Source: an uncultured Erysipelotrichaceae bacterium (GTDB taxonomy: Bacteria; Bacillota_I; Bacilli_A; RF39; UBA660). Taken from it: a stretch of DNA of 64,000 nucleotides. Below are positions 1-64,000 of the stretch, piece by piece (within the stretch, counting starts at the first letter, position 1; each line of letters opens with the position of its first letter). The position numbers and the translations under genes were made by a program. Below the pieces are notes generated by a model. The model had not been told where the DNA came from and ran no database searches. It saw nothing but the letters and a program-made list of their open reading frames with translations. The stretch lies in assembly GCA_902767375.1 (NCBI GenBank), contig CACXGV010000001.1, positions 1,080-65,079 on the forward strand, read 5' to 3'.

Positions 1-2225
1 TGAGTATAAGTTATACCATAATTACTATTTGTATCAAATGATGTAGTTTCATTATGATCACCATAACTTATATTATAATTCTTAACATGTTTAGTACCTG
101 TCTTAGATCCTGGAACAACTGAAGCTTCTGTTGTAACTTTAGGCCAATAATTTACAGCTTCCTTACTTATAGCCATATTAACAGTTTCTGTAATAGTTTC
201 AGTTCTTTCTGTTCCACCATAAACTTTTTGTTTATACTTAAAGTCTACTGTTGGAGCTAAATTATAATCCCAGAATGTTTCAATATCATTTCTTTGTTCA
301 CATTCTATTTTATATTTTTCAAGTGTTTTTCTATCTAAAACAGCAATATCATATAATTGTTTATCACCATCAGAATTGCTTTCTTTCCATGCTGTATAGG
401 CAGCTTTCTCTGCTTCAATAGCTGCTAAATAATCCTTTTCCCATTTTTCAACATTAGTATGCATAACTGCTTTAATATTACCTGTTACATATGGTTGTCT
501 AAAACAATTAGCTCCTGGATTGATACTATTAACACACTCTTCTTTATTAAGTTCATTGAAGATAAAGAATCTACCACTTGAAGCAATTGATGTACCAGGG
601 AAATATAAATTATTCTCTTCACTAGTAAATAACATACAATAATTATTCTTACCATCAATTGCAGGTAAAGTTTTACCTCCACCAGAAACTTCACTTCTTA
701 CATAAGTTTTATCCTGATAATTCGTAATACCTTCATTCTCATAGATTTTTCTTAAATTATCAGCATAAGCTCCATGTTCAGCTCTAGTTAAACGTTCCAT
801 TACTTTTTCCATTGGAAGTTGCCAAATATATGAGTGAGTATAATCTACATAAGATTCATTAGTACATGTAGTAGTTACTACTGAACCACTTGATGCAGTA
901 TCAATGACATTTTTACCTAACTTACTTCTTGTACCGCACTCATTTTCAAAGAATACAACATCATTTTCCATACAATAATTCTTATATTCTAAAATAGCAT
1001 CTTGATCTCTTAAATAGTTAGGATTTACTTCACAACATCCTGCATGTAAATATTCATATTCTGTAACTTCTTTACCATTTAAATTATATATAGCTTTACC
1101 ATCTACAACTTCATATTGGCAAGCAGAAGGAACTTCTGCAGTAACCGTAGCTGTTGCACTTAAAACTTTATCTTTATCTAAAATTACAAATCTTTGAGTT
1201 GGTAAATCTCCTTGACATACTCCACTTGTACCTGAACATCTAAGCATCGTTACAGATGAAATGTCATAAGGAAATTTATATCTATATTTAACTTTAATCT
1301 TAACTGACGTATCTTTTAAGATTAATTTATCACTTTCAATAATAACTTTTTGTTTCTTTGTTTCTAACAAATTACCAGAATTACCACTTAATCTGCAAGT
1401 AAAACCTTGTGCAGCTGAATCAGCATCAACTTCACAGCCTTGAACAGTCATACTAGCTGTATTCTTAAGTGAAGGAAAAGCTGCTAAAACTTTATCAATA
1501 TTTTCTGTTCCACTAACCTTAAATGTTAATTCCTTAGAATACTTTTTAGTACGATCAACTACATCTCTAGCCTCTGAAGTATCTTCAAACAATTTAATAT
1601 TAAAATTATCTAATTTAATAATGTTCATATCAATGCCAAGACTATCTATATAATTAGCGCAACTATTATAATGAGCACTTGGCCCTCCAGCAGCATAAAC
1701 TCCTGCACAGTACATTTTCTTAAGCATTCCCTTATTACCACCAGGATTAGAACTTAAAAAATCATTAGCATATCCCATAAAATATGGTGTTGGATTTCCA
1801 TAATATCCTCCAGAAATACCATTACCACTATTATGAATATATAATCTCATTGCATCATTAGCTAAATTAAATAATGTTGTATGATTTCCGCCTTCAGAAA
1901 CCTCTATTAAATATATACGATAAATAGCTGCAAGAGCTCTATCTCTTGAACTAGACATATCTAAACTTCTCGCTCTATCTATATATTTAGGATATTGGTT
2001 AGCAGCATCTATACAGAAAGCTGTTTGTCCATTAACAACATATTGCCACTCAGTAATACCATAACCTGAACTATTAGCGACATCTTTTATTACCCCAACA
2101 TCATATCTATTAGTATTACAAAAACCTTGTCCATCAGTTGATGAACTAGTACAAATATTAGGTACCGCATAAACTGTTGGAATAAATAATAACATTGCTA
2201 GAACAAATAATAAATACTTCTTCAT
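1..2225 (-). CDS. secreted cysteine-rich protein, function unknown (3' end lies beyond the left window edge)
   Basis: ATG at 2225. Hand translation of the minus strand gives MKKYLLFVLAMLLFIPTVYAVPNICTSSSTDGQGFCNTNRYDVGVIKD..., a Sec-type signal peptide. The frame stayed open for the ~170 codons I translated. The ORF is missing from the track, presumably because it has no in-window stop. Stop/start overlap TAATG with the upstream gene. Confidence 0.6.
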   Translation of the reverse strand, partial: MKKYLLFVLAMLLFIPTVYAVPNICTSSSTDGQGFCNTNRYDVGVIKDVANSSGYGITEWQYVVNGQTAFCIDAANQYPKYIDRARSLDMSSSRDRALAAIYRIYLIEVSEGGNHTTLFNLANDAMRLYIHNSGNGISGGYYGNPTPYFMGYANDFLSSNPGGNKGMLKKMYCAGVYAAGGPSAHYNSCANYIDSLGIDMNIIKLDNFNIKLFEDTSEARDVVDRTKKYSKELTFKVSGTENIDKVLAAFPSLKNTASMTVQGCEVDADSAAQGFTCRLSGNSGNLLETKKQKVIIESDKLILKDTSVKIKVKYRYKFPYDISSVTMLRCSGTSGVCQGDLPTQRFVILDKDKVLSATATVTAEVPSACQYEVVDGKAIYNLNGKEVTEYEYLHAGCCEVNPNYLRDQDAILEYKNYCMENDVVFFENECGTRSKLGKNVIDTASSGSVVTTTCTNESYVDYTHSYIWQLPMEKVMERLTRAEHGAYADNLRKIYENEGITNYQDKTYVRSEVSGGGKTLPAIDGKNNYCMLFTSEENNLYFPGTSIASSGRFFIFNELNKEECVNSINPGANCFRQPYVTGNIKAVMHTNVEKWEKDYLAAIEAEKAAYTAWKESNSDGDKQLYDIAVLDRKTLEKYKIECEQRNDIETFWDYNLAPTVDFKYKQKVYGGTERTETITETVNMAISKEAVNYWPKVTTEASVVPGSKTGTKHVKNYNISYGDHNETTSFDTNSNYGITYT

Positions 2226-2947
2226 TATAATTCACTCCTCTTTTTAGATATCACTAAGTAAGCAGCAACCCCAATTAAAACTACTCCACCACCAATTAAA
2301 ATATATAATTTATTTGCTTCAAAGAAATTCTCATTATCACGTGGTGTTATTTTAGAAGTTACATTAGGAGCCGTATTACCTGACTTATAATTCGTAACAT
2401 AATCATATAATGCAGACTCACTAACATTAACATCACTAGAAACATACTTTTGACAAACAGGTACATTTTGATGTTCTTGACATACTTGATAATCATAATA
2501 TGAATTTCTCATTGGCTTAACAAAATTAATTGATTTAATCTCCGTTAAACTACAATCAAGATTAGAATAAACTACAAATTTATAATTAATTAAATTATAT
2601 AAATCATCTACATCAAAACTATAATTACCATTAGTAGTATCACTATAATTAATTGTCTTTTTATCACTATTTATATCGTTAGATTGAAGTAAAAACATAT
2701 TCTTCGTAATATTATAAACTGTAATTCTAATTTTATCTTTAACTACCTCAGTTTCAAATCCAGAAGGATTAAACTCATCTTCTCCTTCACTTTTATACTT
2801 TGTTTTTTCTTCAATTATTTCATAATTGATTTTAATATTCTCTGCTTCCTTATTAATCTTACTTATTTCATCAGAAGTACATGTTCTAGCATTAACACTT
2901 AAAACACCAAACACTAATGAAAACAACAATACCAATACCTTTTTCAT
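2225..2947 (-). CDS. surface protein with signal peptide and C-terminal TM anchor, function unknown
   Basis: 240-aa ORF. N-terminus MKKVLVLLFSLVFGVLSVNA; C-terminal hydrophobic LYILIGGGVVLIGVAAYLVI followed by KKRSEL; 4 Cys in the ectodomain. Confidence 0.6.
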   Translation of the reverse strand: MKKVLVLLFSLVFGVLSVNARTCTSDEISKINKEAENIKINYEIIEEKTKYKSEGEDEFNPSGFETEVVKDKIRITVYNITKNMFLLQSNDINSDKKTINYSDTTNGNYSFDVDDLYNLINYKFVVYSNLDCSLTEIKSINFVKPMRNSYYDYQVCQEHQNVPVCQKYVSSDVNVSESALYDYVTNYKSGNTAPNVTSKITPRDNENFFEANKLYILIGGGVVLIGVAAYLVISKKRSEL

Positions 2948-3043
2948 ATATTCTCCTTATCATTCATAATAAGTATAACATAACAAACTATTTTTTTAAA
3001 CAATTTATTTTCAAATATGATAAAATTAAACTAGGTGAAATAC

Positions 3044-3895
3044 ATGACAAAACAAAAAGAAAAGAAAAATATCTTTAAAAAGTTCATAACTATAATATTT
3101 GTCCTTGGAGTTTTAACTATTCTTTATAGCCATTTTATTGGAACTAAAGGATTATTTATAAGAGAATATCCTATAATAAATAATAACATTCCAGAAAGCT
3201 TTAATGGTTTTAAAATAGTTCACTTCACTGATCTTCATTATGGTACAACTTATAAAAAGAAAGAAACTAATAAACTAGTAGCAACTATCAATGAATTAAA
3301 ACCTGATTTAGTCGTCTTTACTGGTGATTTATTAGACCAATACACTGATATGTCTGAACAAGACATTAAAGATTTATCCGATGCTTTAAATAGTATTAAC
3401 GCTACTGTAGGAAAATATATTGTAAGTGGAAATCATGATGGCGTAAATAAATCATTTAATAAAGTAATCGAACAACTAAACTTTACTTTCCTAGATAATA
3501 AAAATGAATTTATCTATTATCAAGATAAAACTCCAATTATTCTAGTAGGTTTATCTGATTATCTAGAACTACATACAGATATAGAAACAGCTTTTAATTA
3601 CGAAAATGAAGAAAACTATTACACTATCTTACTAGCTCACGAACCAGATTTAATTGATTCACTAGCCGATAAAAAAATAGATTTAATTCTTTCAGGTCAT
3701 TCTCATAATGGTCAAGTAAGAGCACCTTTTATTGGTAAAATTTATACTCCTGTAGGTTCTAAAAAGTATTATGATGAAAAATATGAATTAGATGATAAGC
3801 TATTATTCATCTCTGGTGGTCTTGGCACCAGCACTGCTGAATTTAGATTATTCTGTCATCCATCATTTAACTTCTATAGATTATATTCTAATTAA
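3044..3895 (+). CDS. metallophosphoesterase (calcineurin-like, YkuE/YaeI type), membrane-anchored
   Basis: Motifs HFTDLHYG, TGDLLD, SGNHD, SGHSHNGQ. ATG 3044 sits 6 nt after AGGTGA; the track start 3035 is a GTG inside that SD. Confidence 0.85.
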   Translation: MTKQKEKKNIFKKFITIIFVLGVLTILYSHFIGTKGLFIREYPIINNNIPESFNGFKIVHFTDLHYGTTYKKKETNKLVATINELKPDLVVFTGDLLDQYTDMSEQDIKDLSDALNSINATVGKYIVSGNHDGVNKSFNKVIEQLNFTFLDNKNEFIYYQDKTPIILVGLSDYLELHTDIETAFNYENEENYYTILLAHEPDLIDSLADKKIDLILSGHSHNGQVRAPFIGKIYTPVGSKKYYDEKYELDDKLLFISGGLGTSTAEFRLFCHPSFNFYRLYSN

Positions 3896-3901
3896 CAAAC
3901 C

Positions 3902-3939
3902 AAAACTCCTCTCATAAAATATTATGAAAGGAGTTTTTT
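3902..3939 (+). terminator. intrinsic terminator of the metallophosphoesterase gene; its 3' arm contains the SD of the next small ORF
   Basis: AAAACTCCT (3902-3910) pairs with AGGAGTTTT (3929-3937) across an 18-nt loop, followed by a T-run. Confidence 0.5.
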
Positions 3940-4140
3940 ATGTATAATAATTATCCAACCCAAGATAGACAATTCTTAGTACCTTTTCTCTTAGGCGGAA
4001 TTGGTGGAGCTGCTCTAAATAGTATAACTAGACCAAGACCAGTCTTTGTTAACTCTCCCTATCCACCATATCCAAGACCTACTTATGGCTACAACTACTA
4101 TGGAGGATATAACTATAATCCATACCCCTATTATAGATAA
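3940..4140 (+). CDS. small Pro/Tyr/Gly-rich protein
   Basis: 66-aa ORF with a strong SD (AGGAG 6 nt before the ATG). Low-complexity tail YGYNYYGGYNYNPYPYYR. Confidence 0.4.
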   Translation: MYNNYPTQDRQFLVPFLLGGIGGAALNSITRPRPVFVNSPYPPYPRPTYGYNYYGGYNYNPYPYYR

Positions 4141-4143
4141 GTA

Positions 4144-5157
4144 TCATTCGATACTTTTTTCTTTTAAAAGAAAACCAATTAAAATCATCATAGAAACTAA
4201 GGAAGAACCACCATAACTTAAAAAAGGAAGTGTTATTCCCATAATTGGAAATAATCCCACATTCATTAAAACATTAACAACATATTCAAAAAGAATAATT
4301 ATTACTACTGGTAATAATATATTTTTATCTACTTTTAAATTACATATTAAAACAAAAAGCAAATTATATACAAATAAAAATACTCCTGCTCCTATAATCC
4401 CTATATTAGCTATTAAACTTGTAAAAGCAAAATCAGTCGCACCTTCCGGAAAATATACTCTATCTCTAATTCCAAATAAACCCGAATTACTAATTGACTT
4501 TAAAGCCTCACCTATCTGATAACCCTCACCTTTAAAAAATAATGTAATTCTATCCATTCTATAAAAGAAAGATGTTCCAAATATCTTAATAAATAAATCT
4601 TGATTACCATAATATAAACCTAAAAATACTCCACCCAAAATAATTATTAATCCTAAAGGAACAATATAATAAAACTTGTTTAATCTTCTTAAAACTAAAA
4701 ACACTAAATAAATCATAAAATAAACTATAACTGCTCCTGTATCTGGTTCTAAAAAAGTTAGTATAGAAGGAATCAAAACAATTATAAAACTAATTAAAAA
4801 ATACTTTAAATCACTTATATTTTTTTTACTAAATTCTCTTAAATATAGAATTAAAAATATTTTCATAAACTCTGATACTTGTAAACTAATACTACCTATT
4901 TTAAGCCATATTTTAGCCCCATTAATACTACTTCCAAATAAAAGCGTTACTAAAAGTAATATATTTCCTAATACATATAAATAAATACTCTTATCCTCAA
5001 TATAATTAGTATTAATCTTTGATATAAAATATATACACCCAAAACCAACTACAAACCATATAATCTCCTTAATATAATAATCTCCCCCTATCATATATAA
5101 ATTACTAACACTAAAAAGCATAATTAAAATTAATAATATAATAATATATTTTTTCAT
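4144..5157 (-). CDS. SEDS-family cell-wall polymerase (FtsW/RodA/SpoVE)
   Basis: Polytopic membrane protein with the C-terminal family signature GITLPFLSYGGSSLV. Confidence 0.85.
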   Translation of the reverse strand: MKKYIIILLILIMLFSVSNLYMIGGDYYIKEIIWFVVGFGCIYFISKINTNYIEDKSIYLYVLGNILLLVTLLFGSSINGAKIWLKIGSISLQVSEFMKIFLILYLREFSKKNISDLKYFLISFIIVLIPSILTFLEPDTGAVIVYFMIYLVFLVLRRLNKFYYIVPLGLIIILGGVFLGLYYGNQDLFIKIFGTSFFYRMDRITLFFKGEGYQIGEALKSISNSGLFGIRDRVYFPEGATDFAFTSLIANIGIIGAGVFLFVYNLLFVLICNLKVDKNILLPVVIIILFEYVVNVLMNVGLFPIMGITLPFLSYGGSSLVSMMILIGFLLKEKSIE

Positions 5158-5204
5158 ATTAATATTTTAAACTTTAAAGAATATATTATACTAAAGGAGA
5201 ATAT

Positions 5205-5441
5205 ATGAAATTACCAGAAATATTTAAAAATAAAATTAAAAATCCCAATAATAATCAAAATGTTTACATATCTAAAGAAGAATCTAATCCCTTAGATAAT
5301 CTTCCTTCAAAAGTATTAATAACTACTAATGAAGGAGAAACATTTAAAACAACTATTATTAATCGAACTACTAATTATCTTATAACCAAAGATCGCAGAG
5401 TATTATCACTTAGTGACATTACCGATATTAAAAAAATATAA
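5205..5441 (+). CDS. hypothetical small protein
   Basis: 78-aa ORF with SD AAAGGAG upstream, followed by a bidirectional terminator. Confidence 0.4.
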   Translation: MKLPEIFKNKIKNPNNNQNVYISKEESNPLDNLPSKVLITTNEGETFKTTIINRTTNYLITKDRRVLSLSDITDIKKI

Positions 5442-5451
5442 CTTAAATAAA

Positions 5452-5475
5452 AAACATTCAATTACATGAATGTTT
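5452..5475. terminator. bidirectional terminator between convergent genes
   Basis: AAACATTCA / TGAATGTTT 9-bp stem with loop ATTACA. A-run on the left, T-run on the right. Confidence 0.6.
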
Positions 5476-6092
5476 TATTTTAGTTTTAAAATCTTTTCTT
5501 CGTAATCATCTGCCATACATACATATGAACCCGATACCACAATATCACAGTTTTTAGCATCTTCTACTGTCTCATTATTAATGCCACCATCAGCTTCAAT
5601 AACAAAATTACTTTTAATCTTCGCAAGTTCATCAATCTTATTAGTCATCCCTTTAATATAAGATTGACCTCCCTTTCCAGGATAAACTGTCATAACTAAA
5701 ACTGTATCAATTTTATTTAAATAAGGCATTAACATACTTATTGGTGTATCTGGATTAATAGCAAGACCACACTTAATACCATTATCATGAAGTAAATCTA
5801 TAAGCATTAAAGGATTTCTAACAGCTTCAATATGAAATGTAATATTATATGGTTTTAATTTAATATAATCTTCTATATAACTTAAAGGATCTTCTACCAT
5901 TAAATGAACATCTAATGGTAAATGATTATCTTTAACAAACATTTCAATATCATCAAAATCATAATTCTTATTTTCAACAAATTTTCCATCCATAATATCA
6001 ACATGTAAAAAATCTGCACTAGTTTGATTAATAATATCAATAGTTTCTTTTTCTAAATATTTACTTTTTATAAATGATACGGCTACTTTCAC
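5475..6092 (-). CDS. rpe: ribulose-phosphate 3-epimerase
   Basis: Motifs HVDIMDGKFV, DVHLMV, VMTVYPGKGGQ, EADGGIN. GTG start after GGTGA; overlaps the rsgA 3' end. Confidence 0.9.
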   Translation of the reverse strand: MKVAVSFIKSKYLEKETIDIINQTSADFLHVDIMDGKFVENKNYDFDDIEMFVKDNHLPLDVHLMVEDPLSYIEDYIKLKPYNITFHIEAVRNPLMLIDLLHDNGIKCGLAINPDTPISMLMPYLNKIDTVLVMTVYPGKGGQSYIKGMTNKIDELAKIKSNFVIEADGGINNETVEDAKNCDIVVSGSYVCMADDYEEKILKLK

Positions 6093-6912
6093 ATTCCATC
6101 ACCAACTTTAAATAATTCTCATATCTTGATTCTAAAATATCTTTACTATCTACTCTTTCTTTAACATTGCATCCTTGTTCATTTTTATGATAGCAGTCAC
6201 TAAACTTACAATCAAAACCAAATTCAATAAATGAATCTCGGATATTTTCTTTAGTTAACCCTTCCAAATCCAATGAACTAAAACCAGGAGTATCTGCTAT
6301 TAAAGATGTTTTATACTTAAATAATTCTGTATGTCTTGTCGTATGAACTCCTCTACCTAATGCTTTACTAATCTCATTAGTATCTAAATTAAAATTAGGA
6401 TTTAATCTATTTAATAAACTAGATTTACCTGCCCCTGTTTGACCAGTAAGCACTAAAGTCATACCTTTAGTTAATTCTTCTAACTTTTTAAGTTCACTAT
6501 TAGTAACTGCACTAATACCAATTCTATTATAATAATCATATATTTTATTAAATTCATTTAACTCATTTTCATTTAATAAATCTACTTTTGTAAAACATAT
6601 AATCGGTTTAATATTATTACTAATAATTAATGTTAATAATTTATCAAGTAGAAATAAACTTAAATTAGGTTCTTTAACTGATGTTACAATAATTGCCCCA
6701 TCAACATTCGCTATCGTTGGTCTATGTAAACTATTCTTACGAGGAAGAATATCTAATATATACGCATTTTCTTCATCAATAATTACTTTATCACCAACTA
6801 AAGGGGTAAGTTTTTGATGATAAAACTTACCCCTTGGTTTACAATTTATAAGTTTATCCCCCACTTCAACTGTACATAAATTACTAATAATTCTAACTAT
6901 CTTACCTTCCAT
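6061..6912 (-). CDS. rsgA: ribosome small-subunit-dependent GTPase A
   Basis: P-loop GQTGAGKSSLLN, circularly permuted GTPase order, C-terminal zinc knuckle CKFSDCYHKNEQGC. ATG at 6912, directly after the prkC stop. Confidence 0.9.
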   Translation of the reverse strand: MEGKIVRIISNLCTVEVGDKLINCKPRGKFYHQKLTPLVGDKVIIDEENAYILDILPRKNSLHRPTIANVDGAIIVTSVKEPNLSLFLLDKLLTLIISNNIKPIICFTKVDLLNENELNEFNKIYDYYNRIGISAVTNSELKKLEELTKGMTLVLTGQTGAGKSSLLNRLNPNFNLDTNEISKALGRGVHTTRHTELFKYKTSLIADTPGFSSLDLEGLTKENIRDSFIEFGFDCKFSDCYHKNEQGCNVKERVDSKDILESRYENYLKLVMECESSRIIYKK

Positions 6913-6913
6913 G

Positions 6914-8656
6914 TTAATCAATTATTTCTTCTCCATCTTCTTCTTCCGCAATATAAATTTTTAAAGTCATACCACGAATTATTTCAGTACCTGGAGTTTT
7001 ATTTTGTCTAAAGATAGTTCCTGGTTCATAACTATTATTTTGTTCATAAATAGTATCTAAAATTAATCCATACTTATCACAGAACGCTTCAATATCACTT
7101 AAACTATAATCTCCTGTTGTAAAATCAGGATAAGAATTTGAAATATTAGGAATATATAAAGTTATTGTATCTCCCTCTTTAACTTTAGTTCCAGCTTCTG
7201 GTTCCATTTTCATTATTTGACCAGCTTCAACCTTAGTAGTATCCTCAACCTCTTCATATTCAATAATAACGAATAATTTATTAACTTTTTCTAAAATAGT
7301 TTTAACTTCAATATAATTTTGACCAACATAATTATCTAATGTAATCGCATTTTCTCCACTAGATTCATAAATAACAATAGATGATCCTTTCTTAACTGTT
7401 CTACCTGCTCCTGGATCTGTTTTAACAACATCTCCCTCTTTAACTGTATCAGATTGAGCCGTTCTTCTTTCTGCCGATACCTTTAAACCATTTTCATTAA
7501 GTATCTCAATAGCTTCATTTAATGTCTTACCTGAAACATTAGGAACAGTTACATCATCAGTAGAAGTAAGTTTAGGAAGTAATAATACTATACAAGTAGT
7601 TACAATTGCTAAAGCAGCAAATATAAATCCTAAAATTAATAATATTTTATTTTCTTTTTTCTTTTCCATAGTATCATCCGAAATCTTCTTTACCTCAATT
7701 GGATTAGTATCCTCTGGCTTTACAAATTCCATTGTCTTTTCAATTTGTTTTTCTTTCTTTAAAGTATCAGTTTGATCAAACTCAGGATATTTATAAACAT
7801 ATTTAGCTTCATTTGCTCTAGATTCATCTAAACAAGTTGCTAAATCTTCATGCATTGCTCTAGCATCAGGATATCTATTCTTAGGATTTTTAGCTGCTGA
7901 TTTTAATATGACATTTTCTACCGCTTGAGGAATATCAGGAAGTTCTTTTCTAATACTTGGTAGAGGTTCTTTTAAATGCTTAAGCGCTATTTCTACTGCA
8001 TTATCTCCTCTATATGGTAAAGTCCCTGATAATAACTCATACATTAAAATACCCATTGAATAAATATCACTTTGTATTGTTGATCCTTTACCAGAAGCTT
8101 GCTCTGGTGGTAAATTATGAACACTACCCATTACACTATTAGTTTGTGTAAGCTGAGTACTATTAAGTGCCATTGCAATACCAAAATCAGTTATTTTAAC
8201 AATACCATTATCAAGTATCATAATATTTTGTGGTTTAATATCTCTATGAATTATATAAGAATCGTGAGCACAAGCCATTCCATCCGTAAGTTGTAACATA
8301 ATATCAACAACTTCATTTAAAGATAATTTTCCACGTTTCTTAAGTAATTGTTTAAGATGTTTACCATCAATATATTCCATTACAATATAGTAAATTCCAT
8401 TATCTTCTCCTACATCATAAACTTCCACAATATTGGGATGTGATAATGAACTAGCACTAAGTGCTTCTCTTTGGAATCTTCTAACAAACTTTTCATCAGT
8501 AGCTAAATCTCCTCTTAAGACTTTAACTGCTACATTTCTTTCTAAAATAGTATCATAGGCTAAATAAACATTAGCCATACCACCTTCACCAATCGTTTTT
8601 ATAATTTGATAACGATCATTTATCTTTTGACCCTTAGTTATCACTACTATCACCAT
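6914..8656 (-). CDS. prkC: Ser/Thr protein kinase with TM segment and extracellular PASTA repeats
   Basis: Hanks kinase motifs (GEGGMANVY, HRDIKPQN, DFG), a central TM segment, and three PASTA-like repeats at the C-terminus. Confidence 0.9.
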   Translation of the reverse strand: MVIVVITKGQKINDRYQIIKTIGEGGMANVYLAYDTILERNVAVKVLRGDLATDEKFVRRFQREALSASSLSHPNIVEVYDVGEDNGIYYIVMEYIDGKHLKQLLKKRGKLSLNEVVDIMLQLTDGMACAHDSYIIHRDIKPQNIMILDNGIVKITDFGIAMALNSTQLTQTNSVMGSVHNLPPEQASGKGSTIQSDIYSMGILMYELLSGTLPYRGDNAVEIALKHLKEPLPSIRKELPDIPQAVENVILKSAAKNPKNRYPDARAMHEDLATCLDESRANEAKYVYKYPEFDQTDTLKKEKQIEKTMEFVKPEDTNPIEVKKISDDTMEKKKENKILLILGFIFAALAIVTTCIVLLLPKLTSTDDVTVPNVSGKTLNEAIEILNENGLKVSAERRTAQSDTVKEGDVVKTDPGAGRTVKKGSSIVIYESSGENAITLDNYVGQNYIEVKTILEKVNKLFVIIEYEEVEDTTKVEAGQIMKMEPEAGTKVKEGDTITLYIPNISNSYPDFTTGDYSLSDIEAFCDKYGLILDTIYEQNNSYEPGTIFRQNKTPGTEIIRGMTLKIYIAEEEDGEEIID

Positions 8657-9386
8657 TTTCCTTTACTAAATAAGCAATTGAAATGTTGTCCGTTCCCCCT
8701 CTTGAATTGCATTTCTTAATAAGTTTAATAAGTTTTTCTTCTGAATTAATATCATCTTCTACTAATACAGCTTCGATTTGATCTTTAGTAAGCATATTAG
8801 TTAGTCCATCAGAACATAACATAATAGCATCTATATTTGGATCTACATCAAATATATCTGCATCTACCTTTTCTCCAGCTCCTAGAGCTTTCATTAAAAC
8901 ATTTTTCTTTGGATGATTAACTGCCTCTTCAGCTGTTAACTCACCCGTATCAACTAAAAAGTTAACTAAAGTATGTTCTTTTGTAATCTTATGTAACTTT
9001 TTATCTTTTAAAACATAACCTGAAGAATCTCCAATATTAACAAACATTAAAAATTCTTTAGTAAGTAAAGCCATAACTACAGTTGTTCCTAATCCTTGAC
9101 TATCAGGATTTTCTTCACCATACTTTAAAATATTATCATTAACTTCATCAATATTTTCTTTAAGCCAATTAACAGCATCTATCTTACTGCCTAAAGTTTG
9201 AGTTTCTGCAAAACGAGTTCCAATTTGAGTTACTACCATTGAAGAGGCTACCTCACCTGCACGATGTCCACCCATCCCATCAGCAACAATCATTAAATGC
9301 TCACCAGTAGCATTTTTTACAATTGTAACTGAATCTTCATTATGACTTCTTACTCTTCCTGTATCAGTTAAATAGAATGACTTCAT
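8634..9386 (-). CDS. prpC: PP2C-family Ser/Thr phosphatase
   Basis: Motifs RSHNEDS, ADGMGGH, GGTDNIS. ATG 9386 overlaps the rlmN stop. Confidence 0.9.
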   Translation of the reverse strand: MKSFYLTDTGRVRSHNEDSVTIVKNATGEHLMIVADGMGGHRAGEVASSMVVTQIGTRFAETQTLGSKIDAVNWLKENIDEVNDNILKYGEENPDSQGLGTTVVMALLTKEFLMFVNIGDSSGYVLKDKKLHKITKEHTLVNFLVDTGELTAEEAVNHPKKNVLMKALGAGEKVDADIFDVDPNIDAIMLCSDGLTNMLTKDQIEAVLVEDDINSEEKLIKLIKKCNSRGGTDNISIAYLVKENGDSSDN

Positions 9387-9387
9387 A

Positions 9388-10407
9388 TTAATCACCTTCT
9401 CTAGCTCTTAATTGACCACAAGCTGCATCAATTAAAGAACCAAATTCTTTTCTTATTGTAACATTAATCCCTTTTTTCTTTAAATAATCATAAAATGATC
9501 TAATTTGATCTTTTGATGATTTCTTAAACTCTATATGACTTGTTTCATTATAAGGAATTAAATTAACATAAGCATTCATTCCTCTTAGTAAATTAGATAA
9601 TTCTTCAGCACACTCTAAACTATCATTTACTTCTTTAAGCATAACATATTCTATAGTAATTCGTCTATTAGTTTTTGCAATATATTCCTTTAAAACTTCA
9701 ATTAAATCTTTAAGTGGATAAACCTTATTAATAGGCATTATCTTACTTCTTAATTCATCATTTGGTGCATGTAAACTAATTGCCAAATTAACTTGCAAAG
9801 GAAGCATCATAAATTCTCTAATCTTAGGTATTAACCCACAAGTACTAACAGTTATATGTCTAGCACCTATCGCTAAACCAAATGGATTATTAATAATCTT
9901 TATAAATCTTATAATCGCATCATAATTATCAAAAGGTTCCCCTATTCCCATAACTACAACACTATCTATTCTCTCCCCAAGATCTTTTTCAATCAACATT
10001 ATTTGTTCAACTATTTCATAAGCATCTAAATTTCTAACTTTTTTAAGCCTTCCACTTTCACAGAACTTACATCCCATATTGCATCCAACTTCAGAAGATA
10101 CACATATGCTAAGTCCATAATCATGTCTCATTAAAACTGTTTCTATAAAGTTACCATCTATAAGTTCAAATAAATATTTATTAGTTAAATCACTTTCCTG
10201 TTTAGTTTTAAGTTTAATATAATCAAAACTTACTTTATCATTTAATTTACTAATTAAATCCTTACTTAAATTTGTCATATCACTAAAAGAAGTAACCTTA
10301 TGTATATAAAGCCACTCCCAGATTTGCTTAGTCCTAAAAGATTTCTCTCCTAGTTCAAGTATTAATTCATTTAATTCATCAAATGTATAATCAAATATAT
10401 TTTTCAT
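9388..10407 (-). CDS. rlmN: 23S rRNA/tRNA (adenine-C2)-methyltransferase, radical SAM
   Basis: CNMGCKFCESG radical-SAM cluster motif, conserved C-terminal CGQL, and the usual position upstream of prpC-prkC. Confidence 0.9.
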   Translation of the reverse strand: MKNIFDYTFDELNELILELGEKSFRTKQIWEWLYIHKVTSFSDMTNLSKDLISKLNDKVSFDYIKLKTKQESDLTNKYLFELIDGNFIETVLMRHDYGLSICVSSEVGCNMGCKFCESGRLKKVRNLDAYEIVEQIMLIEKDLGERIDSVVVMGIGEPFDNYDAIIRFIKIINNPFGLAIGARHITVSTCGLIPKIREFMMLPLQVNLAISLHAPNDELRSKIMPINKVYPLKDLIEVLKEYIAKTNRRITIEYVMLKEVNDSLECAEELSNLLRGMNAYVNLIPYNETSHIEFKKSSKDQIRSFYDYLKKKGINVTIRKEFGSLIDAACGQLRAREGD

Positions 10408-10456
10408 AATACCTCATCATAATTATATCATAATACTAAAAAAACTGACAATAATA

Positions 10457-10881
10457 TCAGTTTTTTAATGTAAAATAACCTGGATTACTTGTTCCACCAT
10501 CTATATGGGCATATTCACGGTTTACGTGATGTGAATCATATGTGGTACCTGCTCCACCCACTAGTTTAGTATCATTATAAAACACATGATAGCTACCTGT
10601 TGGAGCAACAGTTGAACTTCCGGCAGCCTATGCTTCTAAAGATGTTAATACAAATTTATCTGAAACATAAATTGTTGTTAGATTACTACAATAATTAAAC
10701 ATATTAACCATACTAATAACTTTTGAAGTATCAAATGAACTTAAATCTAAACTCTTAACTTTACTACCAATAAACATAGCTGACATATCAGTTACATTAG
10801 TTGTATCTAAGCCTTCAATAGTAAGAGTAATACTAGTGCTATAACTGATACTAACATAGTATTTCTAGATTTCTTATCCAT
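10457..10881 (-). pseudogene. remnant of a TasA-like/BspA-LRR surface-protein paralog
   Basis: Hand translation starts MDKKSRNTMLVSVIALVLLLL, then changes frame straight into two DUF285/BspA-type repeats (LDTTNVTDMSAMF, FDTSKVISMVNMF) and a C-terminal ...GGAGTTYD...NPGYFTLKN. There is an in-frame TAG at 10628-10630. The N-domain is deleted. The family leader hairpin is retained. Confidence 0.75.
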
Positions 10882-10886
10882 AAAAA

Positions 10887-10909
10887 AATCACTACCTTCT
10901 ATAGTGATT
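10887..10909 (-). promoter_or_regulatory. family leader hairpin retained upstream of the pseudogene
   Basis: On the mRNA: AATCACTA-TAGAAGG-TAGTGATT, 5 nt before the ATG. Confidence 0.4.
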
Positions 10910-10937
10910 TTAACATATAAATTATAATTAGTTAAGA

Positions 10938-12164
10938 CTATTTTTCAAGTTCAACAGTCTTTTTAGTTTTACAATTTATTCTATCTAAATTTAAATAATC
11001 TGAATTCTTAGTAGGAAGTTCTCTTCTTTTTAATGATAAAGTTATTTGATGATCTAAATGACCATAAATAAGTGCAAATAAAGGAACTCCAATAAGCATA
11101 CCAACTACGCCAAATAATCCACCAAAGAATAAGATTGAAGCAAGTACCCAGAATGATTTTAAACCAATTCTAGAACCACATAATTTTGGCCCAATAACAT
11201 TACCATCAATTTGTTGTAATACTACAATAAAGATACCAAATATTAAAGCTTTAGTAGGATCATCCATTAATACTAATAATACAGCCGGAATACCACCAAA
11301 CCAAGGTCCAAAATAAGGAATTGTATTAGTAATACCAACCAATACTGCTATTAATAAAGCATAAGGGTACCCAAATATAGATAAGAATGCAAAAGTAATA
11401 CATCCGATAACTAAACCATCTAATAATCTACCAACTATAAAATTACCAAAAATATCATCAGTATGTCTTGCATTTTCCATAATTCTATTAGATACCTTTA
11501 TTGGGAATATAGTATATATAATCTTTTTAAATCCTCCAATAAAATTATCTTTATCAGCTAAGAAATATATTGCAATAACAAATCCAAGTAGAATATTAAA
11601 TAATGTTTTAATTACACCTATTAAACCAGTAGAAAGAGACACTAGCCATCCATCTATCTTAGGAATTAAAGATACATTAACAACATTATTAATATAATTA
11701 TTTATAGCTTCATAATTATATAGAATAACTTCTCTTAATTCTCCATCACCTAACTTAGTTAATAAATAATTCTTTATTTCTTCGATATATCTTGGAGCAT
11801 TTACAGCAAGTTTCTCTACACTCTTTAAAAGTTCTGGAATAATAATACTAAATAGTAAAACTACAATAAAAATAAATAATACACATGTAATTAAAATGCT
11901 TAAATAATTAATAGTTTTTTTATCTTTACTCTTAACCCATTTAGAAACTACATTCTTATCAAAAAACTTAACAATTGGATTTAATAAATATGCAAAGACA
12001 AAACCTATTATAAAAGGATTTAATAATTTAAAAAGTCCTACTATAAGCTTCCAAATATCCCCAATCTTAAATAATAAGAATCCTACTAAGATACTAGCAA
12101 CAATTACCAAAAAAGCAGTAAGTCCTATATGAAAATATTTATTTTCTTTTAAATCTCTAAACAT
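10938..12164 (-). CDS. AI-2E family transporter (PerM/UPF0118)
   Basis: 408-aa polytopic protein with a family-typical C-terminal half (IPYFGPWFGGIPAVL, QQIDGNVIGPKL). Confidence 0.8.
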   Translation of the reverse strand: MFRDLKENKYFHIGLTAFLVIVASILVGFLLFKIGDIWKLIVGLFKLLNPFIIGFVFAYLLNPIVKFFDKNVVSKWVKSKDKKTINYLSILITCVLFIFIVVLLFSIIIPELLKSVEKLAVNAPRYIEEIKNYLLTKLGDGELREVILYNYEAINNYINNVVNVSLIPKIDGWLVSLSTGLIGVIKTLFNILLGFVIAIYFLADKDNFIGGFKKIIYTIFPIKVSNRIMENARHTDDIFGNFIVGRLLDGLVIGCITFAFLSIFGYPYALLIAVLVGITNTIPYFGPWFGGIPAVLLVLMDDPTKALIFGIFIVVLQQIDGNVIGPKLCGSRIGLKSFWVLASILFFGGLFGVVGMLIGVPLFALIYGHLDHQITLSLKRRELPTKNSDYLNLDRINCKTKKTVELEK

Positions 12165-12227
12165 ATTATCATCCTTCCAAGTAATATCTACATATATTTT
12201 AACATTTTAATCTATTTGGTGCAACCA

Positions 12228-12255
12228 ATAAAAAAAGTCTTAATAATTAAGACTT
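12228..12255 (-). terminator. intrinsic terminator after the SPFH gene
   Basis: AAGTCTTAA / TTAAGACTT 9-bp stem (12235-12255). The stop codon lies in the stem. A-run on the plus strand, so a U-run on the transcript. Confidence 0.6.
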
Positions 12256-13336
12256 AATTTAATTTAGTTCCACAATTAGCACAGAAATTACCAGTTGCAG
12301 GTGTTCCACAATTAGGGCAGAACTTTCCAGCTGGTGCTGCATTACTTGCTTGAGCATTTTGACTTGCATTTGCTGCAGCCATTCCGAATGCATTACCAGA
12401 AGCCATGTTCATCATACCAACACCCATCATACCAGTAGCTGCTCCATTAGCATTTTTGGCTGCATCTTTAACAGCTTCGGCATAAGCACCAGTAAGTGTA
12501 CCTTGTTGCATGTGAGCATTAGAAGATAGTTCGTAATTATCAATTTTCTTATTAGACTCTTCATCTAAAGTAACAGATTCAATAATAAATCCTTCAATCT
12601 TCATTCCTCTATCACGAATCTTTTGGTCAAATACTTTTTCGTCCATCATTTCTTTGATTTCATCAGTTTGACTAGGAAGTTCTAAAACAGGAGCTTTATG
12701 TTCACTATTTCCAAGTTCATTTAACACATTTTGGAATGTGCTTTGAACTTCACTTCTCATTTGTTCACAAATATCTTCTTTAGTATATACATCAGCAGTT
12801 CCAGCTATTTCTCTCATAAATACAGCAGGATCTTCAATTTTAAATGTATATTTACCAAAACATTTAACAGATACTCTTAAAGGAGTTGTTTCCCCTGTCA
12901 TTTGATTTGGAATTGGATGAGACCAATCTTGGAATGGAACAGGAGCTGGAGTTCCAAACTTATTATCAATTATTTCTTTAACATTAATAAAGAATACTGC
13001 TTGATCTTTATTAACTGCTCCATTATATGTGAAACGAGTCCACATTTCTTTAAATACATCTCCAAAATCACCAGCAAAAAATGATGGAGATACACTTTCA
13101 TCAAAAGTATAAATACCTTCTTCAGCCGTAGCATCTAAAATTTGTCCATTTTGAAAAATAACTGCTACTTGCCCAGGTTGTACTTCAATCGCACTACCTT
13201 TACTAATTACTCCATTTGGTGTACTTTTTCTTACCATTAGAGTATCATTGTCTAAACTCTCACATCTAATGAATTCTTTCCATTGATCATGAAGAGTACT
13301 TGCTGCAGCACTTACAGCTGCTTTAATTAATCCCAT
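12254..13336 (-). CDS. SPFH-domain protein with C-terminal double zinc ribbon (B. subtilis YdjI-like)
   Basis: N-terminus MGLIKAAVSA..., an Ala/Gly/Met-rich linker, and C-terminal CPNCGTPATGNFCANCGTKL. Confidence 0.7.
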   Translation of the reverse strand: MGLIKAAVSAAASTLHDQWKEFIRCESLDNDTLMVRKSTPNGVISKGSAIEVQPGQVAVIFQNGQILDATAEEGIYTFDESVSPSFFAGDFGDVFKEMWTRFTYNGAVNKDQAVFFINVKEIIDNKFGTPAPVPFQDWSHPIPNQMTGETTPLRVSVKCFGKYTFKIEDPAVFMREIAGTADVYTKEDICEQMRSEVQSTFQNVLNELGNSEHKAPVLELPSQTDEIKEMMDEKVFDQKIRDRGMKIEGFIIESVTLDEESNKKIDNYELSSNAHMQQGTLTGAYAEAVKDAAKNANGAATGMMGVGMMNMASGNAFGMAAANASQNAQASNAAPAGKFCPNCGTPATGNFCANCGTKLN

Positions 13337-13361
13337 AAACTTACCTCTTTCCTTTTATATT

Positions 13362-13895
13362 TTAAACTTCTATTGAAGTTAAAATCCAATCATAATTTTC
13401 TGCATTAAATATTGTTCCACAATATTCACATTTACCATTTTTATTTACATCAATATTAGCGCCACACCCAGGACATTTCTTATCCATTCCATACCCTTTG
13501 GCCCCAATTTTTTTCGTAAACTCTAAATGATTAGTTTTCTCTATCCGATGATCTTTAATACCAGTAACATAATCACCAGTATCTTTCTTAATCAGATACT
13601 CAATCGCTCTGGAAACAATATCCACTTTAATTATAACACAATCATCTTTTATTTCTACATCTTTTATAGTAGTAGTTTTAACATTTAATTCATCATACAT
13701 TTGTCTAAGATTTTGTTTATTTAATTTCTTTAATTCTTTTTCATACTTTTCATTTACTTCATCACTTATAAAATGTCTAACCCTATTTAAATTATCCATC
13801 ATAAATGCTGAAAGAAGCATTACAAATATATTATTAACTTTAGTAATAAACATTCCTTCATTAAATGTAGGATCTATCTTTAATAATTCATCCAT
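13362..13895 (-). CDS. Tim44-like domain protein with C-terminal zinc ribbon
   Basis: 177 aa. C-terminal CPGCGANIDVNKNGKCEYCG. Paralogous to the C-terminal half of the upstream 290-aa protein. Confidence 0.6.
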   Translation of the reverse strand: MDELLKIDPTFNEGMFITKVNNIFVMLLSAFMMDNLNRVRHFISDEVNEKYEKELKKLNKQNLRQMYDELNVKTTTIKDVEIKDDCVIIKVDIVSRAIEYLIKKDTGDYVTGIKDHRIEKTNHLEFTKKIGAKGYGMDKKCPGCGANIDVNKNGKCEYCGTIFNAENYDWILTSIEV

Positions 13896-13896
13896 C

Positions 13897-14769
13897 TTAT
13901 CTCATCCTTTGCCCAACACAAGTTTTCTTACTCATAACAAAATCTTTAGCATCAATTACAACTGTACTACCACAATAAGGACATTTACCTGAAGCATTCA
14001 TTTCCATCTTAGCACCACAGTTTGGACAATAAGTATCTTTCCCACTCTTTAAAGATTTTACAAAAGTAATCGTATATTCAATATCAATTTTTCTCTTATC
14101 TGTTCCTCTTAAAACTGTACCCTTATCATCTACTACATAATCATACATTGTTACTCTTAAATATGTTTTAACATTTAACATACCATTTTCTTCAGTAACA
14201 CCATAAATCTTACAATTGATAAGATCAAAATCACTCATCATATTTTTTTGCTTTTTAAGTTTTAAAGCATCTAATTGCATTAAATATGTATTATAAAGTT
14301 CATCAGTTAAATTTTGTTGTAATCCGTCATAATTAAAGTTAGTCCAATCATTTTGAATCTTAACATATTTTTCATATACCATTTTCTTAAATGCTTCTTT
14401 ATCAATACCATACTTAGCTAATATTTCATCTGAAATATCTACATAACTACTAAAATTACTACTTCCTGATGATTTACTATTTCTAGTTATAGCAATTATT
14501 ATGATAATAATAATTAAAAATATTATTAAACCAACAAATGGATTACCATCACCTCTAGATGAACTGCTACTTGATGATGACCAACTGCTTCCTGAATCCC
14601 AGCTACTACTGGAATCCCAACTACTACTGGAATCCCAACTGCTGCTAGAATCATAAGAAGAATCCCATCCAGAATCAGCTATTGGCCTAATTGGTCTATA
14701 AGCAAAGACACTAAGAGAAAGCACCCCAGCTACTAATAAATATATTAAAAATTTCTTATTTGTTTTCAT
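13897..14769 (-). CDS. membrane protein: signal/TM, Ser-Trp-Asp repeats, TM, Tim44-like domain, zinc ribbon
   Basis: 290 aa. Contains the DSSSSWDSSSSWDSSSSWDSGSSW repeat, the TM segment LIIFLIIIIIIIAI, and C-terminal CPNCGAKMEMNASGKCPYCG. Confidence 0.6.
   Translation of the reverse strand: MKTNKKFLIYLLVAGVLSLSVFAYRPIRPIADSGWDSSYDSSSSWDSSSSWDSSSSWDSGSSWSSSSSSSSRGDGNPFVGLIIFLIIIIIIIAITRNSKSSGSSNFSSYVDISDEILAKYGIDKEAFKKMVYEKYVKIQNDWTNFNYDGLQQNLTDELYNTYLMQLDALKLKKQKNMMSDFDLINCKIYGVTEENGMLNVKTYLRVTMYDYVVDDKGTVLRGTDKRKIDIEYTITFVKSLKSGKDTYCPNCGAKMEMNASGKCPYCGSTVVIDAKDFVMSKKTCVGQRMR
14581..14670 (-). repeat. in-frame 18-bp tandem repeat encoding (S)SSSWD units
   Basis: The plus strand reads tgaatcccagctactact / ggaatcccaactactact / ggaatcccaactgctgct, with degenerate flanking copies. 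Confidence 0.7.
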
Positions 14770-15376
14770 TTCCTACCTCATAATCTAATTCATATGTAAT
14801 TTCATTATCAAGTATTATTATTTTTTCTATATTTTTATTATTTAAATATGCTGTATAAGCAACATTATCTATATTATAACTATAAGAAAGTCCATCACTA
14901 CCTTTAATACTAATATTTTTAGGATCATCTAATATTTCTATAATCTTACTAGGTAAAAAATACTTAATATTTATATCTGTAAATAAATCATTTTTCAAAG
15001 ATTCTTCTTCTTTTTTTATTTGATAAATATTTTCCCCATCATATTTAAATTTAATTAAAGAATCACTTTCATCTTCTAAAGTAGCAATTAATACTCCATC
15101 ATTTATTTCTCCACTAATATAATAATCACCTACTTTATATTTAATATTTAGATTATTACTAACTAAATCCTTTTTCATTTGTTGATAAGAAACTATAATA
15201 TCCTTTTTTTCATTACTTGAATTATTATTATAATTATTACCCATACTATTAGATATAAAGACACCTAAATAGATTAGTATAAAAAACACTATCCAAAGTC
15301 CCATTTTGATAACAGCATTATAAAATGGATTTTTCCATAATACTTTAAAAGGTATTCTTTTATTATCTTTTTTCAT
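14756..15376 (-). CDS. hypothetical membrane-anchored protein
   Basis: 206-aa ORF with one N-terminal TM segment. Overlaps both neighbours, which suggests it belongs to an operon. Confidence 0.5.
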   Translation of the reverse strand: MKKDNKRIPFKVLWKNPFYNAVIKMGLWIVFFILIYLGVFISNSMGNNYNNNSSNEKKDIIVSYQQMKKDLVSNNLNIKYKVGDYYISGEINDGVLIATLEDESDSLIKFKYDGENIYQIKKEEESLKNDLFTDINIKYFLPSKIIEILDDPKNISIKGSDGLSYSYNIDNVAYTAYLNNKNIEKIIILDNEITYELDYEVGNENK

Positions 15377-16314
15377 TTAAGCACCTTACCTACTAAAGAA
15401 TCATGATATCCATTTTTAAAATCTCCGACATTCATAACATTTTTACCTACTGGCTTAATCTTTAACACCATTAATCCTTCATCTTTAGTTTTAACTATAA
15501 ATGAATTTCTAGATTCCCAAATAATTGTCCCAGGAATAGCATCTTTATCCTTAATATCTATCTCAATTGGGCTTCCCTCTACTAATTTATATTCATTATC
15601 ATCTAATATAAAATTAACATAAGGGCTAGGACTAAAAGCTCTTATTTTATTATAAATATTAACTGATGTATCATCAAAACTTAAATGTTCATCTTCTCTT
15701 TTAATAAGACCAACATAACTAGCTAAAGAATCATCTTGAACTATTCTATCATTAGTTCCATTTACAATACTAGGAAGTTCTTTTATAATCATCTCACTAC
15801 CTAATAAACTTAATTTATTAGATAAAGTTTCTAAATTATCATTATCTTCAATTAAAACTTTTTCTTCTTTAATAATATCTCCAGTATCTAAACCTTCTGC
15901 CATATACATTAAAGTAATCCCTGTTTCTTTTTCCCCATTCATAATAGCACTTTGAATAGGACTAGCACCTCTATATTTAGGAAGTAAAGAAGCGTGAATA
16001 TTTATACATCCAAGTCTTGGAGCATCTAACACTTCTTTAGGTACTATTTGACCATAAGCACAAGTTATTATAATATCTGGCTTAAGTTCTAATATTTCAT
16101 CATATTCTTCCCTAAGTCTTCGAGGGCTTATTACTTTAATACCATTATCTAGTGCTAATTGTTTAACTGGACATGGAGTAAGAATCTTTTTACGACCAAC
16201 ATAAGCATCCGGTGCTGTTACTACCCCAATTACATTAGTATTATTAATTAACGCTTCTAATATAGGTACGCTAAATAATGGAGTACCCATAAATATAACA
16301 CTCAAATTCTTCAT
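15373..16314 (-). CDS. fmt: methionyl-tRNA formyltransferase
   Basis: Motifs HASLLPKYRGASPIQ and FMGTP, with a C-terminal Fmt domain. Confidence 0.9.
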   Translation of the reverse strand: MKNLSVIFMGTPLFSVPILEALINNTNVIGVVTAPDAYVGRKKILTPCPVKQLALDNGIKVISPRRLREEYDEILELKPDIIITCAYGQIVPKEVLDAPRLGCINIHASLLPKYRGASPIQSAIMNGEKETGITLMYMAEGLDTGDIIKEEKVLIEDNDNLETLSNKLSLLGSEMIIKELPSIVNGTNDRIVQDDSLASYVGLIKREDEHLSFDDTSVNIYNKIRAFSPSPYVNFILDDNEYKLVEGSPIEIDIKDKDAIPGTIIWESRNSFIVKTKDEGLMVLKIKPVGKNVMNVGDFKNGYHDSLVGKVLK

Positions 16315-16358
16315 GTTACCACCAATTTAATTTTATCATATTAATATAAAAAAATCTC

Positions 16359-16385
16359 TAAAAAAAGAAAGTATTTCTACTTTCT
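16359..16385 (-). terminator. intrinsic terminator after the 748-aa surface-protein gene
   Basis: AGAAAGTA / TACTTTCT 8-bp stem with loop TTTC, and a 7-nt U-run on the transcript. Confidence 0.6.
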
Positions 16386-18632
16386 TTAATCTTCAAAAAC
16401 AGGATAACCATTAACTGAATCTAATTTCCATGTTTTCAATGTATAATCTGCTAGTAAAGGGTCAATACTACTTAAATTAATACCACCTCTACTATTATTC
16501 AATAAATATGTTACCGACGTATTAGTTAAAGGATCACCAGCAAATAATGCAGCTGTTTTTGCTGTTGTTCCTGATTTATTAGAACCAGTAGGCCCAGATA
16601 AATAATATGAATTAGTCAAAGTATAAGATGGATTAGTAGCAAAATAAGCTATTCCATATTTTCCACCTGATCCAGTTATACTACCATAATTGTGAACATT
16701 ATTTATTACTGCTGTATTTATACCTTGAATTCTGCCTACTATTCCACTTGCATATCTACTACTTGTTGAGGCACTTATTGTTCCCGTATTATAAGAATTT
16801 AATACAATTATAACATTGTCATTTTGTGCTCCACCACCAACTATACCACCAGCACATTGCGTTTGTGCAGATTGGGTACCCATATTATAACTATTTAATA
16901 CTATAGATTTACCAGTATTATTAGAAGAACATCCAATTATACCTCCAGCATAATCATGCCCTGTAACAGCACCTGTATTATAAGCATCATCAATTATCGC
17001 AATCGAAGCTGAAGTATTCCAACCAAGTATTCCAGCAGAATGCAGCGTAGAAGTTATGGTGCCGGTATTTTTAGCATTTTTAATAGTAACAATACCACCT
17101 GTGCTATTACCATATATACCACCAGCCGATTGAGCAGTCGCAGATACATCTCCATTATTTGTTACATCTTCCATATCGACGTTGCATCCAAAGATACCTA
17201 ACACACCACCACTAGCATCACCTGAACCTGTAATATCCCCATTGTTAACAAACTTATTAATAGTTATACCTTTAATCCCATTACCAGCTGCTACCACACC
17301 AGCAGCTCGATTGCCTGAAACATTACCATTATTTTTACAATTATTAATTACTATATATGCATCATCATTCCAACCAGCTCCTATGAATCCTGCAGAACTT
17401 CCTCCTGTAATATTACCATTATTCTCACTATTATTTATTTCTACTGTGCCACCATTAATTGATCCCACAAAACCTCCAAGGCTACCACCATTACCGATAT
17501 TACCATTATTATTACAATTATTAATAGTCAATTTACCGCCATTAGCAGAGCCTACAAAACCACCCTCACTCCACTCAGAATTATCATTTATAACAGTAAC
17601 ATCAACAATGACATTTTCAATTAAAACATCACCCCTTACTTCTCCAATTAAACCTGCCGAATTACTTTTAGATAAATTTGAAGTTACATTACCAGTTAAA
17701 GTTAGATTATTAAAAATTGAGCCTTCACTAGAGCAAAATAATGCTACACACGAAGATTCATCAGTATTTATATATAGATTACTAAGAGTATGACCTAGCC
17801 CATTAAAACTACCTTTAAATACAGCATTAACCCCAATTGATTCGAAACCTTGGCCAGTGGTTAATTCCGTAATTAAAGCTTCTACTGAACCATTACCATT
17901 TATATCACCATAATCAGTTCTTGTTGAATCTTCATAACTATTAGCAGTTTGAAAATCTAAATCTCTCATTAGCATAAAATCATATTCTTCAAAATCATTT
18001 CCATCATTATTCATACTTTTTGAAAGTTCTAATAAATCTTCAATATTTTGAATAGCAATAAATTTTCTTGCTTTACCATTATCTTCAACACTTATATGAG
18101 CTGCATATAATGCTCTCATATCTACACTTTGATCTACTCCTGTATCTGGGAAATATATTTTTAAGATATATGTATGAACTAAATTATCCCCTGTTGTAAA
18201 ATATCCTGTACCAAGATTTACTGTCTCTGATAATGGTGTTTTATTTTCTACACTTGGTATTGTAAGTCCATTATTTGAATTATTAATTGCTTCTAGTGTA
18301 TATACCATTGGTGTTGTTACAAAGGTATTATTATCTACTACTATACTAATTTTATATGACATTGATAAAACTTCCGTATTATTTTTACCAGTTAAAGTTA
18401 TAGTTTTAGTTACCCACGGATTATCATTATCTGGTATTAGATTATTAGCTACTATATCTGGCCCACCATCGATGTCTATCCACATTTCTCCACCATCTAA
18501 GCTTATTACTGATGCATTTTCAAGGCCCGTTACCCTAGCACTGAAAGCTGCATAAGTGACTCCAAATGCCATCACTATTAAAAGGGCAAATAAGCCAATT
18601 ACAGCAACTGTTCTTCTTGAATTTTCTACCAT
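16386..18632 (-). CDS. surface protein: TasA/camelysin-like N-module with SipW-type signal peptide, plus GLUG-type Gly/Asn-rich repeats
   Basis: N-terminus ...GVTYAAFSARVTGLENASVISLDGGEMW...HTYILKIYFPDTGVDQ, shared with three other genes in the window. The C-terminal half carries many GG(F/I)(V/I)G / NNGN repeats. Confidence 0.65.
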   Translation of the reverse strand: MVENSRRTVAVIGLFALLIVMAFGVTYAAFSARVTGLENASVISLDGGEMWIDIDGGPDIVANNLIPDNDNPWVTKTITLTGKNNTEVLSMSYKISIVVDNNTFVTTPMVYTLEAINNSNNGLTIPSVENKTPLSETVNLGTGYFTTGDNLVHTYILKIYFPDTGVDQSVDMRALYAAHISVEDNGKARKFIAIQNIEDLLELSKSMNNDGNDFEEYDFMLMRDLDFQTANSYEDSTRTDYGDINGNGSVEALITELTTGQGFESIGVNAVFKGSFNGLGHTLSNLYINTDESSCVALFCSSEGSIFNNLTLTGNVTSNLSKSNSAGLIGEVRGDVLIENVIVDVTVINDNSEWSEGGFVGSANGGKLTINNCNNNGNIGNGGSLGGFVGSINGGTVEINNSENNGNITGGSSAGFIGAGWNDDAYIVINNCKNNGNVSGNRAAGVVAAGNGIKGITINKFVNNGDITGSGDASGGVLGIFGCNVDMEDVTNNGDVSATAQSAGGIYGNSTGGIVTIKNAKNTGTITSTLHSAGILGWNTSASIAIIDDAYNTGAVTGHDYAGGIIGCSSNNTGKSIVLNSYNMGTQSAQTQCAGGIVGGGAQNDNVIIVLNSYNTGTISASTSSRYASGIVGRIQGINTAVINNVHNYGSITGSGGKYGIAYFATNPSYTLTNSYYLSGPTGSNKSGTTAKTAALFAGDPLTNTSVTYLLNNSRGGINLSSIDPLLADYTLKTWKLDSVNGYPVFED
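16652..17732 (-). repeat. coding Gly/Asn-rich GLUG-type repeat array
   Basis: Reiterated NNGN(I/V)xGxxxxGG(F/I)(V/I)G units in the 748-aa protein. They also generate the spurious antisense ORF 17182-17793. Confidence 0.6.
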
Positions 18633-18637
18633 AGAAA

Positions 18638-18662
18638 AATCACTCTACCTTCTAGAGTGATT
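18638..18662 (-). promoter_or_regulatory. SD-sequestering leader hairpin of the 748-aa gene
   Basis: On the mRNA: AATCACTCTA-GAAGG-TAGAGTGATT. Perfect 10-bp stem with a 5-nt loop, ending 5 nt before the ATG. The SD-like GAAGGTAGAGTGAT lies in the loop and 3' arm. Confidence 0.5.
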
Positions 18663-18675
18663 ATATCATATTTTT

Positions 18676-19872
18676 TTAATATCTTGAATACCAATATGTA
18701 CCTTTACTAGGAAGTTTTAACACATCCTTGGCATTTTTTAGTTTTGATACAAATGTTGAATAAGATGTATAATTCTTTCCATACCATCCATCGGCTATCA
18801 TATAATGTAAGTGTGCGCCAGTTGAACAACTATCCCAAGGAGTTTTAGACCCTCCTCCAACAGTCCCTATAACTGTTTGATTAGTTACCTGATCACCAAC
18901 CGATACTTTAATATCTAATAAATGCATATATCCAGTTGTATATTGTTTACCACCAATTGTATGATAAATATATACTTGGTTTCCACCACAACTAGCTTTT
19001 CTAATTATTTTACCTACCATACCATTAGCACTTGAATACACTGGTGTACCTTGTTTATTTCCACCAATATCTGTTCCCGTATGGAATTTATATTTTCCAG
19101 TAATTGGATGATAACGATAGCCAAAAAGACTAGTAATTGTCCCATAAGGAAGTGGTTTTAGAAGTTTAGTATCTCCTTTAACCTTAACACATTCATCTAA
19201 ATCTTCATCATCTCTACAACCTAAGTTCTTATAATAATTAACAAGTTCTTGGGTAGATGCTATTTCATCTTTAATATCCATTGCTTCATCAATTAATTCT
19301 TCTAATTGATCTCCAAGTGAATCAATACTCTTTTCTAAAGAAGAAATTCTATTATTAAGTTCAACTTCTTTTTTTCTTAAATCTTCTTGTAAATCTAAAT
19401 TAGTTTGAATATCATCATTCATCTTATCTATTTGTTCTTCAGTAAAATCTGCAAGTTGTTTAATAATTGTATATCTATAAATAAATTCTCCATAACTTTT
19501 AGATTCAAATAAATACTCTAAGTAAATATTATCTCCTTGATTCTTTTGATAAGAATTCATTAAAGTCTTCATTTTATCTTTCGAAATAACTATTTCTTTA
19601 TCTAATCGTTCTATTTCCTTTTTAGCTTCTTCAATTTGATTTTGTCCTTTAGTTATTTCCGTTCTTGAATAACTTATTTCATTTCCTGCTGATTCAATTT
19701 GATTTCTTGTTTTTTTCTTCTTATATTCATAAGAACTTTGTTTATCCTTTAAAGCTTGTAATTCCTTTTTTAATTCTCCCAATGTTCTTGCTTTTGTTGA
19801 AGCATTAACATTTAAAAAACTTAAAAGCATTACAGGAATCATTATTATTAATAAAAACTTAATCTTTCTCAT
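18676..19872 (-). CDS. coiled-coil M23 (LytM) peptidase, probable FtsEX-controlled cell-wall hydrolase
   Basis: Signal peptide, long coiled coil, M23 motifs HTGTDIGG and GAHLHYMI. Overlaps the ftsX stop. Confidence 0.85.
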   Translation of the reverse strand: MRKIKFLLIIMIPVMLLSFLNVNASTKARTLGELKKELQALKDKQSSYEYKKKKTRNQIESAGNEISYSRTEITKGQNQIEEAKKEIERLDKEIVISKDKMKTLMNSYQKNQGDNIYLEYLFESKSYGEFIYRYTIIKQLADFTEEQIDKMNDDIQTNLDLQEDLRKKEVELNNRISSLEKSIDSLGDQLEELIDEAMDIKDEIASTQELVNYYKNLGCRDDEDLDECVKVKGDTKLLKPLPYGTITSLFGYRYHPITGKYKFHTGTDIGGNKQGTPVYSSANGMVGKIIRKASCGGNQVYIYHTIGGKQYTTGYMHLLDIKVSVGDQVTNQTVIGTVGGGSKTPWDSCSTGAHLHYMIADGWYGKNYTSYSTFVSKLKNAKDVLKLPSKGTYWYSRY

Positions 19873-20774
19873 ACGGTTAAATGCTTTCTAACTGCTAAAC
19901 CAGATGCAAACATCCCAACTACTGTTCCAAGAAGTAGTAAGAATAATGAAGCATTATAAACTATTCCATCTGGACTTGCTAGTTTAATTACCCCAATTAT
20001 ATTTGATACTGTTAAACCAGTAAATTTCTCATATAACATAGTATAACCAAATATTGTAAATAATATTGGCAAGATAGATCCAAGTATCCCAATTAAAGCT
20101 CCTTCAATTAAATAAGGAAGTCTAATAACTGTATTACTTGTACCAACCAATCTCATAATATCTATTTCTCTTTTTCGACTAAAGATTGTAATCTTAATAG
20201 TATTAGTTATAAGAACTACTGTTACAAGAACAAGTCCTCCTACTAAAACGATCGTACCTATCTTTATTCCATCAAAGATACTAACCAATTCATTAACTGA
20301 ACTTTCACCATACTTAACCATTTCAATATGTTCCATATTTTTGATAGTTGTAACTGTTTCATTAATATCTCTAACATCTTTTATAACAAGTTCAAATGAA
20401 TCTTGAAATGGATTATCAGTTTCAGATAAAGTATTAACTATACTAGCCCATTTTTCATCATTTTTAAACTCATTTTTAATATCCTCTTTACTTCGATAAA
20501 TAATGTTTTCAACATTATCTATTTTTTCTAAATCTTCTCTAGTTTTTTGAACATCTTCTTTTTTAGTATCCTTTTCCATAAATATTACAATAGTTAATTC
20601 TTTTTCTATATTTTCTGTTATATCTTTAACATTATAAGATAGAAGTAATCCAATTGATACTAAAACTAAAGTAATAATGGTACATATAATAGAAGCCATA
20701 GTTAAACTAAAATTTCGAATTAAACTTTTAAAAGCATTAGTAAAGCTTCTACCAAGTATTCTAAACACTCTCAT
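19869..20774 (-). CDS. ftsX: cell-division ABC transporter permease-like protein FtsX
   Basis: 4-TM FtsX topology with a large first extracellular loop; overlaps ftsE. Confidence 0.85.
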   Translation of the reverse strand: MRVFRILGRSFTNAFKSLIRNFSLTMASIICTIITLVLVSIGLLLSYNVKDITENIEKELTIVIFMEKDTKKEDVQKTREDLEKIDNVENIIYRSKEDIKNEFKNDEKWASIVNTLSETDNPFQDSFELVIKDVRDINETVTTIKNMEHIEMVKYGESSVNELVSIFDGIKIGTIVLVGGLVLVTVVLITNTIKITIFSRKREIDIMRLVGTSNTVIRLPYLIEGALIGILGSILPILFTIFGYTMLYEKFTGLTVSNIIGVIKLASPDGIVYNASLFLLLLGTVVGMFASGLAVRKHLTV

Positions 20775-21462
20775 CTACTTTATAACTTCCTTTCAAATAA
20801 TCTCCATCCAATAATCCATCTTTGATAACAATTACACGTTTCTTCATTCTATTAACAATGTCTTTATCATGAGTTGCCATTACTACTGTAGTACCTAATT
20901 CTTTATTAATCTTTTCAATTACATCCATAATTTCTTTACTTGTTTTAGGATCTAAGTTACCAGTTGGTTCATCACAAAGAAGAAGTTTAGGACTATTAGC
21001 TATTGCTCTAGCAATGCAAACTCTTTGTTGTTCACCACCAGAAAGTTCAGATGGAAAACTTCTTGTCTTATGAGAAAGACCAACTTGTTCTAAAGCTGCT
21101 AATACTTTAGGTCTAATTTCTGCTCCCGATAAACCATAGCTTTCTAAAGGATAAGCAACATTTTCATATACTGTAAGTTTAGGAAGTAATTTATAATCTT
21201 GAAATACAATTCCAATCTTTCTTCTAAGCTTATATATTCTACTATTACGAAGCTTAGCAACATTTATACCACCTACAGAAACACTTCCTTTAGTAGGTTT
21301 TTCTTCTCTATATAAAAGTTTTATTAAAGTACTCTTACCACTAGCAGTATTACCAATAATAAAGACAAAATCTTTCTTCTTTATCTTTAAATTAATACTA
21401 GCAAGAGCTGTAACACCATTTTTATAAACTTTATAAACATCTTTAAGTTCAATAAACTCCAT
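20761..21462 (-). CDS. ftsE: cell-division ATP-binding protein FtsE
   Basis: Walker [13 protein letters not shown] signature LSGGEQQR, Walker B LLLCDEPT. Confidence 0.9.
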
Positions 21463-21486
21463 AACTACTCCACCTTTATAATATAC

Positions 21487-21495
21487 ATTATAACA
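21487..21495 (-). promoter_or_regulatory. extended -10 promoter element for ftsE
   Basis: The minus strand reads TGTTATAAT (TGnTATAAT) between the terminator and the ftsE SD (AAAGGTGGAG). Confidence 0.45.
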
Positions 21496-21497
21496 TA

Positions 21498-21532
21498 AAA
21501 TCCATCTATTTTCTTTACCAATAGATGGATTT
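21498..21532 (-). terminator. strong intrinsic terminator closing the rmuC / two-HEPN operon
   Basis: Perfect 13-bp stem AAATCCATCTATT / AATAGATGGATTT with a 9-nt loop. The stop codon abuts the stem, and the transcript continues UUUUAUGUU. Confidence 0.75.
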
Positions 21533-23154
21533 TACATTAATTCATTAAATTTACTACTCTTTTCCACTTCAAGATGTAATTCCTTACATATATCTTTTAT
21601 CATTTCTAAGAACTTATCCAAACTTATATTCATATTAAATATAACTGGACTATCACCTAGTTCTTTTTCTTCCCAAGTTCTTTTACTCTTACTAAATTTA
21701 TAATAATACCTTTTAATATCTCTATCATATAAAGTTATATCGCTTTTAGATGCCTTAGAATAACCATGAGCAAAAATATTACGAAGCTGAGTAAAAAATA
21801 CTTCTGGATTTTCTCCCTTATTAATAGAATCTATCTTATTTTCTAAAAGTAAAACTCTATCTTTCATTTTATTAAGTTCAAAACGTTTATCAAAAGGAAA
21901 ACCATTCTTTTTACTATCTTCTAAAGCATTTAATAACTTCTTCAAATAATCCTTATAATAATTTCTTGCATGCCCAAAATCCATATTAATAAAAGCTTTA
22001 TACTTTCTATAAATATTATTAGAAAGAGTTTTATATCCTTCTAAATTACTTAAACAAACATTAAATACCAAATTTCCAAGCGATTTAATCAAGAAATTAA
22101 AACTATCATCTAAATATATTTCATATCTAGGATTAAGTTCTTGATTATTAGTTATTAAATTTAAAATATCCATTAAATACTTAAAAGATAAAGTATTATC
22201 TAGTTCAGCAAAATAAGATCTTTTAAAATGATTAAATAAAATATCTATTTGTTCCTTATAATTTGTAATTTTACTAAATGCAAGATTATCTTCCATATCT
22301 TTAGCAAAATCTAAAGTAAAAGGAATAAATTCTAATTTAAAACATCCATCTAATTTAGTATTTAACTCTTTTAAAACACTATTGGTTGCATAATTAAACT
22401 TTTTAGCATCTATTTCCTCATCACCTTGAGGTAAATATTTAACTAAAGAACTTTGAAAAATATCTTTAATATGCAAAAAAATTGTATAAAACTTTAAATC
22501 TTCCACATATTTAATACTTAAACTCTTACAAGCTTTTTCTAAACTATTAGTTGTAAGTGTTACCTTAACAATCCCATTAGTTTGATCTTTTAAAGTATTA
22601 TTTAAATGTTCTATAGCATTATCACCTGAAGTATTTAAAGACACTAAAAAAGAATCATATAATCCTGATTTAAATTGATAATTCCTATTTGACAAAGAAC
22701 ACACTATTGCACTTTCAAACCATTTATAATCAAAAATAACCTCAAAATTATATTTATCATTTTTAATATGAATTAAACCATCATCTGATATTTCATAATC
22801 ATTATGGGCAATAGAGTTTCTAATTAACTTAAATTGTACTCTATAATCTAAACTACTATTAGTCTTTATTCCTGCTCCATAATCATATATTGAACCATCA
22901 TCAAATAATAATTCACTAGAATTCTTCCTTATGGGATTCATCTTAAATAGATCATTTAAAGTATCATTATCAACTTCATCAAATATTAAATCATGGTTAT
23001 TTTGCATTAAAGTAACAAGCATCCAAAATTTAATATAAACACTATTATCTTTAATAATACTTAAATCATTAACATCTCTACTTCTAGCATAATTAATTAA
23101 ATGATAAAGACCAGTTAATCCTTTACTTTTATAAATATTATTTACTATCTTCAT
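21532..23154 (-). CDS. two-HEPN-motif protein (predicted RNase), otherwise unrecognised
   Basis: RNSIAH is encoded at 22804-22821 and RNIFAH at 21766-21783; I verified both on the DNA. ATG 23154 follows SD AAGGA and lies 17 nt inside the rmuC 3' end. The track start 23172 is a TTG. Confidence 0.6.
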   Translation of the reverse strand: MKIVNNIYKSKGLTGLYHLINYARSRDVNDLSIIKDNSVYIKFWMLVTLMQNNHDLIFDEVDNDTLNDLFKMNPIRKNSSELLFDDGSIYDYGAGIKTNSSLDYRVQFKLIRNSIAHNDYEISDDGLIHIKNDKYNFEVIFDYKWFESAIVCSLSNRNYQFKSGLYDSFLVSLNTSGDNAIEHLNNTLKDQTNGIVKVTLTTNSLEKACKSLSIKYVEDLKFYTIFLHIKDIFQSSLVKYLPQGDEEIDAKKFNYATNSVLKELNTKLDGCFKLEFIPFTLDFAKDMEDNLAFSKITNYKEQIDILFNHFKRSYFAELDNTLSFKYLMDILNLITNNQELNPRYEIYLDDSFNFLIKSLGNLVFNVCLSNLEGYKTLSNNIYRKYKAFINMDFGHARNYYKDYLKKLLNALEDSKKNGFPFDKRFELNKMKDRVLLLENKIDSINKGENPEVFFTQLRNIFAHGYSKASKSDITLYDRDIKRYYYKFSKSKRTWEEKELGDSPVIFNMNISLDKFLEMIKDICKELHLEVEKSSKFNELM

Positions 23155-24214
23155 TTTTATCCTTAGTTTCAATAGTTACATTACTAATAGATGCAAATCT
23201 CTTACTAATCTTATCAGTTGTTGTATGTATTTCTTCAACATCCTTAGATACCGTATTAATACTTCTAGATAGTTTATCCCATCTTTCTTTATATCGACTA
23301 AATTCAATTCCTAATTTATTTAATTCTTCATGAATAACCTTAGCATATTTATCTCTTTCCATATTCTTTAATATCATACTAATAATTGTTAAAGTACTCA
23401 TTAAAGTAGTCGGACTCGCTATCCATACTTTAGACTTATATGAATATTCTATTAAATCTGGATGATAAGCATTAATCTCAGCAAAAATAGCCTCTGCTGG
23501 CAAAAACATAATTGCTTCCATCGCTGTTTCACCTGGAATAATATATTTTTCACGTATGGCATCTATATGCTTTTTAACATCTGCTTTAAAAGCTTTACTA
23601 GCAGCATCTCTTTCACTTTTCTCTCTAGATCTATCAGTCATTATTTGATAATGCTCTAGTGGAAACTTAGAATCAATTGCTATTGTACCAAGTGGTTCTG
23701 GGGCAAAAACTACTGCATCAGCAATTGTTTCATTACTCATAGTATATTGTAGTCTATATATCTTATCATTAACCCCAAATACACTATTTAAAATATATTG
23801 TAAATTTGTTTCTCCAAATATTCCTCTAGTCTTTTTATCTGTTAAAACACTTTGAAGTGAAATTATATCATTAGAAAGACCATCAATCTTCTTTTGAGCT
23901 TCATCTATCTTACTAATTCTTTCTAATATAGATGTAAAAGTTTTATTAGTCTTTTCAAAATTAGCATCTAATCTTTCATTAACTTTTTCATTTAAATACA
24001 TTAATCTTTTTTCAATTACTTCATTGGTTTCTTTAAAATCTTTTTCTATATCTTTACTAAAATCATACTTAAAATCTCCTAAAGCTTTAGTAATATCTGT
24101 TTCAAACTTACCAAGTTTTAAAGTAATTTCTTCATTATTATTCTTTTTAACAAGTAAAACTATAAGAAGTATTATAACTACTACTAATAATCCTATAACG
24201 ATATATATCTCCAT
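23138..24214 (-). CDS. rmuC: DNA recombination protein RmuC
   Basis: N-terminal TM, coiled coil, and an RmuC-domain core (IAIDSKFPLEHY...). Confidence 0.85.
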   Translation of the reverse strand: MEIYIVIGLLVVVIILLIVLLVKKNNNEEITLKLGKFETDITKALGDFKYDFSKDIEKDFKETNEVIEKRLMYLNEKVNERLDANFEKTNKTFTSILERISKIDEAQKKIDGLSNDIISLQSVLTDKKTRGIFGETNLQYILNSVFGVNDKIYRLQYTMSNETIADAVVFAPEPLGTIAIDSKFPLEHYQIMTDRSREKSERDAASKAFKADVKKHIDAIREKYIIPGETAMEAIMFLPAEAIFAEINAYHPDLIEYSYKSKVWIASPTTLMSTLTIISMILKNMERDKYAKVIHEELNKLGIEFSRYKERWDKLSRSINTVSKDVEEIHTTTDKISKRFASISNVTIETKDKNEDSK

Positions 24215-24217
24215 AAA

Positions 24218-24802
24218 CTACTCCAATCTAAATCTTTTATTAACCAATTTACTTATTATAAATACCACCATAAGTATTACTGCAATTTTAATTAAAATAT
24301 AAGGATTTTTAAAACTTTCAATTAAACTAGTTCCTATATAAGCCCAGAAATAAGCCATAAAGAATTTCCCAATTATAAGCCCAAATACAAACTTTTTAGT
24401 ACTCATATTAGATAAACCAGCTGCTATATTAACTAAAAAAGCTGGTGTAAAAGGTATCGCTATAAGTAAAGCAAGTTCTGAAAGGTTAATATCATTAAAT
24501 AATTTCATCATCTTTTTAAGTAACTTATGTTCTTTTTTATCCATCATCCCATCAAAATGCTTCTTTAATTTACCTCTACATAATCTATAAGAAATAAAAC
24601 ATCCAACACAAGTTAATACATAACTTATAATAAATCCCAGTATCCCTAAATAATAACAATTAACTGTAATAAATAAACCTAAAGGCAAAACCGGTAAGAT
24701 AGACTCTACTGTTATTAATAAGCACGCAAGTAAAGGAGCAAAAGCTCCCAATGAATTAAGTATACCTGTAATTAAATTGTCTAAATTATTAAAAAATTCC
24801 AT
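24218..24802 (-). CDS. TVP38/TMEM64 (DedA-related) family membrane protein
   Basis: 194-aa polytopic protein with the family-typical layout. Its stop is 3 nt before the rmuC start. Confidence 0.65.
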   Translation of the reverse strand: MEFFNNLDNLITGILNSLGAFAPLLACLLITVESILPVLPLGLFITVNCYYLGILGFIISYVLTCVGCFISYRLCRGKLKKHFDGMMDKKEHKLLKKMMKLFNDINLSELALLIAIPFTPAFLVNIAAGLSNMSTKKFVFGLIIGKFFMAYFWAYIGTSLIESFKNPYILIKIAVILMVVFIISKLVNKRFRLE

Positions 24803-24840
24803 ATCATTATTATATAAAAAAAAAGACTATTTTTAAAGCC

Positions 24841-25059
24841 CTATTTATTTAAAACTAAGGTTGTATTATAACCATATGCTTCCAATATTAAAGCAACTCT
24901 TTTAGCCTTTTTTCCACTTTTACAATAAAAATAATACTTATAATCCTTATTTAAGTATTTATAATGATTATTTAAAAGATTATCATATGGAACAAATTCC
25001 TTATCTAAATCAATAAACATTCCATCATTCTTATAGTCTTTTTTGTTAATAACTTTCAT
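24841..25059 (-). CDS. short rhodanese-like domain protein
   Basis: 72 aa. The active-site-loop region YFYCKSGKKAKRVALILEAYGY resembles single-domain rhodaneses, but the protein is shorter than usual. Confidence 0.45.
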   Translation of the reverse strand: MKVINKKDYKNDGMFIDLDKEFVPYDNLLNNHYKYLNKDYKYYFYCKSGKKAKRVALILEAYGYNTTLVLNK

Positions 25060-25073
25060 ATTATATTATATGT

Positions 25074-25096
25074 AAAAAAAAAGAGTTGTTACTCTT
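25074..25096 (-). terminator. intrinsic terminator after the stand-alone TasA-like gene
   Basis: AAGAGT / ACTCTT stem with loop TGTT, followed by a 9-nt U-run on the transcript. Confidence 0.5.
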
Positions 25097-25649
25097 TTCC
25101 ATCAGTTATATTTATTTTAGCTCTAATTTCCTTTTCCTGGTCAGTATTTTGATCAACCCCAGTATCAGGGAAATATATCTTTAATACATAATTATGAATA
25201 ACTCCATCAGCTTCCGTAAATTTACCAGAGCCAAGTAAAAGAGGCCCTAAAGTATTAGGAATAGGAGTTTGATTACTTACATTAACTACATCTTGATTTT
25301 CTGTTGGACTATAACCATTTAAAGTATAAGTTAAAGCGTTATTCGAAAAAGTATTACTCTCAACATTTAAATAAATATTATATTCCATATCAAGTTCAGT
25401 TGTATTGGTTCCTGTTAAAGCGAATCTCTTAGTAGCCCATTCTTCTTCTCTTGGATAAATATTCCTAACTTCTAAAAAATTATCTTCTGCATAAGAAATA
25501 ACCATTCTACCCGCACTTAAACTAATTGTTGAAGCATTTTCTATTCCAGTAATATTAGCTGTAAAGTATGCATAAGATACACTAACAACAGTTACAACTA
25601 AAACTATAACAGATAAAATTCCTATATATAATTTCTTTCGCTCAGTCAT
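25089..25649 (-). CDS. stand-alone TasA/camelysin-like module with SipW-type signal peptide
   Basis: MTERKKLYIGILSVIVLVVTVVSVSYAYFTANITGIENASTISLSAGRMV...HNYVLKIYFPDTGVDQ. This is the N-domain only, with no C-terminal cargo. ATG 25649 follows GGAGAGTGAT; the track start is a GTG. Confidence 0.65.
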   Translation of the reverse strand: MTERKKLYIGILSVIVLVVTVVSVSYAYFTANITGIENASTISLSAGRMVISYAEDNFLEVRNIYPREEEWATKRFALTGTNTTELDMEYNIYLNVESNTFSNNALTYTLNGYSPTENQDVVNVSNQTPIPNTLGPLLLGSGKFTEADGVIHNYVLKIYFPDTGVDQNTDQEKEIRAKINITDGKE

Positions 25650-25708
25650 ATCTATCACTCTCCAATATAATTTTACTAAATATTTATAAATAATTCAAGA
25701 ATAATAAT

Positions 25709-25728
25709 AAGAACACCTAAGTGTTCTT
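25709..25728 (-). terminator. hairpin at the end of the T4SS operon (after the coupling-protein gene)
   Basis: AAGAACAC / GTGTTCTT 8-bp stem with loop CTAA, overlapping the stop codon. The downstream tract is U-rich but interrupted. Confidence 0.5.
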
Positions 25729-28042
25729 ATTCATCTTCATTAAAGAAGTCATCATAATACTGATCATCAGTAACATCACCAACAATGACACTATCTTTAT
25801 CAATATTAACTACTGGTTCATCTGTAGTAGTATCATCATTCTTCATAAAATCATCAAACTTCTGAACAACAGTATTATCTAAAGTATCATAATCAACTTC
25901 ATCTTTAGGATGTACCTCTGTTTTTACTTCTTCTGAAGCATTTTGTTCTTTCTCTAAACGTTCTTGTTCTTCTAATTCAGCAATTTTAGCATCAATTCTT
26001 TTAACTAAACTATCAATATCAAATTTAGGAGTAACAGTCTTATTTTCAATAATCCTTTCAACTGGTTTTGCAGGTATATCCTGAACTACCGGACTAATCT
26101 TTTCAGTTTCTTCCACAGGTTCTTCATTTGCTACCTGTTGTTGTTCACCCGCAAAGTTAAATGGATTAAATAAATTAGCAAATGGTGAATTGTCTTCTTC
26201 TTTATCATTTATTAAAGATACAGGAGGAGCAATTGGAGTATCATCCTTTATTTCCTCTCTTTCAGGTTCAATAGTTGGTTTAGAATCTAAATTCTTATTA
26301 CCATCTAAAGCCTCAAATAACTTATTTCTTTTCTTAACTTTAACAAATTCTTTAATATCAAACATCTCAATTGGACGTTTTTCTCTTGCAACAAGTTCAC
26401 CTTTACCAAAAGCTGAAGTCCCCCAATCAATTTCATAGCTTGGTTTTAACTTAGTTCTAAAAGGATTTAATCTACTATGAAGGATAATAACTTCATTCAT
26501 CTCTAATTTTTGTAAATCACTAACTGTAATAAGTGGCGTAGATGCTGTTTTTTCTTTATCTTTAGATTTAACCTCACCACATAACTTACTAATTTCTTCT
26601 AAAGCCGCAAGTTCCGTCGTTAATAGATAAATTAAATTACCACAGTTACTTCTAATAGTTTCAGCATCTTCTTTACCATAAACATCATTTAACTGAGCAA
26701 AGTTCTGAACTATAAAAGTAAATCTTATTGAACGGCTTCTTGCTGCTGTAACCATTGTAGTAACATCTTTAAGTGGAGGCATATTTGCAAACTCATCTAA
26801 AATAAAATTAGTACGATATTTAAGTCTACCATTTGGTTCTTTTTGTGCAACTCCAATTAAAGTTTCATAAACTTGTTTAATGAAAATAGTAGCAAGCGCA
26901 TGATAGGTTGTTTTTTCATCTTGAACTATCATAAACACTGCTGTTTTTTCATTACCAATATCATTCATATTAAAATCACTATAAGAAAGCATTTCTGACA
27001 AATTCTCTCTTGTAGCAAATTGTCTAATCTTTGATCTAAATACTGATAAAATACTTCCCTTTGTTTCATTAGGAGCATTTATTGTATTATTAGCAAATGT
27101 ATAAGGAGTAGACTCCTCACCTTTTAAAGTAAAATATTCTTTAACATAATTACTAGTTGCAAAAGTATCTTCTCCTACAGTTGACATATAATTAACTGAG
27201 TTAATATTTATTTGTTCTTCCTTAGCATCTTCAAATAAACCTAATACTAAACCAGAAAAATAATCTGAAGAAGATTTTTCCCAGAATGGATCATTCTTAT
27301 TTTCTGGATCATACATAATATTTAAAGAAATATCTTCTAAAAGCTCAATTGCTTTATCAACATTTCCTGATTTATATAACTTATAAGGTAAAGTTAAAGG
27401 ATTCCAAGAATTCCCATATGCTGGATCTCTAAAGTTTAAAACAACTATTTTATATCCCTTAGCTCTAAGCATTTCTGAATGATTACGATAAATCTCACCC
27501 TTAGGGTCAGTCATAATCATACTTTCACCCTTCTTAGATAAACTATAAATTAAAGGATCTACTAGAGCCGTAGTTTTACCTGAACCAGTTTGCCCAACAA
27601 CTAAAGTATGATGATGTGCATTATCAACATACATATCTTTACCATCATTTATAACTACAATACCTGCTCCATCAGCAGTTTCAGCTTTAATTGGAACTCT
27701 TACTATTCCCGGAGCTTTTTTCATCTCTTGTGGTTTTAACCACCTACTATAACCCTTTTCTTCTTTTTCCTTAAAAGTAAGACCAAACCCCTTTGATCCC
27801 TTATCTCTTTCAAATATATAAGAAGAAACACTCATAAAAATTGCAATTAAAACTGCAAAGAATACCACTAAAGTTGGTATTAAATAAGGAGGTAAAAATC
27901 CTGCGAAAAAATTAAGTCCAAAAAATTCTGTAGAATCTAATAAAGATGTTACATTTAAAACTGCCAAAGATGACATAATAAGTAAAAAGATACAAAATAT
28001 AATAAATATTATTAGATCTTTAGGGGCTACTCTAAATTTCAT
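25727..28042 (-). CDS. type IV coupling protein (VirD4/TraG/TcpA-like ATPase)
   Basis: Two N-terminal TM segments, Walker A VVGQTGSGKTT, Walker B-like FILDEFANM, and a long acidic C-terminal tail. Confidence 0.85.
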   Translation of the reverse strand: MKFRVAPKDLIIFIIFCIFLLIMSSLAVLNVTSLLDSTEFFGLNFFAGFLPPYLIPTLVVFFAVLIAIFMSVSSYIFERDKGSKGFGLTFKEKEEKGYSRWLKPQEMKKAPGIVRVPIKAETADGAGIVVINDGKDMYVDNAHHHTLVVGQTGSGKTTALVDPLIYSLSKKGESMIMTDPKGEIYRNHSEMLRAKGYKIVVLNFRDPAYGNSWNPLTLPYKLYKSGNVDKAIELLEDISLNIMYDPENKNDPFWEKSSSDYFSGLVLGLFEDAKEEQININSVNYMSTVGEDTFATSNYVKEYFTLKGEESTPYTFANNTINAPNETKGSILSVFRSKIRQFATRENLSEMLSYSDFNMNDIGNEKTAVFMIVQDEKTTYHALATIFIKQVYETLIGVAQKEPNGRLKYRTNFILDEFANMPPLKDVTTMVTAARSRSIRFTFIVQNFAQLNDVYGKEDAETIRSNCGNLIYLLTTELAALEEISKLCGEVKSKDKEKTASTPLITVSDLQKLEMNEVIILHSRLNPFRTKLKPSYEIDWGTSAFGKGELVAREKRPIEMFDIKEFVKVKKRNKLFEALDGNKNLDSKPTIEPEREEIKDDTPIAPPVSLINDKEEDNSPFANLFNPFNFAGEQQQVANEEPVEETEKISPVVQDIPAKPVERIIENKTVTPKFDIDSLVKRIDAKIAELEEQERLEKEQNASEEVKTEVHPKDEVDYDTLDNTVVQKFDDFMKNDDTTTDEPVVNIDKDSVIVGDVTDDQYYDDFFNEDE

Positions 28043-28095
28043 CTAATCCCTCCTTGCACTACTAATTATATACTAAAATATGATTTTTTTCCACA

Positions 28096-28809
28096 TTAAT
28101 TATTAGAATTCTTTACTTTACCTAAAACAATTATTACCCCAAATAATAATGTGGCACCCAAAACCATAAAAACGATGTTAATAATACTATTTGATAGTTT
28201 ACTATCCCTTAACTTAGAATATTTACTTGTCTTATCAACTACTATATTAATAGTTTTATTCTCATAATTATTCTTAGTAAAAACCCAAGTATAAGTTTGA
28301 TCATTAACCGCATCAGCATTACTCTCTATTACTTGATAATAAGAAGTAACATTTATTGTTAACTTATCTAAATCAGGATAAGATTTAAATAAAGAATTAC
28401 CTTCTGGATTTCCACTACTAAAACTAAATCTATCCTTACTATTAGTAACACTACGATAATTAAAAGGTAGTAACAGATAAGTCTTTTCATACTTATCCAT
28501 ATCAAATGTATAAGTAAACCTTAATCCATATGCATCACTATTATCAATTTTTTCTTTATTATAATAATTATATCCATCTAATCTAGAAAACAACTCTGGA
28601 TATCCAGGAGTATCAGCATCAACTGCCAAATTAAAATTCTCATAATTATAATCTATCATTGCTTTATTAGTTATTTCACCATATTTTTTATTTAAAGCAT
28701 TAATAACTAATTCATCACTAATTGTTTTCTCATCAATTTTAACATTATAAACCGCTTCACAACCAGATAAAAGAAATACACTTATTATTAATAATAAAAT
28801 CTTTTTCAT
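28096..28809 (-). CDS. lipoprotein with additional C-terminal TM anchor (T4SS-associated)
   Basis: Lipobox LLSGC at residues 13-17; C-terminal IINIVFMVLGATLLFGVIIVLG. Confidence 0.6.
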   Translation of the reverse strand: MKKILLLIISVFLLSGCEAVYNVKIDEKTISDELVINALNKKYGEITNKAMIDYNYENFNLAVDADTPGYPELFSRLDGYNYYNKEKIDNSDAYGLRFTYTFDMDKYEKTYLLLPFNYRSVTNSKDRFSFSSGNPEGNSLFKSYPDLDKLTINVTSYYQVIESNADAVNDQTYTWVFTKNNYENKTINIVVDKTSKYSKLRDSKLSNSIINIVFMVLGATLLFGVIIVLGKVKNSNN

Positions 28810-28810
28810 A

Positions 28811-30676
28811 TTAACAATTCCTATCTATATATCCTTGTAAAGACATAATCTGATAACTACTAGCAGATCCTGGAGTATATTGTCCAAAAACAAGACCCAT
28901 TTGTCCACCAGCTGACTCTAATGTTACCAAATAACCACCTTTATTCTCTACTACTAAAATAACATGACCTTCATTAACTAAAATATCTCCGGGACCAGCT
29001 TCTTGGAAAGAAATCCTTGTTCCAATAGACATAAAACCAGTTGTAATATATCCTCCAATATCTTTTCCCATTGCATTACCTAATGCCCAAGAAACAAATC
29101 CTGAACAGTCAAATCCATAATAATTATAGCAAGTACTTGGACTACAACTGGCACCAACCTGCGATCCATGTTTTGGATTGACTCCCATATAAATAGAGCC
29201 TTCGTGGCCACCACCCCAATAATAAGGTAATCGATAACCTGCTTGATATAAACCATAAGCAAGAGTTACTCCTGCAGCTGCTACTGCCGCCCTTGTACAT
29301 TTTCCTGATGCGTTTACATTTTCCGTAACAGCCGCGTGTAAAGACTCATAGGCATCATCACCTAAAGCTGTTCTAATTGGAGTTGTTAATAAATTTGTAC
29401 CAGCAGTCCCACTAGGATAACTATCTAAAAGATATGGTACTCCCGTATGGAAATGTTCTTTAATATAAGCAAGAACCATTGCATGAATCTTACGATAAGT
29501 AGTATCAGTATAACTAACTCCATCAATTACTTCTGCCCTATTTACCATTCCATATATATCTATAAAATTATCACCAATTTTAGATTTTAACTGGTTATTA
29601 AAAATTTGAACCTTTTGATTAGTAGCACCAGGCACTACCGTTTGACCATCTGCTATAGGCCCCAATCCCAAAAATAAGAAATGAACATCAGAATTACTAC
29701 TAGCCATTGCATTATAAGCATTATAATAACTAGCATAATTATTTAAATCATTTAATCCTAAATTAATAACAACAAATCTAATCTTAACATTTGGATCAGC
29801 TATTTTACTATTTATTTCAGCCCTAGCCGAACCCATAAACCAGTTATAATTACCTTGATCATTATAAATAAAAGTTAAATCATCAGCACTAATAATATGG
29901 CTCATTTCCTTTATACGACTATCTCCAACATATATCATCATACGTTGAATATCCGCCTCAGTAAGCACTCCTGGACCTTGAGTACCTACAGTATCTTTCG
30001 GAGTTGGCTTATAAATATCCTCAGTTAAATCTAAAAGACCACCCAAAGCCGGACCTAAAATAGCAACAAAAAGAATTAAAAAAATAGCACCAAAACCAAA
30101 TATTGAAAAGATAATACTACGAACTAAAATCTTCTTAAGAAAACCTTTTCTCTTTTCCTTCTTTTCCTCTTTTTCTTCTTGTTCAGTTTTAACTTCTTCA
30201 TCTTGAGGAATTTCTTGTGGTGCTTTGCTACCACCTTTACCAGTTACCTTATCTTTAGCCCACTGTTTGCCAGTTTCCTTGGCAAGATCTTTAGCCCCTT
30301 CCTTAGTAAGACTTTCCTTACTTACTCCACCAGCAACTGTATCCGCAGCGTTAATTAAACCAGTATCATTTGCCGTATTAATAACGCCTTGTAATTGTTT
30401 ACCACCTAGCGAATATTTATTAGCTTGAGTAACAGCTTTACCTGCCGTGTTTATTACAGCTTGACCAGTTTTTGTACTAGCAACAATATCAACTGCTTTC
30501 CCACCAGCTTTTCCAAAATAAGCAGTTGCAACAGCTTTACCTGCAACTTTTACTGCTTTAGCATTGGACTCATCGGCATGGGCTTTTTCAGCTGCTTTTT
30601 TTTGTTTTTCTTTTTGCTCTGGACTTAATTCTTCACGAGGCTCAAGTTCATCTTCTCTATCAAACCCATCATCCAT
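28811..30676 (-). CDS. membrane-anchored bifunctional cell-wall hydrolase: SGNH/GDSL-like esterase plus NlpC/P60 endopeptidase
   Basis: Cytoplasmic N-terminus with GKAV repeats, then a TM segment. GDS block YVGDSR and GxND block NLGLND. NlpC/P60 Cys in FDCSGFVSWA and His in GHVILVV. Confidence 0.7.
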   Translation of the reverse strand: MDDGFDREDELEPREELSPEQKEKQKKAAEKAHADESNAKAVKVAGKAVATAYFGKAGGKAVDIVASTKTGQAVINTAGKAVTQANKYSLGGKQLQGVINTANDTGLINAADTVAGGVSKESLTKEGAKDLAKETGKQWAKDKVTGKGGSKAPQEIPQDEEVKTEQEEKEEKKEKRKGFLKKILVRSIIFSIFGFGAIFLILFVAILGPALGGLLDLTEDIYKPTPKDTVGTQGPGVLTEADIQRMMIYVGDSRIKEMSHIISADDLTFIYNDQGNYNWFMGSARAEINSKIADPNVKIRFVVINLGLNDLNNYASYYNAYNAMASSNSDVHFLFLGLGPIADGQTVVPGATNQKVQIFNNQLKSKIGDNFIDIYGMVNRAEVIDGVSYTDTTYRKIHAMVLAYIKEHFHTGVPYLLDSYPSGTAGTNLLTTPIRTALGDDAYESLHAAVTENVNASGKCTRAAVAAAGVTLAYGLYQAGYRLPYYWGGGHEGSIYMGVNPKHGSQVGASCSPSTCYNYYGFDCSGFVSWALGNAMGKDIGGYITTGFMSIGTRISFQEAGPGDILVNEGHVILVVENKGGYLVTLESAGGQMGLVFGQYTPGSASSYQIMSLQGYIDRNC

Positions 30677-30700
30677 AGCTATTACTCCTTTCTAAAAATA

Positions 30701-31180
30701 CTAATAAATTCTAACTTTATAATTCATAATTGAAGATTCAACAAAACCATATTCATTGCCTATTGAATCCATCGCAAAATAAACTCTTTTACCATCTACC
30801 ATTTCATTAGAATAATTTCTAACTGTTGTAGTATAAAAACCTTTCTTTTGTTTTAAAGTATCTAAATAACTTTTAAAACTTTTATAACTATCAAACTTTT
30901 CAATTAAAGTTTCATCATCAAGCATTGTAAATGCTTTTTCTGGATCATTAATTAAAATATCCATAAATTCACTATAATATTTCTTAACAAGTTCTTCATC
31001 GGTAATATACACCGGTATTACTTCATTTACTTCATAATCTTTAAATTCAAAATCCTGTTTTAATACTCTTCCATTACTTCCATCATTTTCTTTAAATATA
31101 AATGATATTATTAATGGAACAAGTATAATAATAAGCCCGATTAAGAGAGGCCTTAAAGAGTTTTTTGAAAGTTCTTCCAT
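30701..31180 (-). CDS. TM-anchored T4SS-associated protein (VirB8-like position; unverified)
   Basis: 159 aa with an N-terminal TM and a ~120-aa soluble domain. TAATG overlap with the upstream gene. Confidence 0.4.
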   Translation of the reverse strand: MEELSKNSLRPLLIGLIIILVPLIISFIFKENDGSNGRVLKQDFEFKDYEVNEVIPVYITDEELVKKYYSEFMDILINDPEKAFTMLDDETLIEKFDSYKSFKSYLDTLKQKKGFYTTTVRNYSNEMVDGKRVYFAMDSIGNEYGFVESSIMNYKVRIY

Positions 31181-31692
31181 TATAATGCCTCCTTAAAATA
31201 CTTACCATCATATGGTTCAACACTAAATAAATTTTTTTTATTATCAATATTAACTATTAAATAATAATCTGAACCACCATCATATTCATTTATAAATTCT
31301 TTTTTCAATAATCCATAAATATAATACTTTGTAATACTTCCATTTTTAGAATAATACATCTTCCTAGCATTAAATGAATATAAATCATCTAATTCACCTA
31401 AATTCTTAATTAGATTACTTTTATTAAGATTATTATTATTAAGATATTGATTATCCACAATTTTCATTAAGTTATCCACATTTTTTTTGCTTAAATTTAA
31501 AATATATCTATTAGCACAACTTTCAACTGTAAAAAAAGTTGATTTTTCACTAACAAGAGCATATGATTCTTTAGTATTTTGCTGTTCTACAGCAAGTTCC
31601 TCTGCATCGCCTTTTCTTATTACAAAGAATAGACCGATAGCTAAAAGGGTGATAATCCCTATTAAAATATAATCTGTTTTATTTAATTTCAT
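31180..31692 (-). CDS. TM-anchored T4SS-associated protein (VirB8-like position; unverified)
   Basis: About 170 aa with an N-terminal TM and a ~130-aa soluble domain. ATG 31692 follows AAAGGTGAT. Confidence 0.4.
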   Translation of the reverse strand: MKLNKTDYILIGIITLLAIGLFFVIRKGDAEELAVEQQNTKESYALVSEKSTFFTVESCANRYILNLSKKNVDNLMKIVDNQYLNNNNLNKSNLIKNLGELDDLYSFNARKMYYSKNGSITKYYIYGLLKKEFINEYDGGSDYYLIVNIDNKKNLFSVEPYDGKYFKEAL

Positions 31693-31707
31693 AATTATCA
31701 CCTTTTT

Positions 31708-33759
31708 CTAATAAGAACCATCATAGATGCCTTGTAAGAAAGTTAAATTACATTCCTTATATCTTCTAGTTTTTAATCCCCCTAAAACAGTACCACTACC
31801 ATCTCTAATATAATAATTGTTCCACCAACTTGAACATAATGATTGAGAATTACCATATCTACTATAAGCTGATAAAAAATCATCCATACGATAACCAGCA
31901 TTATAACAAAGATCTGTAAGAGCATCTATTTGATTTTGACTAAATGAAAGTCCAGCACTGGCAAGTTTTCCACGTACGTATTCAGCCCATTTTTCAACTT
32001 CAACGGCAAACACTTGCTCAACTACTGATTTAGGAATTGTACTACCACAATAATTACTATAAGGTGGACTACCTACTAAAGGATAACCCACACTAGCAAA
32101 TGTAGCTGCATTATGTGTAAGCGTAACCCCAGGTCCAGCCGTTGGAACATCACCTGAATTACAATAAACTACATAACTATCTCCACTAGCTGGTCCTGCT
32201 CCTTCAAATCCAATTAACATTCCAATAAGTTCACCTAAACTAGATAAACTAGAAGGTCTAGGATTATTTGGATCAATATAATCAAGTGGATCTACCGCTG
32301 TAGATTGGCTAGTACCAGTACGCACTTCAAAATGTAAATGGGTTCCTGTACTTACTCCACTAGTTCCCATCTTACCAATTACCTGCCCTTGAACAACTGA
32401 TTCTCCTTCATGAACAGTAATTGAGTTTTCATGCATATGACCATAGAAAGTATATAAACCATCACTATGTTGAATTTGAACGTAATTACCATATCCACCA
32501 CCACAATGGTCTTCTTGATTAGATGTTGAAAAACATCCTGTATTTACTGCTACAACAGTTCCATTTTTTGCCGCAATGATATTGGTATTACCATTACCTC
32601 CAACACCTGCTAAATCAACCCCATAGTGTTTACGTGTAGTCCCATAAACTGGATGAACTCTAACTCCATAATTACTTGTAATTGTAACAGAAACTGGATC
32701 TCCAGCTGCAAAAACTTTCCCATTTTGCTCTGTTACTTCCGCACTACCTATTGGCCACCAATAATTATCATTATTAGAAGCACCTAAATATCCAGGATTA
32801 GTTCTTCCCTTATTGTATTCTTCTAATAATTCCTTAATTTCTTTAACAATTTGTTTTCTAACTTTAACTAAATCTTCCGCATATTTTTCTTTATCTAATT
32901 GATCTAAACTTTCAACCCCAGCCTTTTCTAATACGGCATTATATCTATGCCATAAATGAGGCTTACGATCAAAATAATCACCTTGTTCTAAGAAATCCCA
33001 GTACCCATCAACTAAAACTTTCTTTTGAGCACTTACTGATTCATCTGATACTGTAAAACCTTGTTCATAAGCTTTAGCTTCACAATCAGATTGTTTATGA
33101 GAAAATAAACCAAAGAAAGATTTAACTCCACTGGCAAACTTTTCCCAGAAAGATAATGACTCACTATAAATTAAAGTATAACATTTTCCATCTTCATTTA
33201 ATGAACCTGAATCACATATTGAAGTAGTAACTCCACTTTCATCTGTTACTTCATAAGAATCTTGAATCCCATAACAAGTCTTTTCATATCCAATCATAGC
33301 ATTAATTAATAGCTTTAATGAATCTCTTTCTTGTTCAAAATACTCTGCTGTTGCATTATCTCCATCATCACCATTATCATCAATATTATAAGCATTACTT
33401 CCATCATTAAAAAATGAAAGTTCATACTCAAAGAATATCGTTGCTATAATAATTGAATCTTCTATAAAATAACCTTTTCTTTGTTTACTAGCTAGTATTT
33501 TATATAACTGAGTATAGAATTTTCTTTGTTGTTTAATAATTTTATCAACACATCTATCTCTATCCTCTTCTTTTTCACCCATACAAGCTCTAATCCAATA
33601 ATCTTTTGTTTGCTCTGCAAATTCATCAAAATCAAAATCACTATACTTTTGAATATCTGCATTTACAGGTTTTACCGCAAACGAAAAAACTATTAAAAAG
33701 ATGAATAGTATTTTCATCATCTTATTTAATAATTTATGTTTGTTATTTCTATAATTCAT
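31708..33759 (-). CDS. secreted bifunctional cell-wall hydrolase: M23 peptidase plus GH24 phage-type lysozyme
   Basis: Signal peptide. M23 motifs HYGVDLAG and GTHLHFEVR. C-terminal lysozyme motifs FEGAG, QNQIDALTDLCYNAG and GLKTRRYKE. Confidence 0.8.
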   Translation of the reverse strand: MNYRNNKHKLLNKMMKILFIFLIVFSFAVKPVNADIQKYSDFDFDEFAEQTKDYWIRACMGEKEEDRDRCVDKIIKQQRKFYTQLYKILASKQRKGYFIEDSIIIATIFFEYELSFFNDGSNAYNIDDNGDDGDNATAEYFEQERDSLKLLINAMIGYEKTCYGIQDSYEVTDESGVTTSICDSGSLNEDGKCYTLIYSESLSFWEKFASGVKSFFGLFSHKQSDCEAKAYEQGFTVSDESVSAQKKVLVDGYWDFLEQGDYFDRKPHLWHRYNAVLEKAGVESLDQLDKEKYAEDLVKVRKQIVKEIKELLEEYNKGRTNPGYLGASNNDNYWWPIGSAEVTEQNGKVFAAGDPVSVTITSNYGVRVHPVYGTTRKHYGVDLAGVGGNGNTNIIAAKNGTVVAVNTGCFSTSNQEDHCGGGYGNYVQIQHSDGLYTFYGHMHENSITVHEGESVVQGQVIGKMGTSGVSTGTHLHFEVRTGTSQSTAVDPLDYIDPNNPRPSSLSSLGELIGMLIGFEGAGPASGDSYVVYCNSGDVPTAGPGVTLTHNAATFASVGYPLVGSPPYSNYCGSTIPKSVVEQVFAVEVEKWAEYVRGKLASAGLSFSQNQIDALTDLCYNAGYRMDDFLSAYSRYGNSQSLCSSWWNNYYIRDGSGTVLGGLKTRRYKECNLTFLQGIYDGSY

Positions 33760-33778
33760 AGAAAACCACCTCTAACTA

Positions 33779-35569
33779 CTATAATCCTCCACCAGAACCA
33801 AAAGAGTCTAATTCTTCTGGAGTTAATACAACATTAATTCTCATACGTCTAGATCCACATACAAATAATGCTTCTCCTTGACTATAAGTCTTAATGCTTT
33901 CTTTTTCGTTTTCATTTAAATCTATAAGTCTAGATAAATCTTCTACTGCTTGTTTTCTTAACCCCATTACTAAATAGTAAGAAGCATTATCAAAAATAGC
34001 TTTACCATGAACAAATACATTCTCAGCAGCAAAATCTGTAGGTTGTTGAGTAATAATAATTGTACCTGTATTATACTTACGACTTCTTCTTTGAACTTGA
34101 GCTAAGAATTCCGCTCCTAATTCATTTTTAGCAGATAAAAGTACATGTGCTTCATCCACATACATTACTGTATTAATAGATTTATCTAAGCATAAACCCC
34201 AAGCATATTTCAAAATATTAAAGAAAAGTGCATTACGAATATTTTCATCACTATTCATAAGCTCTCTAATATTAAATACAACAAAATTACTATCAGTTTC
34301 AATTGTAGTATGTCCATTAAAATAATATCTAAGTTCTAAAGTAAATGGTTTAATTCTAAGAGATAATCTTTCCATTACATCTTTTTCTCTAGTAGCTTCA
34401 GGCATAGATAATAATCTACCCTTAATAGTTGAGAAAACATCATCAAATGTTGGATAATCCGCAGATGTAAAAGTACTAAAATCTGTATCAAAATCTATAC
34501 CAAATCTCTTATAAGTTTCTAAACAAACTTCACTAAACATTTGAAGTACATCATCTTCAATAGAAGGATAATAATACTTAATAAATGCTTTTAAACTTTG
34601 AAGTGTTCTAGTTAAAACAGAATGAGCAGCTCCATCCTTAATTTCTTCTTCATCAGCATCAAAAATAACCTCAAGTGGATTAATCATTCCAAAGTCTCCA
34701 CCCTTACCTAAATCGATAAAGTTTCCACCATAATTCTTAACCATATCCTCAAGCTCACCTTCAGGATCGATAGCAATTATCTTACAATTATTTCTAATGT
34801 GAGTACGAAGTAATAACTTAGCAGCAGTTGATTTACCAGAACCGGATGTACCTAAGATAATAATATTTGCATTATTTCTATTAAACTCTTTTCTTGTTTG
34901 ATATAAGAACTGATTAAATAAAACTACTCCACCAGAGAAATCTATACCAAGAAGAGTTGCACTTCCAGGATCTTTTATACTATCAAATACAAAAGGATAC
35001 ATAGCCGCTATAGTTGGACTTGGAATAGGTGTTCCTACTCTCTCTTCAATATCTTGTTTAGGGAAAATAGGAATCATTGATTTAAGAACTTTTTCTTGTT
35101 CAAACATCATTGGAATTCCACGCATTTCCATTGCATCTAAATAATTTCTAACTTGAATCTTTTTACTTTCTAATTCTTCTTTAGTATCTGCTGTAATCAT
35201 AATATGCATTTGAAAATCATATATCTTTGATTGTGTAGCAGCAAGCATTTGAACAAAAGATTCTAAAGATTCATAATCTTGACGTATTCTTTCTTGAATA
35301 GTTCTTTCATGTTCATTTTGATACCTTTGTTTTAAATCAGCAACTTCCTTATCTATCATTCTACTCATTGTAGAAAAATTAATTGGAATATGTTTAACAA
35401 CAACTTTAACCCCTGGAATATTAGTAACATTTGCTAAAAATCCAGGACCTATAACTTTAGGGAAACTAATAATAGTAAGAATAGTAGCATATTTATCACT
35501 AATCATAAAATCATTAATATTAAAGTTAATTCCTTTAGGAGCTATTTCACTTTTAAATGTACTACTCAT
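33779..35569 (-). CDS. VirB4-like T4SS ATPase, C-terminal 596-aa part (split gene)
   Basis: Walker A GTSGSGKST and Walker B VMYVDEAHVLL. Separated from the N-terminal part by a 7-bp tandem duplication. Confidence 0.85.
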   Translation of the reverse strand: MSSTFKSEIAPKGINFNINDFMISDKYATILTIISFPKVIGPGFLANVTNIPGVKVVVKHIPINFSTMSRMIDKEVADLKQRYQNEHERTIQERIRQDYESLESFVQMLAATQSKIYDFQMHIMITADTKEELESKKIQVRNYLDAMEMRGIPMMFEQEKVLKSMIPIFPKQDIEERVGTPIPSPTIAAMYPFVFDSIKDPGSATLLGIDFSGGVVLFNQFLYQTRKEFNRNNANIIILGTSGSGKSTAAKLLLRTHIRNNCKIIAIDPEGELEDMVKNYGGNFIDLGKGGDFGMINPLEVIFDADEEEIKDGAAHSVLTRTLQSLKAFIKYYYPSIEDDVLQMFSEVCLETYKRFGIDFDTDFSTFTSADYPTFDDVFSTIKGRLLSMPEATREKDVMERLSLRIKPFTLELRYYFNGHTTIETDSNFVVFNIRELMNSDENIRNALFFNILKYAWGLCLDKSINTVMYVDEAHVLLSAKNELGAEFLAQVQRRSRKYNTGTIIITQQPTDFAAENVFVHGKAIFDNASYYLVMGLRKQAVEDLSRLIDLNENEKESIKTYSQGEALFVCGSRRMRINVVLTPEELDSFGSGGGL

Positions 35570-36119
35570 TACTCATCACCGTCCCAAACTCATTTGAAGC
35601 ACCGCCATTTAGGAAGTTTTGTAGCAAGAATTTCAAATCATCATCACTTGTTTGTCTACTAACTAGTCCTATTTGTGCTAAATTACTAATTAAATTTTGA
35701 ATTCTCTTTTGACATATTTCTAACTTTTGATGTCTAAACATAATAAAATATTCTGTATCAACAACATTCATAGCTGTCGAAGTAAAACTCTCAGCTTTAG
35801 CAATATCTTGACTAATTAACTTTCTAACAGCCTGAGAAGGTGCTTGATCAAATTGTAATTGTAACTCAGATAAATATAGATTAATATCTACTGGTCTATC
35901 AGCAACCATCAACCAGAACTCATAATCAATTGTGTTATAAAAGCTTCTAAAGTTAAATATAATATTATTTTGAGTTTGCTGATCTAAAATAAAGATATTT
36001 TTTGGCTCAACTTTAATACCAGTAACATACCAATTATTATCTAAAACTATCATTCCATTTTGAATAGCCTTAATTGGTACCCAATCTTCACTATACTTAC
36101 TTTGACTCTTCTTTGCCAT
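35562..36119 (-). CDS. VirB4-like T4SS ATPase, N-terminal 185-aa part (split gene)
   Basis: WVPIKAIQNGMIVLDNNWYVTGIKVEPKNIFILD... resembles N-termini of Firmicutes VirB4 (TcpF / Tn916 Orf16 type). Removing one copy of ATGAGTA fuses it in frame to the 596-aa ORF. Confidence 0.7.
   Translation of the reverse strand: MAKKSQSKYSEDWVPIKAIQNGMIVLDNNWYVTGIKVEPKNIFILDQQTQNNIIFNFRSFYNTIDYEFWLMVADRPVDINLYLSELQLQFDQAPSQAVRKLISQDIAKAESFTSTAMNVVDTEYFIMFRHQKLEICQKRIQNLISNLAQIGLVSRQTSDDDLKFLLQNFLNGGASNEFGTVMSNE
35563..35576 (-). repeat. 7-bp perfect tandem duplication splitting virB4
   Basis: The plus strand reads tactcat tactcat, so the minus strand reads ATGAGTA ATGAGTA. Confidence 0.9.
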
Positions 36120-36426
36120 AGTTTACACACCAACCTTTCCAAAAATATGTTCTTCTATTTGTAAAATATTCATATACTATCTTTATAAGCGTCCTAACAT
36201 TATGGACATTAGGAAGCGGTATAACTAAAAAGGAACAAATAAGTACTGGTGTTAAAATAAATAATATTCCTTTTATTGAAGTAGTATTAAAATTTGCTAG
36301 TATTAATATAAATGTTGCAAGTATTCCACTACCAAATATTATTAAATCTGTTCTATTAAATAAATTTAAATATAACATAGATTTTTTTGAATTGGCTGGA
36401 ATTAAAAACGTATTATTATTCCCCAT
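36097..36426 (-). CDS. small 2-TM protein, VirB3/PrgI/TcpE-like
   Basis: 109 aa with two hydrophobic helices. Lies immediately upstream of, and overlapping, virB4, as in Gram-positive T4SS loci. Confidence 0.5.
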   Translation of the reverse strand: MGNNNTFLIPANSKKSMLYLNLFNRTDLIIFGSGILATFILILANFNTTSIKGILFILTPVLICSFLVIPLPNVHNVRTLIKIVYEYFTNRRTYFWKGWCVNYGKEESK

Positions 36427-36436
36427 TTATTCCTCC

Positions 36437-36856
36437 TTATTTTAATATATCCCTTCTAAAATCAGCTTCAGCTACTCTTTGTAAAGCAATTTTATAATTT
36501 GTATAAAAATCATCTATCTTTCTTGCTTGAACTATCATTCCAAGCCTAGATGCAAAATCACTATTATCCATTAATAGTTTTCTTAATGATGATATTTTTT
36601 CATTAAAGAATCCAGGACTTACCATAGCTACTTTTTCTTTAATGAAATCAAATATTTTTTTATCATAATCATCATTAACTTCTTTAACATACTCATCATA
36701 GAATGGAGAGTCTTTAAATTCTCTTCTTAAATCAATTAAGGCATATTCTCGATAAGTTTCAAACATTTCAATATCATCACTATCATCAGAATAATTAACT
36801 ATTGTTAAAAACTCTCCCACATATGAACTACAAAACTCATATTCTTTAGTTTCCAT
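36437..36856 (-). CDS. hypothetical acidic cytoplasmic protein (T4SS-associated)
   Basis: 139-aa ORF with a TAATG overlap onto the virB6-like gene. Confidence 0.45.
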   Translation of the reverse strand: METKEYEFCSSYVGEFLTIVNYSDDSDDIEMFETYREYALIDLRREFKDSPFYDEYVKEVNDDYDKKIFDFIKEKVAMVSPGFFNEKISSLRKLLMDNSDFASRLGMIVQARKIDDFYTNYKIALQRVAEADFRRDILK

Positions 36857-39735
36857 TATTTGCTACCTCCTTTGCCTTCAGCAGCCTTATCAGCGGCAGC
36901 ATCAATTTTATCAACAAATTTTGCTCTAAACGCACCACGAACTTCCTCTTCTTTGATACCATCTAAGAAGCCGCGGATTTGTTTTAATTCTTCAACTGTA
37001 TATTTTGTACTATCATCCTTAGAACGAACAATTTGACACAATTTATTAAATTCCTCACCCAAATTAAGAGGAACAGGTGATCCATCTGGATTCATAGTAG
37101 TTACTCCAGCTCTTTCTAAAATCCTTCTTTGAGAAGCTTCAGTTAAAGCTGTGAATTCATCACGAAGTTCGCCACTATTAGCAATCATATAAGCACGAAG
37201 ATCATCCTTAACCTTTTCTAAGTTGCCAATAATCTTTTCATCTACTTCACGCTTAGTTCTATCATCAATTTCTTTCTTTTCTTCTTCATATATGGTCTTA
37301 AGTTCAGTTTTGCGTCTTTCTAATTCAGCAAGTTCTTTACCAATATCAGTTTTTTCAAGTTCTTTTTTCTCAGCTTCTAGTACCATAGCCTCACGAGCAC
37401 CAGAATCAATCTCTAACGCAGCTAATTTAGTATCAATGTCATTAATTTTAGCACCAAATTCAGTAGCATTTAATTCATCTCTTCTAACTTTCATTTCAGC
37501 AGTAAACTTAGTTTTTTCCGTTTCTAAATCAGATAATTTAACTTGAGCTGCAGTTATTTGCGAATCGAGTCCTTTAATCTGTAAATCTTTTTTTTCTGCA
37601 GTTAAAGTAGTATCTTTCCCGATTGCGACTTTTTGTGCTTCTAATGCACTAATTTCAGCAGTAATCTTAGATTTATCTACTTCATATCTAGTTCTGAAAT
37701 TTCTAGCATCAGTGCCAATAGCCTCATTAGTTCTTTTCCAAGCTTCAGCTTCAGGTGTGGCCATTAATCTAGATCTTTCAGCATTTAAAGTCGCAGCCTT
37801 TTCAGAAAAAGATTTATATGCCTCGCTACCATAAATCCTACCTAAATCTTCATCAATCTTTCTAAATCTTGTAGCATGCTCTTCATAGCCTTCTTGACTA
37901 CGTATCCTAGTCTCTTCTCTTCTTAAATTTAATCTTTCATTGTTATAGTATTCCGTAAGACTAGCTTTTTCATTTTTAGCACGATCTTTAATTTCTTGAA
38001 CACCTTTTTGAATAGAATCAGAATTAACAATTGGATTAATTTTCTTTCTAAATTTACCGGCTTTATCAGCATTTTCACCTACACTAGTATAATTAATTCG
38101 GTTCCCAAAATAATTTTGTGGTCCGCCCTCTTGAGCAATTGCATCACTAAAATCATCAAATTTAAGTGCAAGCCCTCTTAAACCAGGAACACGATATGCC
38201 ACATTACCTGGATGTTTACTACTTGCTTCAGCAAAACGTTTTCTTTTAGCATCTCGTTTATCTATAGCCTCAAAAGTTTCAGATGAAGATTTCTTTATTT
38301 CTTTACCTAAATTTTTCAAATCTCCTCCGCTATTTTGCCATCCACGGTATCCACCATGTAAAACAGTTCTTGGAAGGTTACCTATTGCACGGCCAGCTTG
38401 TCTCCATCTATCTTTTACTGGTCGAGAAGAATATGTTCCATCAGCATTTCTTTGATTAAAAATATTAAATCCTTCTCTACCTAGATTTCTAGCTGCGGTG
38501 CCAAGTGCACCAATTCCACGTCTTGCATATTCATAATCTTCACCATTAAGTTTTTTGCCAATTCTCCATTCACCCTTAGCAAAACCACCAACAATACTGT
38601 CTAAAAGTTTAGGGGCAGTTTTGGCAAATTGTAAAATACTTATATACATAATTGCTTTAACAATTAATCTTGTTAAAGAAATATTTGATACATAATCTTT
38701 ATCAATCATGTTCCAGAAATGTCCATTATCTCTAATAAAAGACATTGTATATATAGCAAAATAAATAGTTGCAACACGGACAAATACTAACAAATAAGTA
38801 CTTTTAATTTCATTAAACCACTTAGTAAATATACCACCTGTTGGTTTTGTAATTCTTAAAATAATTGGTATTGGAGCAACAATTTCCAATACTGCTAATT
38901 TAACCGCTCTAGCTCCTACATCAAAGGCAAATGATAAGAATAAATATGCCGAAAATAGACCTAAAGCCATTGCCCATAGCCAGTGATATTCCATCGTCCC
39001 ATCAGTAACTGCTTGATTTAGTTCAGGATCTAGGAAGAATAAACTTAAAAATCCATGATCCATTGCTAAATCATATTTTTCAATATAGTGATCACATAGA
39101 GTTTTTAAATCTCCTTCAATTCCTTCTCCTGAACGGCACTCTGCAGGAGTAACGGCAATTTTAACATCCGGATTATCTGGATCTTGAGATACAGGATGAA
39201 AGAAGGTTGAAAATATTGAAACTGCTACTCTAAAACCTGCATCTTTTGTATCAATCTTTCCGTTTTTCTTAAAATCGTTGTGACTATCTTCTTCTGTCGT
39301 ACTACTCATTAAAATAATATTACCAATGATATTAGATTCTAATATACGATTTTCAACTCTATCAATTGTATCATAAATAAAAGGTAAGAGTGCAATTAAT
39401 ACAATTGAAATAACTGTATTCTTAGCAAGGCCCTTTAATGATTTATCATCATTTGCTCCTACTTTATCTGGATCAGCAATTAATCTTAATACACTAATAG
39501 CAAGAACAAATAACATTACAACCCCTAAGACAACGTAAATTCTCTTAGTAATTGCCCCTATTCCATCTGGATCATTAACATCAAAAATTCTAGCTCTTGT
39601 AACAATATAAAAAATACGATACATATAACCAGTAATATTATAAATAAGTGCATTTATAAGTAATGTAATTCCTCTTAAAGTATTTAAGACAAAATCACCT
39701 ATGTTAAATAATTTTAAAGCAACAATATTTGTCAC
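36856..39735 (-). CDS. VirB6-like polytopic membrane protein with long C-terminal coiled coil (TcpH/ConG/PrgH analog)
   Basis: 959 aa. Multiple TM helices in the first ~400 aa, then a charged coiled-coil region. Its position next to the VirB3/VirB4 genes supports the call. Confidence 0.6.
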   Translation of the reverse strand: MTNIVALKLFNIGDFVLNTLRGITLLINALIYNITGYMYRIFYIVTRARIFDVNDPDGIGAITKRIYVVLGVVMLFVLAISVLRLIADPDKVGANDDKSLKGLAKNTVISIVLIALLPFIYDTIDRVENRILESNIIGNIILMSSTTEEDSHNDFKKNGKIDTKDAGFRVAVSIFSTFFHPVSQDPDNPDVKIAVTPAECRSGEGIEGDLKTLCDHYIEKYDLAMDHGFLSLFFLDPELNQAVTDGTMEYHWLWAMALGLFSAYLFLSFAFDVGARAVKLAVLEIVAPIPIILRITKPTGGIFTKWFNEIKSTYLLVFVRVATIYFAIYTMSFIRDNGHFWNMIDKDYVSNISLTRLIVKAIMYISILQFAKTAPKLLDSIVGGFAKGEWRIGKKLNGEDYEYARRGIGALGTAARNLGREGFNIFNQRNADGTYSSRPVKDRWRQAGRAIGNLPRTVLHGGYRGWQNSGGDLKNLGKEIKKSSSETFEAIDKRDAKRKRFAEASSKHPGNVAYRVPGLRGLALKFDDFSDAIAQEGGPQNYFGNRINYTSVGENADKAGKFRKKINPIVNSDSIQKGVQEIKDRAKNEKASLTEYYNNERLNLRREETRIRSQEGYEEHATRFRKIDEDLGRIYGSEAYKSFSEKAATLNAERSRLMATPEAEAWKRTNEAIGTDARNFRTRYEVDKSKITAEISALEAQKVAIGKDTTLTAEKKDLQIKGLDSQITAAQVKLSDLETEKTKFTAEMKVRRDELNATEFGAKINDIDTKLAALEIDSGAREAMVLEAEKKELEKTDIGKELAELERRKTELKTIYEEEKKEIDDRTKREVDEKIIGNLEKVKDDLRAYMIANSGELRDEFTALTEASQRRILERAGVTTMNPDGSPVPLNLGEEFNKLCQIVRSKDDSTKYTVEELKQIRGFLDGIKEEEVRGAFRAKFVDKIDAAADKAAEGKGGSK

Positions 39736-39750
39736 TAAACAGCCTCCTTT

Positions 39751-40647
39751 CTATTGAACGCATGTTGTATAACTTGGATCTATAAATGATAAGAATAAAT
39801 TAATTAATATTGGTAAGAAGAACAATAAAACAATTAAGAATATTCTTGTAAGCAGTCTCTTATTTGCCTTAGTTAAAGCTTCAGCATCTTTATTAGCAAC
39901 AGCCTTTAAATAATCTAAAACCGTAAAGAAACCAACCATAATAGGACCAATAATTCTAATTGCATCCATAGCAGATTGTAAATCTTCACTTATCCCCGCT
40001 AATACTCCATCACAATCTGCTTCAACAGTTTGAAGTGTTGGGTCGTCGGTACTACCATAACCAGACATATTTACTGATTGGGAAACCGAACCATTACTTG
40101 AACGAGTGAATCCTGCAGCTGAAAGACTATAACATGCTCCTGAAGCAGCATCCCAAGCACAAGTATCACTTTTCTTTTTACACTCAGTTTTTTTTAAACT
40201 AGAGCATGTTGAATTATCAGTAGCTTCGGTATTATGACTAGCTCTTTGACTAGGTGTGTCGGCCTTGTTATAGCATTTCTTTGTTACAGTATCAAAAACG
40301 CAATCCGTAACTGAATTACATTTACCCTTATCGGTATACTTTGTACAACTAACATTTTCATCAACTTGTTCTTCTTTAATGCAAACAGCTTCCGCATTAT
40401 AAATATCAAATTTCGCACCAATACCTAAAAAACCAGACTTTGATTTAATCCAGCATTGAGAGGTAATATCGCTTTGTTTTTTAACCTTAGTGCCACACTT
40501 CTTACCTACTTTTTTGTTATAAGATTCATTTACTAAATCACTACTTTGAAGTTCCCATTGTTTACATATTCCAACAGCACTAGCATCTATCTTAAAAAGT
40601 AAAAATATACTAAAAAATAAACATATTGATATTAATATTTTTTTCAT
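39751..40647 (-). CDS. Cys-rich secreted domain fused to a VirB2/TrbC-like 2-TM module
   Basis: ATG 40647 (MKKILISI...) follows GAGGT. About 14 Cys, including repeated C-x4-5-[DT]C-x2-D-x4-5-CY units. The C-terminal 2-TM module (DYLKAVANKDAEALTKANKR between the helices) is paralogous to the 126-aa protein. Confidence 0.55.
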   Translation of the reverse strand: MKKILISICLFFSIFLLFKIDASAVGICKQWELQSSDLVNESYNKKVGKKCGTKVKKQSDITSQCWIKSKSGFLGIGAKFDIYNAEAVCIKEEQVDENVSCTKYTDKGKCNSVTDCVFDTVTKKCYNKADTPSQRASHNTEATDNSTCSSLKKTECKKKSDTCAWDAASGACYSLSAAGFTRSSNGSVSQSVNMSGYGSTDDPTLQTVEADCDGVLAGISEDLQSAMDAIRIIGPIMVGFFTVLDYLKAVANKDAEALTKANKRLLTRIFLIVLLFFLPILINLFLSFIDPSYTTCVQ

Positions 40648-40685
40648 ATTAACTACCTCGAATTTCACACAATTATACATTAAAC

Positions 40686-40694
40686 ATTATATCA
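40686..40694 (-). promoter_or_regulatory. extended -10 element upstream of the Cys-rich virB2-paralog/virB6 operon
   Basis: The minus strand reads TGATATAAT directly after the terminator. A second TGTATAAT lies 9 nt further downstream. Confidence 0.4.
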
Positions 40695-40721
40695 TAAAAA
40701 AAAACAACCTACAAGGTTGTT
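40695..40721 (-). terminator. intrinsic terminator directly after the 126-aa VirB2-like gene
   Basis: AACAACCT / AGGTTGTT 8-bp stem with loop ACA, and a 9-nt U-run on the transcript. Confidence 0.7.
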
Positions 40722-40738
40722 TTCATACATATTTTTAA

Positions 40739-41119
40739 TTATTGAATGCAGCCGTCGGCACCTTTAGTCCAAGGTCTTAAAATGCAAGCTTCACATACAT
40801 TGAAATCCATTGATTCTTCTAGACCGTTTCTTTCAGAACTATAATTACTTACAGCGCCGAAAATAAACATTACGATACTAGGAATAAAGAAAATAACAAT
40901 ACCTGCTATAGCTCTCCACATTAGACTCTTAACAGATTTTTTAATTTCATCGTCTTTAGCTGCAGTAACTGCCTTACCAAAATCAAAAATACCATAAACA
41001 ATAATTAATAATGGAATAGCAATTTTAAATACAGTTAATATCCAACCTACTAATTGAAGGATTCCTGAAGCTTCTGAACAAAAATTACTTACATCAATAC
41101 CATCTAATATAGTAAACAT
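40739..41119 (-). CDS. VirB2/TrbC-like small 2-TM protein (candidate pilin/major subunit)
   Basis: 126 aa with two TM helices flanking DFGKAVTAAKDDEIKKSVKS and a Cys-containing tail. It has its own consensus promoter and its own terminator. Confidence 0.5.
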   Translation of the reverse strand: MFTILDGIDVSNFCSEASGILQLVGWILTVFKIAIPLLIIVYGIFDFGKAVTAAKDDEIKKSVKSLMWRAIAGIVIFFIPSIVMFIFGAVSNYSSERNGLEESMDFNVCEACILRPWTKGADGCIQ

Positions 41120-41142
41120 AATCCCACTCCTTACATATATTC

Positions 41143-41171
41143 ATTTTATATTATTTCCGCGTCAAAGTCAA
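41143..41171 (-). promoter_or_regulatory. sigma-A-type promoter dedicated to the 126-aa VirB2-like gene
   Basis: The minus strand reads TTGACT, a 17-nt spacer, then TAAAAT, followed by SD AAGGAG. Confidence 0.55.
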
Positions 41172-41173
41172 CA

Positions 41174-42205
41174 TTATTTGAATAAACCAAATAAACCTCC
41201 ACCGCTCTTAAATTTATCAAAACCTAGTTTAATTAATAACTCATCAACGGCTTTATTTCTACTACTTCTTTCATCGATATTTCCTAAAATATGAAAAACT
41301 TTTAATTTAGTCTCATATTCAAAACTAGGTATATCAGTATCAATCAAAGAACACCTATTAAGTACAATTCTTGCATTATCTCCCATAATTCTAGAATAAT
41401 CCTGATTACTAGTTAATAGTTTAGTTAAACTAACTATCCCGGGCTCCACTAAAAATAATACAAAATCGCATAAATCATTTGCCTTAATAGTATTTAAATC
41501 AATAATCACCGCTTGTTTATCTTTAAATGATTTAATCTTAAATTTCAAATCATCATATGATGTACTTTCACAAATATCTGGATCTCTAAAATATAATGCA
41601 TCTTGGTTAATCATCTCAACCCCTACTGCACTATAATAATTTCTTAACTCTTTAACCATCATATACATCAAACTAGTAGCCCCCGCATGAGGAGTTAAAT
41701 CCTGAATTCCAATAATTATCTGATTAGGATTTTTAACAACTTTATTTTCATTTACATTAGTACTTTTACTAATATCTCCAAACGGATTAAAAGAACTACT
41801 AGTAGTATCTTCTGTTAATGGATTTTGAAAACTATTAACAATAATATACTTTTCTACATCTTTTAAAGTATTAGGATGCGTAGTTAAAAAATTAATACCT
41901 CCGACATTCTTAGTAAAATCATAATATCCATTTTGCACTAACTTAGAAATACATTCCTTAGTAGTATTATTATCTAAAAGTAAGATAACTTTTTCCTTTT
42001 CAAAATAACTTAAAAAATCAAAAAGTATATCAAAATCAGTATAATCTTTAATCGCCGTAATATCTATTATAACTTTACTATAATATAAATTTACTAATTG
42101 ATCATCTAAATCACCCTTGGTAAATTCACCATGTAAAGTTTTAATAACATTAACATCAATTCTATTTAAAAGAGCACTATTTAAATTTTCAATTAATAAA
42201 TTCAC
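41174..42205 (-). CDS. MinD/ParA-fold protein with degenerate P-loop and N-terminal receiver-like domain (TadZ/CpaE-like)
   Basis: IIIGIQDLTPHAGATSLMYMMVKEL sits where the deviant Walker A would be, but there is no Lys. Later FVLFLVEPG and RIVLNRC blocks are typical of the fold. GTG start. Confidence 0.35.
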   Translation of the reverse strand: MNLLIENLNSALLNRIDVNVIKTLHGEFTKGDLDDQLVNLYYSKVIIDITAIKDYTDFDILFDFLSYFEKEKVILLLDNNTTKECISKLVQNGYYDFTKNVGGINFLTTHPNTLKDVEKYIIVNSFQNPLTEDTTSSSFNPFGDISKSTNVNENKVVKNPNQIIIGIQDLTPHAGATSLMYMMVKELRNYYSAVGVEMINQDALYFRDPDICESTSYDDLKFKIKSFKDKQAVIIDLNTIKANDLCDFVLFLVEPGIVSLTKLLTSNQDYSRIMGDNARIVLNRCSLIDTDIPSFEYETKLKVFHILGNIDERSSRNKAVDELLIKLGFDKFKSGGGLFGLFK

Positions 42206-42219
42206 GCCATCATCTTCCT

Positions 42220-42654
42220 CTATAATTTGTCATTTGCAAAATACACTGCTTTACTCTCACCAGTAACAGGGAAAGTAAATAAACTACCAAATATTGGTAA
42301 ATCTAATTTAAAATAAACTGTAACATAATAATAAGTCTTTTTAAATGTTCCTTCACCTTTAGCTTTGGTAGAAACACAATATCTATACTTTTTTTGTCCA
42401 CCAACAAGTTCATCATAACCCTTGGCATCTTTACAGTTACCATAAACAAAATAACCATAACCGTCTAAATACTCACTAATTTCAGTTCTAGCTTTACTAT
42501 TCATACCTTCATTTTGTTCAATAATATTAATAATACCATTCTTAACTCTAAATGCTTTTGAATAGTTTACAGATACAGCTAAATAACCAGAAAAGAGCAC
42601 TATAAATACGATAACTATGGTAAATATCCACGCTCCACCAATTGCTTCTCTCAT
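42220..42654 (-). CDS. pseudopilin/TadE-like membrane-anchored protein
   Basis: MREAIGGAWIFTIVIVFIVLFSGYLAVSVNY: a short charged N-terminus, a Gly, and a ~20-aa hydrophobic helix. Confidence 0.3.
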   Translation of the reverse strand: MREAIGGAWIFTIVIVFIVLFSGYLAVSVNYSKAFRVKNGIINIIEQNEGMNSKARTEISEYLDGYGYFVYGNCKDAKGYDELVGGQKKYRYCVSTKAKGEGTFKKTYYYVTVYFKLDLPIFGSLFTFPVTGESKAVYFANDKL

Positions 42655-42666
42655 CTATAAGACTCC

Positions 42667-42915
42667 TTATTTATTATTTTGATTACATTGAACTGTGCCA
42701 GTTTTTGTACAAGCTTCATCTTCACAGTATTTGCAAGTACACATACCAGTACTAGCATTACAGTTATTACATTCGTAAGCTTGAGAACAATGAGTACTTC
42801 TTAGAATGTTTGCCTTAATTGATGGCCATACTAATGTTGTAAACACCACCCCTATAGCAGCAATTGCTACAACTGCAATAGCAGTCATACTTAATTCTCC
42901 AGATGCTTCTTTCAC
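42667..42915 (-). CDS. Flp-like small pilin candidate with Cys-rich C-terminal knot
   Basis: MKEASGELSMTAIAVVAIAAIGVVF resembles Flp leader/core sequences (ESG..TAI..). The C-terminal 40 aa hold 8 Cys. GTG start 9 nt after AGGAGG. First gene behind a consensus promoter. Confidence 0.35.
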   Translation of the reverse strand: MKEASGELSMTAIAVVAIAAIGVVFTTLVWPSIKANILRSTHCSQAYECNNCNASTGMCTCKYCEDEACTKTGTVQCNQNNK

Positions 42916-42950
42916 TTTTACATTCCTCCTATTCTTATAATCATAATATC

Positions 42951-42979
42951 ATTATACCTCATTAATTTCAATCTATCAA
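42951..42979 (-). promoter_or_regulatory. consensus sigma-A-type promoter of the Flp-like/TadE-like/TadZ-like operon
   Basis: The minus strand reads TTGATA, a 17-nt spacer, then TATAAT, followed by AGGAGG and the GTG start. Confidence 0.6.
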
Positions 42980-42990
42980 TTATCTTTTTA

Positions 42991-43015
42991 CAAAAAAATA
43001 GCACCAAAGTGCTAT
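42991..43015 (-). terminator. intrinsic terminator after the cadherin-like surface-protein gene
   Basis: ATAGCAC / GTGCTAT 7-bp stem with loop CAAA, and a 7-nt U-run on the transcript. Confidence 0.6.
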
Positions 43016-44607
43016 TCATAATCATAGTTTTTATCACTCTTTGCAGGTACTACTTTTCCTAATAATTTAAAGCCAAATACTGCTGCAATGCCTAAAACAA
43101 TTGCTCCGATAACATACAATATTACATTAGTTGATTTAATAATATTTATAGTATATATGTTTTCTTCCCCGTTTAAAGCTGTGACTTTTATTCTAACTGT
43201 TGATTTATTCTTAAGATGGGCATTTCCTAAAATAACATATTCAGCTTCTTCATTATCTAATTCAACCTCAATATTTAATTTATCATCACGATTCTTAAGT
43301 TTTAATTTATAATCATTTACATTAGGATTAAAATTAATTTTATATCCATCAATCTTAATACTTTTAATTAAATTATTTCCTTCTTCTTCCTCATTGATTC
43401 CAAACTTAATATTAATAACATAAAGTTTAGTACTTCCATCTTCAGCTGTAACTGTAACTGTAATTGGTTTGATATCTGAAATATCCTTATTATTAGCAAT
43501 TTCAACCTTAGCTTTTTCAGATTCAGCAGTAGCCGTTACAACAATATCTTTAGTACCTTTTGGTACTTCAATAGTATAAGTAGTAGTATCTTTATTAAAC
43601 TCTAACTTACCAATATCTACCTTTAATTCTTTTAAATAACTATTAGTATCTAAAACTGGTCCATTATACTTAATATTAATAGTATATGTTCTAGATGATC
43701 CACTTTCAGATGTAACAACAATTTTAATCGGATTTTCCTCATTAAAATTATCATTATTTAAAACAGATACTTTTGCTTTACTAGATTCAGCCTTAGCATT
43801 TACATCTATTTTAGTAACATCTCTATCAATATTAATAGTATATTCAGTAGTATTTTTATTAAATTCAATTGTTCCTTGAGACAAACTTAAACTACTTAAA
43901 TAATTATTAGTATCTTTACTTGGAGTAGATGAACCACCACTACTCTTAAATTTAACACTAATTAAATATGTTCTAGTAGAACCATTTTCTGCAATAACAG
44001 TTACAGAAATTGGAGTATTTTCACTAATATTTTTATTATTATTAATTGAAATAGTAGCTCTATTGGATTCAGCAGTTGCTGAAACAGTAACATTCTTAGT
44101 TCCTTTTGGTACCTCTATTTGATAAGCAATCGTATTCTTATTAAATCTAATAGATCCAGGAGATACCTTTAAACTCTTTAAATAATTATTAGTATCTAAA
44201 GTACTGGTTCCTCCACCACCACCCATATAAGTAGTACCATCTTTATTCTTATCGCAATCATACATAACAACTAAAGAGCAGTATTTAACATCTGTTCTAG
44301 GAGTACATGATCCGCTATACTGATCACAACCACTTCTAATTGTCTTAACATAATAATTCCTATTTCCATTAGAACATGAAACCATATCACTAGATATATA
44401 ATATTCTTGTTTCCATTCTCCTGTATAACAACTAGCTCTCTTACATTGTCCGATATATCCTTGACCAGAAGCATTAACTAAATTATCTTGAAAATTAATA
44501 CATCCATTATAACCAATATCATTTCCAACTGGTGTACTAGAATTAGCACCCCAAACAACAACAGGCCACATAAAAGCAAGGCCTAAAACTATCCATAATT
44601 TCTTCAT
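43012..44607 (-). CDS. surface protein: Cys-rich N-domain, four cadherin-like beta-sandwich repeats, C-terminal TM
   Basis: Repeats of the type NNYLKSLKVSPGSIRFNKNTIAYQIEVPKGTKNVTVSATAES...STRTYLISVKF. ATG 44607 follows AGAGGTG. Confidence 0.7.
   Translation of the reverse strand: MKKLWIVLGLAFMWPVVVWGANSSTPVGNDIGYNGCINFQDNLVNASGQGYIGQCKRASCYTGEWKQEYYISSDMVSCSNGNRNYYVKTIRSGCDQYSGSCTPRTDVKYCSLVVMYDCDKNKDGTTYMGGGGGTSTLDTNNYLKSLKVSPGSIRFNKNTIAYQIEVPKGTKNVTVSATAESNRATISINNNKNISENTPISVTVIAENGSTRTYLISVKFKSSGGSSTPSKDTNNYLSSLSLSQGTIEFNKNTTEYTINIDRDVTKIDVNAKAESSKAKVSVLNNDNFNEENPIKIVVTSESGSSRTYTINIKYNGPVLDTNSYLKELKVDIGKLEFNKDTTTYTIEVPKGTKDIVVTATAESEKAKVEIANNKDISDIKPITVTVTAEDGSTKLYVINIKFGINEEEEGNNLIKSIKIDGYKINFNPNVNDYKLKLKNRDDKLNIEVELDNEEAEYVILGNAHLKNKSTVRIKVTALNGEENIYTINIIKSTNVILYVIGAIVLGIAAVFGFKLLGKVVPAKSDKNYDYE
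43138..44199 (-). repeat. four cadherin-like beta-sandwich domain repeats (~83 aa each), coding
   Basis: Repeat boundaries at about residues 140-223, 236-317, 322-405 and 413-493 of the track ORF. Confidence 0.65.
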
Positions 44608-44624
44608 AAAAAACACCTCTAAGA

Positions 44625-44855
44625 TTAAATTTCTTGAAATACGTTCTTTTTATTAAGAATATATAAAACTGCTCCTAAACTAACTGAAACAGCACCTAAA
44701 GTAATAAAATAATCTTCTACCCCTGTATCTGGACTCTTTTCTATATTAGAAGTTGTCGTAGTTGTACTTGTAGTAGTATTTTCATCTTCTTCAGCTGCCA
44801 TAACCATTATAGGCATCATAAACAATACTAATATCATCACTAATATTTTCTTCAT
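44625..44855 (-). CDS. 76-aa mini sortase substrate (signal peptide, ~24-aa acidic/Thr-rich segment, SPDTG sorting signal)
   Basis: MKKILVMILVLFMMPIMVMA / AEEDENTTTSTTTTTSNIEK / SPDTG followed by a hydrophobic stretch and KKN. Has its own consensus promoter and SD AGGAGG. Confidence 0.55.
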   Translation of the reverse strand: MKKILVMILVLFMMPIMVMAAEEDENTTTSTTTTTSNIEKSPDTGVEDYFITLGAVSVSLGAVLYILNKKNVFQEI

Positions 44856-44882
44856 TTTATATCCTCCTAATTATCTAAATTA

Positions 44883-44911
44883 ATTATAATTTATAATTAG
44901 ATTAAAATCAA
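44883..44911 (-). promoter_or_regulatory. consensus-like promoter of the 76-aa sortase-substrate gene
   Basis: The minus strand reads TTGATT, a 17-nt spacer, then TATAAT, followed by AGGAGG. Confidence 0.6.
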
Positions 44912-44936
44912 GAAAAAAGAATAAGCACCTTATTCT
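44912..44936 (-). terminator. intrinsic terminator after dnaI
   Basis: AGAATAAG / CTTATTCT 8-bp stem with loop CAC, and a U-run on the transcript. Confidence 0.6.
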
Positions 44937-44972
44937 CTATTTCTAAATATAAAGCAAAACTAATATCTAATA

Positions 44973-45881
44973 TTATTTTCTTCTGTTTTCACCGATTAAT
45001 ATCTCCTCATCAGTTAATTGTTTTATTCTTTCCATTATTCTTCTAGCTTTAATTTTTTCTTCAGCTGTCTTATTCATAAGTAAATGATTTTCAAATTCAT
45101 CTAAACTTAAATTAGATGTAAAAAAAGTACATTTTTTATTATCCATACGATATTGTAGAATAGTCCCCAGTATCTCATCTCTATTCCAAGTACTAATTGT
45201 TTCAGCTCCAATATCATCTAATAAGAGTAAATCACATCTCTTAATTTCTTCTATTCTTTCAGGATAATCTTCACTATTAAAATTTTCCTTTAAACTTCTA
45301 AGTAATTCTGGATAATAAACGACTATAACACTATAATCTTTAGATAATTCATTTAAAAAGGCACTTACCAAATAAGTTTTACCTGAGCCAAAAGATCCAT
45401 GTAAATATAATCCCTTACATTTAGAATCTTTCTTAAAATTATCATAAAACTTTTGTAACCATTTTATAACCTTAGTTCTACTCTTATCAACTTCAATATC
45501 ACTTACTCTAGCCATTTTAATCTCATAAGGCATTTTATAAAACTTACTTTTAACTTCTTCCTCTTCTTTAAGATGTTTCTTCATATATTTACAAGCAACA
45601 TAATTAAATTCTAACTTATCATTATTAACAGTAGGATAATAAACCATACCTTCTACTTTATTCTTACATACAGCTAGTGACTTACAATTTTGACAATTAT
45701 TAAGTTCCTCTATAGTTCTTTCCAATTTAGAAGTATATTTATAAGCTACATTATCTTTAATCTTTAAAGTATTGACTAATTTTTTAAAATTTTCATTCTT
45801 TATCGCACTAGCATATGCACTTTTTAAATCATGATCTAAATCTCTAGATTTAAAACTAATACTATCATTAATATCTTTCAT
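44973..45881 (-). CDS. dnaI: primosomal helicase loader DnaI
   Basis: N-terminal Cys-rich zinc module (CQNCKSLAVCKN), Walker A LHGSFGSGKTYL, Walker B LLLLDDIGAE. Confidence 0.85.
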   Translation of the reverse strand: MKDINDSISFKSRDLDHDLKSAYASAIKNENFKKLVNTLKIKDNVAYKYTSKLERTIEELNNCQNCKSLAVCKNKVEGMVYYPTVNNDKLEFNYVACKYMKKHLKEEEEVKSKFYKMPYEIKMARVSDIEVDKSRTKVIKWLQKFYDNFKKDSKCKGLYLHGSFGSGKTYLVSAFLNELSKDYSVIVVYYPELLRSLKENFNSEDYPERIEEIKRCDLLLLDDIGAETISTWNRDEILGTILQYRMDNKKCTFFTSNLSLDEFENHLLMNKTAEEKIKARRIMERIKQLTDEEILIGENRRK

Positions 45882-45883
45882 AA

Positions 45884-47170
45884 TTATCTAAACTCCTTTA
45901 AATATGCCTCTAATGCCTCAAGTTCAGCCTTTTCCTCATCACTAATTGGTTCTTCAGGTTTTGTATTTTTATCAAACCAAGATGGAAGTTTAACATCTTT
46001 ATCGCTCTTCTTATTAGTTCCCTTCTTCCATTCTTTTAATGCTTGATTCATCGCTCCTGAAGCAGTCTTAATGCCAAGTCTAATCCACTGTCCTGCAATA
46101 GTTTCTATATAACTTTTAGATAACTTATTATCATTAGTCTTTAAAACATAATCTATTAAAACATTTATAACTGCCGGCATCATTCCTAAATCAACTGCCA
46201 AATACTCAAGTAATCTTAAATCTCTAGCTGTTGGACTTACATTCTTATACTTACTCTTTAAGAAATCATAAGGAGTAGTATTTTCAAAAATATAAATCAT
46301 TTTGCCTCTATTAGAAATATCTCCTTCTGGACTCTTTAAATAATCAGGTTGAGAACGATATATTAAAGTAGGTAAATTACCTCCATTATTATATTCATAA
46401 TACTTTCTAACTTCCCTAACTAATGCATCCTTATCAATCATCCCATTTTCATTAATAGTAAGTCGTACTATTTCTGATAATTTTAAAGTATCTAAATTAT
46501 ATACAAAAGCAAGTGAATTAATTAACTCTTTCATCTTCTTATTTAACGCTTTATCACTTAAAACATGATTAGGGATACTTTCCTCCAGCAAATCAAAATC
46601 AATTAAAGAATTAATCTCAACCTTAGCTTCCTTCTTACTTTTAATATCATCATTATTAAAAATATTCCCCATTGTAGTCTTAAAAGTATCATTTAACTTA
46701 GAACTAATTTCCACATAATCATCATATCTACTAATAGGTTTCTTATATTCCTTAATTAAATCTTTATATTCATTTTCTCCAATATTATTATATAAAATAA
46801 TATTTAAGACTGGGTGATTAAAAAACTCATAAGCACTTATCGGACTAAATAACTCATAAATATAATGATTAATATCCTTTTCCTCTTTCAAATAAGTCTT
46901 AATAAGCCCTACTGCCTCTAAAGCTTCTCTAGCCTCTCTAATATCCTCTAATTTAGTCTTTAAAAAAGTCATAAGATGATGATGAGTAAAATCCTTGCTC
47001 ATAACCTCACTACGATCTAAATCACCCCACAAAGTTAAATAAAGACTTATCGGAAGAGGACCTATAATAGGTTCATATAAATTAATAAGATTCTTCTTAT
47101 CCTCTTCAGTTAGTATGCTTTTATTTACCACAATATAACTATCTGCCGGAAGTAAACTTACCTTTTTCAT
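45884..47170 (-). CDS. dnaB: replication initiation and membrane attachment protein DnaB (Firmicutes DnaB/DnaD family)
   Basis: The N-terminus LLPADSYIVVNKSILTEEDKKNLINLYEPIIGPLPISLYLTLWGDL closely parallels B. subtilis DnaB. The gene is followed by dnaI. Confidence 0.8.
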   Translation of the reverse strand: MKKVSLLPADSYIVVNKSILTEEDKKNLINLYEPIIGPLPISLYLTLWGDLDRSEVMSKDFTHHHLMTFLKTKLEDIREAREALEAVGLIKTYLKEEKDINHYIYELFSPISAYEFFNHPVLNIILYNNIGENEYKDLIKEYKKPISRYDDYVEISSKLNDTFKTTMGNIFNNDDIKSKKEAKVEINSLIDFDLLEESIPNHVLSDKALNKKMKELINSLAFVYNLDTLKLSEIVRLTINENGMIDKDALVREVRKYYEYNNGGNLPTLIYRSQPDYLKSPEGDISNRGKMIYIFENTTPYDFLKSKYKNVSPTARDLRLLEYLAVDLGMMPAVINVLIDYVLKTNDNKLSKSYIETIAGQWIRLGIKTASGAMNQALKEWKKGTNKKSDKDVKLPSWFDKNTKPEEPISDEEKAELEALEAYLKEFR

Positions 47171-47191
47171 ACTAACACCTTCTTCAAATAT

Positions 47192-47220
47192 ATTTTAACT
47201 TTAATATAACCCTAAATCAA
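47192..47220 (-). promoter_or_regulatory. promoter of dnaB-dnaI
   Basis: The minus strand reads TTGATT, a 17-nt spacer, then TAAAAT, followed by GAAGAAGGTG and the ATG. Confidence 0.5.
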
Positions 47221-47249
47221 GAAAAAAGATAAACTTTAAAATTTATCTT
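47220..47249 (-). terminator. intrinsic terminator after the 595-aa BspA-type gene
   Basis: AAGATAAA / TTTATCTT 8-bp stem with an 8-nt loop, and a U-run on the transcript. Confidence 0.5.
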
Positions 47250-47278
47250 TAAATATTAAATATATACCAATTATCTTC

Positions 47279-49066
47279 CTACTTTACTGTAAATGTTAAA
47301 GTATTAGGAATAGAAGTATTCGGATTATTTCCATTGGAAAGTGTTCCTACATTATTAAATCTATCAGCATCAACCTGTGTCCTAGCATAACCAACCGTTG
47401 CTCCATTATTAGAAAACATTGATTCCATTGTAGTTACATTAGAAGTATCAAAGGAACTTAAATCTAGAACTGCTGCATCACACCATTCAAACATGTGCTC
47501 CATACTAGTTACATTCGATGTATCAAAATTGCTTACATCTATTGATGTAGCATAACTAAATGCAAACATCGAATACATATTGGTTACTTTTGATGTATCA
47601 AAATTGCTTACATCCAAAGATGAAGCAAGTGTATAAAAAAACATAGAACCCATAGTTGTTACATTTGAAGTATCAAAACTACTTACATCAATAGTTAAAG
47701 CCTCACTATAATAGAACATTGCTCCCATATCAGTTACATTTGAGGTGTTGAAATTACTTAAAACCAAACTTTCTGCTTTACTGCCGGAAAACATCCAACT
47801 CATGTTAGTTACTTTGGATGTATCAAAACTGCTTACATCCAAGCTCGTTGCCTCACAGTATTGAAGCATATATGACATATCAGTTACATTTGAAGTATCA
47901 AAGGAGCTTAAATCTAAACTGGTTGCCTTAGAACTTCTAAACATCCTCTGCATATCCGTTACATTAGATGTAGAAAAAGACCCAACCTCTATGCTGGTTG
48001 CTACACTATCTTGGAACATACCATTCATATTAGTTACATTTGATGTATCAAAGGAACTCAAATCCAGACTAGTAGCTGATGAACTCGAAAACATATATTG
48101 CATTGTAGTTACACTTGAAGTATCAAAACCACTTAAATCTAAAGATGTTGCAGATGTATTGAAAAACATACCCTTCATAGTCGTGACATTTGAAGTATCA
48201 AAACTACTTAAATCCACTGAAGTTGCTTTACTATGTGCAAACATATAAGACAACGCCAGAACAGGCTTATCATCTATATATGCACAAAACTCAGTTGCTA
48301 CTGGATCTGTTAATGTCTTATCTGTTAACATTACTCCCCATCCATTTTGTAATGGTGCTGAATTCCAAGTACTTATACCGCTACCATACATATTATACTT
48401 ATAAGTATATTGACCATCTACATAAGCTGTGCCATTTGCTGGAGTTGCTCCTTCAACATAATCATTAGTATAACAATGTTTACCATTATGATTTTGATTA
48501 GCAGTTGCTATTGTAGTTCCATACTCTCTTACATCTACTTTAGCATTAAATACTGCTTCTTGATTCATATTTTGATCTTTGCCATTATCTTTAAAATATA
48601 TCTTTAAGGTATATACATGGGTTTCTCCATCTGATTGTAAGAATATTCCTGTTCCGAATTTAAAGAATCCACTTGTTTTTGTTATTGATTTACCAGTAAT
48701 ATCTGCTATCTTTGTTCCATTTGTTCCTACTCCAGTTAAATCAAATGTTAATTGTCCTCCTTTAAAGGTATTTGATTCAATATTTAAACCTAGTTCATAT
48801 TTCATTTCTTGATTAGTCGTATTCCATCCTGTTAAAGTTATTTGTTTTGTTATCCAGGCTTCTTCCCTTGGATAGATATTACTTACACTTACAGTAGCAT
48901 CATCTTCTGAATACTCAATTCCCATTCTTCCTGCTGTTAAACTTATTGTACTAGCAGACTCTAAGCCAGTTATTCTTGCACTAAAGTAGGCATATGTTAC
49001 TCCGATTAAAACTAATGCAAGCGCTATAACCGATACTACACCCACATTTTTACTTTTTTTATCCAT
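47279..49066 (-). CDS. surface protein: TasA/camelysin-like N-module with SipW-type signal peptide, plus 11 BspA/DUF285-type leucine-rich repeats
   Basis: N-terminus ...IGVTYAYFSARITGLESASTISLTAGRMGI...HVYTLKIYFKDNGKDQ, followed by 11 copies of a 25-aa repeat (LDLSSFDTSNVTxMxxMF). Confidence 0.7.
   Translation of the reverse strand: MDKKSKNVGVVSVIALALVLIGVTYAYFSARITGLESASTISLTAGRMGIEYSEDDATVSVSNIYPREEAWITKQITLTGWNTTNQEMKYELGLNIESNTFKGGQLTFDLTGVGTNGTKIADITGKSITKTSGFFKFGTGIFLQSDGETHVYTLKIYFKDNGKDQNMNQEAVFNAKVDVREYGTTIATANQNHNGKHCYTNDYVEGATPANGTAYVDGQYTYKYNMYGSGISTWNSAPLQNGWGVMLTDKTLTDPVATEFCAYIDDKPVLALSYMFAHSKATSVDLSSFDTSNVTTMKGMFFNTSATSLDLSGFDTSSVTTMQYMFSSSSATSLDLSSFDTSNVTNMNGMFQDSVATSIEVGSFSTSNVTDMQRMFRSSKATSLDLSSFDTSNVTDMSYMLQYCEATSLDVSSFDTSKVTNMSWMFSGSKAESLVLSNFNTSNVTDMGAMFYYSEALTIDVSSFDTSNVTTMGSMFFYTLASSLDVSNFDTSKVTNMYSMFAFSYATSIDVSNFDTSNVTSMEHMFEWCDAAVLDLSSFDTSNVTTMESMFSNNGATVGYARTQVDADRFNNVGTLSNGNNPNTSIPNTLTFTVK
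47387..48259 (-). repeat. eleven 75-bp (25-aa) BspA/DUF285-type LRR repeats, coding
   Basis: F of the FDTSNVT motif recurs every 25 residues from residue 289 to residue 539. Confidence 0.85.
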
Positions 49067-49071
49067 AAGAA

Positions 49072-49094
49072 AATCACTACCCTCTATAGTGATT
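49072..49094 (-). promoter_or_regulatory. SD-sequestering leader hairpin of the 595-aa gene
   Basis: On the mRNA: AATCACTA-TAGAGGG-TAGTGATT (8 bp, or 9 counting a U-G pair), ending 5 nt before the ATG. Confidence 0.5.
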
Positions 49095-49109
49095 ATCTCA
49101 TAATTTTTA

Positions 49110-49781
49110 TTAATTTGTAAAGAACTCTGTAAATTTTAATTCTTCGTCTATTAATACTTCATCTGTTAATTCTTCAATAGAGCTTTCTTGCTTATCAGAT
49201 AAGCCAGTTGTTAATTTTTTAGCTAATCCTTTTTCAATATAAATAAATGTTGGAGCATAAATTCTTTTTTCTCCTACCTTAACTTCCTTACCTTTATCAT
49301 CAGTTAAAGTATAATCAGATAGTAAATCTTTAAATACCTTAAGTAATGAATAATAATCATCTGTAGCAGGGATTTCTAATTCTGGAAGTCCTTTTTTATT
49401 TAATTGATATTTACTTCTAAGAATTTCTTTCCCATCTTTATCCCATATTTTAACATAATATATTTTTTCTATATTATTTTCCTTAGCAACTTTAACCGCT
49501 TCTTCTAAAACGCTTCTGCACCAAGGACATAGTGGATCCCCAAAATAAACATATACTGATTCTTTATTATTAATCTTTTCTAATAAAGATTTAGTAGTTA
49601 TACTTTCAAAAGGATTATCAATATCAATACTTATTTCTCTAATCTTTGAACCATTAGTATTAAGTTTTCCATTAAGTGATTCATATTCTAGTTTAAAAGC
49701 CATCGCATTCTCATTAGTTTCTTTTTTATTACATCCAAATAAACAAATAATCAGTAAAAATACAATTAATATTCTTTTCAT
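49110..49781 (-). CDS. thioredoxin-fold lipoprotein (extracytoplasmic thiol-disulfide oxidoreductase candidate)
   Basis: Lipobox LFGC and the CxxC motif GDPLCPWCRS. Confidence 0.7.
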   Translation of the reverse strand: MKRILIVFLLIICLFGCNKKETNENAMAFKLEYESLNGKLNTNGSKIREISIDIDNPFESITTKSLLEKINNKESVYVYFGDPLCPWCRSVLEEAVKVAKENNIEKIYYVKIWDKDGKEILRSKYQLNKKGLPELEIPATDDYYSLLKVFKDLLSDYTLTDDKGKEVKVGEKRIYAPTFIYIEKGLAKKLTTGLSDKQESSIEELTDEVLIDEELKFTEFFTN

Positions 49782-49832
49782 ATTACCACCAATTAAATTA
49801 TAACATAATTAAAAAAGCAATCAAATGATTGC

Positions 49833-52184
49833 TTAATTAAAATCATAAAAATATTTCTTTCTATTAATAACTAGATATGTAGTTCCTATAATGGCAATAG
49901 CGCCTACAAAGTATAATAAATAATCAGTAATACCCGTACTTGGGTTTTGATTATTAGAATCTGTTGTAGATCCTGTATTATTATTTACTGGTGTAACACC
50001 ATTACCTTCTTCTACATTAATATCAATAACTTTTACTTTAAGAGTTCCTCTTATTCCACTACCATCTTTAGCAAGGGCATAAATAGTTACTTCTCCTTTT
50101 TTAAGGCCTGTAACTACTCCATTTTCATCTACCGTAGCAACTGAAGTATCTGAACTACTCCACATAACTTCTTTATTATCTGCATCAGCTGGAGATACTG
50201 TAGCAGTTAAATTTAATGTTCCTCTTACTGATACTTCATCTTTACCATTAATCGTAATTGCAGTTACTAAAACTGGTGCTGGACTACTTACTGTAATATT
50301 TTGGGTAGTAACTATATCTCTATAAACAAATCTAATAGTATAATTCCCAGCATTTACGCCTTCTTTTAACGTTACTTTATAACCTTCTTGAAATAATGTA
50401 ATATCAAAATTACCTGTTACATCATTACCTCTAGAATCTAACACAGTTACAGCTACATCAGATATATCATCAATATTACTTACTGTAAGTGGTACATAAT
50501 AATATTCTCCATCATCTTCGGTAGTTATTTTTTCAATACTAGCTTGAGGTGTACTAGAAGATAAATTATAACCAAGTGGTGTTGAGAATACATGCATAAT
50601 AGGTAAGAATTTAGCTTCACTATTAGTTGTTGTATCAATCCATTGAATACCATTTACACTATAATATGAAACAGAACCTGGAAGTGTTGCCATCGCATAC
50701 ATATTATCTGATTCAGAAGTAAAATCTTCATAAACATTTACTAAATATGCTGTATTAGAAGATCCAGGAAGGCCTTCAGAAGGTTCTAAATCATATGTAT
50801 TACCAGATGTATATTTCATATATACATAAATATTTGGACCACTTACAACATATGGATTATCTAAAGGAACTGTAACATATCCTTCATACTCTCCTTCATA
50901 AGTTGCAACAACAGTAGCTTTTCCAAAATCATCTTCACTACCAATATATAATTCTATTCTATCATCAGGTGATAAATATACATTAATTCTATCAATAATT
51001 TCTGCATCTGTATTTGCTCTTCTAAATATTTGTTTAAAATAAATTGTATTTCCTACTGGAATAACAATATTTGAATTAATTCCTAATGTATCATAATAAT
51101 ACGCTTTTTCTGGTACATTAGTTGAAACTTCATCAACTGACATATTAAACACACATGAGTAAACATCATAATAACTCATATAATGATATCCCTTGCCAAT
51201 TGTGTCATTACCAATAAAATCCGGATAAGTATTTTTAACAATCCATGCTCCATTAGCAGGTGCAGGTGTTGCAAAATTTTCTTTAGGATAATTATCATCC
51301 CATCCTACAATTGTAATAGCATGATTATACATTTCACCAGAAACACCATCATAATAACTATTTAAATAGTTAGTATCAAAACTTTCACTATACATTAATG
51401 ATGTTAAAGCGCCCCTTGTAACAATTAAATATTTCATTGTTTCAATATCATTTGGATCTCCGCACTCACCGCCAAAATGATATAACACATCTGCTACATT
51501 ATAATCTGCTTTTAAACCATAAGAATTAGAAATCTTTGGAGTATATTCACTAAATGGAACCTTAGATTCTAAAACTGGACCTCTACCTTGAGCTAGATAT
51601 GTTCCGCTCATAAAAGATGTTCCACCAGTATCTACTCCAGTTTCACTTGTTTCATGTCCCCTATAACCATAAGGATTTACCACCATTCCAGTTGGCATAG
51701 GTCTTCCATCAGATATACTTCTTGTTACACTAAAACCTAAATGTCTTTCTGATAAATCAAGTGCTTCCCCAGTAGAAAGTAAATAATTTGATTCAACTGC
51801 AGCCATAGTTGCAAAGCTCCAACATAAATTACTATCTACTATATTACCAGTCGCTATATCCATTGAAATAATTTGATTTTTAACTGGTGTAACATAATTT
51901 TCACCATCAACATTTCTTAAATCAAATGCACTTTTATCCCATGGATACCCAGTACTACCAGATCCTACATTTTTAACATTGAATTTATTACTAGTATCAA
52001 TAAATTCTTGACATCTTACTGGTTCTGGAGTTTTCTTTCTCAAAGCAGGTTTTAAAGCTGCCCACTTTTTATGCAAAACCGTCTCTGTACAAACCGTTCC
52101 ATCGTTTCCTACATACTCTAGAGCTAAAACATCTCTAGCGCCAAATAAAAACAATAGACTCAAAAATAAAAATACTTTCTTCAT
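49833..52184 (-). CDS. cell-wall-anchored papain-family (C1) cysteine peptidase with Big_2 domain
   Basis: Catalytic Cys in NLCWSFATMAAVE, His in YNHAITIVGWD, Asn in WIVKNTY. Ig-like Big_2 segment (LNLTATVSPADADNKEVMWSSSDTSVATVDENGVVTGLKKGE). C-terminal NPSTG, then a hydrophobic stretch and RKK. Confidence 0.8.
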   Translation of the reverse strand: MKKVFLFLSLLFLFGARDVLALEYVGNDGTVCTETVLHKKWAALKPALRKKTPEPVRCQEFIDTSNKFNVKNVGSGSTGYPWDKSAFDLRNVDGENYVTPVKNQIISMDIATGNIVDSNLCWSFATMAAVESNYLLSTGEALDLSERHLGFSVTRSISDGRPMPTGMVVNPYGYRGHETSETGVDTGGTSFMSGTYLAQGRGPVLESKVPFSEYTPKISNSYGLKADYNVADVLYHFGGECGDPNDIETMKYLIVTRGALTSLMYSESFDTNYLNSYYDGVSGEMYNHAITIVGWDDNYPKENFATPAPANGAWIVKNTYPDFIGNDTIGKGYHYMSYYDVYSCVFNMSVDEVSTNVPEKAYYYDTLGINSNIVIPVGNTIYFKQIFRRANTDAEIIDRINVYLSPDDRIELYIGSEDDFGKATVVATYEGEYEGYVTVPLDNPYVVSGPNIYVYMKYTSGNTYDLEPSEGLPGSSNTAYLVNVYEDFTSESDNMYAMATLPGSVSYYSVNGIQWIDTTTNSEAKFLPIMHVFSTPLGYNLSSSTPQASIEKITTEDDGEYYYVPLTVSNIDDISDVAVTVLDSRGNDVTGNFDITLFQEGYKVTLKEGVNAGNYTIRFVYRDIVTTQNITVSSPAPVLVTAITINGKDEVSVRGTLNLTATVSPADADNKEVMWSSSDTSVATVDENGVVTGLKKGEVTIYALAKDGSGIRGTLKVKVIDINVEEGNGVTPVNNNTGSTTDSNNQNPSTGITDYLLYFVGAIAIIGTTYLVINRKKYFYDFN

Positions 52185-52207
52185 TTTACCTCACCTATTC
52201 TAAAAAA

Positions 52208-52237
52208 ATAATATCAAAAATAGGCTTATAATGTCAA
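52208..52237 (-). promoter_or_regulatory. promoter of the C1 peptidase gene
   Basis: The minus strand reads TTGACA, an 18-nt spacer containing TG, then TATTAT (extended -10 TGATATTAT). Confidence 0.5.
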
Positions 52238-52287
52238 TAATTGATAAAATAAACACACCAAGAGTTTTTATTCATTGTCAAATAATA

Positions 52288-52320
52288 GTAAAAAAATAAT
52301 TTGCCTTAAAGCAAATTATT
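52288..52320 (-). terminator. intrinsic terminator after the adhesin gene
   Basis: AATAATTTGC / GCAAATTATT 10-bp stem with loop CTTAAA. The stop codon lies in the stem, and a U-run follows on the transcript. Confidence 0.65.
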
Positions 52321-54067
52321 TTTTATTGATAGTTTTAACTTTTTCTTTACCTTTTTTTCTATTTTTAGCAATTACTGTAATTCCAGCTGTTGTACCAGCA
52401 GCAGCTATAAGTAATAATAATCCATTTTCTAAATTAAATGTCTTATCTCCAGTATCTGGAATAACTCTTGCATTTGGATCAACTGTAGGTGTTGGTGAAA
52501 CAACTACTACGCTACCATCAGTATTTGAATAATCACCTTGTTCAATGTTTCCATCTCTTTCATCTACTACAGTTACAATAGTCTTAATACCATCTTCATA
52601 TGGATCATACCATTTAACACCTAAGAAGTTTTGATAAATCTCTTGATCTTCTTCACTTTTAGCTCTATAAATGTATAAATGCATATCAGCTGGATGTTTA
52701 TCTAAATCACTAACTAAATAACGGAATAAAGAAACATATTTTTCTGGGATTCTAATTCCATGTTGTGTATACCAGTGTTCAGCTAAAAGTCCAAGGCCAT
52801 CTCCATTACCTGGATCTACAACATATCCTTTAGGATCATTTTCATCATATCTATAATATTTTAAATATTTAATTTGATCATAAACAATATTACCATTTGC
52901 ATCTCTTACAATATTACCATTTGCATCATGTCTAGCTACTTCTGTAGCATCTTCAGCAGATGTATATGTTTTAAGAGCAAGTTCAGTAACTAATCTAATT
53001 TCAGTCTCAGTAAGTTCTGGGAATACATCAGATACAATAGTTCTATGATAAATAATATCTAATAATTTATTATATAATTCTGCATCAGAAATTGCTGGTT
53101 CAGCAAGTGGAGCATAATCTCTAATATTTTCATCAGTTAAGATTAAACCATTATAATAAATACGATCTGGTTCTCTTAATTCTCTATTAATACAATAAGC
53201 TTCTTGTTTTAATCCTTTACTTTCTAAATAATATAAAGCAACTCCTCTATTATGCCAGCATACAGCACGACTATCATCATGATCTACACCAGCAATAACA
53301 TCTTCTTCTTCAATAACTTCAGCTTTAACTGTAAACTGTTGATCTGGTGCTAAAATATATCCTTTTGGAGCATATTTTTCATGTAAAGTATAAGTACCTT
53401 CATGAAGTAATAACATATGATCAGATCCATCTGTAATCCATTCATCAATAACTTTTCCACATGGTCCAATAATTTGTAATATAGCACCAATTACAGGTTC
53501 ACCTTCATCATCAACTTTTTTAACAATTACAGGTACTTCAATTTCATCCTCTGGTTCTTCACAAGGATCAGTTGGTCCCGGTGTTGGAACTGGTGTTGGC
53601 TCTGGTCCAACTGGAGGATTTGTAGGTACTGGTGTTGGTTGTGGTGTTGGTTGTGGTGTTGGTGTAGGATCATCTTGTTCATGGAATTCTTCCTCATCAA
53701 TAATATCCTTATGAGGCATTTCATCACTTTCACCATCATCACCAAACGTAATAGTATCCCCTGAATCACTATTACTTGTATTTGACCTAGATGCTGGAGC
53801 AGCTGGTGCAGCTGGAGCTTGTACAACTGGTGCTTCTACAACAGGTTCACTAAAATCAATAGAAACTGTTTCATTTCCCCCATTACCATCACTAACTACA
53901 ATTGCAGTATCGCCTGGTTCATCTAATAATTCTCCAAATTGAATTTGGTCAACTATAACATCATCATCGGCATAAGCACGAGTTTGTAGGGAAAAACCTA
54001 CATGACTAGTCATTAAAAATGATAATGCATAAGATACAAATTTTATGGTTCCTCTTTTCATTCTCAT
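52316..54067 (-). CDS. cell-wall-anchored adhesin: Pro/Thr linker, SpaA/CnaB-type fold, thioester-domain-like region, IPDTG sorting signal
   Basis: Signal peptide and PTPTPQPTPQPTPVP linker. VKKVDDEGEPVIGAILQI...GTYTLHEKYAPKGY is prealbumin/CnaB-like. YCINRE motif. C-terminal IPDTG, then a hydrophobic stretch and NRKKGKEK. Confidence 0.6.
   Translation of the reverse strand: MRMKRGTIKFVSYALSFLMTSHVGFSLQTRAYADDDVIVDQIQFGELLDEPGDTAIVVSDGNGGNETVSIDFSEPVVEAPVVQAPAAPAAPASRSNTSNSDSGDTITFGDDGESDEMPHKDIIDEEEFHEQDDPTPTPQPTPQPTPVPTNPPVGPEPTPVPTPGPTDPCEEPEDEIEVPVIVKKVDDEGEPVIGAILQIIGPCGKVIDEWITDGSDHMLLLHEGTYTLHEKYAPKGYILAPDQQFTVKAEVIEEEDVIAGVDHDDSRAVCWHNRGVALYYLESKGLKQEAYCINRELREPDRIYYNGLILTDENIRDYAPLAEPAISDAELYNKLLDIIYHRTIVSDVFPELTETEIRLVTELALKTYTSAEDATEVARHDANGNIVRDANGNIVYDQIKYLKYYRYDENDPKGYVVDPGNGDGLGLLAEHWYTQHGIRIPEKYVSLFRYLVSDLDKHPADMHLYIYRAKSEEDQEIYQNFLGVKWYDPYEDGIKTIVTVVDERDGNIEQGDYSNTDGSVVVVSPTPTVDPNARVIPDTGDKTFNLENGLLLLIAAAGTTAGITVIAKNRKKGKEKVKTINKK
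53575..53670 (-). repeat. Pro/Thr-rich linker with 12-bp tandem units, locally GC-richer
   Basis: The plus strand reads ggtgttggttgt ggtgttggttgt ggtgttggtgt, encoding PTPQPTPQPTP. Confidence 0.7.
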
Positions 54068-54104
54068 ATAAATCACCTTTTAATTCCTTTCAAATTAGTT
54101 TCCT

Positions 54105-54133
54105 ATTCTAGTACATTTTTCCCATTTTGTCAA
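54105..54133 (-). promoter_or_regulatory. promoter of the adhesin gene
   Basis: The minus strand reads TTGACA, a 17-nt spacer, then TAGAAT. Confidence 0.55.
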
Positions 54134-54142
54134 TATTTCACT

Positions 54143-54166
54143 AAAAAAGAAGTCCTTAGACTTCTT
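54143..54166 (-). terminator. intrinsic terminator after rnj
   Basis: AAGAAGTC / GACTTCTT 8-bp stem with loop CTTA containing the stop codon, and a U-run on the transcript. Confidence 0.6.
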
Positions 54167-55790
54167 GAATAACTGCAATTATCATTGGTTTACATTCAGT
54201 TTCAACATAGAAATACTTACTTAATCTCTCTCTTATTTCAGTTTTAATACTATTAAAATCAACATAATTATTATTAATATTATTATTTATAACCTCTAAA
54301 GATATTCTCTTAATCTCATCAATCATTTCCTTAGAATCTTTAACATAAATAAACCCTCTAGTAGTTATTTCTGGCCCTACTAGTAAATGTTTATCTTTTA
54401 TAGATACTGTCGCACTAATAGGTACAATACCATTTTCTGAAAGCATTTCACGATCTTTAATTACTAAATCTCCTACATCTTCTGAAGAAGAACCATCAAT
54501 TAATACATCTTCAACTGAAATATGTTCAAAATCATCCTTTAATTCTTTGTCTTCAATCGAAATAACATCACCATTTTGTTTTAAAAGAATATTTTCAGGT
54601 TTATATCCTAAATTACTGGCTAAATCAGCTGCACCTACCATAAAACGATACTCTGCTTTAACTGGTATAAAATACTTAGGTTTTAATAAATCTATCATTA
54701 TCATGATATCTTCGGAAGATGCATGCAAACTAATACACTTTTCTTTAGGCATTTCTGTTTCATTAATACCTAAAATAGCAAGTTCATTTTGAATCTTAAC
54801 AAATGCTTTTTCATTTTCATCATATTTTGGTTCTGCAAAACAAATAGTATCAGTATTATTAAGTTTAATATACTTATCATTACCAGACATTATCTTTTCA
54901 ATGGCATTATAAGGTTTAGCTCTATCATCACATATTAATAATATAGCATTACTATCATGTATATTAGATAAATCTCCTATTAAATCATCTGGAATATTAA
55001 TATATCCCTCTTTTACAGCCATATGAATAATATTTTGTAATTTTTTACCCATAACTACAACCTTACGATGAGAATCTCTAGCTGCATTAAAAATACCTTC
55101 AATCGTATATAAATGAACATGTAAAGCGCTAAATATTATTCTTCCTTGGGCTTTATTAATAATATTCTTAAAGAAAGAAGATAAATGATGTGTTGGAGAA
55201 GTATGTCCTTTATTCTCAGAAAAAGATGATTCACATAAAAGTGCTAATACTCCTTGTTTACCAACATAAGCAATTTTTCCTAAATCCATATGATATGCTC
55301 CCATCATAGATGGATCTATAATAAAATCACCTGTATATACAATTGCCCCATCTTTCGTATTTATAACATACATAACACTATCAGGTACTGAATGATTAAC
55401 ATTTATTGGAAAAACCGAAACATCCCCAAAATTAATCTTCTTATGAGCTTCTATCATAATTAAATTATCTGGATTAATTCCATCTAATATTAAAGTATTA
55501 TAAGTATACTTTGTAGCATAAATCTTAATATCAGGAACATTATTAATTAAATCTGCAATCCCACCATAACTCTCTGGATGAGCATGAGTAATAAAAACGC
55601 CCTCAATTCTATCACTATTTTCTTTAAAAAAACTATAATCAGGAATAATATAATCTATCCCAAAATTAGAATCAGTAGCGTACTTTAATCCTGCATCTAA
55701 TATAAATAACTTACTATCTACATCAACTACATAAGTATTCTTACCATTTTCATCTAATCCACCCAAACCAAAAATTTTAATTTTACTCAT
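54156..55790 (-). CDS. rnj: ribonuclease J family protein with degenerate catalytic motifs (J2-like)
   Basis: Collinear with B. subtilis RNase J1 from start to end (...PMIIAVIQEV). However, HGHEDHIGG reads HAHPESYGG, and the PIHGEYR His reads PVKAEYR. Confidence 0.8.
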   Translation of the reverse strand: MSKIKIFGLGGLDENGKNTYVVDVDSKLFILDAGLKYATDSNFGIDYIIPDYSFFKENSDRIEGVFITHAHPESYGGIADLINNVPDIKIYATKYTYNTLILDGINPDNLIMIEAHKKINFGDVSVFPINVNHSVPDSVMYVINTKDGAIVYTGDFIIDPSMMGAYHMDLGKIAYVGKQGVLALLCESSFSENKGHTSPTHHLSSFFKNIINKAQGRIIFSALHVHLYTIEGIFNAARDSHRKVVVMGKKLQNIIHMAVKEGYINIPDDLIGDLSNIHDSNAILLICDDRAKPYNAIEKIMSGNDKYIKLNNTDTICFAEPKYDENEKAFVKIQNELAILGINETEMPKEKCISLHASSEDIMIMIDLLKPKYFIPVKAEYRFMVGAADLASNLGYKPENILLKQNGDVISIEDKELKDDFEHISVEDVLIDGSSSEDVGDLVIKDREMLSENGIVPISATVSIKDKHLLVGPEITTRGFIYVKDSKEMIDEIKRISLEVINNNINNNYVDFNSIKTEIRERLSKYFYVETECKPMIIAVIQEV

Positions 55791-55871
55791 AATTATCTTT
55801 CCTTTCTAATAATAAATTAAAAGACTCGAATTGCTAAATAATTATAACAAATAATCTTAATTTTATCAAAC

Positions 55872-55902
55872 AAAAAATAAATAGAACCATTTTGGTTCTA
55901 TT
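55872..55902 (-). terminator. intrinsic terminator after the 254-aa gene
   Basis: AATAGAACC / GGTTCTATT 9-bp stem with loop ATTTT, and a U-rich tail. Confidence 0.6.
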
Positions 55903-56662
55903 CTTTTATAAGATCACTTAAATATAAAATATCTAAATCCATTTTTTTAATCTCACTTAAAACAAGTTTTAAAGTATCTATTGAAGTATAACTATTAATA
56001 AGTATAATATCTCCACTATCTATATTACTAATTAAACTATACTTATCAAAACTATTTAATGAATAAGTTACTAAATAATATTTATTCTTTTGGCAGTAAT
56101 TTAAATTAGAATAATTAAGAAAACATATTTTATTATTAATTTTTTTCTTATTTAGTAAAGCATTTAAATCAGAATATTTTTCTATTAAAGATTCACTATT
56201 AATATATTCTCTAGTTTTATCATCCAAATTAGTATCTAATTTAGCTAAAATATCATACTTAATATTATTATCACTTAAATAATCCTCTAACTCTTCATTT
56301 TTCTCTAAAATAAGACTAACTCCTCTTTTTAAAGGATTACCTTTAATTATTATTTTATCAATATTATTATTAATACTTACCACAGGATTTATAATATCAT
56401 ATATAAGCAGATTTTCATTAAATGATCCATTTTCTTCCATTTTAATAAGTGATTTTCTTTTATTTATTTCTCTCCCATTAACACCTGGAATAATCGTATT
56501 ATCTTTAACTATTGCATTAACTGCTTCTACTTTATATTTATCTTTTAAGCTAACTATTTCTTTCATTAAAGGACTATTATTATCAATAAATACCATTACT
56601 CTATCCGTAATATAAAAAGAACAAATTAAAAATATACTAAAAAATAAATATTTAATTTTCAT
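55898..56662 (-). CDS. hypothetical membrane-anchored protein
   Basis: 254-aa ORF with an N-terminal TM segment and no motif I can name. Confidence 0.45.
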   Translation of the reverse strand: MKIKYLFFSIFLICSFYITDRVMVFIDNNSPLMKEIVSLKDKYKVEAVNAIVKDNTIIPGVNGREINKRKSLIKMEENGSFNENLLIYDIINPVVSINNNIDKIIIKGNPLKRGVSLILEKNEELEDYLSDNNIKYDILAKLDTNLDDKTREYINSESLIEKYSDLNALLNKKKINNKICFLNYSNLNYCQKNKYYLVTYSLNSFDKYSLISNIDSGDIILINSYTSIDTLKLVLSEIKKMDLDILYLSDLIKE

Positions 56663-56699
56663 TAAATCACCATTAAAATATATGACCTATTTGGAAGGA

Positions 56700-57044
56700 T
56701 TATTCTACTACCTTTTCATCATTACTTTTAGTTGATAAAAAGACTAGTTTATCTACTATTACTTCTACCGAGTATTTTTTTTCTTCTTTATCATCTACAT
56801 AACTAGAAGTTCTAAGTTGTCCTCTAACAGCTACTAAATCACCCTTATGGCAATATTCACATGCTCTAGTTGCAATTTGGTCCCATAAAGAACATCTAAT
56901 AAAATCTGCTTCATAAATACCTTCTGAGTTTTTAAAGTTTCTTTGAACTGCTAAATTAACATTACAAACCTTCTTTCCAGAGTCTGTTTCCGCAATTTCA
57001 GGATCTTTTGTTAATCTTCCAATTAATTGAACTAAATTATACAT
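56700..57044 (-). CDS. ssb: single-stranded DNA-binding protein (short form, no acidic tip)
   Basis: The OB-fold N-terminus MYNLVQLIGRLTKDPE...VAVRGQLRTSSY is typical of SSB. At 114 aa it lacks the usual Gly/Gln-rich tail and DDDIPF tip. Confidence 0.8.
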   Translation of the reverse strand: MYNLVQLIGRLTKDPEIAETDSGKKVCNVNLAVQRNFKNSEGIYEADFIRCSLWDQIATRACEYCHKGDLVAVRGQLRTSSYVDDKEEKKYSVEVIVDKLVFLSTKSNDEKVVE

Positions 57045-57149
57045 TTTTTACCTCCCTTCCAAATGATTTTTACATACTTTTTCTTGAAAAACAAAAAGCT
57101 AAATATTAAAAACTGACACCATATTCAGACAATTTTTTATTATCTTTTT

Positions 57150-57191
57150 AAACAAAAAAAATAATCTGAATATCAAATCATTCAGATTATT
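57150..57191 (-). terminator. intrinsic terminator after sufB
   Basis: Perfect 12-bp stem AATAATCTGAAT / ATTCAGATTATT with an 8-nt loop, and an 8-nt U-run on the transcript. Confidence 0.7.
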
Positions 57192-57207
57192 TAATTCATA
57201 TATATAT

Positions 57208-58491
57208 TTAACTTTTTAAAAGTCTATTAAGTTCAACTGCATACTCTAAAGGAAGTTCTTTTTTAAAATCACTTATAAATCCTAAGATTATTAACTCCTT
57301 AGCTGCATCTTCATCCAAGCCTTTACTCATCAAATAAAATAATTTCTCTTCACTAACCTTTGATACTGTAGCCTCATGTTCTAAAGTACTATCACTATTT
57401 AAAACTATATTCTTAGGGATCGTATCGCTTTTAGATATATCATCAAGTAGTATCGTATCACATTTAATAATAGCTTCTGAACCAGTTGCATTACCACCTA
57501 TCTTAACAGTTCCTCTATAGTTAGCAATACCTCCACCTTCAGCAATACTTTTAGATAATATATTACTCTTGGTATTTTTACCAATATGAATCATTTTAGC
57601 TCCAGCATCTAAATTCTGCCCTTTTTTAGCATATGCAATTGATACTGAATTTGCTCTAGCATTATCTCCTTTTAAGATACATGATGGATACTTCATCGTT
57701 ACTCCTGAACCTAAATTACCATCAACCCATTGCATATAACCATCTTCTTCAACAATCGCTCTTTTCGTAACTAAATTATAAACATCAGTACTCCAGTTTT
57801 GAATCGTACTATATTTACATTTACCGCCTTTTTTAACAAAGATTTCAACTACTCCAGCATGTAAAGAATTTTCCGCATAACTTTCGGCTGTGCAGCCTTC
57901 AATATAAGATAGTTCTGCTCCTTCATCAACAATAATAATTGTTCTTTCAAATTGTCCCATTGTAACACTATTAATTCGAAAATAACTTTGCAGTGGTCTA
58001 TCAACCTTAACACCTTTAGGAACATAAATAAATGAACCACCACTCCATAAGCATCCATTTAAAGCTGTATATTTATTTTCACTGTATTTAACTAAACTAT
58101 TAAAATATTCTTTAAATAAATCTGGATATTCCCTTAAAGCCTCATCGGTAGATAAAAATATAACTCCATCAGCACTTTTCATATTATGATAAAAAACTTC
58201 ACTATCAAGCTGATTAGATACTCCGCATAAATAACTCTTCTCAGCATTAATAACCCCTAAATCATTAAAAGTCTTTCTAACATCAGTATCTACCTTATCC
58301 CAATCATCAGTAAGTTCTAATCCTTTTTTATAATAATTAATCTTATCAAAATCTATCTTAATTTCTGGTCCAAAATCAGGATTCTCAAGTTCTAAAAACT
58401 TTTCAAAAGATTTTAATCTAAAATCTCTCATCCACTCGGGCTCACCTTTTAACATAGATATTTTAGTAATATAATCTTTCGTTAATTTCAT
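57208..58491 (-). CDS. sufB: Fe-S cluster assembly scaffold protein SufB
   Basis: EPEWMRDFRLKSFEKF at the N-terminus and EHEATVSKVSEEKLFYLMSKGL...ELPLEYAVELNRLL at the C-terminus parallel Firmicutes SufB. Confidence 0.85.
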   Translation of the reverse strand: MKLTKDYITKISMLKGEPEWMRDFRLKSFEKFLELENPDFGPEIKIDFDKINYYKKGLELTDDWDKVDTDVRKTFNDLGVINAEKSYLCGVSNQLDSEVFYHNMKSADGVIFLSTDEALREYPDLFKEYFNSLVKYSENKYTALNGCLWSGGSFIYVPKGVKVDRPLQSYFRINSVTMGQFERTIIIVDEGAELSYIEGCTAESYAENSLHAGVVEIFVKKGGKCKYSTIQNWSTDVYNLVTKRAIVEEDGYMQWVDGNLGSGVTMKYPSCILKGDNARANSVSIAYAKKGQNLDAGAKMIHIGKNTKSNILSKSIAEGGGIANYRGTVKIGGNATGSEAIIKCDTILLDDISKSDTIPKNIVLNSDSTLEHEATVSKVSEEKLFYLMSKGLDEDAAKELIILGFISDFKKELPLEYAVELNRLLKS

Positions 58492-58535
58492 AAAACATCA
58501 CAAACGTATTATAACACAAAAAAAGATATAATAAA

Positions 58536-60098
58536 CTAATTATTATATCCCGAAAATTCAATTATTTTTCCCATTTTCTTTTCGCTTTGAGTATAACTAT
58601 TAATACTACTAACTCCCATAGTTTTAGCTACATCGGATATACAATCACATATTTCAATTGCTTCTGATAGATATTTAGCCCCAACTACTTCTGAATTATC
58701 ATAACCAGCAAGTCCAAAAGCCATCTCTATAATTGAAAGAGATAAAGCTGGATTATATCTATATTCATAATAAGAACGATGATTCTTACTTGTAATATCT
58801 AATAAAACACTAATTAAATGATGTTTCATATCTTCATCGTTTTCAAATACTAAACCAGTTTTAATTTCATACTTTTCAATATTACTTATAAGCACTTCTC
58901 TTAAATATTTATCATCTAGTTCTTTTATAGTCATACAATCAAATCTTCTTGTAAAAGCTGGATCTTTTTGTAAATAAGTATCATATTCTCTAATAGTAGT
59001 AGCCCCAATTATCTTAACACTACCATCTTCAATATATGGTTTTAAAATATCTAATAAATCGATACTTGTTCCTTCAGCACTTCCTGCTCCTAAAGCTGTA
59101 TGAAGTTCATCCATATACAAAATAATACTACTATTTTCTCTTAAAAATTTAACTAGTAACTCCATCTTTTTTTCAAAATCTCCACGATATCTACAACCAG
59201 CAACTAAAGAAGATGGTGATATTTTTAATATTTTTTTACTATTTAAATAATTACCAACATTACTATTTTGAATCTCATAAGCAAGCCCTTCAACTACAGC
59301 AGTTTTACCAACCCCAGGTTCTCCAATTAATATTGAACTAAATGATGGACTCATCATCGTAGCACCTAATCTTCTAATTTCTTTTTCTCTACCAACTGCC
59401 GGATTAACTAAAAATGTTTTATCATCAATAAACTCAAAATTATGAGTTATACTTTTTAATATATTAAGATTACTTAATACTGTTCTTGGCTCATTATTAG
59501 TAACTATTCTATTTTGAATAATCTTTCCTTCTCGATTACCTTTTTCATCTCTTAAGGTTACTAAAGCATCTTCTTTATCGGTAATCTCTCTACATATTCT
59601 TAAATAATAAGAATACTTTTCTCTTATTTCTTCTAACAATATATTTAAATTTTCATACTCTCTAGGTTGATATTCTCTATAAATAAGCTTGCACATCTTA
59701 CTAAAATCTTCTCCCAGTAATACTTCTTTAATTGCCAGTCTATCTACAAAAAGTATTGAAGAATAAATATTAACTAAAGTACATGCTGCTTCTATATTTC
59801 TTTTATTATCTCCTGCTTGAATAGGCATAACCAAATATGGCCTATCTTTAATAAGTCTTCCATTAATTCTATTAAATAAACTATACTCAACAATATTTAA
59901 AAGTTCATCAATACATTGAGAAGACTTAATATCAACTGTTTTTTCCTCATAACTAGTCCCATTAAAATGTCTAATAATTATTTGATTCTTTTTAAAACCA
60001 CTACCAACTAAAATATCTATTTTATCTTTTCCATCAGTAAAACTAAATCCCCCATTAGTAAACATATAAGTTACAGTTTGTTCTAATATACTATTCAT
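58536..60098 (-). CDS. AAA+ ATPase: novel ~230-aa N-domain plus a single ClpA/ClpB D1-like module
   Basis: GREKEIRRL, Walker A IGEPGVGKTAVVEGLA, CRYRGDFEKK, Walker B ILYMDELHTALGAG, GATTIREYDTYLQKDPAFTRRF. No second AAA domain and no Clp N-domain recognised. Confidence 0.75.
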   Translation of the reverse strand: MNSILEQTVTYMFTNGGFSFTDGKDKIDILVGSGFKKNQIIIRHFNGTSYEEKTVDIKSSQCIDELLNIVEYSLFNRINGRLIKDRPYLVMPIQAGDNKRNIEAACTLVNIYSSILFVDRLAIKEVLLGEDFSKMCKLIYREYQPREYENLNILLEEIREKYSYYLRICREITDKEDALVTLRDEKGNREGKIIQNRIVTNNEPRTVLSNLNILKSITHNFEFIDDKTFLVNPAVGREKEIRRLGATMMSPSFSSILIGEPGVGKTAVVEGLAYEIQNSNVGNYLNSKKILKISPSSLVAGCRYRGDFEKKMELLVKFLRENSSIILYMDELHTALGAGSAEGTSIDLLDILKPYIEDGSVKIIGATTIREYDTYLQKDPAFTRRFDCMTIKELDDKYLREVLISNIEKYEIKTGLVFENDEDMKHHLISVLLDITSKNHRSYYEYRYNPALSLSIIEMAFGLAGYDNSEVVGAKYLSEAIEICDCISDVAKTMGVSSINSYTQSEKKMGKIIEFSGYNN

Positions 60099-60106
60099 CT
60101 TATCAC

Positions 60107-61063
60107 CTATACTCCTGGAAACTTAATTATATTTCCATTATTTTTATTATTACTTTTCTCTCTTAGTTTTCTAAGAATACTATCTTTAATATTATCATCT
60201 AAATAACATACTTCTATAGCTTCTAAAAAGTCTCCTAAACTTACTTCTGTTCTATCATCCATACAACATGCTGAAAAAGCACATTTAACTAAATAAATAA
60301 TATCCATAACATCTACTTTTAAATCATATAAAGACATTAATATATTAAGTATTCTAAACTTTTCTAGTTCTCCACCTTCAATACTTACCATTAAGTCATC
60401 TTCTAATTTATTAGTTCTTTCAAATAATATTCTTAAAACCTCATCTTTTGTAAAATAACTATCATGATTAGCATCTATATTATTTTCTAGTTCTTCCCAT
60501 CTAATACGAGCATATTCATTTAAAGGATCATCTTCATCAGTAGTTATCATTTCTTGATATAAATTATCATAGTATTCATATCTTCTAGCAAAATAATAAG
60601 CATAACTATCTATTCTATCTTTAATTAAACTAAACTTTAACTTACTTTCTTCCTCACTTATCTCATCATAAGCATAATCAAGCATAACCCTATCTAAAGC
60701 CCCTGGATCTTCATCAGATAATGCCTCTGCTAAATGCTCTCCATCCATCATAAGCATCGTCTTATATATTTCATAAACCCTATTTAATGCTTTTAAATTA
60801 TTTAAAGAAACATTTTTATCTTTACATAACGCGATAGTTGTTCTTTGATGAGAAGAATACATATCACAAAATATTAAAAATGCAAAAAATTGATAAATAT
60901 CCGGTTCACCTTTAAACACAGTCTTAATATGATTATTAATACTAGTTACTTCAATCTCTCCATCTTTTCTAACTCTAAATTCAAATCTTTGATATCCTGT
61001 AATTAAATCAAAGCCACCGTTATAATATAAATAATTAACTGAATCTTCTATAAAATTATCCAT
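60107..61063 (-). CDS. paralog of the AAA+ protein lacking the ATPase core
   Basis: The N-terminus MDNFIEDSVNYLYYNGGFDL matches MNSILEQTVTYMFTNGGFSF, and the tail GNIIKFPGV matches GKIIEFSGYNN. No P-loop. Gaps of 8 nt to both neighbours. Confidence 0.6.
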   Translation of the reverse strand: MDNFIEDSVNYLYYNGGFDLITGYQRFEFRVRKDGEIEVTSINNHIKTVFKGEPDIYQFFAFLIFCDMYSSHQRTTIALCKDKNVSLNNLKALNRVYEIYKTMLMMDGEHLAEALSDEDPGALDRVMLDYAYDEISEEESKLKFSLIKDRIDSYAYYFARRYEYYDNLYQEMITTDEDDPLNEYARIRWEELENNIDANHDSYFTKDEVLRILFERTNKLEDDLMVSIEGGELEKFRILNILMSLYDLKVDVMDIIYLVKCAFSACCMDDRTEVSLGDFLEAIEVCYLDDNIKDSILRKLREKSNNKNNGNIIKFPGV

Positions 61064-61071
61064 AAACCCTC

Positions 61072-62157
61072 CTAAAAACTAATCTTACTAATTGGATGAA
61101 CTATTTCTCCCGGATAATCAAAAGATACCCTATCATTCATCTTTCTTTTAGCTTTCATTATCTCTAATTGTTTAATCCCTCTATCTTTAACCTTAACAAT
61201 ATTAGGATTATCACATAAATATCTATTATCAACTGCATATTCAAATGTTTTATTACCATATAAAATATATTCAGAATTAAATTTTAATGGTTTAATTGCT
61301 TTAGGGAATTCTCCTTTACTCCTTGTAATATTCCATGTATTATCTAAAAAATAATACTCACCATCAAACTTAACTATATTAAATGCATGATTTCTATTAA
61401 ATATCGTTCTTGCATCTATTTTAAACTCTGGATTATTTAAAAGAAGCATTGTACTATTGGCTATTCCTGTGCATAACCCATATCTTTTAAACAAAACAGT
61501 CTCCACAAGCCCTACTTCTTCATCTAATCCATCAACTGGATTATCCACCTTAGCAATATATTTACCACTCTTATCAATATTTTCCGCTAAATATTCCACA
61601 TTTTTTTGCAAATAATTACTAACCAATATAATTATTTGTAAATCACTAAATCTACCTTTACTCTTTAATTCTAAAACTATATCTCTTATTCTTTTAAGAG
61701 TATCTTTATCCATATATTGATTACCATTGTAATTAAGAGCATTTTGATGATAACTAACCCCACTAACAAGCATTAAATCATCAAAATCAACACCCCACAT
61801 TATATAAGAAAGAGGCACTGCAAACTTACATTTATCTATTTCAAAAGTTCTAATCTCACTACGATCCTTAACCTCATAATCATCTAATATTCTAATCACG
61901 ATATCTTTCTTATCAGGTAAATTATCATTTATAAACTTAACAGTTTCAAAACTATCAACATTAACTGTATCAAAACCATTAAGTTCCATAATACTTAAAA
62001 CTCTTAAAAAGAAATCAAAATTATTCTTTACTGTTTCATAATCAACATATAAACAAAATACTTTATCATATATTTCATCATCACTATAATTTAAAATATC
62101 TTTTAAATTAACTGCCTCAGTAAAGAAGTTTGTTTTATTCCAGTCTTTTCTTTCCAT
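61072..62157 (-). CDS. transglutaminase-like cysteine protease-fold protein
   Basis: Cys in KRYGLCTGIANSTMLLL, His in RNHAFNIVKF, Asp in YFLDNTW, in the Cys-His-Asp order typical of the transglutaminase-like superfamily. Confidence 0.65.
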   Translation of the reverse strand: MERKDWNKTNFFTEAVNLKDILNYSDDEIYDKVFCLYVDYETVKNNFDFFLRVLSIMELNGFDTVNVDSFETVKFINDNLPDKKDIVIRILDDYEVKDRSEIRTFEIDKCKFAVPLSYIMWGVDFDDLMLVSGVSYHQNALNYNGNQYMDKDTLKRIRDIVLELKSKGRFSDLQIIILVSNYLQKNVEYLAENIDKSGKYIAKVDNPVDGLDEEVGLVETVLFKRYGLCTGIANSTMLLLNNPEFKIDARTIFNRNHAFNIVKFDGEYYFLDNTWNITRSKGEFPKAIKPLKFNSEYILYGNKTFEYAVDNRYLCDNPNIVKVKDRGIKQLEIMKAKRKMNDRVSFDYPGEIVHPISKISF

Positions 62158-62163
62158 AATAAA

Positions 62164-62182
62164 AACCCCTTTTGTAGGGGTT
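62164..62182 (-). terminator. GC-rich hairpin between the 547-aa gene and the three-gene operon (terminator or leader structure)
   Basis: AACCCCT / AGGGGTT 7-bp stem with loop TTTGT. The transcript continues UUUUUAUU and then the ATG of the 361-aa gene. The only SD-like element (AAGGGG) lies in the 3' arm. Confidence 0.55.
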
Positions 62183-62229
62183 ATAATAACATAAAATATC
62201 CAAAAAAGAAAGACTTATTTAATCAAGAA

Positions 62230-63873
62230 CTAATCAACAATAAATGGATTAGATTGGGTGCCTGTTCCACTAGATATACTTACCGCACTCTTTAGAGAAA
62301 CTGCGGGACGAACAGCACCATTGACGCCATCCACGTAGCCGCCGCCCAAAGTACCGACCCCGCCCACGCCCCACACGATAGCGTATCTGCCAACGAAAAC
62401 GTAAGGCGACAAAGACCAATAAAATTCTCCGCTTGCATTATTATATAAATAATATGAAGTATTACCATCGCTTTCGCCTTCTCGTAATTTATTATTACCA
62501 GCAAATGCTATTTCATCTGCGGTAAGAAGTCCTATTTTATACTCTTTATTGTTACTATATAATTTGGCATTTCCATTTACTGTATCTCTCGCTGTAAATT
62601 TTGATAACTTTCCATCACTTCCAGCATTTGGACATACTAAACTTGGGGCTGCTTCACTAGTTGGATTTAGTCTTCTGGCTGCTTGATAGTATGTTTTTGC
62701 GGTTCCTAAACCGGTGCCCGCTAGTGTTATACCCAATGGATCGTATGTTGTATCAGTTACTACTCCCTTATCATTACACCATATGACATCGGCAAGCATG
62801 TCGTTATAACTTCTTAATTTTTCATCATACCAATTTTTTAAGATTGTTAGTATTGTACTATCATTATCATTGGCATGGGCTATATTAAAATCACTTGAAT
62901 CAGGATTATTTGAATACATAAATCCTATATATGTATTTTTATTAATATTAGTATTAAATGCACTTTGATATGAATTGTTATACCTTGCAAATGCATTAGT
63001 TGTTCCATCTTCAGTGCTAACACATGGGTTTTGAACATTATTTGGATTATAATTATATAATACTAATTTAGTATTGCCCGCTCCATCTACTCTTACTATT
63101 CTCCAGCACATTCCTGCAAAGACTACATAATTGTTTTCTACTGCTCCTCTATAATAGTAGCTTGTTCCATAATCATCAGTAGTACTTCTTAGTCCTTCAT
63201 TAGTTGTAGCATAAGCTCTTCCTGGAATTGTCATTCCACTATCATTATCATTATGCACTGTTCCTCCTGTTGATTTTATACTAGCAAGAAGTGTTCCTGT
63301 TCCAGGATTATCCCATGGATCAGCAGTTGCTTCTTCTATATAGATTTTAGCATTAAATACTGCTTCTTGTGCATCATTTTGATCTAATCCATTATCTTTA
63401 AAATATATCTTTAATTCATAATTATGTGTATCATTCGTGGCATCGGTAAATGATCCTTTACCAAATTTTATCTTTCCTGTTCCATTTATTGATTGATTAG
63501 TTTTAGTTGCGATAGATGTTCCATTTGTACTACTTACTAATGTTAAATCATATGTTAAATAATTATTGGGAAAATTATTTGTTATTACATTTAGTCCTAA
63601 GTCATAATACATTGTTAAATCTGTTGTATTATTGGCTGTTAAAGTAAATGTTTTTGTTACCCATGGATCATTTTTAGGATAAATATTATTAAATGATACT
63701 TCTTCATTTCCCTCGGTATATACTATTCCCATTGTTCCGGCTGTTAAACTTATGGTACTTGCGCTTTCTATTCCAGTTATTCTTGCTGAGAAGTATGCAT
63801 ATGTTACGGTTATTAGTACTAGTGCTAATGCTACTATTGATAATATTATTGTATTTTTAGCTTTTTTATCCAT
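62230..63873 (-). CDS. surface protein: TasA/camelysin-like N-module with SipW-type signal peptide, plus an uncharacterised C-terminal domain
   Basis: N-terminus ...ITVTYAYFSARITGIESASTISLTAGTMGI...HNYELKIYFKDNGLDQ. The C-terminal domain contains GMCWRIVRV, LLTADEIAFAG, YWSLSPY and RPAVSLKS...GTQSNPFIV. Confidence 0.65.
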   Translation of the reverse strand: MDKKAKNTIILSIVALALVLITVTYAYFSARITGIESASTISLTAGTMGIVYTEGNEEVSFNNIYPKNDPWVTKTFTLTANNTTDLTMYYDLGLNVITNNFPNNYLTYDLTLVSSTNGTSIATKTNQSINGTGKIKFGKGSFTDATNDTHNYELKIYFKDNGLDQNDAQEAVFNAKIYIEEATADPWDNPGTGTLLASIKSTGGTVHNDNDSGMTIPGRAYATTNEGLRSTTDDYGTSYYYRGAVENNYVVFAGMCWRIVRVDGAGNTKLVLYNYNPNNVQNPCVSTEDGTTNAFARYNNSYQSAFNTNINKNTYIGFMYSNNPDSSDFNIAHANDNDSTILTILKNWYDEKLRSYNDMLADVIWCNDKGVVTDTTYDPLGITLAGTGLGTAKTYYQAARRLNPTSEAAPSLVCPNAGSDGKLSKFTARDTVNGNAKLYSNNKEYKIGLLTADEIAFAGNNKLREGESDGNTSYYLYNNASGEFYWSLSPYVFVGRYAIVWGVGGVGTLGGGYVDGVNGAVRPAVSLKSAVSISSGTGTQSNPFIVD

Positions 63874-63921
63874 GAAAAAATCACTACCTTCTAAATCTAT
63901 TATATTAAGAATTCAAATTCA

Positions 63922-63947
63922 AATAAAAAAGCCAATTACTTGGCTTC
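63922..63947 (-). terminator. intrinsic terminator of the gene entering from the right edge
   Basis: AAGCCAA / TTGGCTT 7-bp stem with loop TTACT, and a U-run on the transcript. Confidence 0.55.
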
Positions 63948-63957
63948 TACAATTAAT

Positions 63958-64000
63958 TTAATAGCAGTTTTTTGCACTCCATCTATTAAAATATCCGAAA
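63958..64000 (-). CDS. 3' end of an unidentified gene (5' part beyond the right window edge)
   Basis: The frame reading ...FGYFNRWSAKNCY ends at TAA 63958-63960 and is followed by a terminator hairpin. Only 13 codons are visible. Confidence 0.3.
   Translation of the reverse strand, partial: FGYFNRWSAKNCY

What the first reader, a model, noticed from the sequence alone, without database searches (positions are those of the whole stretch)
21532..23154. Compact protein with two R-N-x-x-x-H HEPN motifs, translationally coupled to rmuC, with no CRISPR array
The ~540-aa ORF starts at ATG 23154 after SD AAGGA, 17 nt inside the end of rmuC. It contains the HEPN RNase signature twice:
- FKLIRNSIAHNDYEI (DNA 22804-22821)
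- FTQLRNIFAHGYSKA (DNA 21766-21783)

The two motifs are about 345 residues apart, one near each end of the protein. Two RNxxxH motifs in one polypeptide is the arrangement that builds the composite RNase centre of Cas13 effectors. RNxxAH is also the flavour found in Abi_2 (AbiD/AbiF-type) abortive-infection proteins. I recognise nothing else in the sequence.

There is no repeat array anywhere in the window. The operon (possibly rhodanese-TVP38-rmuC-HEPN) ends at a perfect 13-bp-stem terminator. Candidate readings are a stand-alone dual-HEPN abortive-infection or toxin RNase, or a functional pair with RmuC, whose core is a restriction-endonuclease-like fold.
Basis: partly seen in the sequence, partly recalled or inferred. 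Interest (0 to 1): 0.8.

Follow-up and report, generated by a model that had tools for sequence, protein, structure and literature searches.

The report
Unannotated stand-alone tandem-HEPN RNase family
This gene encodes a real, conserved but so far unnamed protein with two copies of an RNA-cutting (HEPN) module in one chain; it is not a CRISPR protein, is inherited vertically in uncultured gut and rumen Bacilli, and evolves unusually fast, so it is probably a regulated RNase whose role is still open.

Summary
The 540-aa ORF (21532-23154, minus strand) starts 17 nt inside rmuC. It carries RNSIAH (R112-H117) and RNIFAH (R458-H463), ends at a strong terminator hairpin, and the window has no CRISPR array.

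No Pfam, NCBIfam, PADLOC, PHROGs or PDB model matches the protein itself. An exhaustive profile search found a family of about 57 clusters. Across 40 full-length members (18-59% identity) the only invariant residues are R112, H117, W145, R458 and H463.

Distant members hit HEPN-clan Pfam models over both motif regions, one above Pfam's threshold. The two modules are homologous to each other (hhalign 92-93%). The AlphaFold topology fits the published HEPN definition, but Foldseek found no significant structural neighbour.

The rmuC link is synteny of one clade only. Other subfamilies follow trmB, rnhB or ackA, and closely related rmuC loci lack the gene. The family is absent from the phage, plasmid and IMG/VR collections searched, and it descends vertically. 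It is nevertheless the fastest-evolving gene of its block in two independent clades.

Best reading: a stand-alone cis-tandem HEPN endoribonuclease. It is not Cas13-like in guidance and shows no sign of depending on RmuC. Whether it serves conflict or housekeeping is unresolved. It is a new variant of a known kind.

The parts
21532..23154 (-). CDS of the 540-aa tandem-HEPN protein ('X')
   Evidence: ORF and sequence. About 57 homologous clusters. Confident AF2 model, pLDDT 85, pTM 0.84.
22675..23154 (-). N-terminal HEPN module (residues 1-160): H1 2-25, H2 38-51, insert 52-103, H3 104-116 carrying the motif, beta-hairpin 128-141, H4 143-154
   Evidence: AF2 secondary structure. Members hit HEPN_LA2681, Abi_2, pEK499_p136 and HepT-like models over this region. 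Topology fits the HEPN definition in PMC3710099.
22804..22821 (-). HEPN motif 1, R112-N-S-I-A-H117
   Evidence: R112 and H117 are invariant in 40 sequences.
22720..22722 (-). Codon of W145, the only other invariant residue (helix 4 of the N-terminal module)
21973..22674 (-). Middle alpha/beta region (residues 161-394), no recognisable family. It holds the least conserved stretch of the protein (residues about 210-300).
   Evidence: Per-region conservation. No Pfam or PDB match. hhalign controls negative.
21565..21972 (-). C-terminal HEPN module (residues 395-530): H 396-417, H 421-445, H 453-463 carrying the motif, five-strand beta insert 466-511, H 512-525
   Evidence: AF2. pEK499_p136 hits over this region in P0059 (28.2 bits against a cut-off of 26.6), P0056, P0052, P0043 and P0066. 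Homologous to the N-terminal module (hhalign 92-93%, E = 2e-7).
21766..21783 (-). HEPN motif 2, R458-N-I-F-A-H463
   Evidence: R458 and H463 are invariant and N459 is above 90% in 40 sequences.
23138..23166 (-). rmuC/X junction: Shine-Dalgarno AAGGA, ATG 23154, and a 17-nt overlap with the end of rmuC
   Evidence: Sequence. An overlap of 8-17 nt is kept in the window and four clade-A loci examined (L001, L003, L010, L012).
23138..24214 (-). rmuC (N-terminal TM helix, coiled coil, RmuC nuclease domain), upstream gene of the operon
   Evidence: Pfam PF02646, E = 5.8e-58. 77-88% identical across clade A.
24218..25059 (-). Upstream operon genes: VTT/TVP38-type membrane protein (24218-24802) and a 72-aa rhodanese-like protein (24841-25059)
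   Evidence: Pfam. Syntenic in L001, L003, L007 and L012.
21491..21539 (-). Intrinsic terminator hairpin that overlaps the stop codon, followed by a T-run
   Evidence: -21.9 kcal/mol, z = -8. Position is conserved, but the sequence is replaced in L007 and absent in L012.
21487..21495 (-). Extended -10 box (TGTTATAAT) of the separate ftsEX-pcsB transcription unit
   Evidence: Invariant TATG(T/A)TATA(A/C)T in six loci.

Best explanation
X is a stand-alone, single-chain tandem-HEPN endoribonuclease of a previously unannotated family.

**Architecture.** It has two mutually homologous HEPN modules, residues about 1-160 and about 395-530. [quoted passage not shown] A variable region of about 230 aa separates them.

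**Mechanism (inferred).** By analogy with all characterised HEPN nucleases, the two R-N-x3-H motifs are expected to be juxtaposed into one composite, metal-independent RNA-cleaving centre. Here that would happen in cis, as in Cas13, but without a guide RNA. The variable middle region would serve as scaffold, substrate-recognition element or regulatory element.

**Genomic setting.**
- X is expressed as the last gene of the rhodanese-VTT-rmuC operon and is translationally coupled to rmuC. That adjacency is lineage-specific synteny, not a functional requirement.
- The gene is chromosomal and vertically inherited in uncultured gut and rumen Bacilli (Erysipelotrichaceae-like MAGs).

**Biological role.**
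- X evolves several-fold faster than its neighbours while keeping the four catalytic residues.
- From this I lean, at about 45%, to a regulated RNase that acts in conflict or stress: a fixed innate-immunity or abortive-infection-like effector.
- I give about 25% to a lineage-specific housekeeping RNA-processing enzyme.

**Shown:** the motifs, their conservation, module homology, profile links to HEPN models, predicted topology, genomic contexts and evolutionary rates.
**Inferred:** RNase activity, the cis composite site, regulation and the biological role.
For: **Conservation and chance**
- The only invariant columns in 40 full-length members (18-59% identity) are R112, H117, W145, R458 and H463. 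N459 is above 90%.
- Two RN...H motifs arise by chance in 3.4e-4 of shuffles.

**Links to HEPN families**
- N-terminal motif region: P0031 hits LA2681, P0034 hits Abi_2, P0040 hits pEK499_p136 and HepT-like, P0064 hits pEK499_p136.
- C-terminal motif region: P0059 hits pEK499_p136 at 28.2 bits (cut-off 26.6, E = 1.8e-6). P0056, P0052, P0043 and P0066 give weaker hits.
- PADLOC gives only HEPN-module hits: CARF_HEPN in 5 members and RT-associated HEPN in 3.

**Internal duplication and topology**
- The N- and C-terminal modules align with 92-93% probability (E = 2e-7) and R112/H117 falls on R458/H463. Controls against the middle region are negative.
- AF2 models are confident (pLDDT 85 and 89).
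- The predicted topology matches the published HEPN definition: motif at the end of helix 3, polar residue after R, insert between helices 2 and 3, beta-hairpin after the motif as in Csx1.

**Mechanistic precedent**
- Composite HEPN sites need two RphixxxH motifs, assembled in trans or in cis (bioRxiv 10.1101/760058).

**Context and descent**
- Five different housekeeping neighbourhoods were found across subfamilies.
- No CRISPR array or Rfam element is present, and there is no room for a cis ncRNA.
- There are no phage, plasmid or IMG/VR hits.
- GC3 matches the neighbours.
- Descent is vertical but fast. X is 30-59% identical where every neighbour is at least 57%, with Spearman 0.65-0.80 against neighbours.
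- Crude dN/dS is about 0.6-0.7 against 0.1-0.3 for its conserved neighbours (MurJ, TrmB, sortase) in a second clade.
Against: - The window protein itself matches no HEPN model, even at E <= 1.
- Foldseek found no significant neighbour for the whole model or for the N-terminal module. Profile searches of PDB sequences found no HEPN structure. Fold-level membership therefore rests on predicted topology and sub-threshold profile hits in relatives.
- No model coordinates were available, so the cis juxtaposition of the motifs is untested. The protein could equally act as a homodimer.
- No activity data exist.
- For the conflict leaning: the gene is not in a defence island, is not mobile, and has no sensor or antitoxin partner. 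Fast evolution could simply reflect weak constraint on a scaffold.
- The dS values used are near saturation, so the dN/dS figures are crude.
Confidence: 0.62

Rival explanations
1. Lineage-specific housekeeping RNase, a bacterial analogue of Las1. X would perform a constitutive RNA-processing or decay step, for example on rRNA, tRNA or primer RNA. That would explain why it sits in core operons with RmuC, RNase HII, TrmB, QueA or DnaG.
For: - Each clade keeps a fixed chromosomal slot and descent is vertical.
- X is co-directional and tightly packed (-17 to +17 nt) behind nucleic-acid enzymes. rnhB lies upstream in two deeply separated subfamilies.
- Composition is native.
- X is absent from the mobile-element collections searched.
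- Las1 shows that HEPN nucleases can be housekeeping enzymes.
Against: - X is the fastest-evolving gene of its block in all 15 pairwise comparisons and in a second clade. Core RNases normally evolve slowly.
- The neighbourhood themes are heterogeneous.
- Closely related rmuC loci lack X nearby.
- The family is small and taxonomically narrow.
Confidence: 0.25
2. X and RmuC form a two-nuclease module, with an RNase plus a PD-(D/E)XK DNase acting together. This would resemble the RmuC-based Shield defence system or the dual RNA/DNA attack of type III CRISPR systems.
For: - The start codon overlaps the rmuC stop by 8-17 nt in the window and four clade-A loci examined, even where X is only 28-59% identical to the window protein.
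- RmuC-domain proteins with a TM helix and coiled coil are the core of the Shield defence system (PMC11090510).
Against: - The whole block VTT-rmuC-X-ftsEX-pcsB is syntenic, so the adjacency is not independent evidence.
- Five other subfamily contexts have no rmuC.
- RmuC loci about 80% identical to L012's have no X within 5 kb.
- The rates do not match: RmuC is 77-88% identical where X is 30-59%.
- No RmuC-X fusion appears among 57 representatives.
- The RmuC protein hits only an RT-associated RmuC model in PADLOC.
Confidence: 0.08
3. X is an orphan or miniature Cas13-like, RNA-guided effector, or an AbiF-like type III toxin held in check by a cis-encoded ncRNA.
For: - X has two HEPN motifs in one chain of a size similar to the smallest Cas13 proteins.
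- One member gives a weak Abi_2 hit.
- AbiF is reported as the ancestor of Cas13 (PMC12737573).
Against: - No array, repeat or Rfam element was found in the window.
- Flanking intergenic regions run from -17 to about 90 nt upstream. Downstream they hold only a replaceable terminator.
- No sequence or structural similarity to any Cas13 or AbiF (8VZ6) chain in the PDB was found.
- X is not on plasmids or phages.
Confidence: 0.04
4. The motifs are conserved for structural or RNA-binding reasons only, and the protein is catalytically inactive.
For: Some HEPN domains are non-catalytic (PMC3710099). No activity data exist for X.
Against: Inactive HEPN domains typically lose the R or H. Here both pairs are the only invariant residues of the family, and the polar residue after R is also kept.
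Confidence: 0.05

Closest known systems
pEK499_p136-like HEPN family (Pfam PF18736; Anantharaman et al. 2013, PMC3710099)
   Same: It is the best profile match for both modules in family members, and one match exceeds Pfam's threshold. It shares the Rx4H motif with a polar second residue.
   Different: - The window protein does not match the model at all.
- The known family is a single module of about 150 aa, found in R-M, Pgl, or ART/Macro operons.
- X is a tandem of two diverged modules with a 230-aa insert, and it sits in housekeeping neighbourhoods.
Cas13 (type VI CRISPR effectors)
   Same: Two HEPN motifs lie in one polypeptide. Cis assembly of a composite RNase site is the mechanism I infer for X.
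   Different: - X has no CRISPR array or crRNA.
- No detectable sequence or structural similarity was found.
- X is vertically inherited in a fixed chromosomal slot.
Abi_2 / AbiD-AbiF abortive-infection HEPN toxins
   Same: They share the RNxxAH flavour of the motif. One member gives a weak Abi_2 hit over the N-terminal module.
   Different: - AbiF has a single HEPN domain and acts as a homodimer, neutralised by a cis-encoded ncRNA. AbiF systems are known from plasmids and phages (titles and my own knowledge).
- X is a tandem, has no ncRNA locus and is chromosomal.
Las1 and the Swt1-like HEPN dyad (eukaryotic RNA-processing HEPN nucleases)
   Same: Las1 is a precedent for a housekeeping HEPN nuclease with a composite two-motif site. 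Swt1 is listed as a dyad of HEPN domains in one protein, and two members give weak HEPN_Swt1 hits.
   Different: No significant homology was found. Las1 works as a homodimer with the Grc3 kinase, and Swt1 is fused to a PIN domain. X has neither partner nor fusion.
Shield (ShdA, RmuC-domain defence system of Pseudomonas)
   Same: The upstream gene has the TM, coiled-coil and RmuC architecture and is co-transcribed with a second gene.
   Different: This RmuC is a highly conserved, abundant chromosomal RmuC of Bacilli MAGs. No Shield model matched it, and the partner gene is not linked to it outside one clade.

Membership tests
HEPN superfamily | Conserved Rx4-6H motif with a polar residue (N/D/H) after the R | tested here: met
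   Two motifs. R and H are invariant in 40 sequences. The second residue is N, D or G in motif 1 and N, T, H or S in motif 2.
HEPN superfamily | [quoted passage not shown] | tested here: met
   Met at the level of AF2-predicted secondary structure only. N-terminal module: H2-25, H38-51, insert, H104-116 (R112, H117), hairpin, H143-154. C-terminal module: H396-417, H421-445, H453-463 (R458, H463), beta insert, H512-525.
HEPN superfamily | Significant structural similarity to a solved HEPN domain | tested here: inconclusive
HEPN superfamily | Profile similarity to established HEPN families | tested here: met
   Met for the family, not for the window protein alone. P0059 scores 28.2 bits against the 26.6 cut-off for PF18736. 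At least 12 further sub-threshold HEPN-clan hits cover both motif regions. PADLOC gives HEPN-module hits. The window protein has no hit.
HEPN superfamily | Two motifs juxtaposed in a composite active site; metal-independent cleavage giving 2',3'-cyclic phosphate | not testable with these tools
pEK499_p136 HEPN (PF18736) | Score at or above Pfam's gathering threshold | tested here: not met
   The window protein has no hit at E <= 1. Only 1 of 40 members passes.
Cas13 / type VI CRISPR | Adjacent CRISPR array and crRNA dependence | tested here: not met
   No array in the 64 kb window and no Rfam hit. Flanks in 12 loci leave no room for one.
Cas13 / type VI CRISPR | Homology to a Cas13 subtype | tested here: not met
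   No Cas13 chain was found in PDB sequence or profile searches or by Foldseek. No Cas13 model matched in PADLOC.
Abi_2 (AbiD/AbiF) | PF07751 match | tested here: not met
   No PF07751 hit for the window protein. One member scores 17.8 bits, below the 25.6 cut-off.
Abi_2 (AbiD/AbiF) | Cis-encoded ncRNA antitoxin and a mobile-element location | tested here: not met
   There is no ncRNA locus next to X. There are no plasmid or phage hits.
Shield-type RmuC defence pair | RmuC protein matching ShdA, with the partner gene consistently linked to it | tested here: not met
   PADLOC gives only the RT-associated RmuC model for RmuC. I did not verify that this PADLOC release contains Shield models. The linkage is broken in sister lineages and in other X subfamilies.
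RmuC family (upstream gene) | PF02646 domain | tested here: met
   E = 5.8e-58, 196.7 bits.

The most novel reading that the evidence does not exclude
X is a guide-independent, cis-tandem HEPN RNase that has been fixed in the core genome of a gut and rumen Bacilli lineage. It would be a self-contained sensor-effector of innate immunity, with the fast-evolving middle region sensing a phage or stress cue and unlocking the composite site. That would make it a bacterial counterpart of RNase L and the first characterised non-Cas13 HEPN nuclease to assemble its active site in cis.
Probability: 0.2. Interest if true: 0.75.

Novelty: new variant of a known kind. Interest (0 to 1): 0.55.

Why it matters
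**Mechanism.** According to the 2019 Las1 preprint, cis assembly of a HEPN active site from tandem domains had been observed only in Cas13. A compact 540-aa tandem-HEPN protein with no guide, no partner gene and a confident predicted structure would be a second, independent example. It could also serve as a small scaffold for studying or engineering HEPN regulation.

**Biology.** The gene combines core-like vertical inheritance with conflict-like evolutionary rates. It is therefore a test case for whether immune-type RNases can become fixed chromosomal residents, or whether bacteria have housekeeping HEPN nucleases.

**Annotation.** The family has no Pfam, NCBIfam, PADLOC or PHROGs model. A new model would label about 57 clusters of hypothetical proteins in gut and rumen MAGs.

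Tried and rejected
**Searches on the protein itself that found nothing**
- Pfam, NCBIfam, PADLOC and PHROGs gave no usable hit.
- PDB sequence searches with the single protein and with three profiles found nothing relevant.
- Foldseek of the whole model against the PDB and BFVD, and of the N-terminal module against the PDB, gave no hit below E = 0.1.

**Searches that were uninformative**
- The word-indexed homologue search with the 40-sequence profile returned nothing new.
- Collection scans with the full 40-sequence alignment failed for lack of a conserved stretch. Sub-alignments worked.

**Ideas tested and rejected**
- CRISPR or ncRNA partner: rejected.
- The hairpin after X as a specific RNA element: rejected. 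Its position is conserved but its sequence is replaced, so it is an ordinary terminator.
- The unannotated 532-555-aa ORFs upstream of VTT-rmuC in sister lineages as relocated X homologues: rejected. They give no HMM hit at E <= 10 and carry no Rx4-6H motif. They appear to be secreted or pilin-like proteins, judged from their sequences.
- The fragmented rmuC next to an intact X in L013 as a natural experiment: rejected. The 1.3-kb divergent block looks like a recombination tract or a mixed-strain assembly chimera.
- Horizontal acquisition of X: rejected on native GC3 and divergence congruent with neighbours.
Full report
**1. The observation**

The minus-strand ORF at 21532-23154 is real. From ATG 23154 it encodes 540 aa. 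An upstream in-frame TTG exists at 23172, but all homologues align from the ATG.

The ATG lies 17 nt inside the 3' end of rmuC (23138-24214; Pfam RmuC, E = 5.8e-58). AAGGA precedes it by 5 nt.

- RNSIAH is R112-H117, DNA 22821-22804.
- RNIFAH is R458-H463, DNA 21783-21766.

These are the only RN...H strings in the 57 long ORFs of the window. Only 3.4e-4 of composition-preserving shuffles of the protein carry two or more.

The gene ends in a strong hairpin that overlaps the stop codon (-21.9 kcal/mol, z = -8). The window has no CRISPR-like array and no Rfam family.

**2. The family**

The protein itself matches nothing in Pfam, NCBIfam, PADLOC, PHROGs or PDB sequences.

The word-indexed search found eight full-length relatives at 44-59% identity. 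An exhaustive HMMER search with their profile found 57 representative clusters, about 45 of them full length at 450-553 aa.

In an alignment of 40 full-length members at 18-59% identity, the only invariant columns are R112, H117, W145, R458 and H463. N459 is above 90%. Both Rx4H pairs are therefore the most strongly constrained positions of the family. This is what one expects of catalytic residues, and it is the opposite of what is seen in inactivated HEPN domains.

**3. Is it HEPN?**

Scanning all members against Pfam gave repeated HEPN-clan hits and little else recurrent. They map onto both motif regions.

| Region | Member and family |
|---|---|
| N-terminal | P0031 to HEPN_LA2681; P0034 to Abi_2; P0040 to pEK499_p136 and HepT-like; P0064 to pEK499_p136 |
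| C-terminal | P0059 to pEK499_p136 at 28.2 bits (gathering score 26.6); P0056, P0052, P0043 and P0066 below threshold |

PADLOC adds only HEPN-module hits: CARF_HEPN and RT-associated HEPN.

A profile-profile comparison of the N-terminal module against the C-terminal module gives 92-93% probability (E = 2e-7). It places R112/H117 on R458/H463, with a 24-residue beta insertion in the C-terminal copy. Controls against the middle region are negative. The protein is therefore an internal duplication of one HEPN-type module.

AlphaFold models are confident: pLDDT 85 and pTM 0.84 for the whole chain, pLDDT 89 for the N-terminal module. Their secondary-structure order fits the published definition of the fold (PMC3710099):
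- A polar residue follows the R.
- An insert lies between helices 2 and 3.
- A beta-hairpin follows the motif, as in Csx1.

Foldseek found no significant neighbour in the PDB or BFVD for the whole model, or in the PDB for the N-terminal module. The tools return no coordinates, so I could not measure whether the two motifs face each other.

**4. Genomic context and the rmuC question**

In the window's clade the whole block is syntenic: rhodanese, VTT, rmuC, X, then a terminator, then ftsE-ftsX-pcsB. This clade covers the window, L001, L003-L007 and L010-L013. X is 28-59% identical to the window protein across it, and its start overlaps the rmuC stop by 8-17 nt.

Records naming the organisms call them uncultured Erysipelotrichaceae or Bacilli MAGs from rumen and gut.

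Outside this clade the gene sits elsewhere:

| Subfamily locus | Neighbourhood |
|---|---|
| L014, L018-L021 (human gut) | after trmB, facing a sortase gene |
| L017 and L009 (two deep subfamilies) | after rnhB (RNase HII); L017 is followed by queA and dnaG |
| L015 | between ackA and a DHH gene |
| L008 | before an ASCH/HD gene |

Conversely, rmuC loci whose RmuC is about 80% identical to that of L012 keep VTT-rmuC but have no family member within 5 kb. That is as close as the window's own RmuC is to L012's.

The rmuC adjacency is therefore inherited synteny of one clade, not a recurrent association.

The hairpin after X is an ordinary terminator. Its position is kept, its sequence is replaced in L007 and it is absent in L012. 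An invariant extended -10 for ftsE follows it. Nowhere is there room for a cis-encoded ncRNA.

The 16 kb upstream in the window (25.7-42 kb) is a Gram-positive conjugation module. The same operon follows glyS in L003 and L004 without that module, so X is not part of it.

**5. Evolutionary behaviour**

X has the same GC3 as its neighbours. tblastn found no relatives in the phage or plasmid collections, and pattern scans found none in IMG/VR.

Its pairwise divergence tracks that of its neighbours, with Spearman 0.65-0.80 over 15 pairs. This indicates vertical descent.

It is nevertheless the most diverged gene in every comparison:

| Gene | Pairwise identity across clade A |
|---|---|
| X | 30-59% |
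| RmuC | 77-88% |
| FtsE | 85-96% |
| FtsX | 57-81% |
| PcsB | 58-80% |

The trmB-linked clade shows the same pattern independently. X is 46% identical where MurJ, TrmB and sortase are 77-85%. Its dN is 0.42 against 0.10-0.20, and crude dN/dS is about 0.6 against 0.1-0.2. dS is near saturation there, so these ratios are rough.

Conservation peaks around the two motif modules and is lowest at residues about 210-300 and 420-450.

Short relatives made of the C-terminal module alone also exist: 162-228 aa, or 299-306 aa with N-terminal transmembrane segments.

**6. Mechanism**

All characterised HEPN nucleases cut RNA without metal at a composite site built from two juxtaposed RphixxxH motifs. The site is assembled in trans by dimerisation or in cis from tandem domains, and the cis mode had been observed only in Cas13 (bioRxiv 10.1101/760058).

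With two homologous, fully conserved motif modules in one chain, the most economical reading is a cis-tandem HEPN endoribonuclease. An always-open site would be toxic, so the variable middle region probably gates the site or recognises substrate. These steps are inferred, not shown.

I put about 0.6 on this molecular picture as a whole. That includes independence from CRISPR RNA and from RmuC.

For the biological role I lean to a regulated conflict or stress RNase. The grounds are the fast evolution and the fact that all related HEPN families are conflict-associated. A lineage-specific housekeeping RNase remains a serious rival at about 0.25, on the grounds of the fixed slot, vertical descent and operons with nucleic-acid enzymes.

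A dedicated RmuC-X pair gets about 0.08, a Cas13-like or AbiF-like RNA-controlled effector about 0.04, and an inactive protein about 0.05.

**7. Comparison with known systems, and novelty**

X works like a HEPN RNase and most resembles the pEK499_p136-type module. It is not a member of that Pfam family by score. It differs in architecture (a tandem with a 230-aa insert) and in context, because the known family sits in R-M, Pgl or ART-Macro operons.

It shares with Cas13 only the two-HEPN-in-one-chain principle.

It is not AbiF-like in architecture or genetics. AbiF has a single HEPN domain, acts as a homodimer and is neutralised by a cis ncRNA. AbiF systems are known from plasmids and phages (titles and my own knowledge).

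I classify X as a new variant of a known kind: a new, unannotated tandem-HEPN family. Interest is moderate. It would rise if the cis composite site and a guide-free triggered activity were demonstrated.

Noticed in passing
window 25727-42205 (minus strand): A Gram-positive conjugation (type IV secretion) module lies directly upstream of the operon. It comprises a VirD4/TraG-type coupling protein (25727-28042), an NlpC/P60 hydrolase, an M23 plus lysozyme hydrolase, a VirB4-like ATPase (33779-35569) and a TrbL/VirB6-like 959-aa protein. L001 has the same module. L003 and L004 have glyS there instead.
   Followed up: partly
L012 4448-5709 vs L013: Two contigs encode an identical X protein and are identical over 10 kb, except for a 1.3-kb block covering the 3' half of the VTT gene and most of rmuC. 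That block has 226 mismatches and 24 indels, and it fragments both genes in L013. It is either a recombination tract from a diverged allele or a mixed-strain assembly chimera.
   Followed up: partly
window 16386-18632 and 25089-25658 (minus strand): The 748-aa and 189-aa proteins share an N-terminal module of about 180 aa: a TM helix, then '...TG(L/I)ENAS(V/T)ISL...', ending '...LKIYFPDTGVDQ...'. The module gives a weak camelysin (Peptidase_M73) hit. The 748-aa protein continues with G/N-rich repeats spaced about 30 aa apart. Similar secreted or pilin-like ORFs flank rmuC in L023-L026.
   Followed up: no
P0067-P0073 and P0077: Short relatives consist of the C-terminal HEPN module only (162-228 aa). 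Two proteins of about 300 aa (P0068, P0069) carry N-terminal transmembrane segments plus this module. They may be single-domain, dimerising versions of the family.
   Followed up: partly
L019 9278-9949, L021 7674-8345: In the trmB-linked clade a 223-aa gene beyond the sortase gene also evolves very fast: 42% identity where neighbours are 77-85%, with dN/dS about 0.5. Its function is unknown and it has no Pfam hit in L014.
   Followed up: no
L025 2208-2498: A ToxN-type toxin gene (type III toxin-antitoxin, PF13958) sits about 2 kb upstream of VTT-rmuC in one sister-lineage locus but not in its close relatives L023 and L024.
   Followed up: no
window 47414-48226: Imperfect tandem repeats of 75 nt (about 74% identical, roughly 3-4 copies in each of two arrays) lie inside the 595-aa ORF at 47279-49066. 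They are coding repeats of 25 aa, not a CRISPR array.
   Followed up: no
L010 vs L012: This pair is an outlier. The neighbours are 71-93% identical, yet X is only 36% identical. This suggests episodic acceleration or allelic replacement of X in one lineage.
   Followed up: no

Follow-up and report, generated by a model that had tools for sequence, protein, structure and literature searches.

A conjugation-type type IV secretion system that is probably a vertically inherited chromosomal organelle of uncultured gut Bacilli

Results and Discussion

Our sequence comparisons indicated that positions 25727-44855 of the window (the whole 64-kb stretch of DNA analyzed) encode a Gram-positive type IV secretion system (T4SS) of the MPF-FATA-like conjugation type. 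Rather than an ICE or a remnant in decay, this region very probably represents a conjugation-type T4SS fixed as a vertically inherited chromosomal organelle in uncultured, small-genome gut Bacilli. The conserved gene order, intact Walker motifs, low dN/dS values, and co-divergence of VirB4 with RmuC argue for a domesticated, functional machine.

Organization of the island

The island consists of 18 tightly packed ORFs (Table 1); the initial annotation had counted approximately 17, correctly recognizing their common direction. Two junctions are TAATG couplings, as it had claimed, and the overlaps are 8 and 23 nt. Its statement that base composition resembles the flanks also held, with no compositional shift between the island and the rest of the window (GC, 30.1% versus 28.1%; GC3, 14.5% versus 13.5%), and the terminators that it had described correspond to three terminator-like hairpins behind the cadherin-like gene (43017-42996), the short pilin gene (40724-40700), and the coupling protein (T4CP) gene. 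The consensus promoters fared less well: promoter-like sites were not in excess over shuffled sequences (122 versus 114 ± 10), although the highest-scoring sites lie inside the three larger intergenic gaps (44911-44883; 42979-42951, 11/12; 41171-41143).

Table 1. Features of the island and its low-coordinate border, in window coordinates
Feature	Position	Strand	Basis or remark
Terminator-like hairpin, T4CP gene end	25706..25731	-	11-pair stem; found on both strands
Secreted protein, 189 aa, TasA/SipW-type signal	25089..25658	-	weak Peptidase_M73, 5e-4; adjoins cluster
VirD4-type coupling protein (T4CP), 771 aa, acidic C-terminal tail	25727..28042	-	last cluster gene
Lipoprotein, 237 aa, lipobox LSGC, C-terminal TM segment	28096..28809	-	read from sequence
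Second wall hydrolase, 621 aa	28811..30676	-	borderline NlpC/P60 match
Bitopic paralogue of the 173-aa protein, 159 aa	30701..31180	-	hhalign
Bitopic protein with NTF2-like ectodomain, 173 aa	31180..31701	-	AlphaFold2 pLDDT 83
Secreted wall hydrolase, 683 aa, M23 peptidase and phage-lysozyme domains	31708..33759	-	Pfam
VirB4 ATPase, 596 aa, motifs GTSGSGKS and DEAH	33779..35569	-	Pfam and NCBIfam matches
TrsD-like protein, 185 aa, VirB4 N-terminal domain as its own ORF	35562..36119	-	Mbov_0397, PF26593
VirB3-like two-TM protein, 109 aa	36097..36426	-	TcpE/PrgI matches in family
Cytoplasmic protein, 139 aa, between VirB6-like and VirB3-like genes	36437..36856	-	no family match
VirB6-like polytopic channel protein, 959 aa	36856..39735	-	TrbL_4 3.9e-5 (window copy)
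VirB2-like pilin with head, 309 aa	39751..40680	-	same BLAST cluster as short pilin
VirB2-like short pilin, 126 aa, two-helix hairpin, Cys-containing tail	40739..41119	-	PF18895
Two-domain cytoplasmic protein, 343 aa	41174..42205	-	AlphaFold2 pLDDT 86.8
Membrane-anchored protein, 144 aa, two invariant Cys	42220..42654	-	alignment A1
Pilin-like protein, 82 aa	42667..42915	-	alignment of 32 members
Cadherin-like surface protein, 534 aa	43012..44616	-	Pfam Cadherin-like 7.2e-30, 3 stretches
Secreted Thr-rich peptide, 76 aa	44625..44855	-	read from sequence; first gene of adhesin pair

Secretion components

The T4SS-type parts list of the initial annotation was confirmed for T4CP, VirB4, and the M23/lysozyme hydrolase; pooled relatives supported the VirB6-, VirB3-, and VirB2-like parts, and matches for the VirB8 position and the second hydrolase were weaker. 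T4CP matched Pfam T4SS-DNA_transf (1e-52) and NCBIfam conju_CD1115 (300 bits; cutoff, 250); 50 of 54 sequences have an intact Walker A motif, and dN/dS is 0.04-0.16. T4CP was found in 45 of the 52 related loci whose sequence extends 9 kb or more beyond VirB4 on the downstream side, the other 7 having no T4CP near VirB4. VirB4 matched AAA_10, P-loop_TraG, and the NCBIfam models Mbov_0397 (4.7e-102) and CD1110 (4e-53); all 81 sequences retain both Walker motifs (A and B), and dN/dS is 0.01-0.10. VirB4 is split here, its N domain being encoded by a TrsD-like ORF that overlaps the ATPase ORF by 8 nt. The TrsD-like ORF covers positions 98-280 of the Mbov_0397 model (1.2e-15), also matches PF26593 (TraC-like), and stands as a separate ORF in 80 of 80 related loci. 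TrsD has been described previously (PMC12102498); the separate ORF was absent from the initial annotation.

The VirB6-, VirB3-, and VirB2-like assignments, all made initially, gained support only when relatives were pooled. Members of the VirB6-like family matched TrbL_4 (16/46; best, 1e-12), TrbL/VirB6 (5 members), and the NCBIfam models Mbov_0396 (30/46), MMCAP2_0566 (26/46), and pLS20_p028 (10/46); the gene is fast evolving (dN/dS, 0.23-0.61), and the protein ends in a long coiled-coil, low-complexity C-terminal extension. The position of the adjacent 139-aa gene is occupied in relatives by similar-sized, divergent proteins (c41, c53). The VirB3-like family, found in 75 loci, matched TcpE in 7 members and PrgI in 4, and its HMM matched the ORF that precedes VirB4, both in the Thomasclavelia ICE (2.5e-17) and on plasmid CP074574.1 (3e-11). 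In the mixed set A4, 16 members, not individually identified by the tool, matched Mbov_0397; because B4N covers positions 98-280 of this model and B4C positions 295-890, we infer that the 16 are VirB3-like proteins matching positions 1-97.

The window copy of the short pilin matched PF18895 (T4SS_pilin; 0.0035) and NCBIfam Mbov_0395 (pilin-like; 0.0031), PF18895 also matched 27 of the 50 members of its family (best, 5e-7), and the protein is probably the major pilin. The 309-aa protein, with its signal peptide, Cys-rich extracellular domain of ~200 aa, and C-terminal VirB2-like hairpin, is predicted to be a pilin displaying a head domain. The BLAST cluster of both pilins comprises 178 members from 61 loci, with 1 to 8 copies per locus; paralogues inside one locus share a mean identity of 35%, and every one has at least two Cys residues.

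Two TM-anchored proteins had initially been assigned to the VirB8 position. Their paralogy (hhalign A6 versus A7: probability, 93%; E value, 2.9e-7) and the predicted AlphaFold2 fold of the 173-aa protein, a TM helix with an NTF2-like domain, uphold a membrane-anchored NTF2-like pair, whereas the VirB8 identity is weak: CagV and TrwG (VirB8) were among the top Foldseek matches of the 173-aa protein at E values of only 0.02-0.2, making it a weak candidate for a VirB8 analogue. Of the two wall hydrolases described as bifunctional, the 683-aa protein, a VirB1 analogue, does carry M23 (9.5e-24) and phage-lysozyme (1e-5) domains, both over the Pfam cutoffs. The 621-aa protein, with a charged cytoplasmic N terminus, a TM segment, an extracellular region, and a terminal NlpC/P60-like domain (dN/dS, 0.26-0.74), has a single borderline NlpC/P60 match (1.4e-4; 22.2 bits versus a cutoff of 23). 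In relatives, the former position is taken by M23, SpoIID with CHAP, or NlpC/P60, and the latter by CHAP, NlpC/P60, M23, or SpoIID domains. The lipoprotein, also listed in the initial annotation, was found in 32 loci immediately upstream of T4CP and matched no family in Pfam or NCBIfam.

Tad-like remains and surface proteins

The 82-, 144-, and 343-aa genes, whose nature the initial annotation had missed, are probably vestiges of a Tad-like pilus module. The full set in relatives comprises a CpaF/VirB11-like ATPase, two polytopic proteins (no Pfam or NCBIfam match and no detectable paralogy), a small pilin, TadE-position proteins, and a TadZ-like protein; a full module is also present on a Mycoplasmatota plasmid. 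The 82-aa family has a hydrophobic helix, a Cys-rich tail, and a leader, MKEAsGE, that is nearly invariant. Its window copy has no Pfam match, its HMM matches an 86-aa ORF behind the T2SSF gene of plasmid CP074574.1 (6e-6), and it is a candidate Flp-type subunit. The 144-aa family (37 loci; one or two copies in relatives) matches no Pfam family and is assigned to the TadE/TadF position by position only. The 343-aa protein was modeled as an N-terminal alpha/beta domain followed by a ParA/MinD-like domain whose P-loop (IIGIQDLTPHAGAT) is degenerate; Foldseek returned BcsQ, ParF, ParA, and MinD (E values, 3e-5 to 5e-4), and the predicted architecture is that of TadZ/CpaE. No Pfam family was found among 25 members of its family, which is restricted to 118 clusters, the named ones all being "hypothetical" and the named taxa all Bacilli. 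The source genome may carry the Tad ATPase and platform genes at another site.

The 534-aa protein, a candidate adhesin anchored by a C-terminal TM segment, combines a signal peptide and a Cys-rich head with at least three cadherin-like beta-sandwich repeats. Its gene occurs in 15 related loci, at the site that the ATPase and platform genes occupy in other species. The 76-aa peptide has a sortase-like motif, SPDTG, at its C terminus together with a membrane anchor, and related c21 proteins (NPKTG motif) occupy its position in 11 relatives. Membership of the 189-aa protein in the cluster is uncertain; it comes after T4CP in 12 relatives, and three large surface proteins encoded in the window have an N-terminal domain paralogous to it.

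Mobility, distribution, and descent

As initially claimed, no relaxase, integrase/recombinase, or transposase domain was found in the island, the unannotated flank ORFs, or the 10 kb past the window's high end. The 64-kb window contains no tRNA gene, and the search for att-like repeats suggested with the initial annotation found no word of at least 11 nt common to both island borders. A relaxase may be encoded elsewhere in the source genome. It is conceivable, on a tentative analogy with the chromosomal transfer that homologous machinery of the Mycoplasma ICE drives or with archaeal Ced-type import, that the substrate is DNA moved without a recognizable relaxase. The nearest named relatives (31-34% identity) lie in genuine mobile elements: a Thomasclavelia ramosa element (ICE) carrying SSB, Toprim, and a serine recombinase and the 97.9-kb Mycoplasmatota plasmid CP074574.1, with T4CP, VirB6, VirB3, VirB4, and a CpaE/CpaF/T2SSF module. 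Together with B. thuringiensis plasmids, these make up the nearest mobile relatives, at ~30-34% identity. The closest plasmid VirB4 is ~30% identical to that of the window.

VirB4 relatives were found in 237 species-level genomes. The best 80 of these are 72-92% identical; they are MAGs labeled as uncultured Bacilli, Tenericutes, or Erysipelotrichaceae and come from the guts of humans, rabbits, ruminants, and chickens. The cluster is present in at least 80 species-level genomes of uncultured Bacilli, and probably in ~237. Gene order is constant in all 80 (pilins, VirB6, VirB3, TrsD, VirB4, hydrolases, lipoprotein, T4CP), and the core-gene flanks initially reported extend to housekeeping neighbors in every arrangement observed (dnaI; rhodanese-TVP38-rmuC; infC-rpmI-rplT; gltX and glmM; whiA). 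Comparison of the dnaI-to-rmuC interval, likewise suggested with the initial annotation, did not place the cluster at the same site in all relatives. An rmuC-anchored survey covered 39 loci in which 5 kb or more of upstream sequence was present, and 16 of them had no T4CP at that site, among them a lineage (L090-L099) whose RmuC is 83% identical to the window's and another, L103, with an IS110 transposase at the breakpoint. The position is not universal among relatives; universal presence of the cluster is therefore unproven, and at such loci loss is indistinguishable from relocation.

The ATPases (VirB4 and T4CP) are constrained similarly to RmuC (dN/dS, 0.03-0.10), envelope parts range from 0.2 to 0.7, and all cluster genes stay below 1. 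Pairwise identities of VirB4 and RmuC are correlated (Spearman, 0.89; reached in 0 of 2,000 Mantel permutations), a co-divergence that points to vertical descent; VirB4 is the better conserved (79% versus 68% for RmuC). The domesticated machine proposed in the initial annotation was supported, whereas its alternative, a very old ICE remnant, and the active ICE that it had already doubted were both rejected: the cluster is intact and identically ordered in 80 species-level genomes with housekeeping flanks, catalytic motifs are kept, all genes have a dN/dS below 1, VirB4 co-diverges with RmuC, and the nearest mobile relatives are only ~30-34% identical.

Proposed mechanism and known systems

All parts of the proposed machine are encoded in the island; we infer their assembly and roles. 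The VirB6-like, VirB3-like, and TrsD-like components, the VirB4 ATPase, and the two NTF2-like bitopic proteins would form a membrane translocon, and the M23/lysozyme and NlpC/P60 enzymes would open the wall. VirB4 would pull VirB2-like pilins, one with a Cys-rich head, from the membrane for polymerization into a pilus, and the cadherin-like protein, lipoprotein, and pilin heads would contact another cell. T4CP would supply the channel with a substrate from the cytoplasm; it is improbable that the machine serves as a pilus or in adhesion only. The 82-, 144-, and 343-aa genes would be leftovers of an accessory Tad-like module that probably served mating-pair formation in the ancestral mobile element.

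The nearest system by sequence is the Mycoplasma ICE module, and Mycoplasma is known for both ICE and chromosomal transfer (PMC6030558, PMC12857230). The nearest by lifestyle is the chromosomal T4SS of Patescibacteria, which is relaxase-less and has VirB2-like pilin arrays, TrsD and VirB4, and downstream peptidase and lysozyme genes (PMC12102498, PMC12857230). By analogy with the proposal made for that system, the substrate might equally well be protein or other cargo delivered in an obligate cell-cell interaction, a reading that we hold loosely. As a probable chromosomal organelle of gut Bacilli, the island would represent an intact conjugation-type machine inherited chromosomally, in a way known from only one other bacterial group.

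Component assignments

The initial annotation had read the region at window 25727-44855 as an island resembling a type IV secretion system (T4SS), and our searches bore this out through direct matches for VirB4 and the coupling protein (T4CP) and through pooled matches for the VirB6-, VirB3- and VirB2-like proteins. T4CP matched Pfam T4SS-DNA_transf (1e-52) as well as TraG-D_C and TrwB_AAD_bind, and it scored 300 bits with NCBIfam conju_CD1115 (cutoff, 250). The VirB4 ATPase matched AAA_10 and P-loop_TraG, along with the NCBIfam models Mbov_0397 (4.7e-102) and CD1110 (4e-53). The 185-aa ORF before VirB4 matched PF26593 and positions 98-280 of the Mbov_0397 model (1.2e-15); because this is the N-part of a mycoplasma VirB4 model, we read the ORF as a separately encoded VirB4 N-domain, the TrsD arrangement of pGO1-type systems and Patescibacteria (PMC12102498). 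A frameshift or pseudogene as the origin of the split VirB4 was rejected, since the split is kept in 80/80 loci and fits the known TrsD arrangement.

The VirB6-, VirB2- and VirB3-like assignments became convincing only after orthologues of related genomes were pooled, the window copies of the VirB6- and VirB3-like proteins alone scoring below cutoffs. Within the VirB6-like family, TrbL_4 was matched by 16 of 46 members (best, 1e-12), TrbL/VirB6 by 5, Mbov_0396 by 30/46, MMCAP2_0566 by 26/46 and pLS20_p028 by 10/46, and the family profile returned only coiled-coil noise from the PDB. PF18895 was found in 27 of 50 VirB2-like pilins (best, 5e-7), CagC in 3 and Mbov_0395 ('pilin-like') in 7, while TcpE and PrgI were found in 7 and 4 members of the VirB3-like family, respectively. 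Sixteen members of A4, a mixed set of family members that includes the VirB3-like proteins, matched the Mbov_0397 model. As the N-domain ORF covers positions 98-280 and the VirB4 ATPase ORF positions 295-890 of this model, the 16 are probably VirB3-like proteins at positions 1-97; on that reading, the 894-position mycoplasma CDS17 model would correspond to three consecutive ORFs here (109 + 185 + 596 aa). A monoderm-type VirB4 with a TrsD-like N-domain, together with VirB6-like and VirB3-like membrane proteins recognizable at the family level, points to the MPF-FATA class, in which VirB4 would be placed by its best matches.

In the position of VirB8, the model of a 173-aa protein (pLDDT 83) comprised a TM helix and an NTF2-like alpha+beta domain, and its top structural matches included the VirB8 proteins CagV and TrwG, albeit weakly (E, 0.02-0.2; TM-scores, 0.34-0.46). 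A 159-aa protein is its paralogue, and the sequence profiles of both retrieved nothing relevant from PDB sequences. Two bifunctional wall hydrolases had been proposed, of which one held: the hydrolase after VirB4 combines an M23 peptidase with a phage lysozyme, as in VirB1-like proteins, whereas the second gave only a borderline NlpC/P60 match. A surface protein carries three cadherin-like repeats. The parts list of a monoderm T4SS, coupling protein included, is complete and constrained in the cluster, which also encodes VirB2-like pilins and candidates for adhesins; these parts would presumably assemble and act as their assignments imply.

Features of the window and of related contigs
Feature	Contig	Coordinates	Strand	Description
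T4CP	Window	25727..28042	-	Coupling protein, 771 aa
VirB4	Window	33779..35569	-	ATPase, 596 aa
TrsD-like ORF	Window	35562..36119	-	VirB4 N-domain, 185 aa
VirB3-like	Window	36097..36426	-	Membrane protein
VirB6-like	Window	36856..39735	-	Membrane protein
Long pilin	Window	39751..40680	-	VirB2-like, 309 aa
Short pilin	Window	40739..41119	-	VirB2-like, 126 aa
Short pilin gene with signals	Window	40700-41171	-	Own promoter-like site; strong hairpin terminator immediately 3'
p343	Window	41174..42205	-	343 aa
p144	Window	42220..42654	-	144 aa
p82	Window	42667..42915	-	82 aa
Sortase-motif proteins	Window	44625-44855, 49833-52184, 52316-54076	-	C-terminal motif
Four paralogues	Window	25089-25658, 47279-49066, 16386-18632, 62230-63873	-	Common N-terminal domain of ~170 aa
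546-aa ORF	Window	21532-23172	-	Between ftsE and rmuC
Short SSB	Window	56700-57044	-	114 aa, PF00436
AAA ATPase and 318-aa protein	Window	58536-62157	-	520-aa ATPase and 318-aa protein; 361-aa transglutaminase-like protein next to them
IS110 transposase	L103	7849-9048		Abuts TVP38-rmuC
Large serine recombinase	L103	924-2591		Inserted in PBP gene
AbiEi/AbiEii-like pair	L098	658-2136		Upstream
T4SS with CpaE/CpaF/T2SSF module	L171 (CP074574.1)	1-50000		Plasmid

Layout and surroundings of the island

Where about 17 co-directional genes had been claimed, we counted 18 minus-strand ORFs running from 44855 down to 25727, in a window with a GC content of ~28% and nearly all of its genes on the minus strand. 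Two stop-start junctions of the TAATG type named in the initial annotation were found; spacers are very short, ORFs overlap by 8 and 23 nt, and three larger gaps occur within the island. The consensus promoters were upheld in part: hexamer pairs are no commoner than in shuffled sequence, although the three best minus-strand sites lie in the three larger gaps. Terminator-like hairpins, as claimed, stand after the genes for the cadherin-like protein, the short pilin and T4CP. This layout suggests four putative transcription units: the adhesin pair; p82-p144-p343; a pilin gene under a separate promoter, ending in a leaky terminator; and a long operon ending at T4CP. A promoter combined with a 3' hairpin that allows read-through into assembly genes is the typical layout of highly expressed major pilin genes.

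The core-gene flanks were likewise recovered, with dnaB and dnaI upstream and, downstream, genes for a small secreted protein, a rhodanese and a TVP38-family protein followed by rmuC, the 546-aa ORF, ftsE and ftsX. The identities of these flanking genes were taken from translations, with Pfam backing for the rhodanese. In line with the claim of a base composition like that of the flanks, GC was 30.1% in the island and 28.1% elsewhere, and GC3 was 14.5% and 13.5%, respectively.

Several neighbors of the island were noted in passing. Two Rx4H motifs of the kind seen in HEPN nuclease domains (RNSIAH, RNIFAH) occur in the 546-aa ORF, which matched no Pfam family and has a 28% homologue at the same position in a related locus (L097). 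A domain shared by four paralogues follows a TasA/SipW-type signal (..YAYFSARITG[LI]E..); the 189-aa paralogue stands alone and adjoins T4CP, and the rest are large surface proteins, one of which carries SFDTSNVT (BspA/DUF285-like) repeats. Three proteins end in sortase-type motifs departing from LPXTG (SPDTG, NPSTG, IPDTG), followed by a TM segment and basic residues. These motifs imply that the organism has a sortase and may bear on its order, because RFN20 and ML615J-28 have been reported to be without sortases (PMC10868615). The 520-aa AAA ATPase and the 318-aa protein apparently share an N-terminal segment, as judged by eye, and are adjoined by a 361-aa transglutaminase-like protein. The short SSB lacks an acidic C-terminal tail, like competence-type SsbB, and is located ~12 kb away from the cluster, with sufB on one side and RNase J on the other.

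A Tad-like module upstream of the pilins

Missed by the initial annotation was that p82, p144 and p343 are preceded in many relatives by three more genes, encoding a T2SSE-family ATPase (Pfam, 8.6e-26) and two polytopic membrane proteins. The best NCBIfam matches of this ATPase were VirB11 (1.8e-34) and the TadA-family conjugal-transfer-associated ATPase (2.5e-27). The predicted fold of p343 (pLDDT 86.8) comprised an N-terminal alpha/beta domain and a ParA/MinD/BcsQ-like domain with a degenerate P-loop, a two-domain layout that we take to be the TadZ/CpaE architecture, which combines a receiver-like domain with an atypical ParA/MinD domain; fold and layout fit, although the 50 best Foldseek matches included no TadZ structure. 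In p82, the leader (MKEAsGE) is nearly invariant and is without the G/xxxxEY Flp motif; a hydrophobic helix and a Cys-rich tail complete the protein. No prepilin peptidase was seen. Neither p144 nor p343 matched a Pfam family when alignments of 25 members were used.

The gene order in relatives resembles that of a Tad pilus locus: the T2SSE ATPase comes first, then the pair of polytopic proteins, a short protein resembling a pilin, 1-2 proteins in the TadE position and a protein with a TadZ/CpaE-like two-domain layout. It differs in that the relatives' polytopic proteins and p144 matched no Tad family, T2SSF and other family models included for the former, so that the Tad assignment of these three is positional only. 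Paralogy of the two polytopic proteins in the manner of TadB/TadC (families c18 and c20) was considered and found unsupported (hhalign probability, 3%). The window itself departs further from a Tad locus, as tblastn found neither the CpaF/TadA-type ATPase nor the two polytopic genes in its 64 kb; in the window lineage, the cadherin-like adhesin pair stands where relatives have the ATPase and platform genes.

Plasmid CP074574.1 (97.9 kb, from a cold-seep Mycoplasmatota strain) encodes T4CP, a TrbL_4 protein, a VirB3-like protein and VirB4, followed by a SAF-domain protein, a CpaE-like AAA protein, CpaF, T2SSF and small pilin-position ORFs; the full CpaE/CpaF/T2SSF module thus stands on one stretch with T4CP, VirB4 and the VirB6-like protein. 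HMMs of our clade, the uncultured small-genome gut Bacilli with a chromosomal cluster, matched the VirB6-like, VirB3-like, VirB4 and T4CP proteins of this plasmid, its CpaF (2e-22) and, with the p82 HMM, the small ORF after T2SSF (6e-6). The presence of the same composite on CP074574.1 indicates that the joining of the Tad-like module to the T4SS predates the chromosomal cluster.

Distribution and gene order among relatives

VirB4 has thousands of relatives, the best 120 of which share 84-100% identity and span 589-604 aa (596-597 aa in nearly all cases). Those with names derive from Bacilli MAGs, a number of them on 1.15-1.22 Mb contigs. To judge from the longest contigs carrying the gene, genomes with the cluster would be ~1.2 Mb in size. 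With one genome per species, 237 stretches encode a VirB4 relative, and the best 80 of them (72-92% identical) belong to gut MAGs from humans, rabbits, ruminants, deer and chickens that carry the labels uncultured Bacilli, Tenericutes or Erysipelotrichaceae. Outside this clade, which forms one 50%-identity cluster (70% to the query), the next two representatives are 42-44% identical, and the remaining full-length relatives are at most 34% identical, those with names being from Thomasclavelia ramosa, Solobacterium and the Mycoplasmatota plasmid. No PLSDB plasmid encodes a VirB4 relative above ~30% identity.

Clustering of all ORFs of the best 80 loci yielded a conserved order, which begins with either the ATPase and two polytopic proteins or the adhesins and continues with p82, p144 (1-2 copies), p343, the pilins, VirB6, an optional small protein, VirB3, TrsD, VirB4 and hydrolases of varying type, ending with an optional NTF2-like pair, the lipoprotein and T4CP. 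T4CP was present in 45 of the 52 loci that extend 9 kb or more beyond VirB4 on the downstream side, and in 35 of these 45 the fetched stretch also included the rhodanese gene or rmuC. Pilin copies were counted in the 58 loci reaching 6 kb or more upstream: 45 have 2-8, 8 have one and 5 have none; the window has two, and pilins within a locus average 35% identity.

Other subclades have other housekeeping flanks, among them infC-rpmI-rplT on the upstream side, gltX and glmM on the downstream side, or whiA on the downstream side. These clusters are intact, which shows that the cluster has moved as a block. In a rabbit-gut subclade, the locus has 6-8 pilins and neither T4CP nor hydrolases. In five rabbit-gut MAGs (L028, L033, L036, L038, L042), the housekeeping GTPase gene engB/ysxC, identified from sequence, lies inside the 6-8-pilin array upstream of VirB6, and gltX and glmM stand after VirB4 instead of hydrolases and T4CP.

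Mobility and the rmuC site

The initial annotation had described the island as lacking both relaxase and integrase. The 18 island ORFs and those unannotated flank ORFs that were scanned contained no relaxase domain; by eye, the remaining flank ORFs are housekeeping genes, and the 10 kb beyond the high end also holds housekeeping genes. Nor was an integrase or recombinase (tyrosine, serine or DDE) found in the window or beyond its ends, and the window contains no transposase domain and no tRNA gene. A comparison of 24780-25760 with 44600-45000 showed no shared word of at least 11 nt and one shared 10-mer against 3.6 expected, and att sites at the island borders were rejected on this basis. Of the marks of an integrative and conjugative element (ICE), the island thus shows mating-pair-formation T4SS genes with a coupling protein; it shows no relaxase (window and scanned flanks), recombinase, att site or tRNA gene, or patchy spread with atypical composition.

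A reverse search anchored on RmuC was run in metagenome contigs, and 39 loci had at least 5 kb upstream of rmuC. The result was mixed: T4CP lies upstream of rmuC in 23 of the 39 and not in the other 16. In the lineage L090-L099 (RmuC 83% identical), rmuC follows PBP2B, asnA, mraY, ftsW and an AAA protein, and the rhodanese and TVP38 genes are missing. In L103, translations revealed an IS110 transposase directly before TVP38-rmuC and a large serine recombinase in a PBP gene. These loci have the look of rearranged chromosome, not of clean empty sites. An AbiEi/AbiEii-like pair was also noted, from its translation, upstream in L098, a relative without the cluster next to rmuC.

These data bear on whether the island is an ordinary, still-mobile ICE or integrated plasmid, with its relaxase, oriT and recombinase either located beyond the stretch examined or too divergent for recognition. 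Its parts list is that of a conjugation system, including a T4CP above the NCBI conjugal CD1115 threshold; its nearest named relatives are all on mobile elements; this T4SS lineage often has no recognizable relaxase despite being clearly mobile, as with Mycoplasma ICEs (PMC6030558) and plasmid CP074574.1, which is typed as non-mobilizable; and the cluster is missing from the rmuC site in those 16 loci. Yet the same gene order and housekeeping flanks recur in 80 species, VirB4 co-diverges with RmuC, composition is fully ameliorated, and border repeats, a tRNA gene, a recombinase, SSB, primase and partition genes were not found at the cluster. Moreover, plasmid relatives are at most ~30% identical, and the differing sites have rearranged core genes (TVP38 and rhodanese missing, IS110 nearby) and offer no clean empty site. 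We consider a mobile element very improbable; the domesticated machine preferred in the initial annotation is supported, and its active-ICE alternative is rejected on the evidence of the window, its scanned flanks and the related loci.

Selective constraint and descent

The Walker A and B motifs of VirB4 are intact in 81/81 sequences and Walker A of T4CP in 50/54. In six close pairs, dN/dS (Nei-Gojobori) was 0.01-0.10 for VirB4, 0.04-0.16 for T4CP, 0.23-0.61 for VirB6 and 0.2-0.7 for the hydrolases and lipoprotein, with values of 0.03-0.10 for RmuC in three of the six. Cytoplasmic parts are 50-92% identical where envelope parts drop to 20-45%. Across 13 genomes, pairwise identities of VirB4 and RmuC were correlated (Spearman, 0.89), a value reached in 0 of 2000 Mantel permutations, and VirB4 was better conserved than RmuC.

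An old, inactive ICE remnant kept by chance and without function might be suspected from the absence of mobility genes and from the loss of the ATPase and platform genes of the Tad-like module at the window-lineage locus. It is already contradicted by the selection data, however, and is hardly credible: all 18 ORFs are intact here and their orthologues are intact across 80 species, the VirB4 catalytic motifs are kept in 81/81 sequences, dN/dS is well under 1 for every gene, and the cluster has persisted in genomes of ~1.2 Mb.

Relationship to named systems

We rate the cluster as a domesticated monoderm T4SS that is, by sequence, a homologue of the Mycoplasma ICE machinery and, by biology, a parallel to the Patescibacteria T4SS. 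The Mycoplasma ICEs (ICEA/ICEB; CDS5, CDS15, CDS16, CDS17) provided the best sequence match and are colinear with it, and the best curated VirB4 model is that of Mycoplasma ICE VirB4. Both have a VirD4-type T4CP and a lipoprotein, and no relaxase has been identified in these ICEs either (PMC6030558). Unlike them, the cluster has no DDE (CDS22, Mutator-like) recombinase, ParA-type CDSG, multiple copies or random insertion, is vertically inherited, and has three ORFs in place of the single CDS17; its wall hydrolases and NTF2-like proteins, which those ICEs do not have, are attributable to a walled host. Scores for Mbov_0395, Mbov_0396 and Mbov_0397 fell below the equivalog cutoffs (in an order not matched to these names: 342.2 versus 590, 18.9 versus 70 and 17.2 versus 40), which makes the proteins homologues of the Mycoplasma ICE module and not members of the curated families.

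With plasmid CP074574.1 (Mycoplasmatota bacterium zrk4) and a Thomasclavelia ramosa integrative element, both mobile or extrachromosomal, the cluster has in common a core of VirB6, VirB3, TrsD-like protein, VirB4 and hydrolase, at a VirB4 identity of ~31-34%. The Thomasclavelia element has a serine recombinase (Resolvase/Recombinase), SSB, Toprim and sortase pili; ParM and a topoisomerase are encoded on the plasmid. In neither element was a match obtained with the HMMs of the VirB2-like pilins, p144 and p343, and the Thomasclavelia element has no p82 homologue. MOB-suite types CP074574.1 as non-mobilizable, meaning that no relaxase was recognized, the same situation as in Mycoplasma ICEs.

In common with the chromosomal T4SS of Patescibacteria/Saccharibacteria (Wang et al. 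2023; Quinonero-Coronel et al. 2025, PMC12102498; review, PMC12857230), the cluster is monoderm, MPF-FATA-derived and chromosomal, sits in reduced genomes, is widely conserved in its lineage and has no relaxase nearby; a TrsD-like ORF directly precedes virB4, peptidase and lysozyme directly follow it, and divergent VirB2-like pilins are arrayed in tandem near virB4, the window having 2 copies and relatives as many as 8. The two differ in phylum, ours being from Bacillota, class Bacilli, and in that the nearest named VirB4 relatives here come from Erysipelotrichales and Mycoplasmatota elements. In Patescibacteria, T4CP is mostly far from virB4 and not essential, whereas here it is part of the cluster in 45/52 loci; NTF2-like VirB8 candidates and the Tad-like module are further features of the present system.

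Substrate and function

We regard a DNA substrate and a Patescibacteria-like interaction role as about equally probable, each falling not far short of an even chance, and a pilus or adhesion role only as quite unlikely. In favor of DNA, the closest homologues are all conjugation machines, and T4CP is syntenic and constrained. In mycoplasmas, machinery of this lineage carries out DNA transfer, that of chromosomal DNA included, with no recognized relaxase (PMC6030558, PMC12857230), and even the related plasmid CP074574.1 is typed as non-mobilizable.

The interaction role in its specific form, in which no DNA is moved and a pilus and channel serve attachment and protein or metabolite exchange with another cell, the partner being a bacterial host or the gut epithelium and the apparatus near-essential for the lifestyle, has taken as a whole a substantial though less than even chance. 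It would account for chromosomal fixation in reduced genomes with a VirB4 more conserved than a housekeeping protein, for arrays of 2-8 divergent, Cys-rich VirB2-like pilins, for the fast evolution of every surface-exposed part, and for the rabbit-gut subclade that has 6-8 pilins without T4CP or hydrolases at the locus. The same combination is essential for epibiotic growth of Patescibacteria, where T4CP is dispensable (PMC12102498, PMC12857230). Against this role, T4CP is syntenic and strongly constrained here, the sequences are closest to DNA-conjugation systems, the cluster shows no effector-like or toxin-immunity genes, and no epibiotic lifestyle is known for these Bacilli.

A conjugation apparatus reversed for DNA import, as in archaeal Ced/Ted or H. 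pylori ComB, seems unlikely. These are also domesticated conjugation machineries without a relaxase, and Ced/Ted reportedly uses (PMC9905601) the VirB2-like pilins, VirB6-like protein and VirB4-type ATPases that also appear on our parts list. The similarity is distant, however: NCBIfam matches to CedD (8.7e-11) and CedB (0.0039) were far weaker than those to conjugative VirB4/VirD4 families, the VirD4-type T4CP, wall hydrolases and lipoprotein set the cluster apart from both systems, and no locus feature points to the direction of transport.

A tentative possibility is that a Mycoplasma-ICE-type apparatus has been turned into a host-owned organ for cell-to-cell exchange of chromosomal DNA, without relaxase, oriT or mobile element. 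If so, the cluster would represent, in walled cells and fixed in the chromosome, a counterpart to mycoplasma chromosomal transfer, selected for in genomes of ~1.2 Mb and including a VirB2-type pilus that reviews otherwise restrict, among Gram-positives, to Patescibacteria; it might also typify the source of the Mycoplasma ICE or Patescibacteria T4SSs.

Implications

According to a 2025 review, Gram-positive T4SSs are without VirB2-type pilins, Patescibacteria excepted, and non-conjugative Gram-positive T4SSs are a long-standing question (PMC12857230). The NCBI name of Mbov_0395, 'pilin-like', and the present cluster suggest that VirB2-type pilins are more widespread among Gram-positives than in Patescibacteria, and the cluster would be a second, independent domesticated, pilin-bearing monoderm T4SS. 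The literature found on RF39, RFN20 and ML615J-28, one of which is probably the order of the clade, makes no mention of a T4SS. The taxon name 'Candidatus Scybalousia' is a homonym, applied to a Bacteroidales genus and to a Bacilli incertae sedis genus. The cluster occurs in abundant human and animal gut bacteria, its presence in at least 80 species-level genomes gives comparative power, and its sequence ties it clearly to the machinery of Mycoplasma ICEs, in which the DNA-processing step is likewise not understood. It thereby makes testable the cargo of relaxase-less T4SSs, the way in which a VirB2 pilus passes the Gram-positive wall, and the dependence of reduced-genome gut Bacilli on contact with other cells.

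Follow-up and report, generated by a model that had tools for sequence, protein, structure and literature searches.

A virB4 gene carried as two adjacent, probably coupled cistrons in a type IV secretion locus of an uncultured Erysipelotrichaceae bacterium

Introduction

To our knowledge, VirB4 is the one ATPase present in every type IV secretion system (T4SS). Reviews and detection profiles treat it as a single protein; single-chain VirB4s compared here are A. tumefaciens VirB4, R388 TrwK, pCF10 PrgJ, pCW3 TcpF, ICEBs1 ConE and Thermoanaerobacter TpsVirB4. VirB3-VirB4 fusion proteins also exist, and module boundaries near the VirB4 N-terminus are evolutionarily plastic; such fusions join neighbouring genes and are the opposite of the fission of one gene described below. 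The curated family that best matches the protein studied here is the VirB4 of mycoplasma ICEs (CDS17; NF045975, Mbov_0397 family), which consists of one ~890-aa chain, whereas two cistrons are found here. A split VirB4 is not mentioned in the 2025 nomenclature review (PMC12857230), and a phrase search of a literature collection found no report of one; an H. pylori paper that matched the word 'split' concerns split-luciferase assays and split loci, not VirB4. The two-gene form is apparently undescribed so far.

Here we report on virB4 in a stretch of 64,000 nucleotides (the window) from contig CACXGV010000001.1 of an uncultured Erysipelotrichaceae bacterium. Unlike in the single-chain proteins above, a separate polypeptide carries the first ~180 residues. 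In this T4SS family VirB4 is, very probably, as a rule the product of two adjacent cistrons with coupled translation; we infer the coupling, the assembly of the products and their function from sequence. The window was compared with 80 species-level relatives from gut bacteria (species-representative loci), giving 81 sequences in all.

The two cistrons and their products

Both cistrons lie on the minus strand. The upstream one, virB4-N (35562..36119), encodes 185 aa corresponding to the VirB4 N-terminal subdomain (TraC-like, PF26593), and the downstream one, virB4-C (33779..35569), encodes 596 aa comprising the remaining N-terminal region and the P-loop ATPase domain. The two are collinear on one single-chain VirB4 profile, NCBIfam VirB4_plasma, of which virB4-N matches positions 98-280 (E=1.2e-15, 56.3 bits) and virB4-C positions 295-890 (E=4.7e-102, 342.2 bits). 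Both scores fall short of the 590-bit cut-off of NF045975, the Mbov_0397-family ICE VirB4. In Pfam, virB4-C matches AAA_10, P-loop_TraG and DUF87. A Pfam scan of virB4-N gave no match even at E<=1, using a copy that probably did not include PF26593, so the assignment to that family rests on precomputed annotation and NCBIfam.

PDB entry 4AG5, the C-terminal domain of TpsVirB4, aligns with residues 382-775 of the single-chain reconstruction described below (E=1.1e-59), and the ATPase domain is thus homologous to that of the single-chain VirB4s. For virB4-N, the top Foldseek matches of the AF2 model (pLDDT 72.8) are R388 TrwK/VirB4 chains, a borderline likeness to the TrwK N-terminal fold (best E=1.4e-3, probability up to 1.0, query-normalised TM-score 0.44-0.52). 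This cistron also matches the N-termini of two longer proteins, P0236 (800 aa) and P0266 (839 aa). Its tail of ~14 residues (172-185) has pLDDT below 50 and is predicted to lack order, which places the break in a linker. It lies inside the classical VirB4 N-terminal domain and not at the boundary between the N- and C-terminal domains (~residue 380). An AF2 model of a natural fusion (P0003, 49-row alignment) was too poor to locate the break in three dimensions or to judge the interface of the N and C parts (pLDDT 52.6, pTM 0.42) and was not used. The locus thus has the homologous C-terminal P-loop ATPase domain, the N-terminal domain and the T4SS gene cluster of the VirB4 family; the usual single chain of ~600-900 aa carrying both domains is absent from the window and from all 80 relatives.

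Genomic context and distant counterparts

The neighbouring genes, all on the minus strand, resemble those around single-chain VirB4s, with a small ORF at the VirB3 position, a VirB6-like protein, a VirD4 protein and a cell-wall hydrolase. Directly upstream of virB4-N, with a 23-nt overlap, a 109-aa ORF (36097..36426) is a VirB3/PrgI-like candidate by position and size; it has no Pfam or NCBIfam match, and the gene at the equivalent position in B. thuringiensis pBMB64 is annotated as PrgI family. Beyond it lies a 959-aa polytopic, VirB6/TrbL-like protein (36856..39735) with weak matches to Pfam TrbL_4 (E=3.9e-5) and to NCBIfam Mbov_0396 of the mycoplasma ICE machinery. On the other side are a 683-aa VirB1-like cell-wall hydrolase (31708..33759; peptidase M23 and lysozyme) and a 771-aa VirD4-type coupling protein of the CD1115 family (25727..28042), which matches Pfam T4SS-DNA_transf (E=1e-52) and scores 300 bits against NCBIfam conju_CD1115 (cut-off 250). 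Peptidoglycan hydrolases set the cluster apart from mycoplasma ICEs, which are without them (PMC12857230). In this lineage the apparatus keeps one chromosomal location, next to dnaB/dnaI, and neither a relaxase nor an integrase can be recognised. A megablast of the locus against plasmids gave no match.

A two-gene VirB4 broken in the same linker is also found in two distant MobL-type elements, L087 and L089, as well as in pBMB64, where a 'hypothetical' protein of 227 aa precedes a 630-aa 'DUF87 domain-containing protein'. These MobL/MobP3-type Firmicutes elements share a gene order of TrbL-like protein, PrgI-like protein, TraC-like N protein, ATPase and M23 hydrolase. Their N protein is 23-32% identical to virB4-N, and, as here, stop and start are tightly apposed and a purine-rich Shine-Dalgarno-like run lies inside the N gene. 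They differ in having a relaxase, in being plasmids or mobile elements, and in carrying internal sites of GGGAG type, against GGTGAT here.

Conservation of the split

The first-pass annotation of this DNA had proposed a comparison of orthologous loci. In that comparison virB4 is split at the same alignment position in 80 of the 80 relatives, and both ORF ends are independently conserved. Two loci that looked unsplit by tblastn, with a single frame (L002 and L006), carry an in-frame TAA with ATG right behind it, and so are split too. Among the matches listed in a search of protein collections, more than 100 clusters have 596-597 aa (84-100% identity), and the best-scoring 120 of 4485 virB4-N homologues are 182-298 aa long. 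A single-chain relative, P0003, was also found, which makes a fused form at least conceivable. In one locus (L070) the C-ORF has an additional in-frame TAG, and occasional decay or assembly error therefore occurs.

The distance from stop to start (start minus stop) was parsed in 80 sequences, the window and 79 relatives, and ranges from -17 to +4 nt. It takes nine values (-17, -14, -8, -7, -5, -1, +2, +3 and +4), which follow the clades of the C-ORF tree. Translation of virB4-C would start at ATG in 76 of the 81 sequences and at GTG in the other 5. With dN/dS of 0.07-0.24 for virB4-N and 0.08-0.13 for virB4-C, at dS of 0.7-1.9, sequence comparison indicates that both halves are under purifying selection; the pseudogene traits of dN/dS near 1 and scattered disruptions are absent, and the one interruption is at a conserved site. 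As judged from these sequences, the split is stable, ancient and family-wide.

The junction and its Shine-Dalgarno-like motif

Read directly, the minus strand around the junction is ...GGG ACG GTG ATG AGT AAT GAG TAG TAC... The virB4-N ORF (36119..35562) ends at TAG 35564-35562 and the virB4-C ORF (35569..33779) begins at ATG 35569, so that stop and start share the 8-nt overlap ATGAGTAG (35562..35569). Just upstream, the conserved nucleotide motif GGGACGGTGAT (35575..35585) lies in the Gly-Thr-Val-Met codons of virB4-N; its core GGTGAT (35580-35575) is 5-6 nt ahead of the virB4-C start, and GGTGAT- or AGGTGA-type sites are also used by other genes in the window. The codons GGG-ACG-GTG are found in 67/80 loci, against a background of 5.6%, 7.4% and 5.2% of synonymous usage for GGG, ACG and GTG in the same genes. 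The end of GGTG is 7-8 nt from the virB4-C start codon in 71/80 loci, wherever the stop lies.

GGGACGGTGAT fits a putative Shine-Dalgarno site that would couple translation of the second cistron to the first. The locus has two features of coupled bacterial cistrons (ATGA, TAATG, longer overlaps), namely overlapping or nearly abutting stop and start and a ribosome-binding-site-like motif inside the upstream ORF at functional spacing; it differs from ordinary ones in that both cistrons are pieces of a protein that is single elsewhere. That the split is tolerated, and that GGTGA 6 nt ahead of the second ATG would allow re-initiation, had already been offered in the first-pass annotation; the motif was found there, and synonymous-site conservation and fixed spacing strengthen this reading.

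A conserved gene interruption can also signal recoding, and an internal Shine-Dalgarno-like motif ahead of a 0-frame stop recalls the +1 site of prfB. Programmed ribosomal frameshifting or read-through could then yield a full-length VirB4 beside or instead of the two pieces. We consider this improbable. The relative frame of the two ORFs varies by clade (0 in 2, +1 in 42 and +2 in 36 of the 80 parsed sequences), so no single recoding event suits all loci; the junctions hold no conserved slippery heptamer, and the downstream ORF never lacks a start codon of its own at Shine-Dalgarno spacing. The RNA of the junction shows no structure that is conserved or unusually stable (MFE z +0.36 for the window, median ~0 over all loci, empty alifold consensus).

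The tandem 7-mer

At the junction the minus strand has two identical 7-mers, ATGAGTA/ATGAGTA (35563..35576), at 35576-35570 and 35569-35563, of which the second contains the virB4-C start codon and part of the virB4-N stop codon. When 35563-35569 is removed in silico, a single ORF of 777 aa results, reading ...GTVMSSTFKS... The first-pass annotation had described this repeat, the 185-aa and 596-aa ORFs with their stop and start positions, and a VirB4 of ~780 aa on deletion of one copy, all of which were reproduced. It had also taken the repeat for the cause of the split, a reading that the relatives do not support.

That a recent 7-bp tandem duplication broke an intact virB4 here and left a fresh pseudogene would account for the perfect identity of the two copies and for the ORF restored when one is deleted. 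It is nonetheless highly unlikely, since the inactivating mutation, one of three explanations offered in the first-pass annotation, is contradicted by the split shared at the same site with all 80 relatives and by dN/dS well below 1 on both ORFs. The -5 arrangement of the window (ATGnnTAR or GTGnnTAR, with an 8-nt overlap and the same junction length) occurs in 20 of the 81 sequences, the window included. In the 19 other lineages the two 7-mers differ at 1-4 positions, the identical pair being found in the window only, and in the closest relatives (88-92% protein identity) a junction of equal length is made up of other 7-mers, e.g. ATGGCTA/ATGTCTA. Because these lineages share the junction length without identical 7-mers, the repeat of the window is no insertion relative to them. 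Nor is a perfect 7+7 repeat out of the ordinary in this AT-rich window, where 14 registers were observed against 14.45 expected from mononucleotide shuffles. Among the best 120 matches to the reconstruction in ~15 billion proteins there is no intact near-match, and the sole full-length match is 71% identical.

As far as the aligned junctions indicate, the 7-mers most likely became exactly identical as a by-product of point substitutions rather than through a recent duplication. The junction would already have been a constrained quasi-repeat, of the form [A/G]T[G/A]-NNT-N followed by ATG-NNT-A. The -5 type could also have arisen by an ancient duplication of 7 nt, but by eye its junction exceeds the +2 and -1 junctions by 5 nt, and no simple 7-nt event is evident. 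Such a duplication, even if real, would not be the cause of the split, which sister clades share although their junctions are of other types.

Tandem repeats can gain or lose copies, and a single copy here leaves virB4 in frame. The first-pass annotation had raised phase variation, by a reversible slipped-strand switch in which one copy turns the apparatus on and two copies turn it off. This is no more probable than a fresh pseudogene. The 7-mer is present in just two copies, against the longer tracts of contingency loci; relatives without the repeat share the split and its independently conserved ORF ends, a pattern that the first-pass annotation had itself named as one that would tell against phase variation. 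What would be the 'off' form is thus the one that selection maintains, none of the 80 relatives being intact. The best 120 protein matches contain no one-copy allele; near-identical strains are few (~3-10 contigs). A gapped DNA pattern scan of JGI metagenomes for one-copy and two-copy alleles yielded no one-copy allele and a single match, ATGAGTA/GTGTCTA, from a different lineage at ~78% DNA identity, which has little bearing on strain polymorphism.

A sequencing or assembly artefact is hardly credible, for although the relatives are metagenome-assembled genomes, data in which indel errors can occur, the split recurs in 80 assemblies made independently in many projects and also in finished plasmids of B. 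thuringiensis, and the junction is no homopolymer.

Proposed organization and significance

In the two-cistron organization that we favour, ribosomes would initiate virB4-C at ATG 35569, guided by GGTGAT within the last virB4-N codons, where the virB4-N stop overlaps the virB4-C start. The two polypeptides would then join non-covalently as a working VirB4, and their partners in the assembly would be the VirB6-like protein and the product of the upstream 109-aa ORF, a candidate VirB3/PrgI-like membrane protein by position and size.

The fission into a small N-terminal docking subunit and an ATPase subunit may even be an ancient and functionally meaningful architecture of a large monoderm T4SS group, comprising MobL-type Bacillus plasmids and this uncultured gut Bacilli lineage, with the apparatus here domesticated for chromosomal DNA exchange instead of being part of a mobile element. 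We regard this wider proposal as speculative and rather unlikely; domestication is suggested by the fixed site beside dnaB/dnaI, the lack of a recognisable relaxase or integrase, and the greatest similarity being to mycoplasma ICE machinery. With such a two-part architecture, the amount or the timing of synthesis or assembly could differ between the two VirB4 parts.

The findings open no major question, and their practical worth lies chiefly in correct annotation, as annotation and T4SS/ICE finders can miscall two-gene loci as pseudogenes or truncated VirB4. They also point to the first ~180 VirB4 residues as an autonomous module. The dimer, membrane, VirB3 and VirB8 contacts of R388 VirB4 are made by its whole N-terminal domain (PMC12857230), and virB4-N could for this reason serve as a ready natural construct for dissecting them. 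The junction itself would be a clean case in which a ribosome-binding site constrains how an upstream gene ends, in its codons and through them in the peptide FGTVM. A synonymous variant of GGTGAT is GGAACAGTTAT.

The virB4 junction

Comparison with related loci argues that VirB4 in the window is made from two cistrons, probably coupled in translation, in an old and stably kept arrangement that is a variant of a well-known protein. The minus-strand junction reads ...TTT GGG ACG GTG ATG AGT AAT GAG TAG TAC ATT..., with two ATGAGTA copies at 35576-35570 and 35569-35563. The small ORF (virB4-N, 36119-35562, minus strand, 185 aa) stops at the TAG at 35564-35562 and the large ORF (virB4-C, 35569-33779, minus strand, 596 aa) starts at the ATG at 35569, the two overlapping by 8 nt. 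Removal of 35563-35569 in silico yielded one 777-aa ORF (the reconstruction) containing ...FGTVMSSTFKSEIAPKG..., and GGTGA is located 6 nt 5' of the second ATG. These features were all correctly described in the first-pass annotation, which regarded virB4 as split by a 7-bp tandem duplication and offered fresh inactivation, a reversible slippage switch or a tolerated split as explanations. A perfect 7+7 tandem repeat is unremarkable at the G+C content of the window (29%), with 14 registers found against 14.45 expected from shuffles; its position alone matters.

Conservation of the split in related genomes

Among the matches listed for the reconstruction were over 100 protein clusters with lengths of 596-597 aa (84-100% identity) and a sole full-length protein, P0003 (771 aa, 71% identity). 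For comparison, 80 loci were fetched from 80 species-representative genomes, all of them metagenome-assembled genomes of uncultured gut 'Bacilli', 'Tenericutes' or 'Erysipelotrichaceae'. By tblastn, virB4 lies in two frames in 78 of these and carries an in-frame TAA immediately followed by ATG in the other two (L002 and L006). All 80 are therefore split, and the break falls at one shared alignment position. Nine start-minus-stop distances occur (-17, -14, -8, -7, -5, -1, +2, +3 and +4); they span all three relative frames and are clade-structured on a neighbour-joining tree built from the large ORF. The -5 type of the window (ATGnnTAR or GTGnnTAR) is common to 20 lineages with identical junction length, and the remaining 19 have 1-4 mismatches between their two 7-mers (ATGGCTA followed by ATGTCTA in locus L001, ATGAGTA followed by ATGTCTA in L016). 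Compared with these relatives, the window junction contains no insertion, and the perfect repeat is best explained as a coincidence of substitutions within an already constrained quasi-repeat junction rather than as a fresh duplication. Between the window and ten relatives, dN/dS was 0.07-0.24 in virB4-N and 0.08-0.13 in virB4-C (dS 0.7-1.9), values which indicate that both are kept as coding genes across long divergence. In locus L070, large-ORF codon 435 (approximately 4839-4841) is an extra in-frame TAG where the others encode Glu (NIK*LMNS versus NIRELMNS), which is either a true nonsense mutation or an error in the sequence of that metagenome-assembled genome.

A phase-variation switch, in which loss of one repeat copy would restore the frame, is contradicted by the same split in all 80 relatives and by selection on both ORFs. 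Moreover, the repeat has two copies only, and no one-copy allele was present among the protein-collection matches listed or found in JGI metagenomes by a gapped pattern scan of little power. Recent inactivation of virB4 by the duplication conflicts with the split state of all 80 relatives and with dN/dS of at most 0.24 on both ORFs. The occurrence of three frame relations contradicts programmed frameshifting across the junction, as does the lack there of both a shared slippery site and a conserved or unusually stable RNA structure. An artefact is excluded by the same split in 80 independent assemblies and in finished plasmids.

Junction signal and probable coupling

The tolerated split with re-initiation, the supported one of the three earlier explanations, is favoured by the junction itself. 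The Gly-Thr-Val codons just 5' of it are GGG-ACG-GTG in 67/80 loci, whereas GGG, ACG and GTG make up only 5.6%, 7.4% and 5.2% of the Gly, Thr and Val codons of the same genes. In 71/80 loci, 7-8 nt separate the end of GGTG from the start codon of the large ORF, irrespective of the stop position, and this start codon is ATG in 76 and GTG in 5 of 81 sequences. GGTGAT is complementary to the AUCACC that 16S rRNA 3' tails generally carry, and GGTGAT, AGGTGA or GTGAT sites occur at similar spacing before other genes of the window. This pattern is the signature of a predicted internal ribosome-binding site for a coupled downstream cistron, at which ribosomes would begin the large cistron inside the small ORF, coupled to its translation. 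Such a site probably explains the conservation of the FGTVM peptide in the disordered tail of the small protein.

Within the clade, only P0003 has VirB4 as a single chain; its source is a 4.9-kb contig of 4.2x coverage (locus L086, 592-2907). P0003 lacks the entire segment coding for FGTVM-stop-M-S-x, roughly 25-31 nt with the Shine-Dalgarno-like motif, stop and start, and reads ...STEF/KSEIAPKG. It is nested among split relatives, the nearest of which (L019 and L020, 78% identity) are both split. P0003 is thus not the ancestral fused state; it arose either by a deletion that secondarily re-fused the two genes or through faulty assembly.

Products of the two ORFs

The small and large ORFs match positions 98-280 (E=1.2e-15) and 295-890 (E=4.7e-102), respectively, of NF045975, the NCBIfam profile of a single-chain VirB4 from a mycoplasma ICE, and are therefore consecutive pieces of one VirB4. 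The large ORF has the VirB4-type P-loop domain (Pfam AAA_10, P-loop_TraG and DUF87), and the crystallised C-terminal domain of Thermoanaerobacter VirB4 (4AG5) aligns to residues 382-775 of the reconstruction (E=1.1e-59). The small ORF is labelled PF26593 'TraC-like' in public precomputed annotation and had no match in the local Pfam scan, whose copy probably lacks that model. In its AF2 model (pLDDT 72.8), a compact alpha/beta body is followed by a disordered tail (residues 172-185). The best PDB matches of this model were all R388 TrwK/VirB4 chains (probability up to 1.0, query-normalised TM-score 0.44-0.52, best E=1.4e-3), borderline structural support that is consistent with a VirB4 part. 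The break at approximately residue 185 falls in a linker within the classical N-terminal region rather than at the N-terminal/C-terminal domain boundary at approximately residue 380. The VirB4 N-terminal domain mediates dimer, membrane, VirB3 and VirB8 contacts (2025 T4SS nomenclature review, PMC12857230).

Two-gene VirB4 beyond close relatives

When the small ORF was searched without a profile against 1.84 billion representatives, 531 relatives were found. Most of them, including distant ones (23-35% identity), are stand-alone proteins of 170-235 aa, and in a few cases the match is the N-terminus of an 800-839-aa VirB4 protein (P0236 and P0266). Three distant stand-alone cases were inspected: loci L087, L089 and L090, the last on Bacillus thuringiensis plasmid pBMB64. 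They share the order relaxase (MobL/MobP3), VirD4, TrbL-like protein, small PrgI-like protein, 220-227-aa N protein, 605-630-aa ATPase and M23 peptidase. The stop of the N gene abuts or overlaps the start of the ATPase gene, and the N gene contains a purine-rich stretch resembling a Shine-Dalgarno sequence. In a joint alignment they break in the same variable linker as the window, a linker uninterrupted in P0236 and P0266. A two-gene VirB4 is thus the architecture across the family. RefSeq already contains it, with the first gene labelled 'hypothetical protein' and the second 'DUF87 domain-containing protein', yet a split VirB4 is not described in the literature searched, and the 2025 review (PMC12857230) contains no instance of 'split'; the architecture thus appears undescribed. 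Its importance is modest and lies mainly in annotation and as a natural domain dissection. The matched protein P0290 (298 aa) joins a hydrophobic N-terminal segment of approximately 130 residues, unlike the 109-aa ORF upstream in the window, to VirB4-N from about residue 19, and ends in FGTVMSNV, the split being kept.

Genomic setting

The virB4 ORFs belong to a monoderm-type T4SS cluster with a CD1115-family VirD4 coupling protein (25727-28042), an M23 and lysozyme hydrolase (31708-33759), the 109-aa ORF just upstream of virB4-N and a 959-aa TrbL/VirB6-like protein (36856-39735). The 109-aa ORF overlaps virB4-N by 23 nt in a different frame (36097-36119), so that three consecutive T4SS cistrons are chained by overlaps. 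The closest curated families are mycoplasma ICE Mbov_0397/0396 and C. difficile CD1115/CD1110. Pfam and NCBIfam models picked out no relaxase or integrase among the ORFs scanned across the window, the rest of which is ordinary chromosome (FtsW/RodA, PASTA kinase, RlmN, methionyl-tRNA formyltransferase, FtsE/FtsX, RmuC, DnaB/DnaI-like proteins, RNase J and SufB). The cluster (25727-44616) lies amid these housekeeping genes, directly downstream of the dnaB/dnaI-like pair, a position that it also has on the 1.2-Mb contig of a relative of 85% identity (L084, L085 1-21794). The T4SS may be vertically inherited and possibly domesticated.

Two proteins at opposite edges of the cluster are possible surface or filament components: one of 534 aa (43012-44616) with three Cadherin-like domains plus a weak match of the archaeal flagellin type, the other of 189 aa (25089-25658) with a weak camelysin/TasA-type (Peptidase_M73) match. 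All real-looking ORFs of at least 100 aa in 1-64000 are on the minus strand except 3035-3895, and GC skew is negative throughout the 64 kb (-0.17 to -0.50), indicating an extreme strand bias in genes and composition. The 595-aa protein at 47279-49066 has four repeats of DUF285 ('Mycoplasma protein of unknown function'), which fits a Mollicutes-like lineage.
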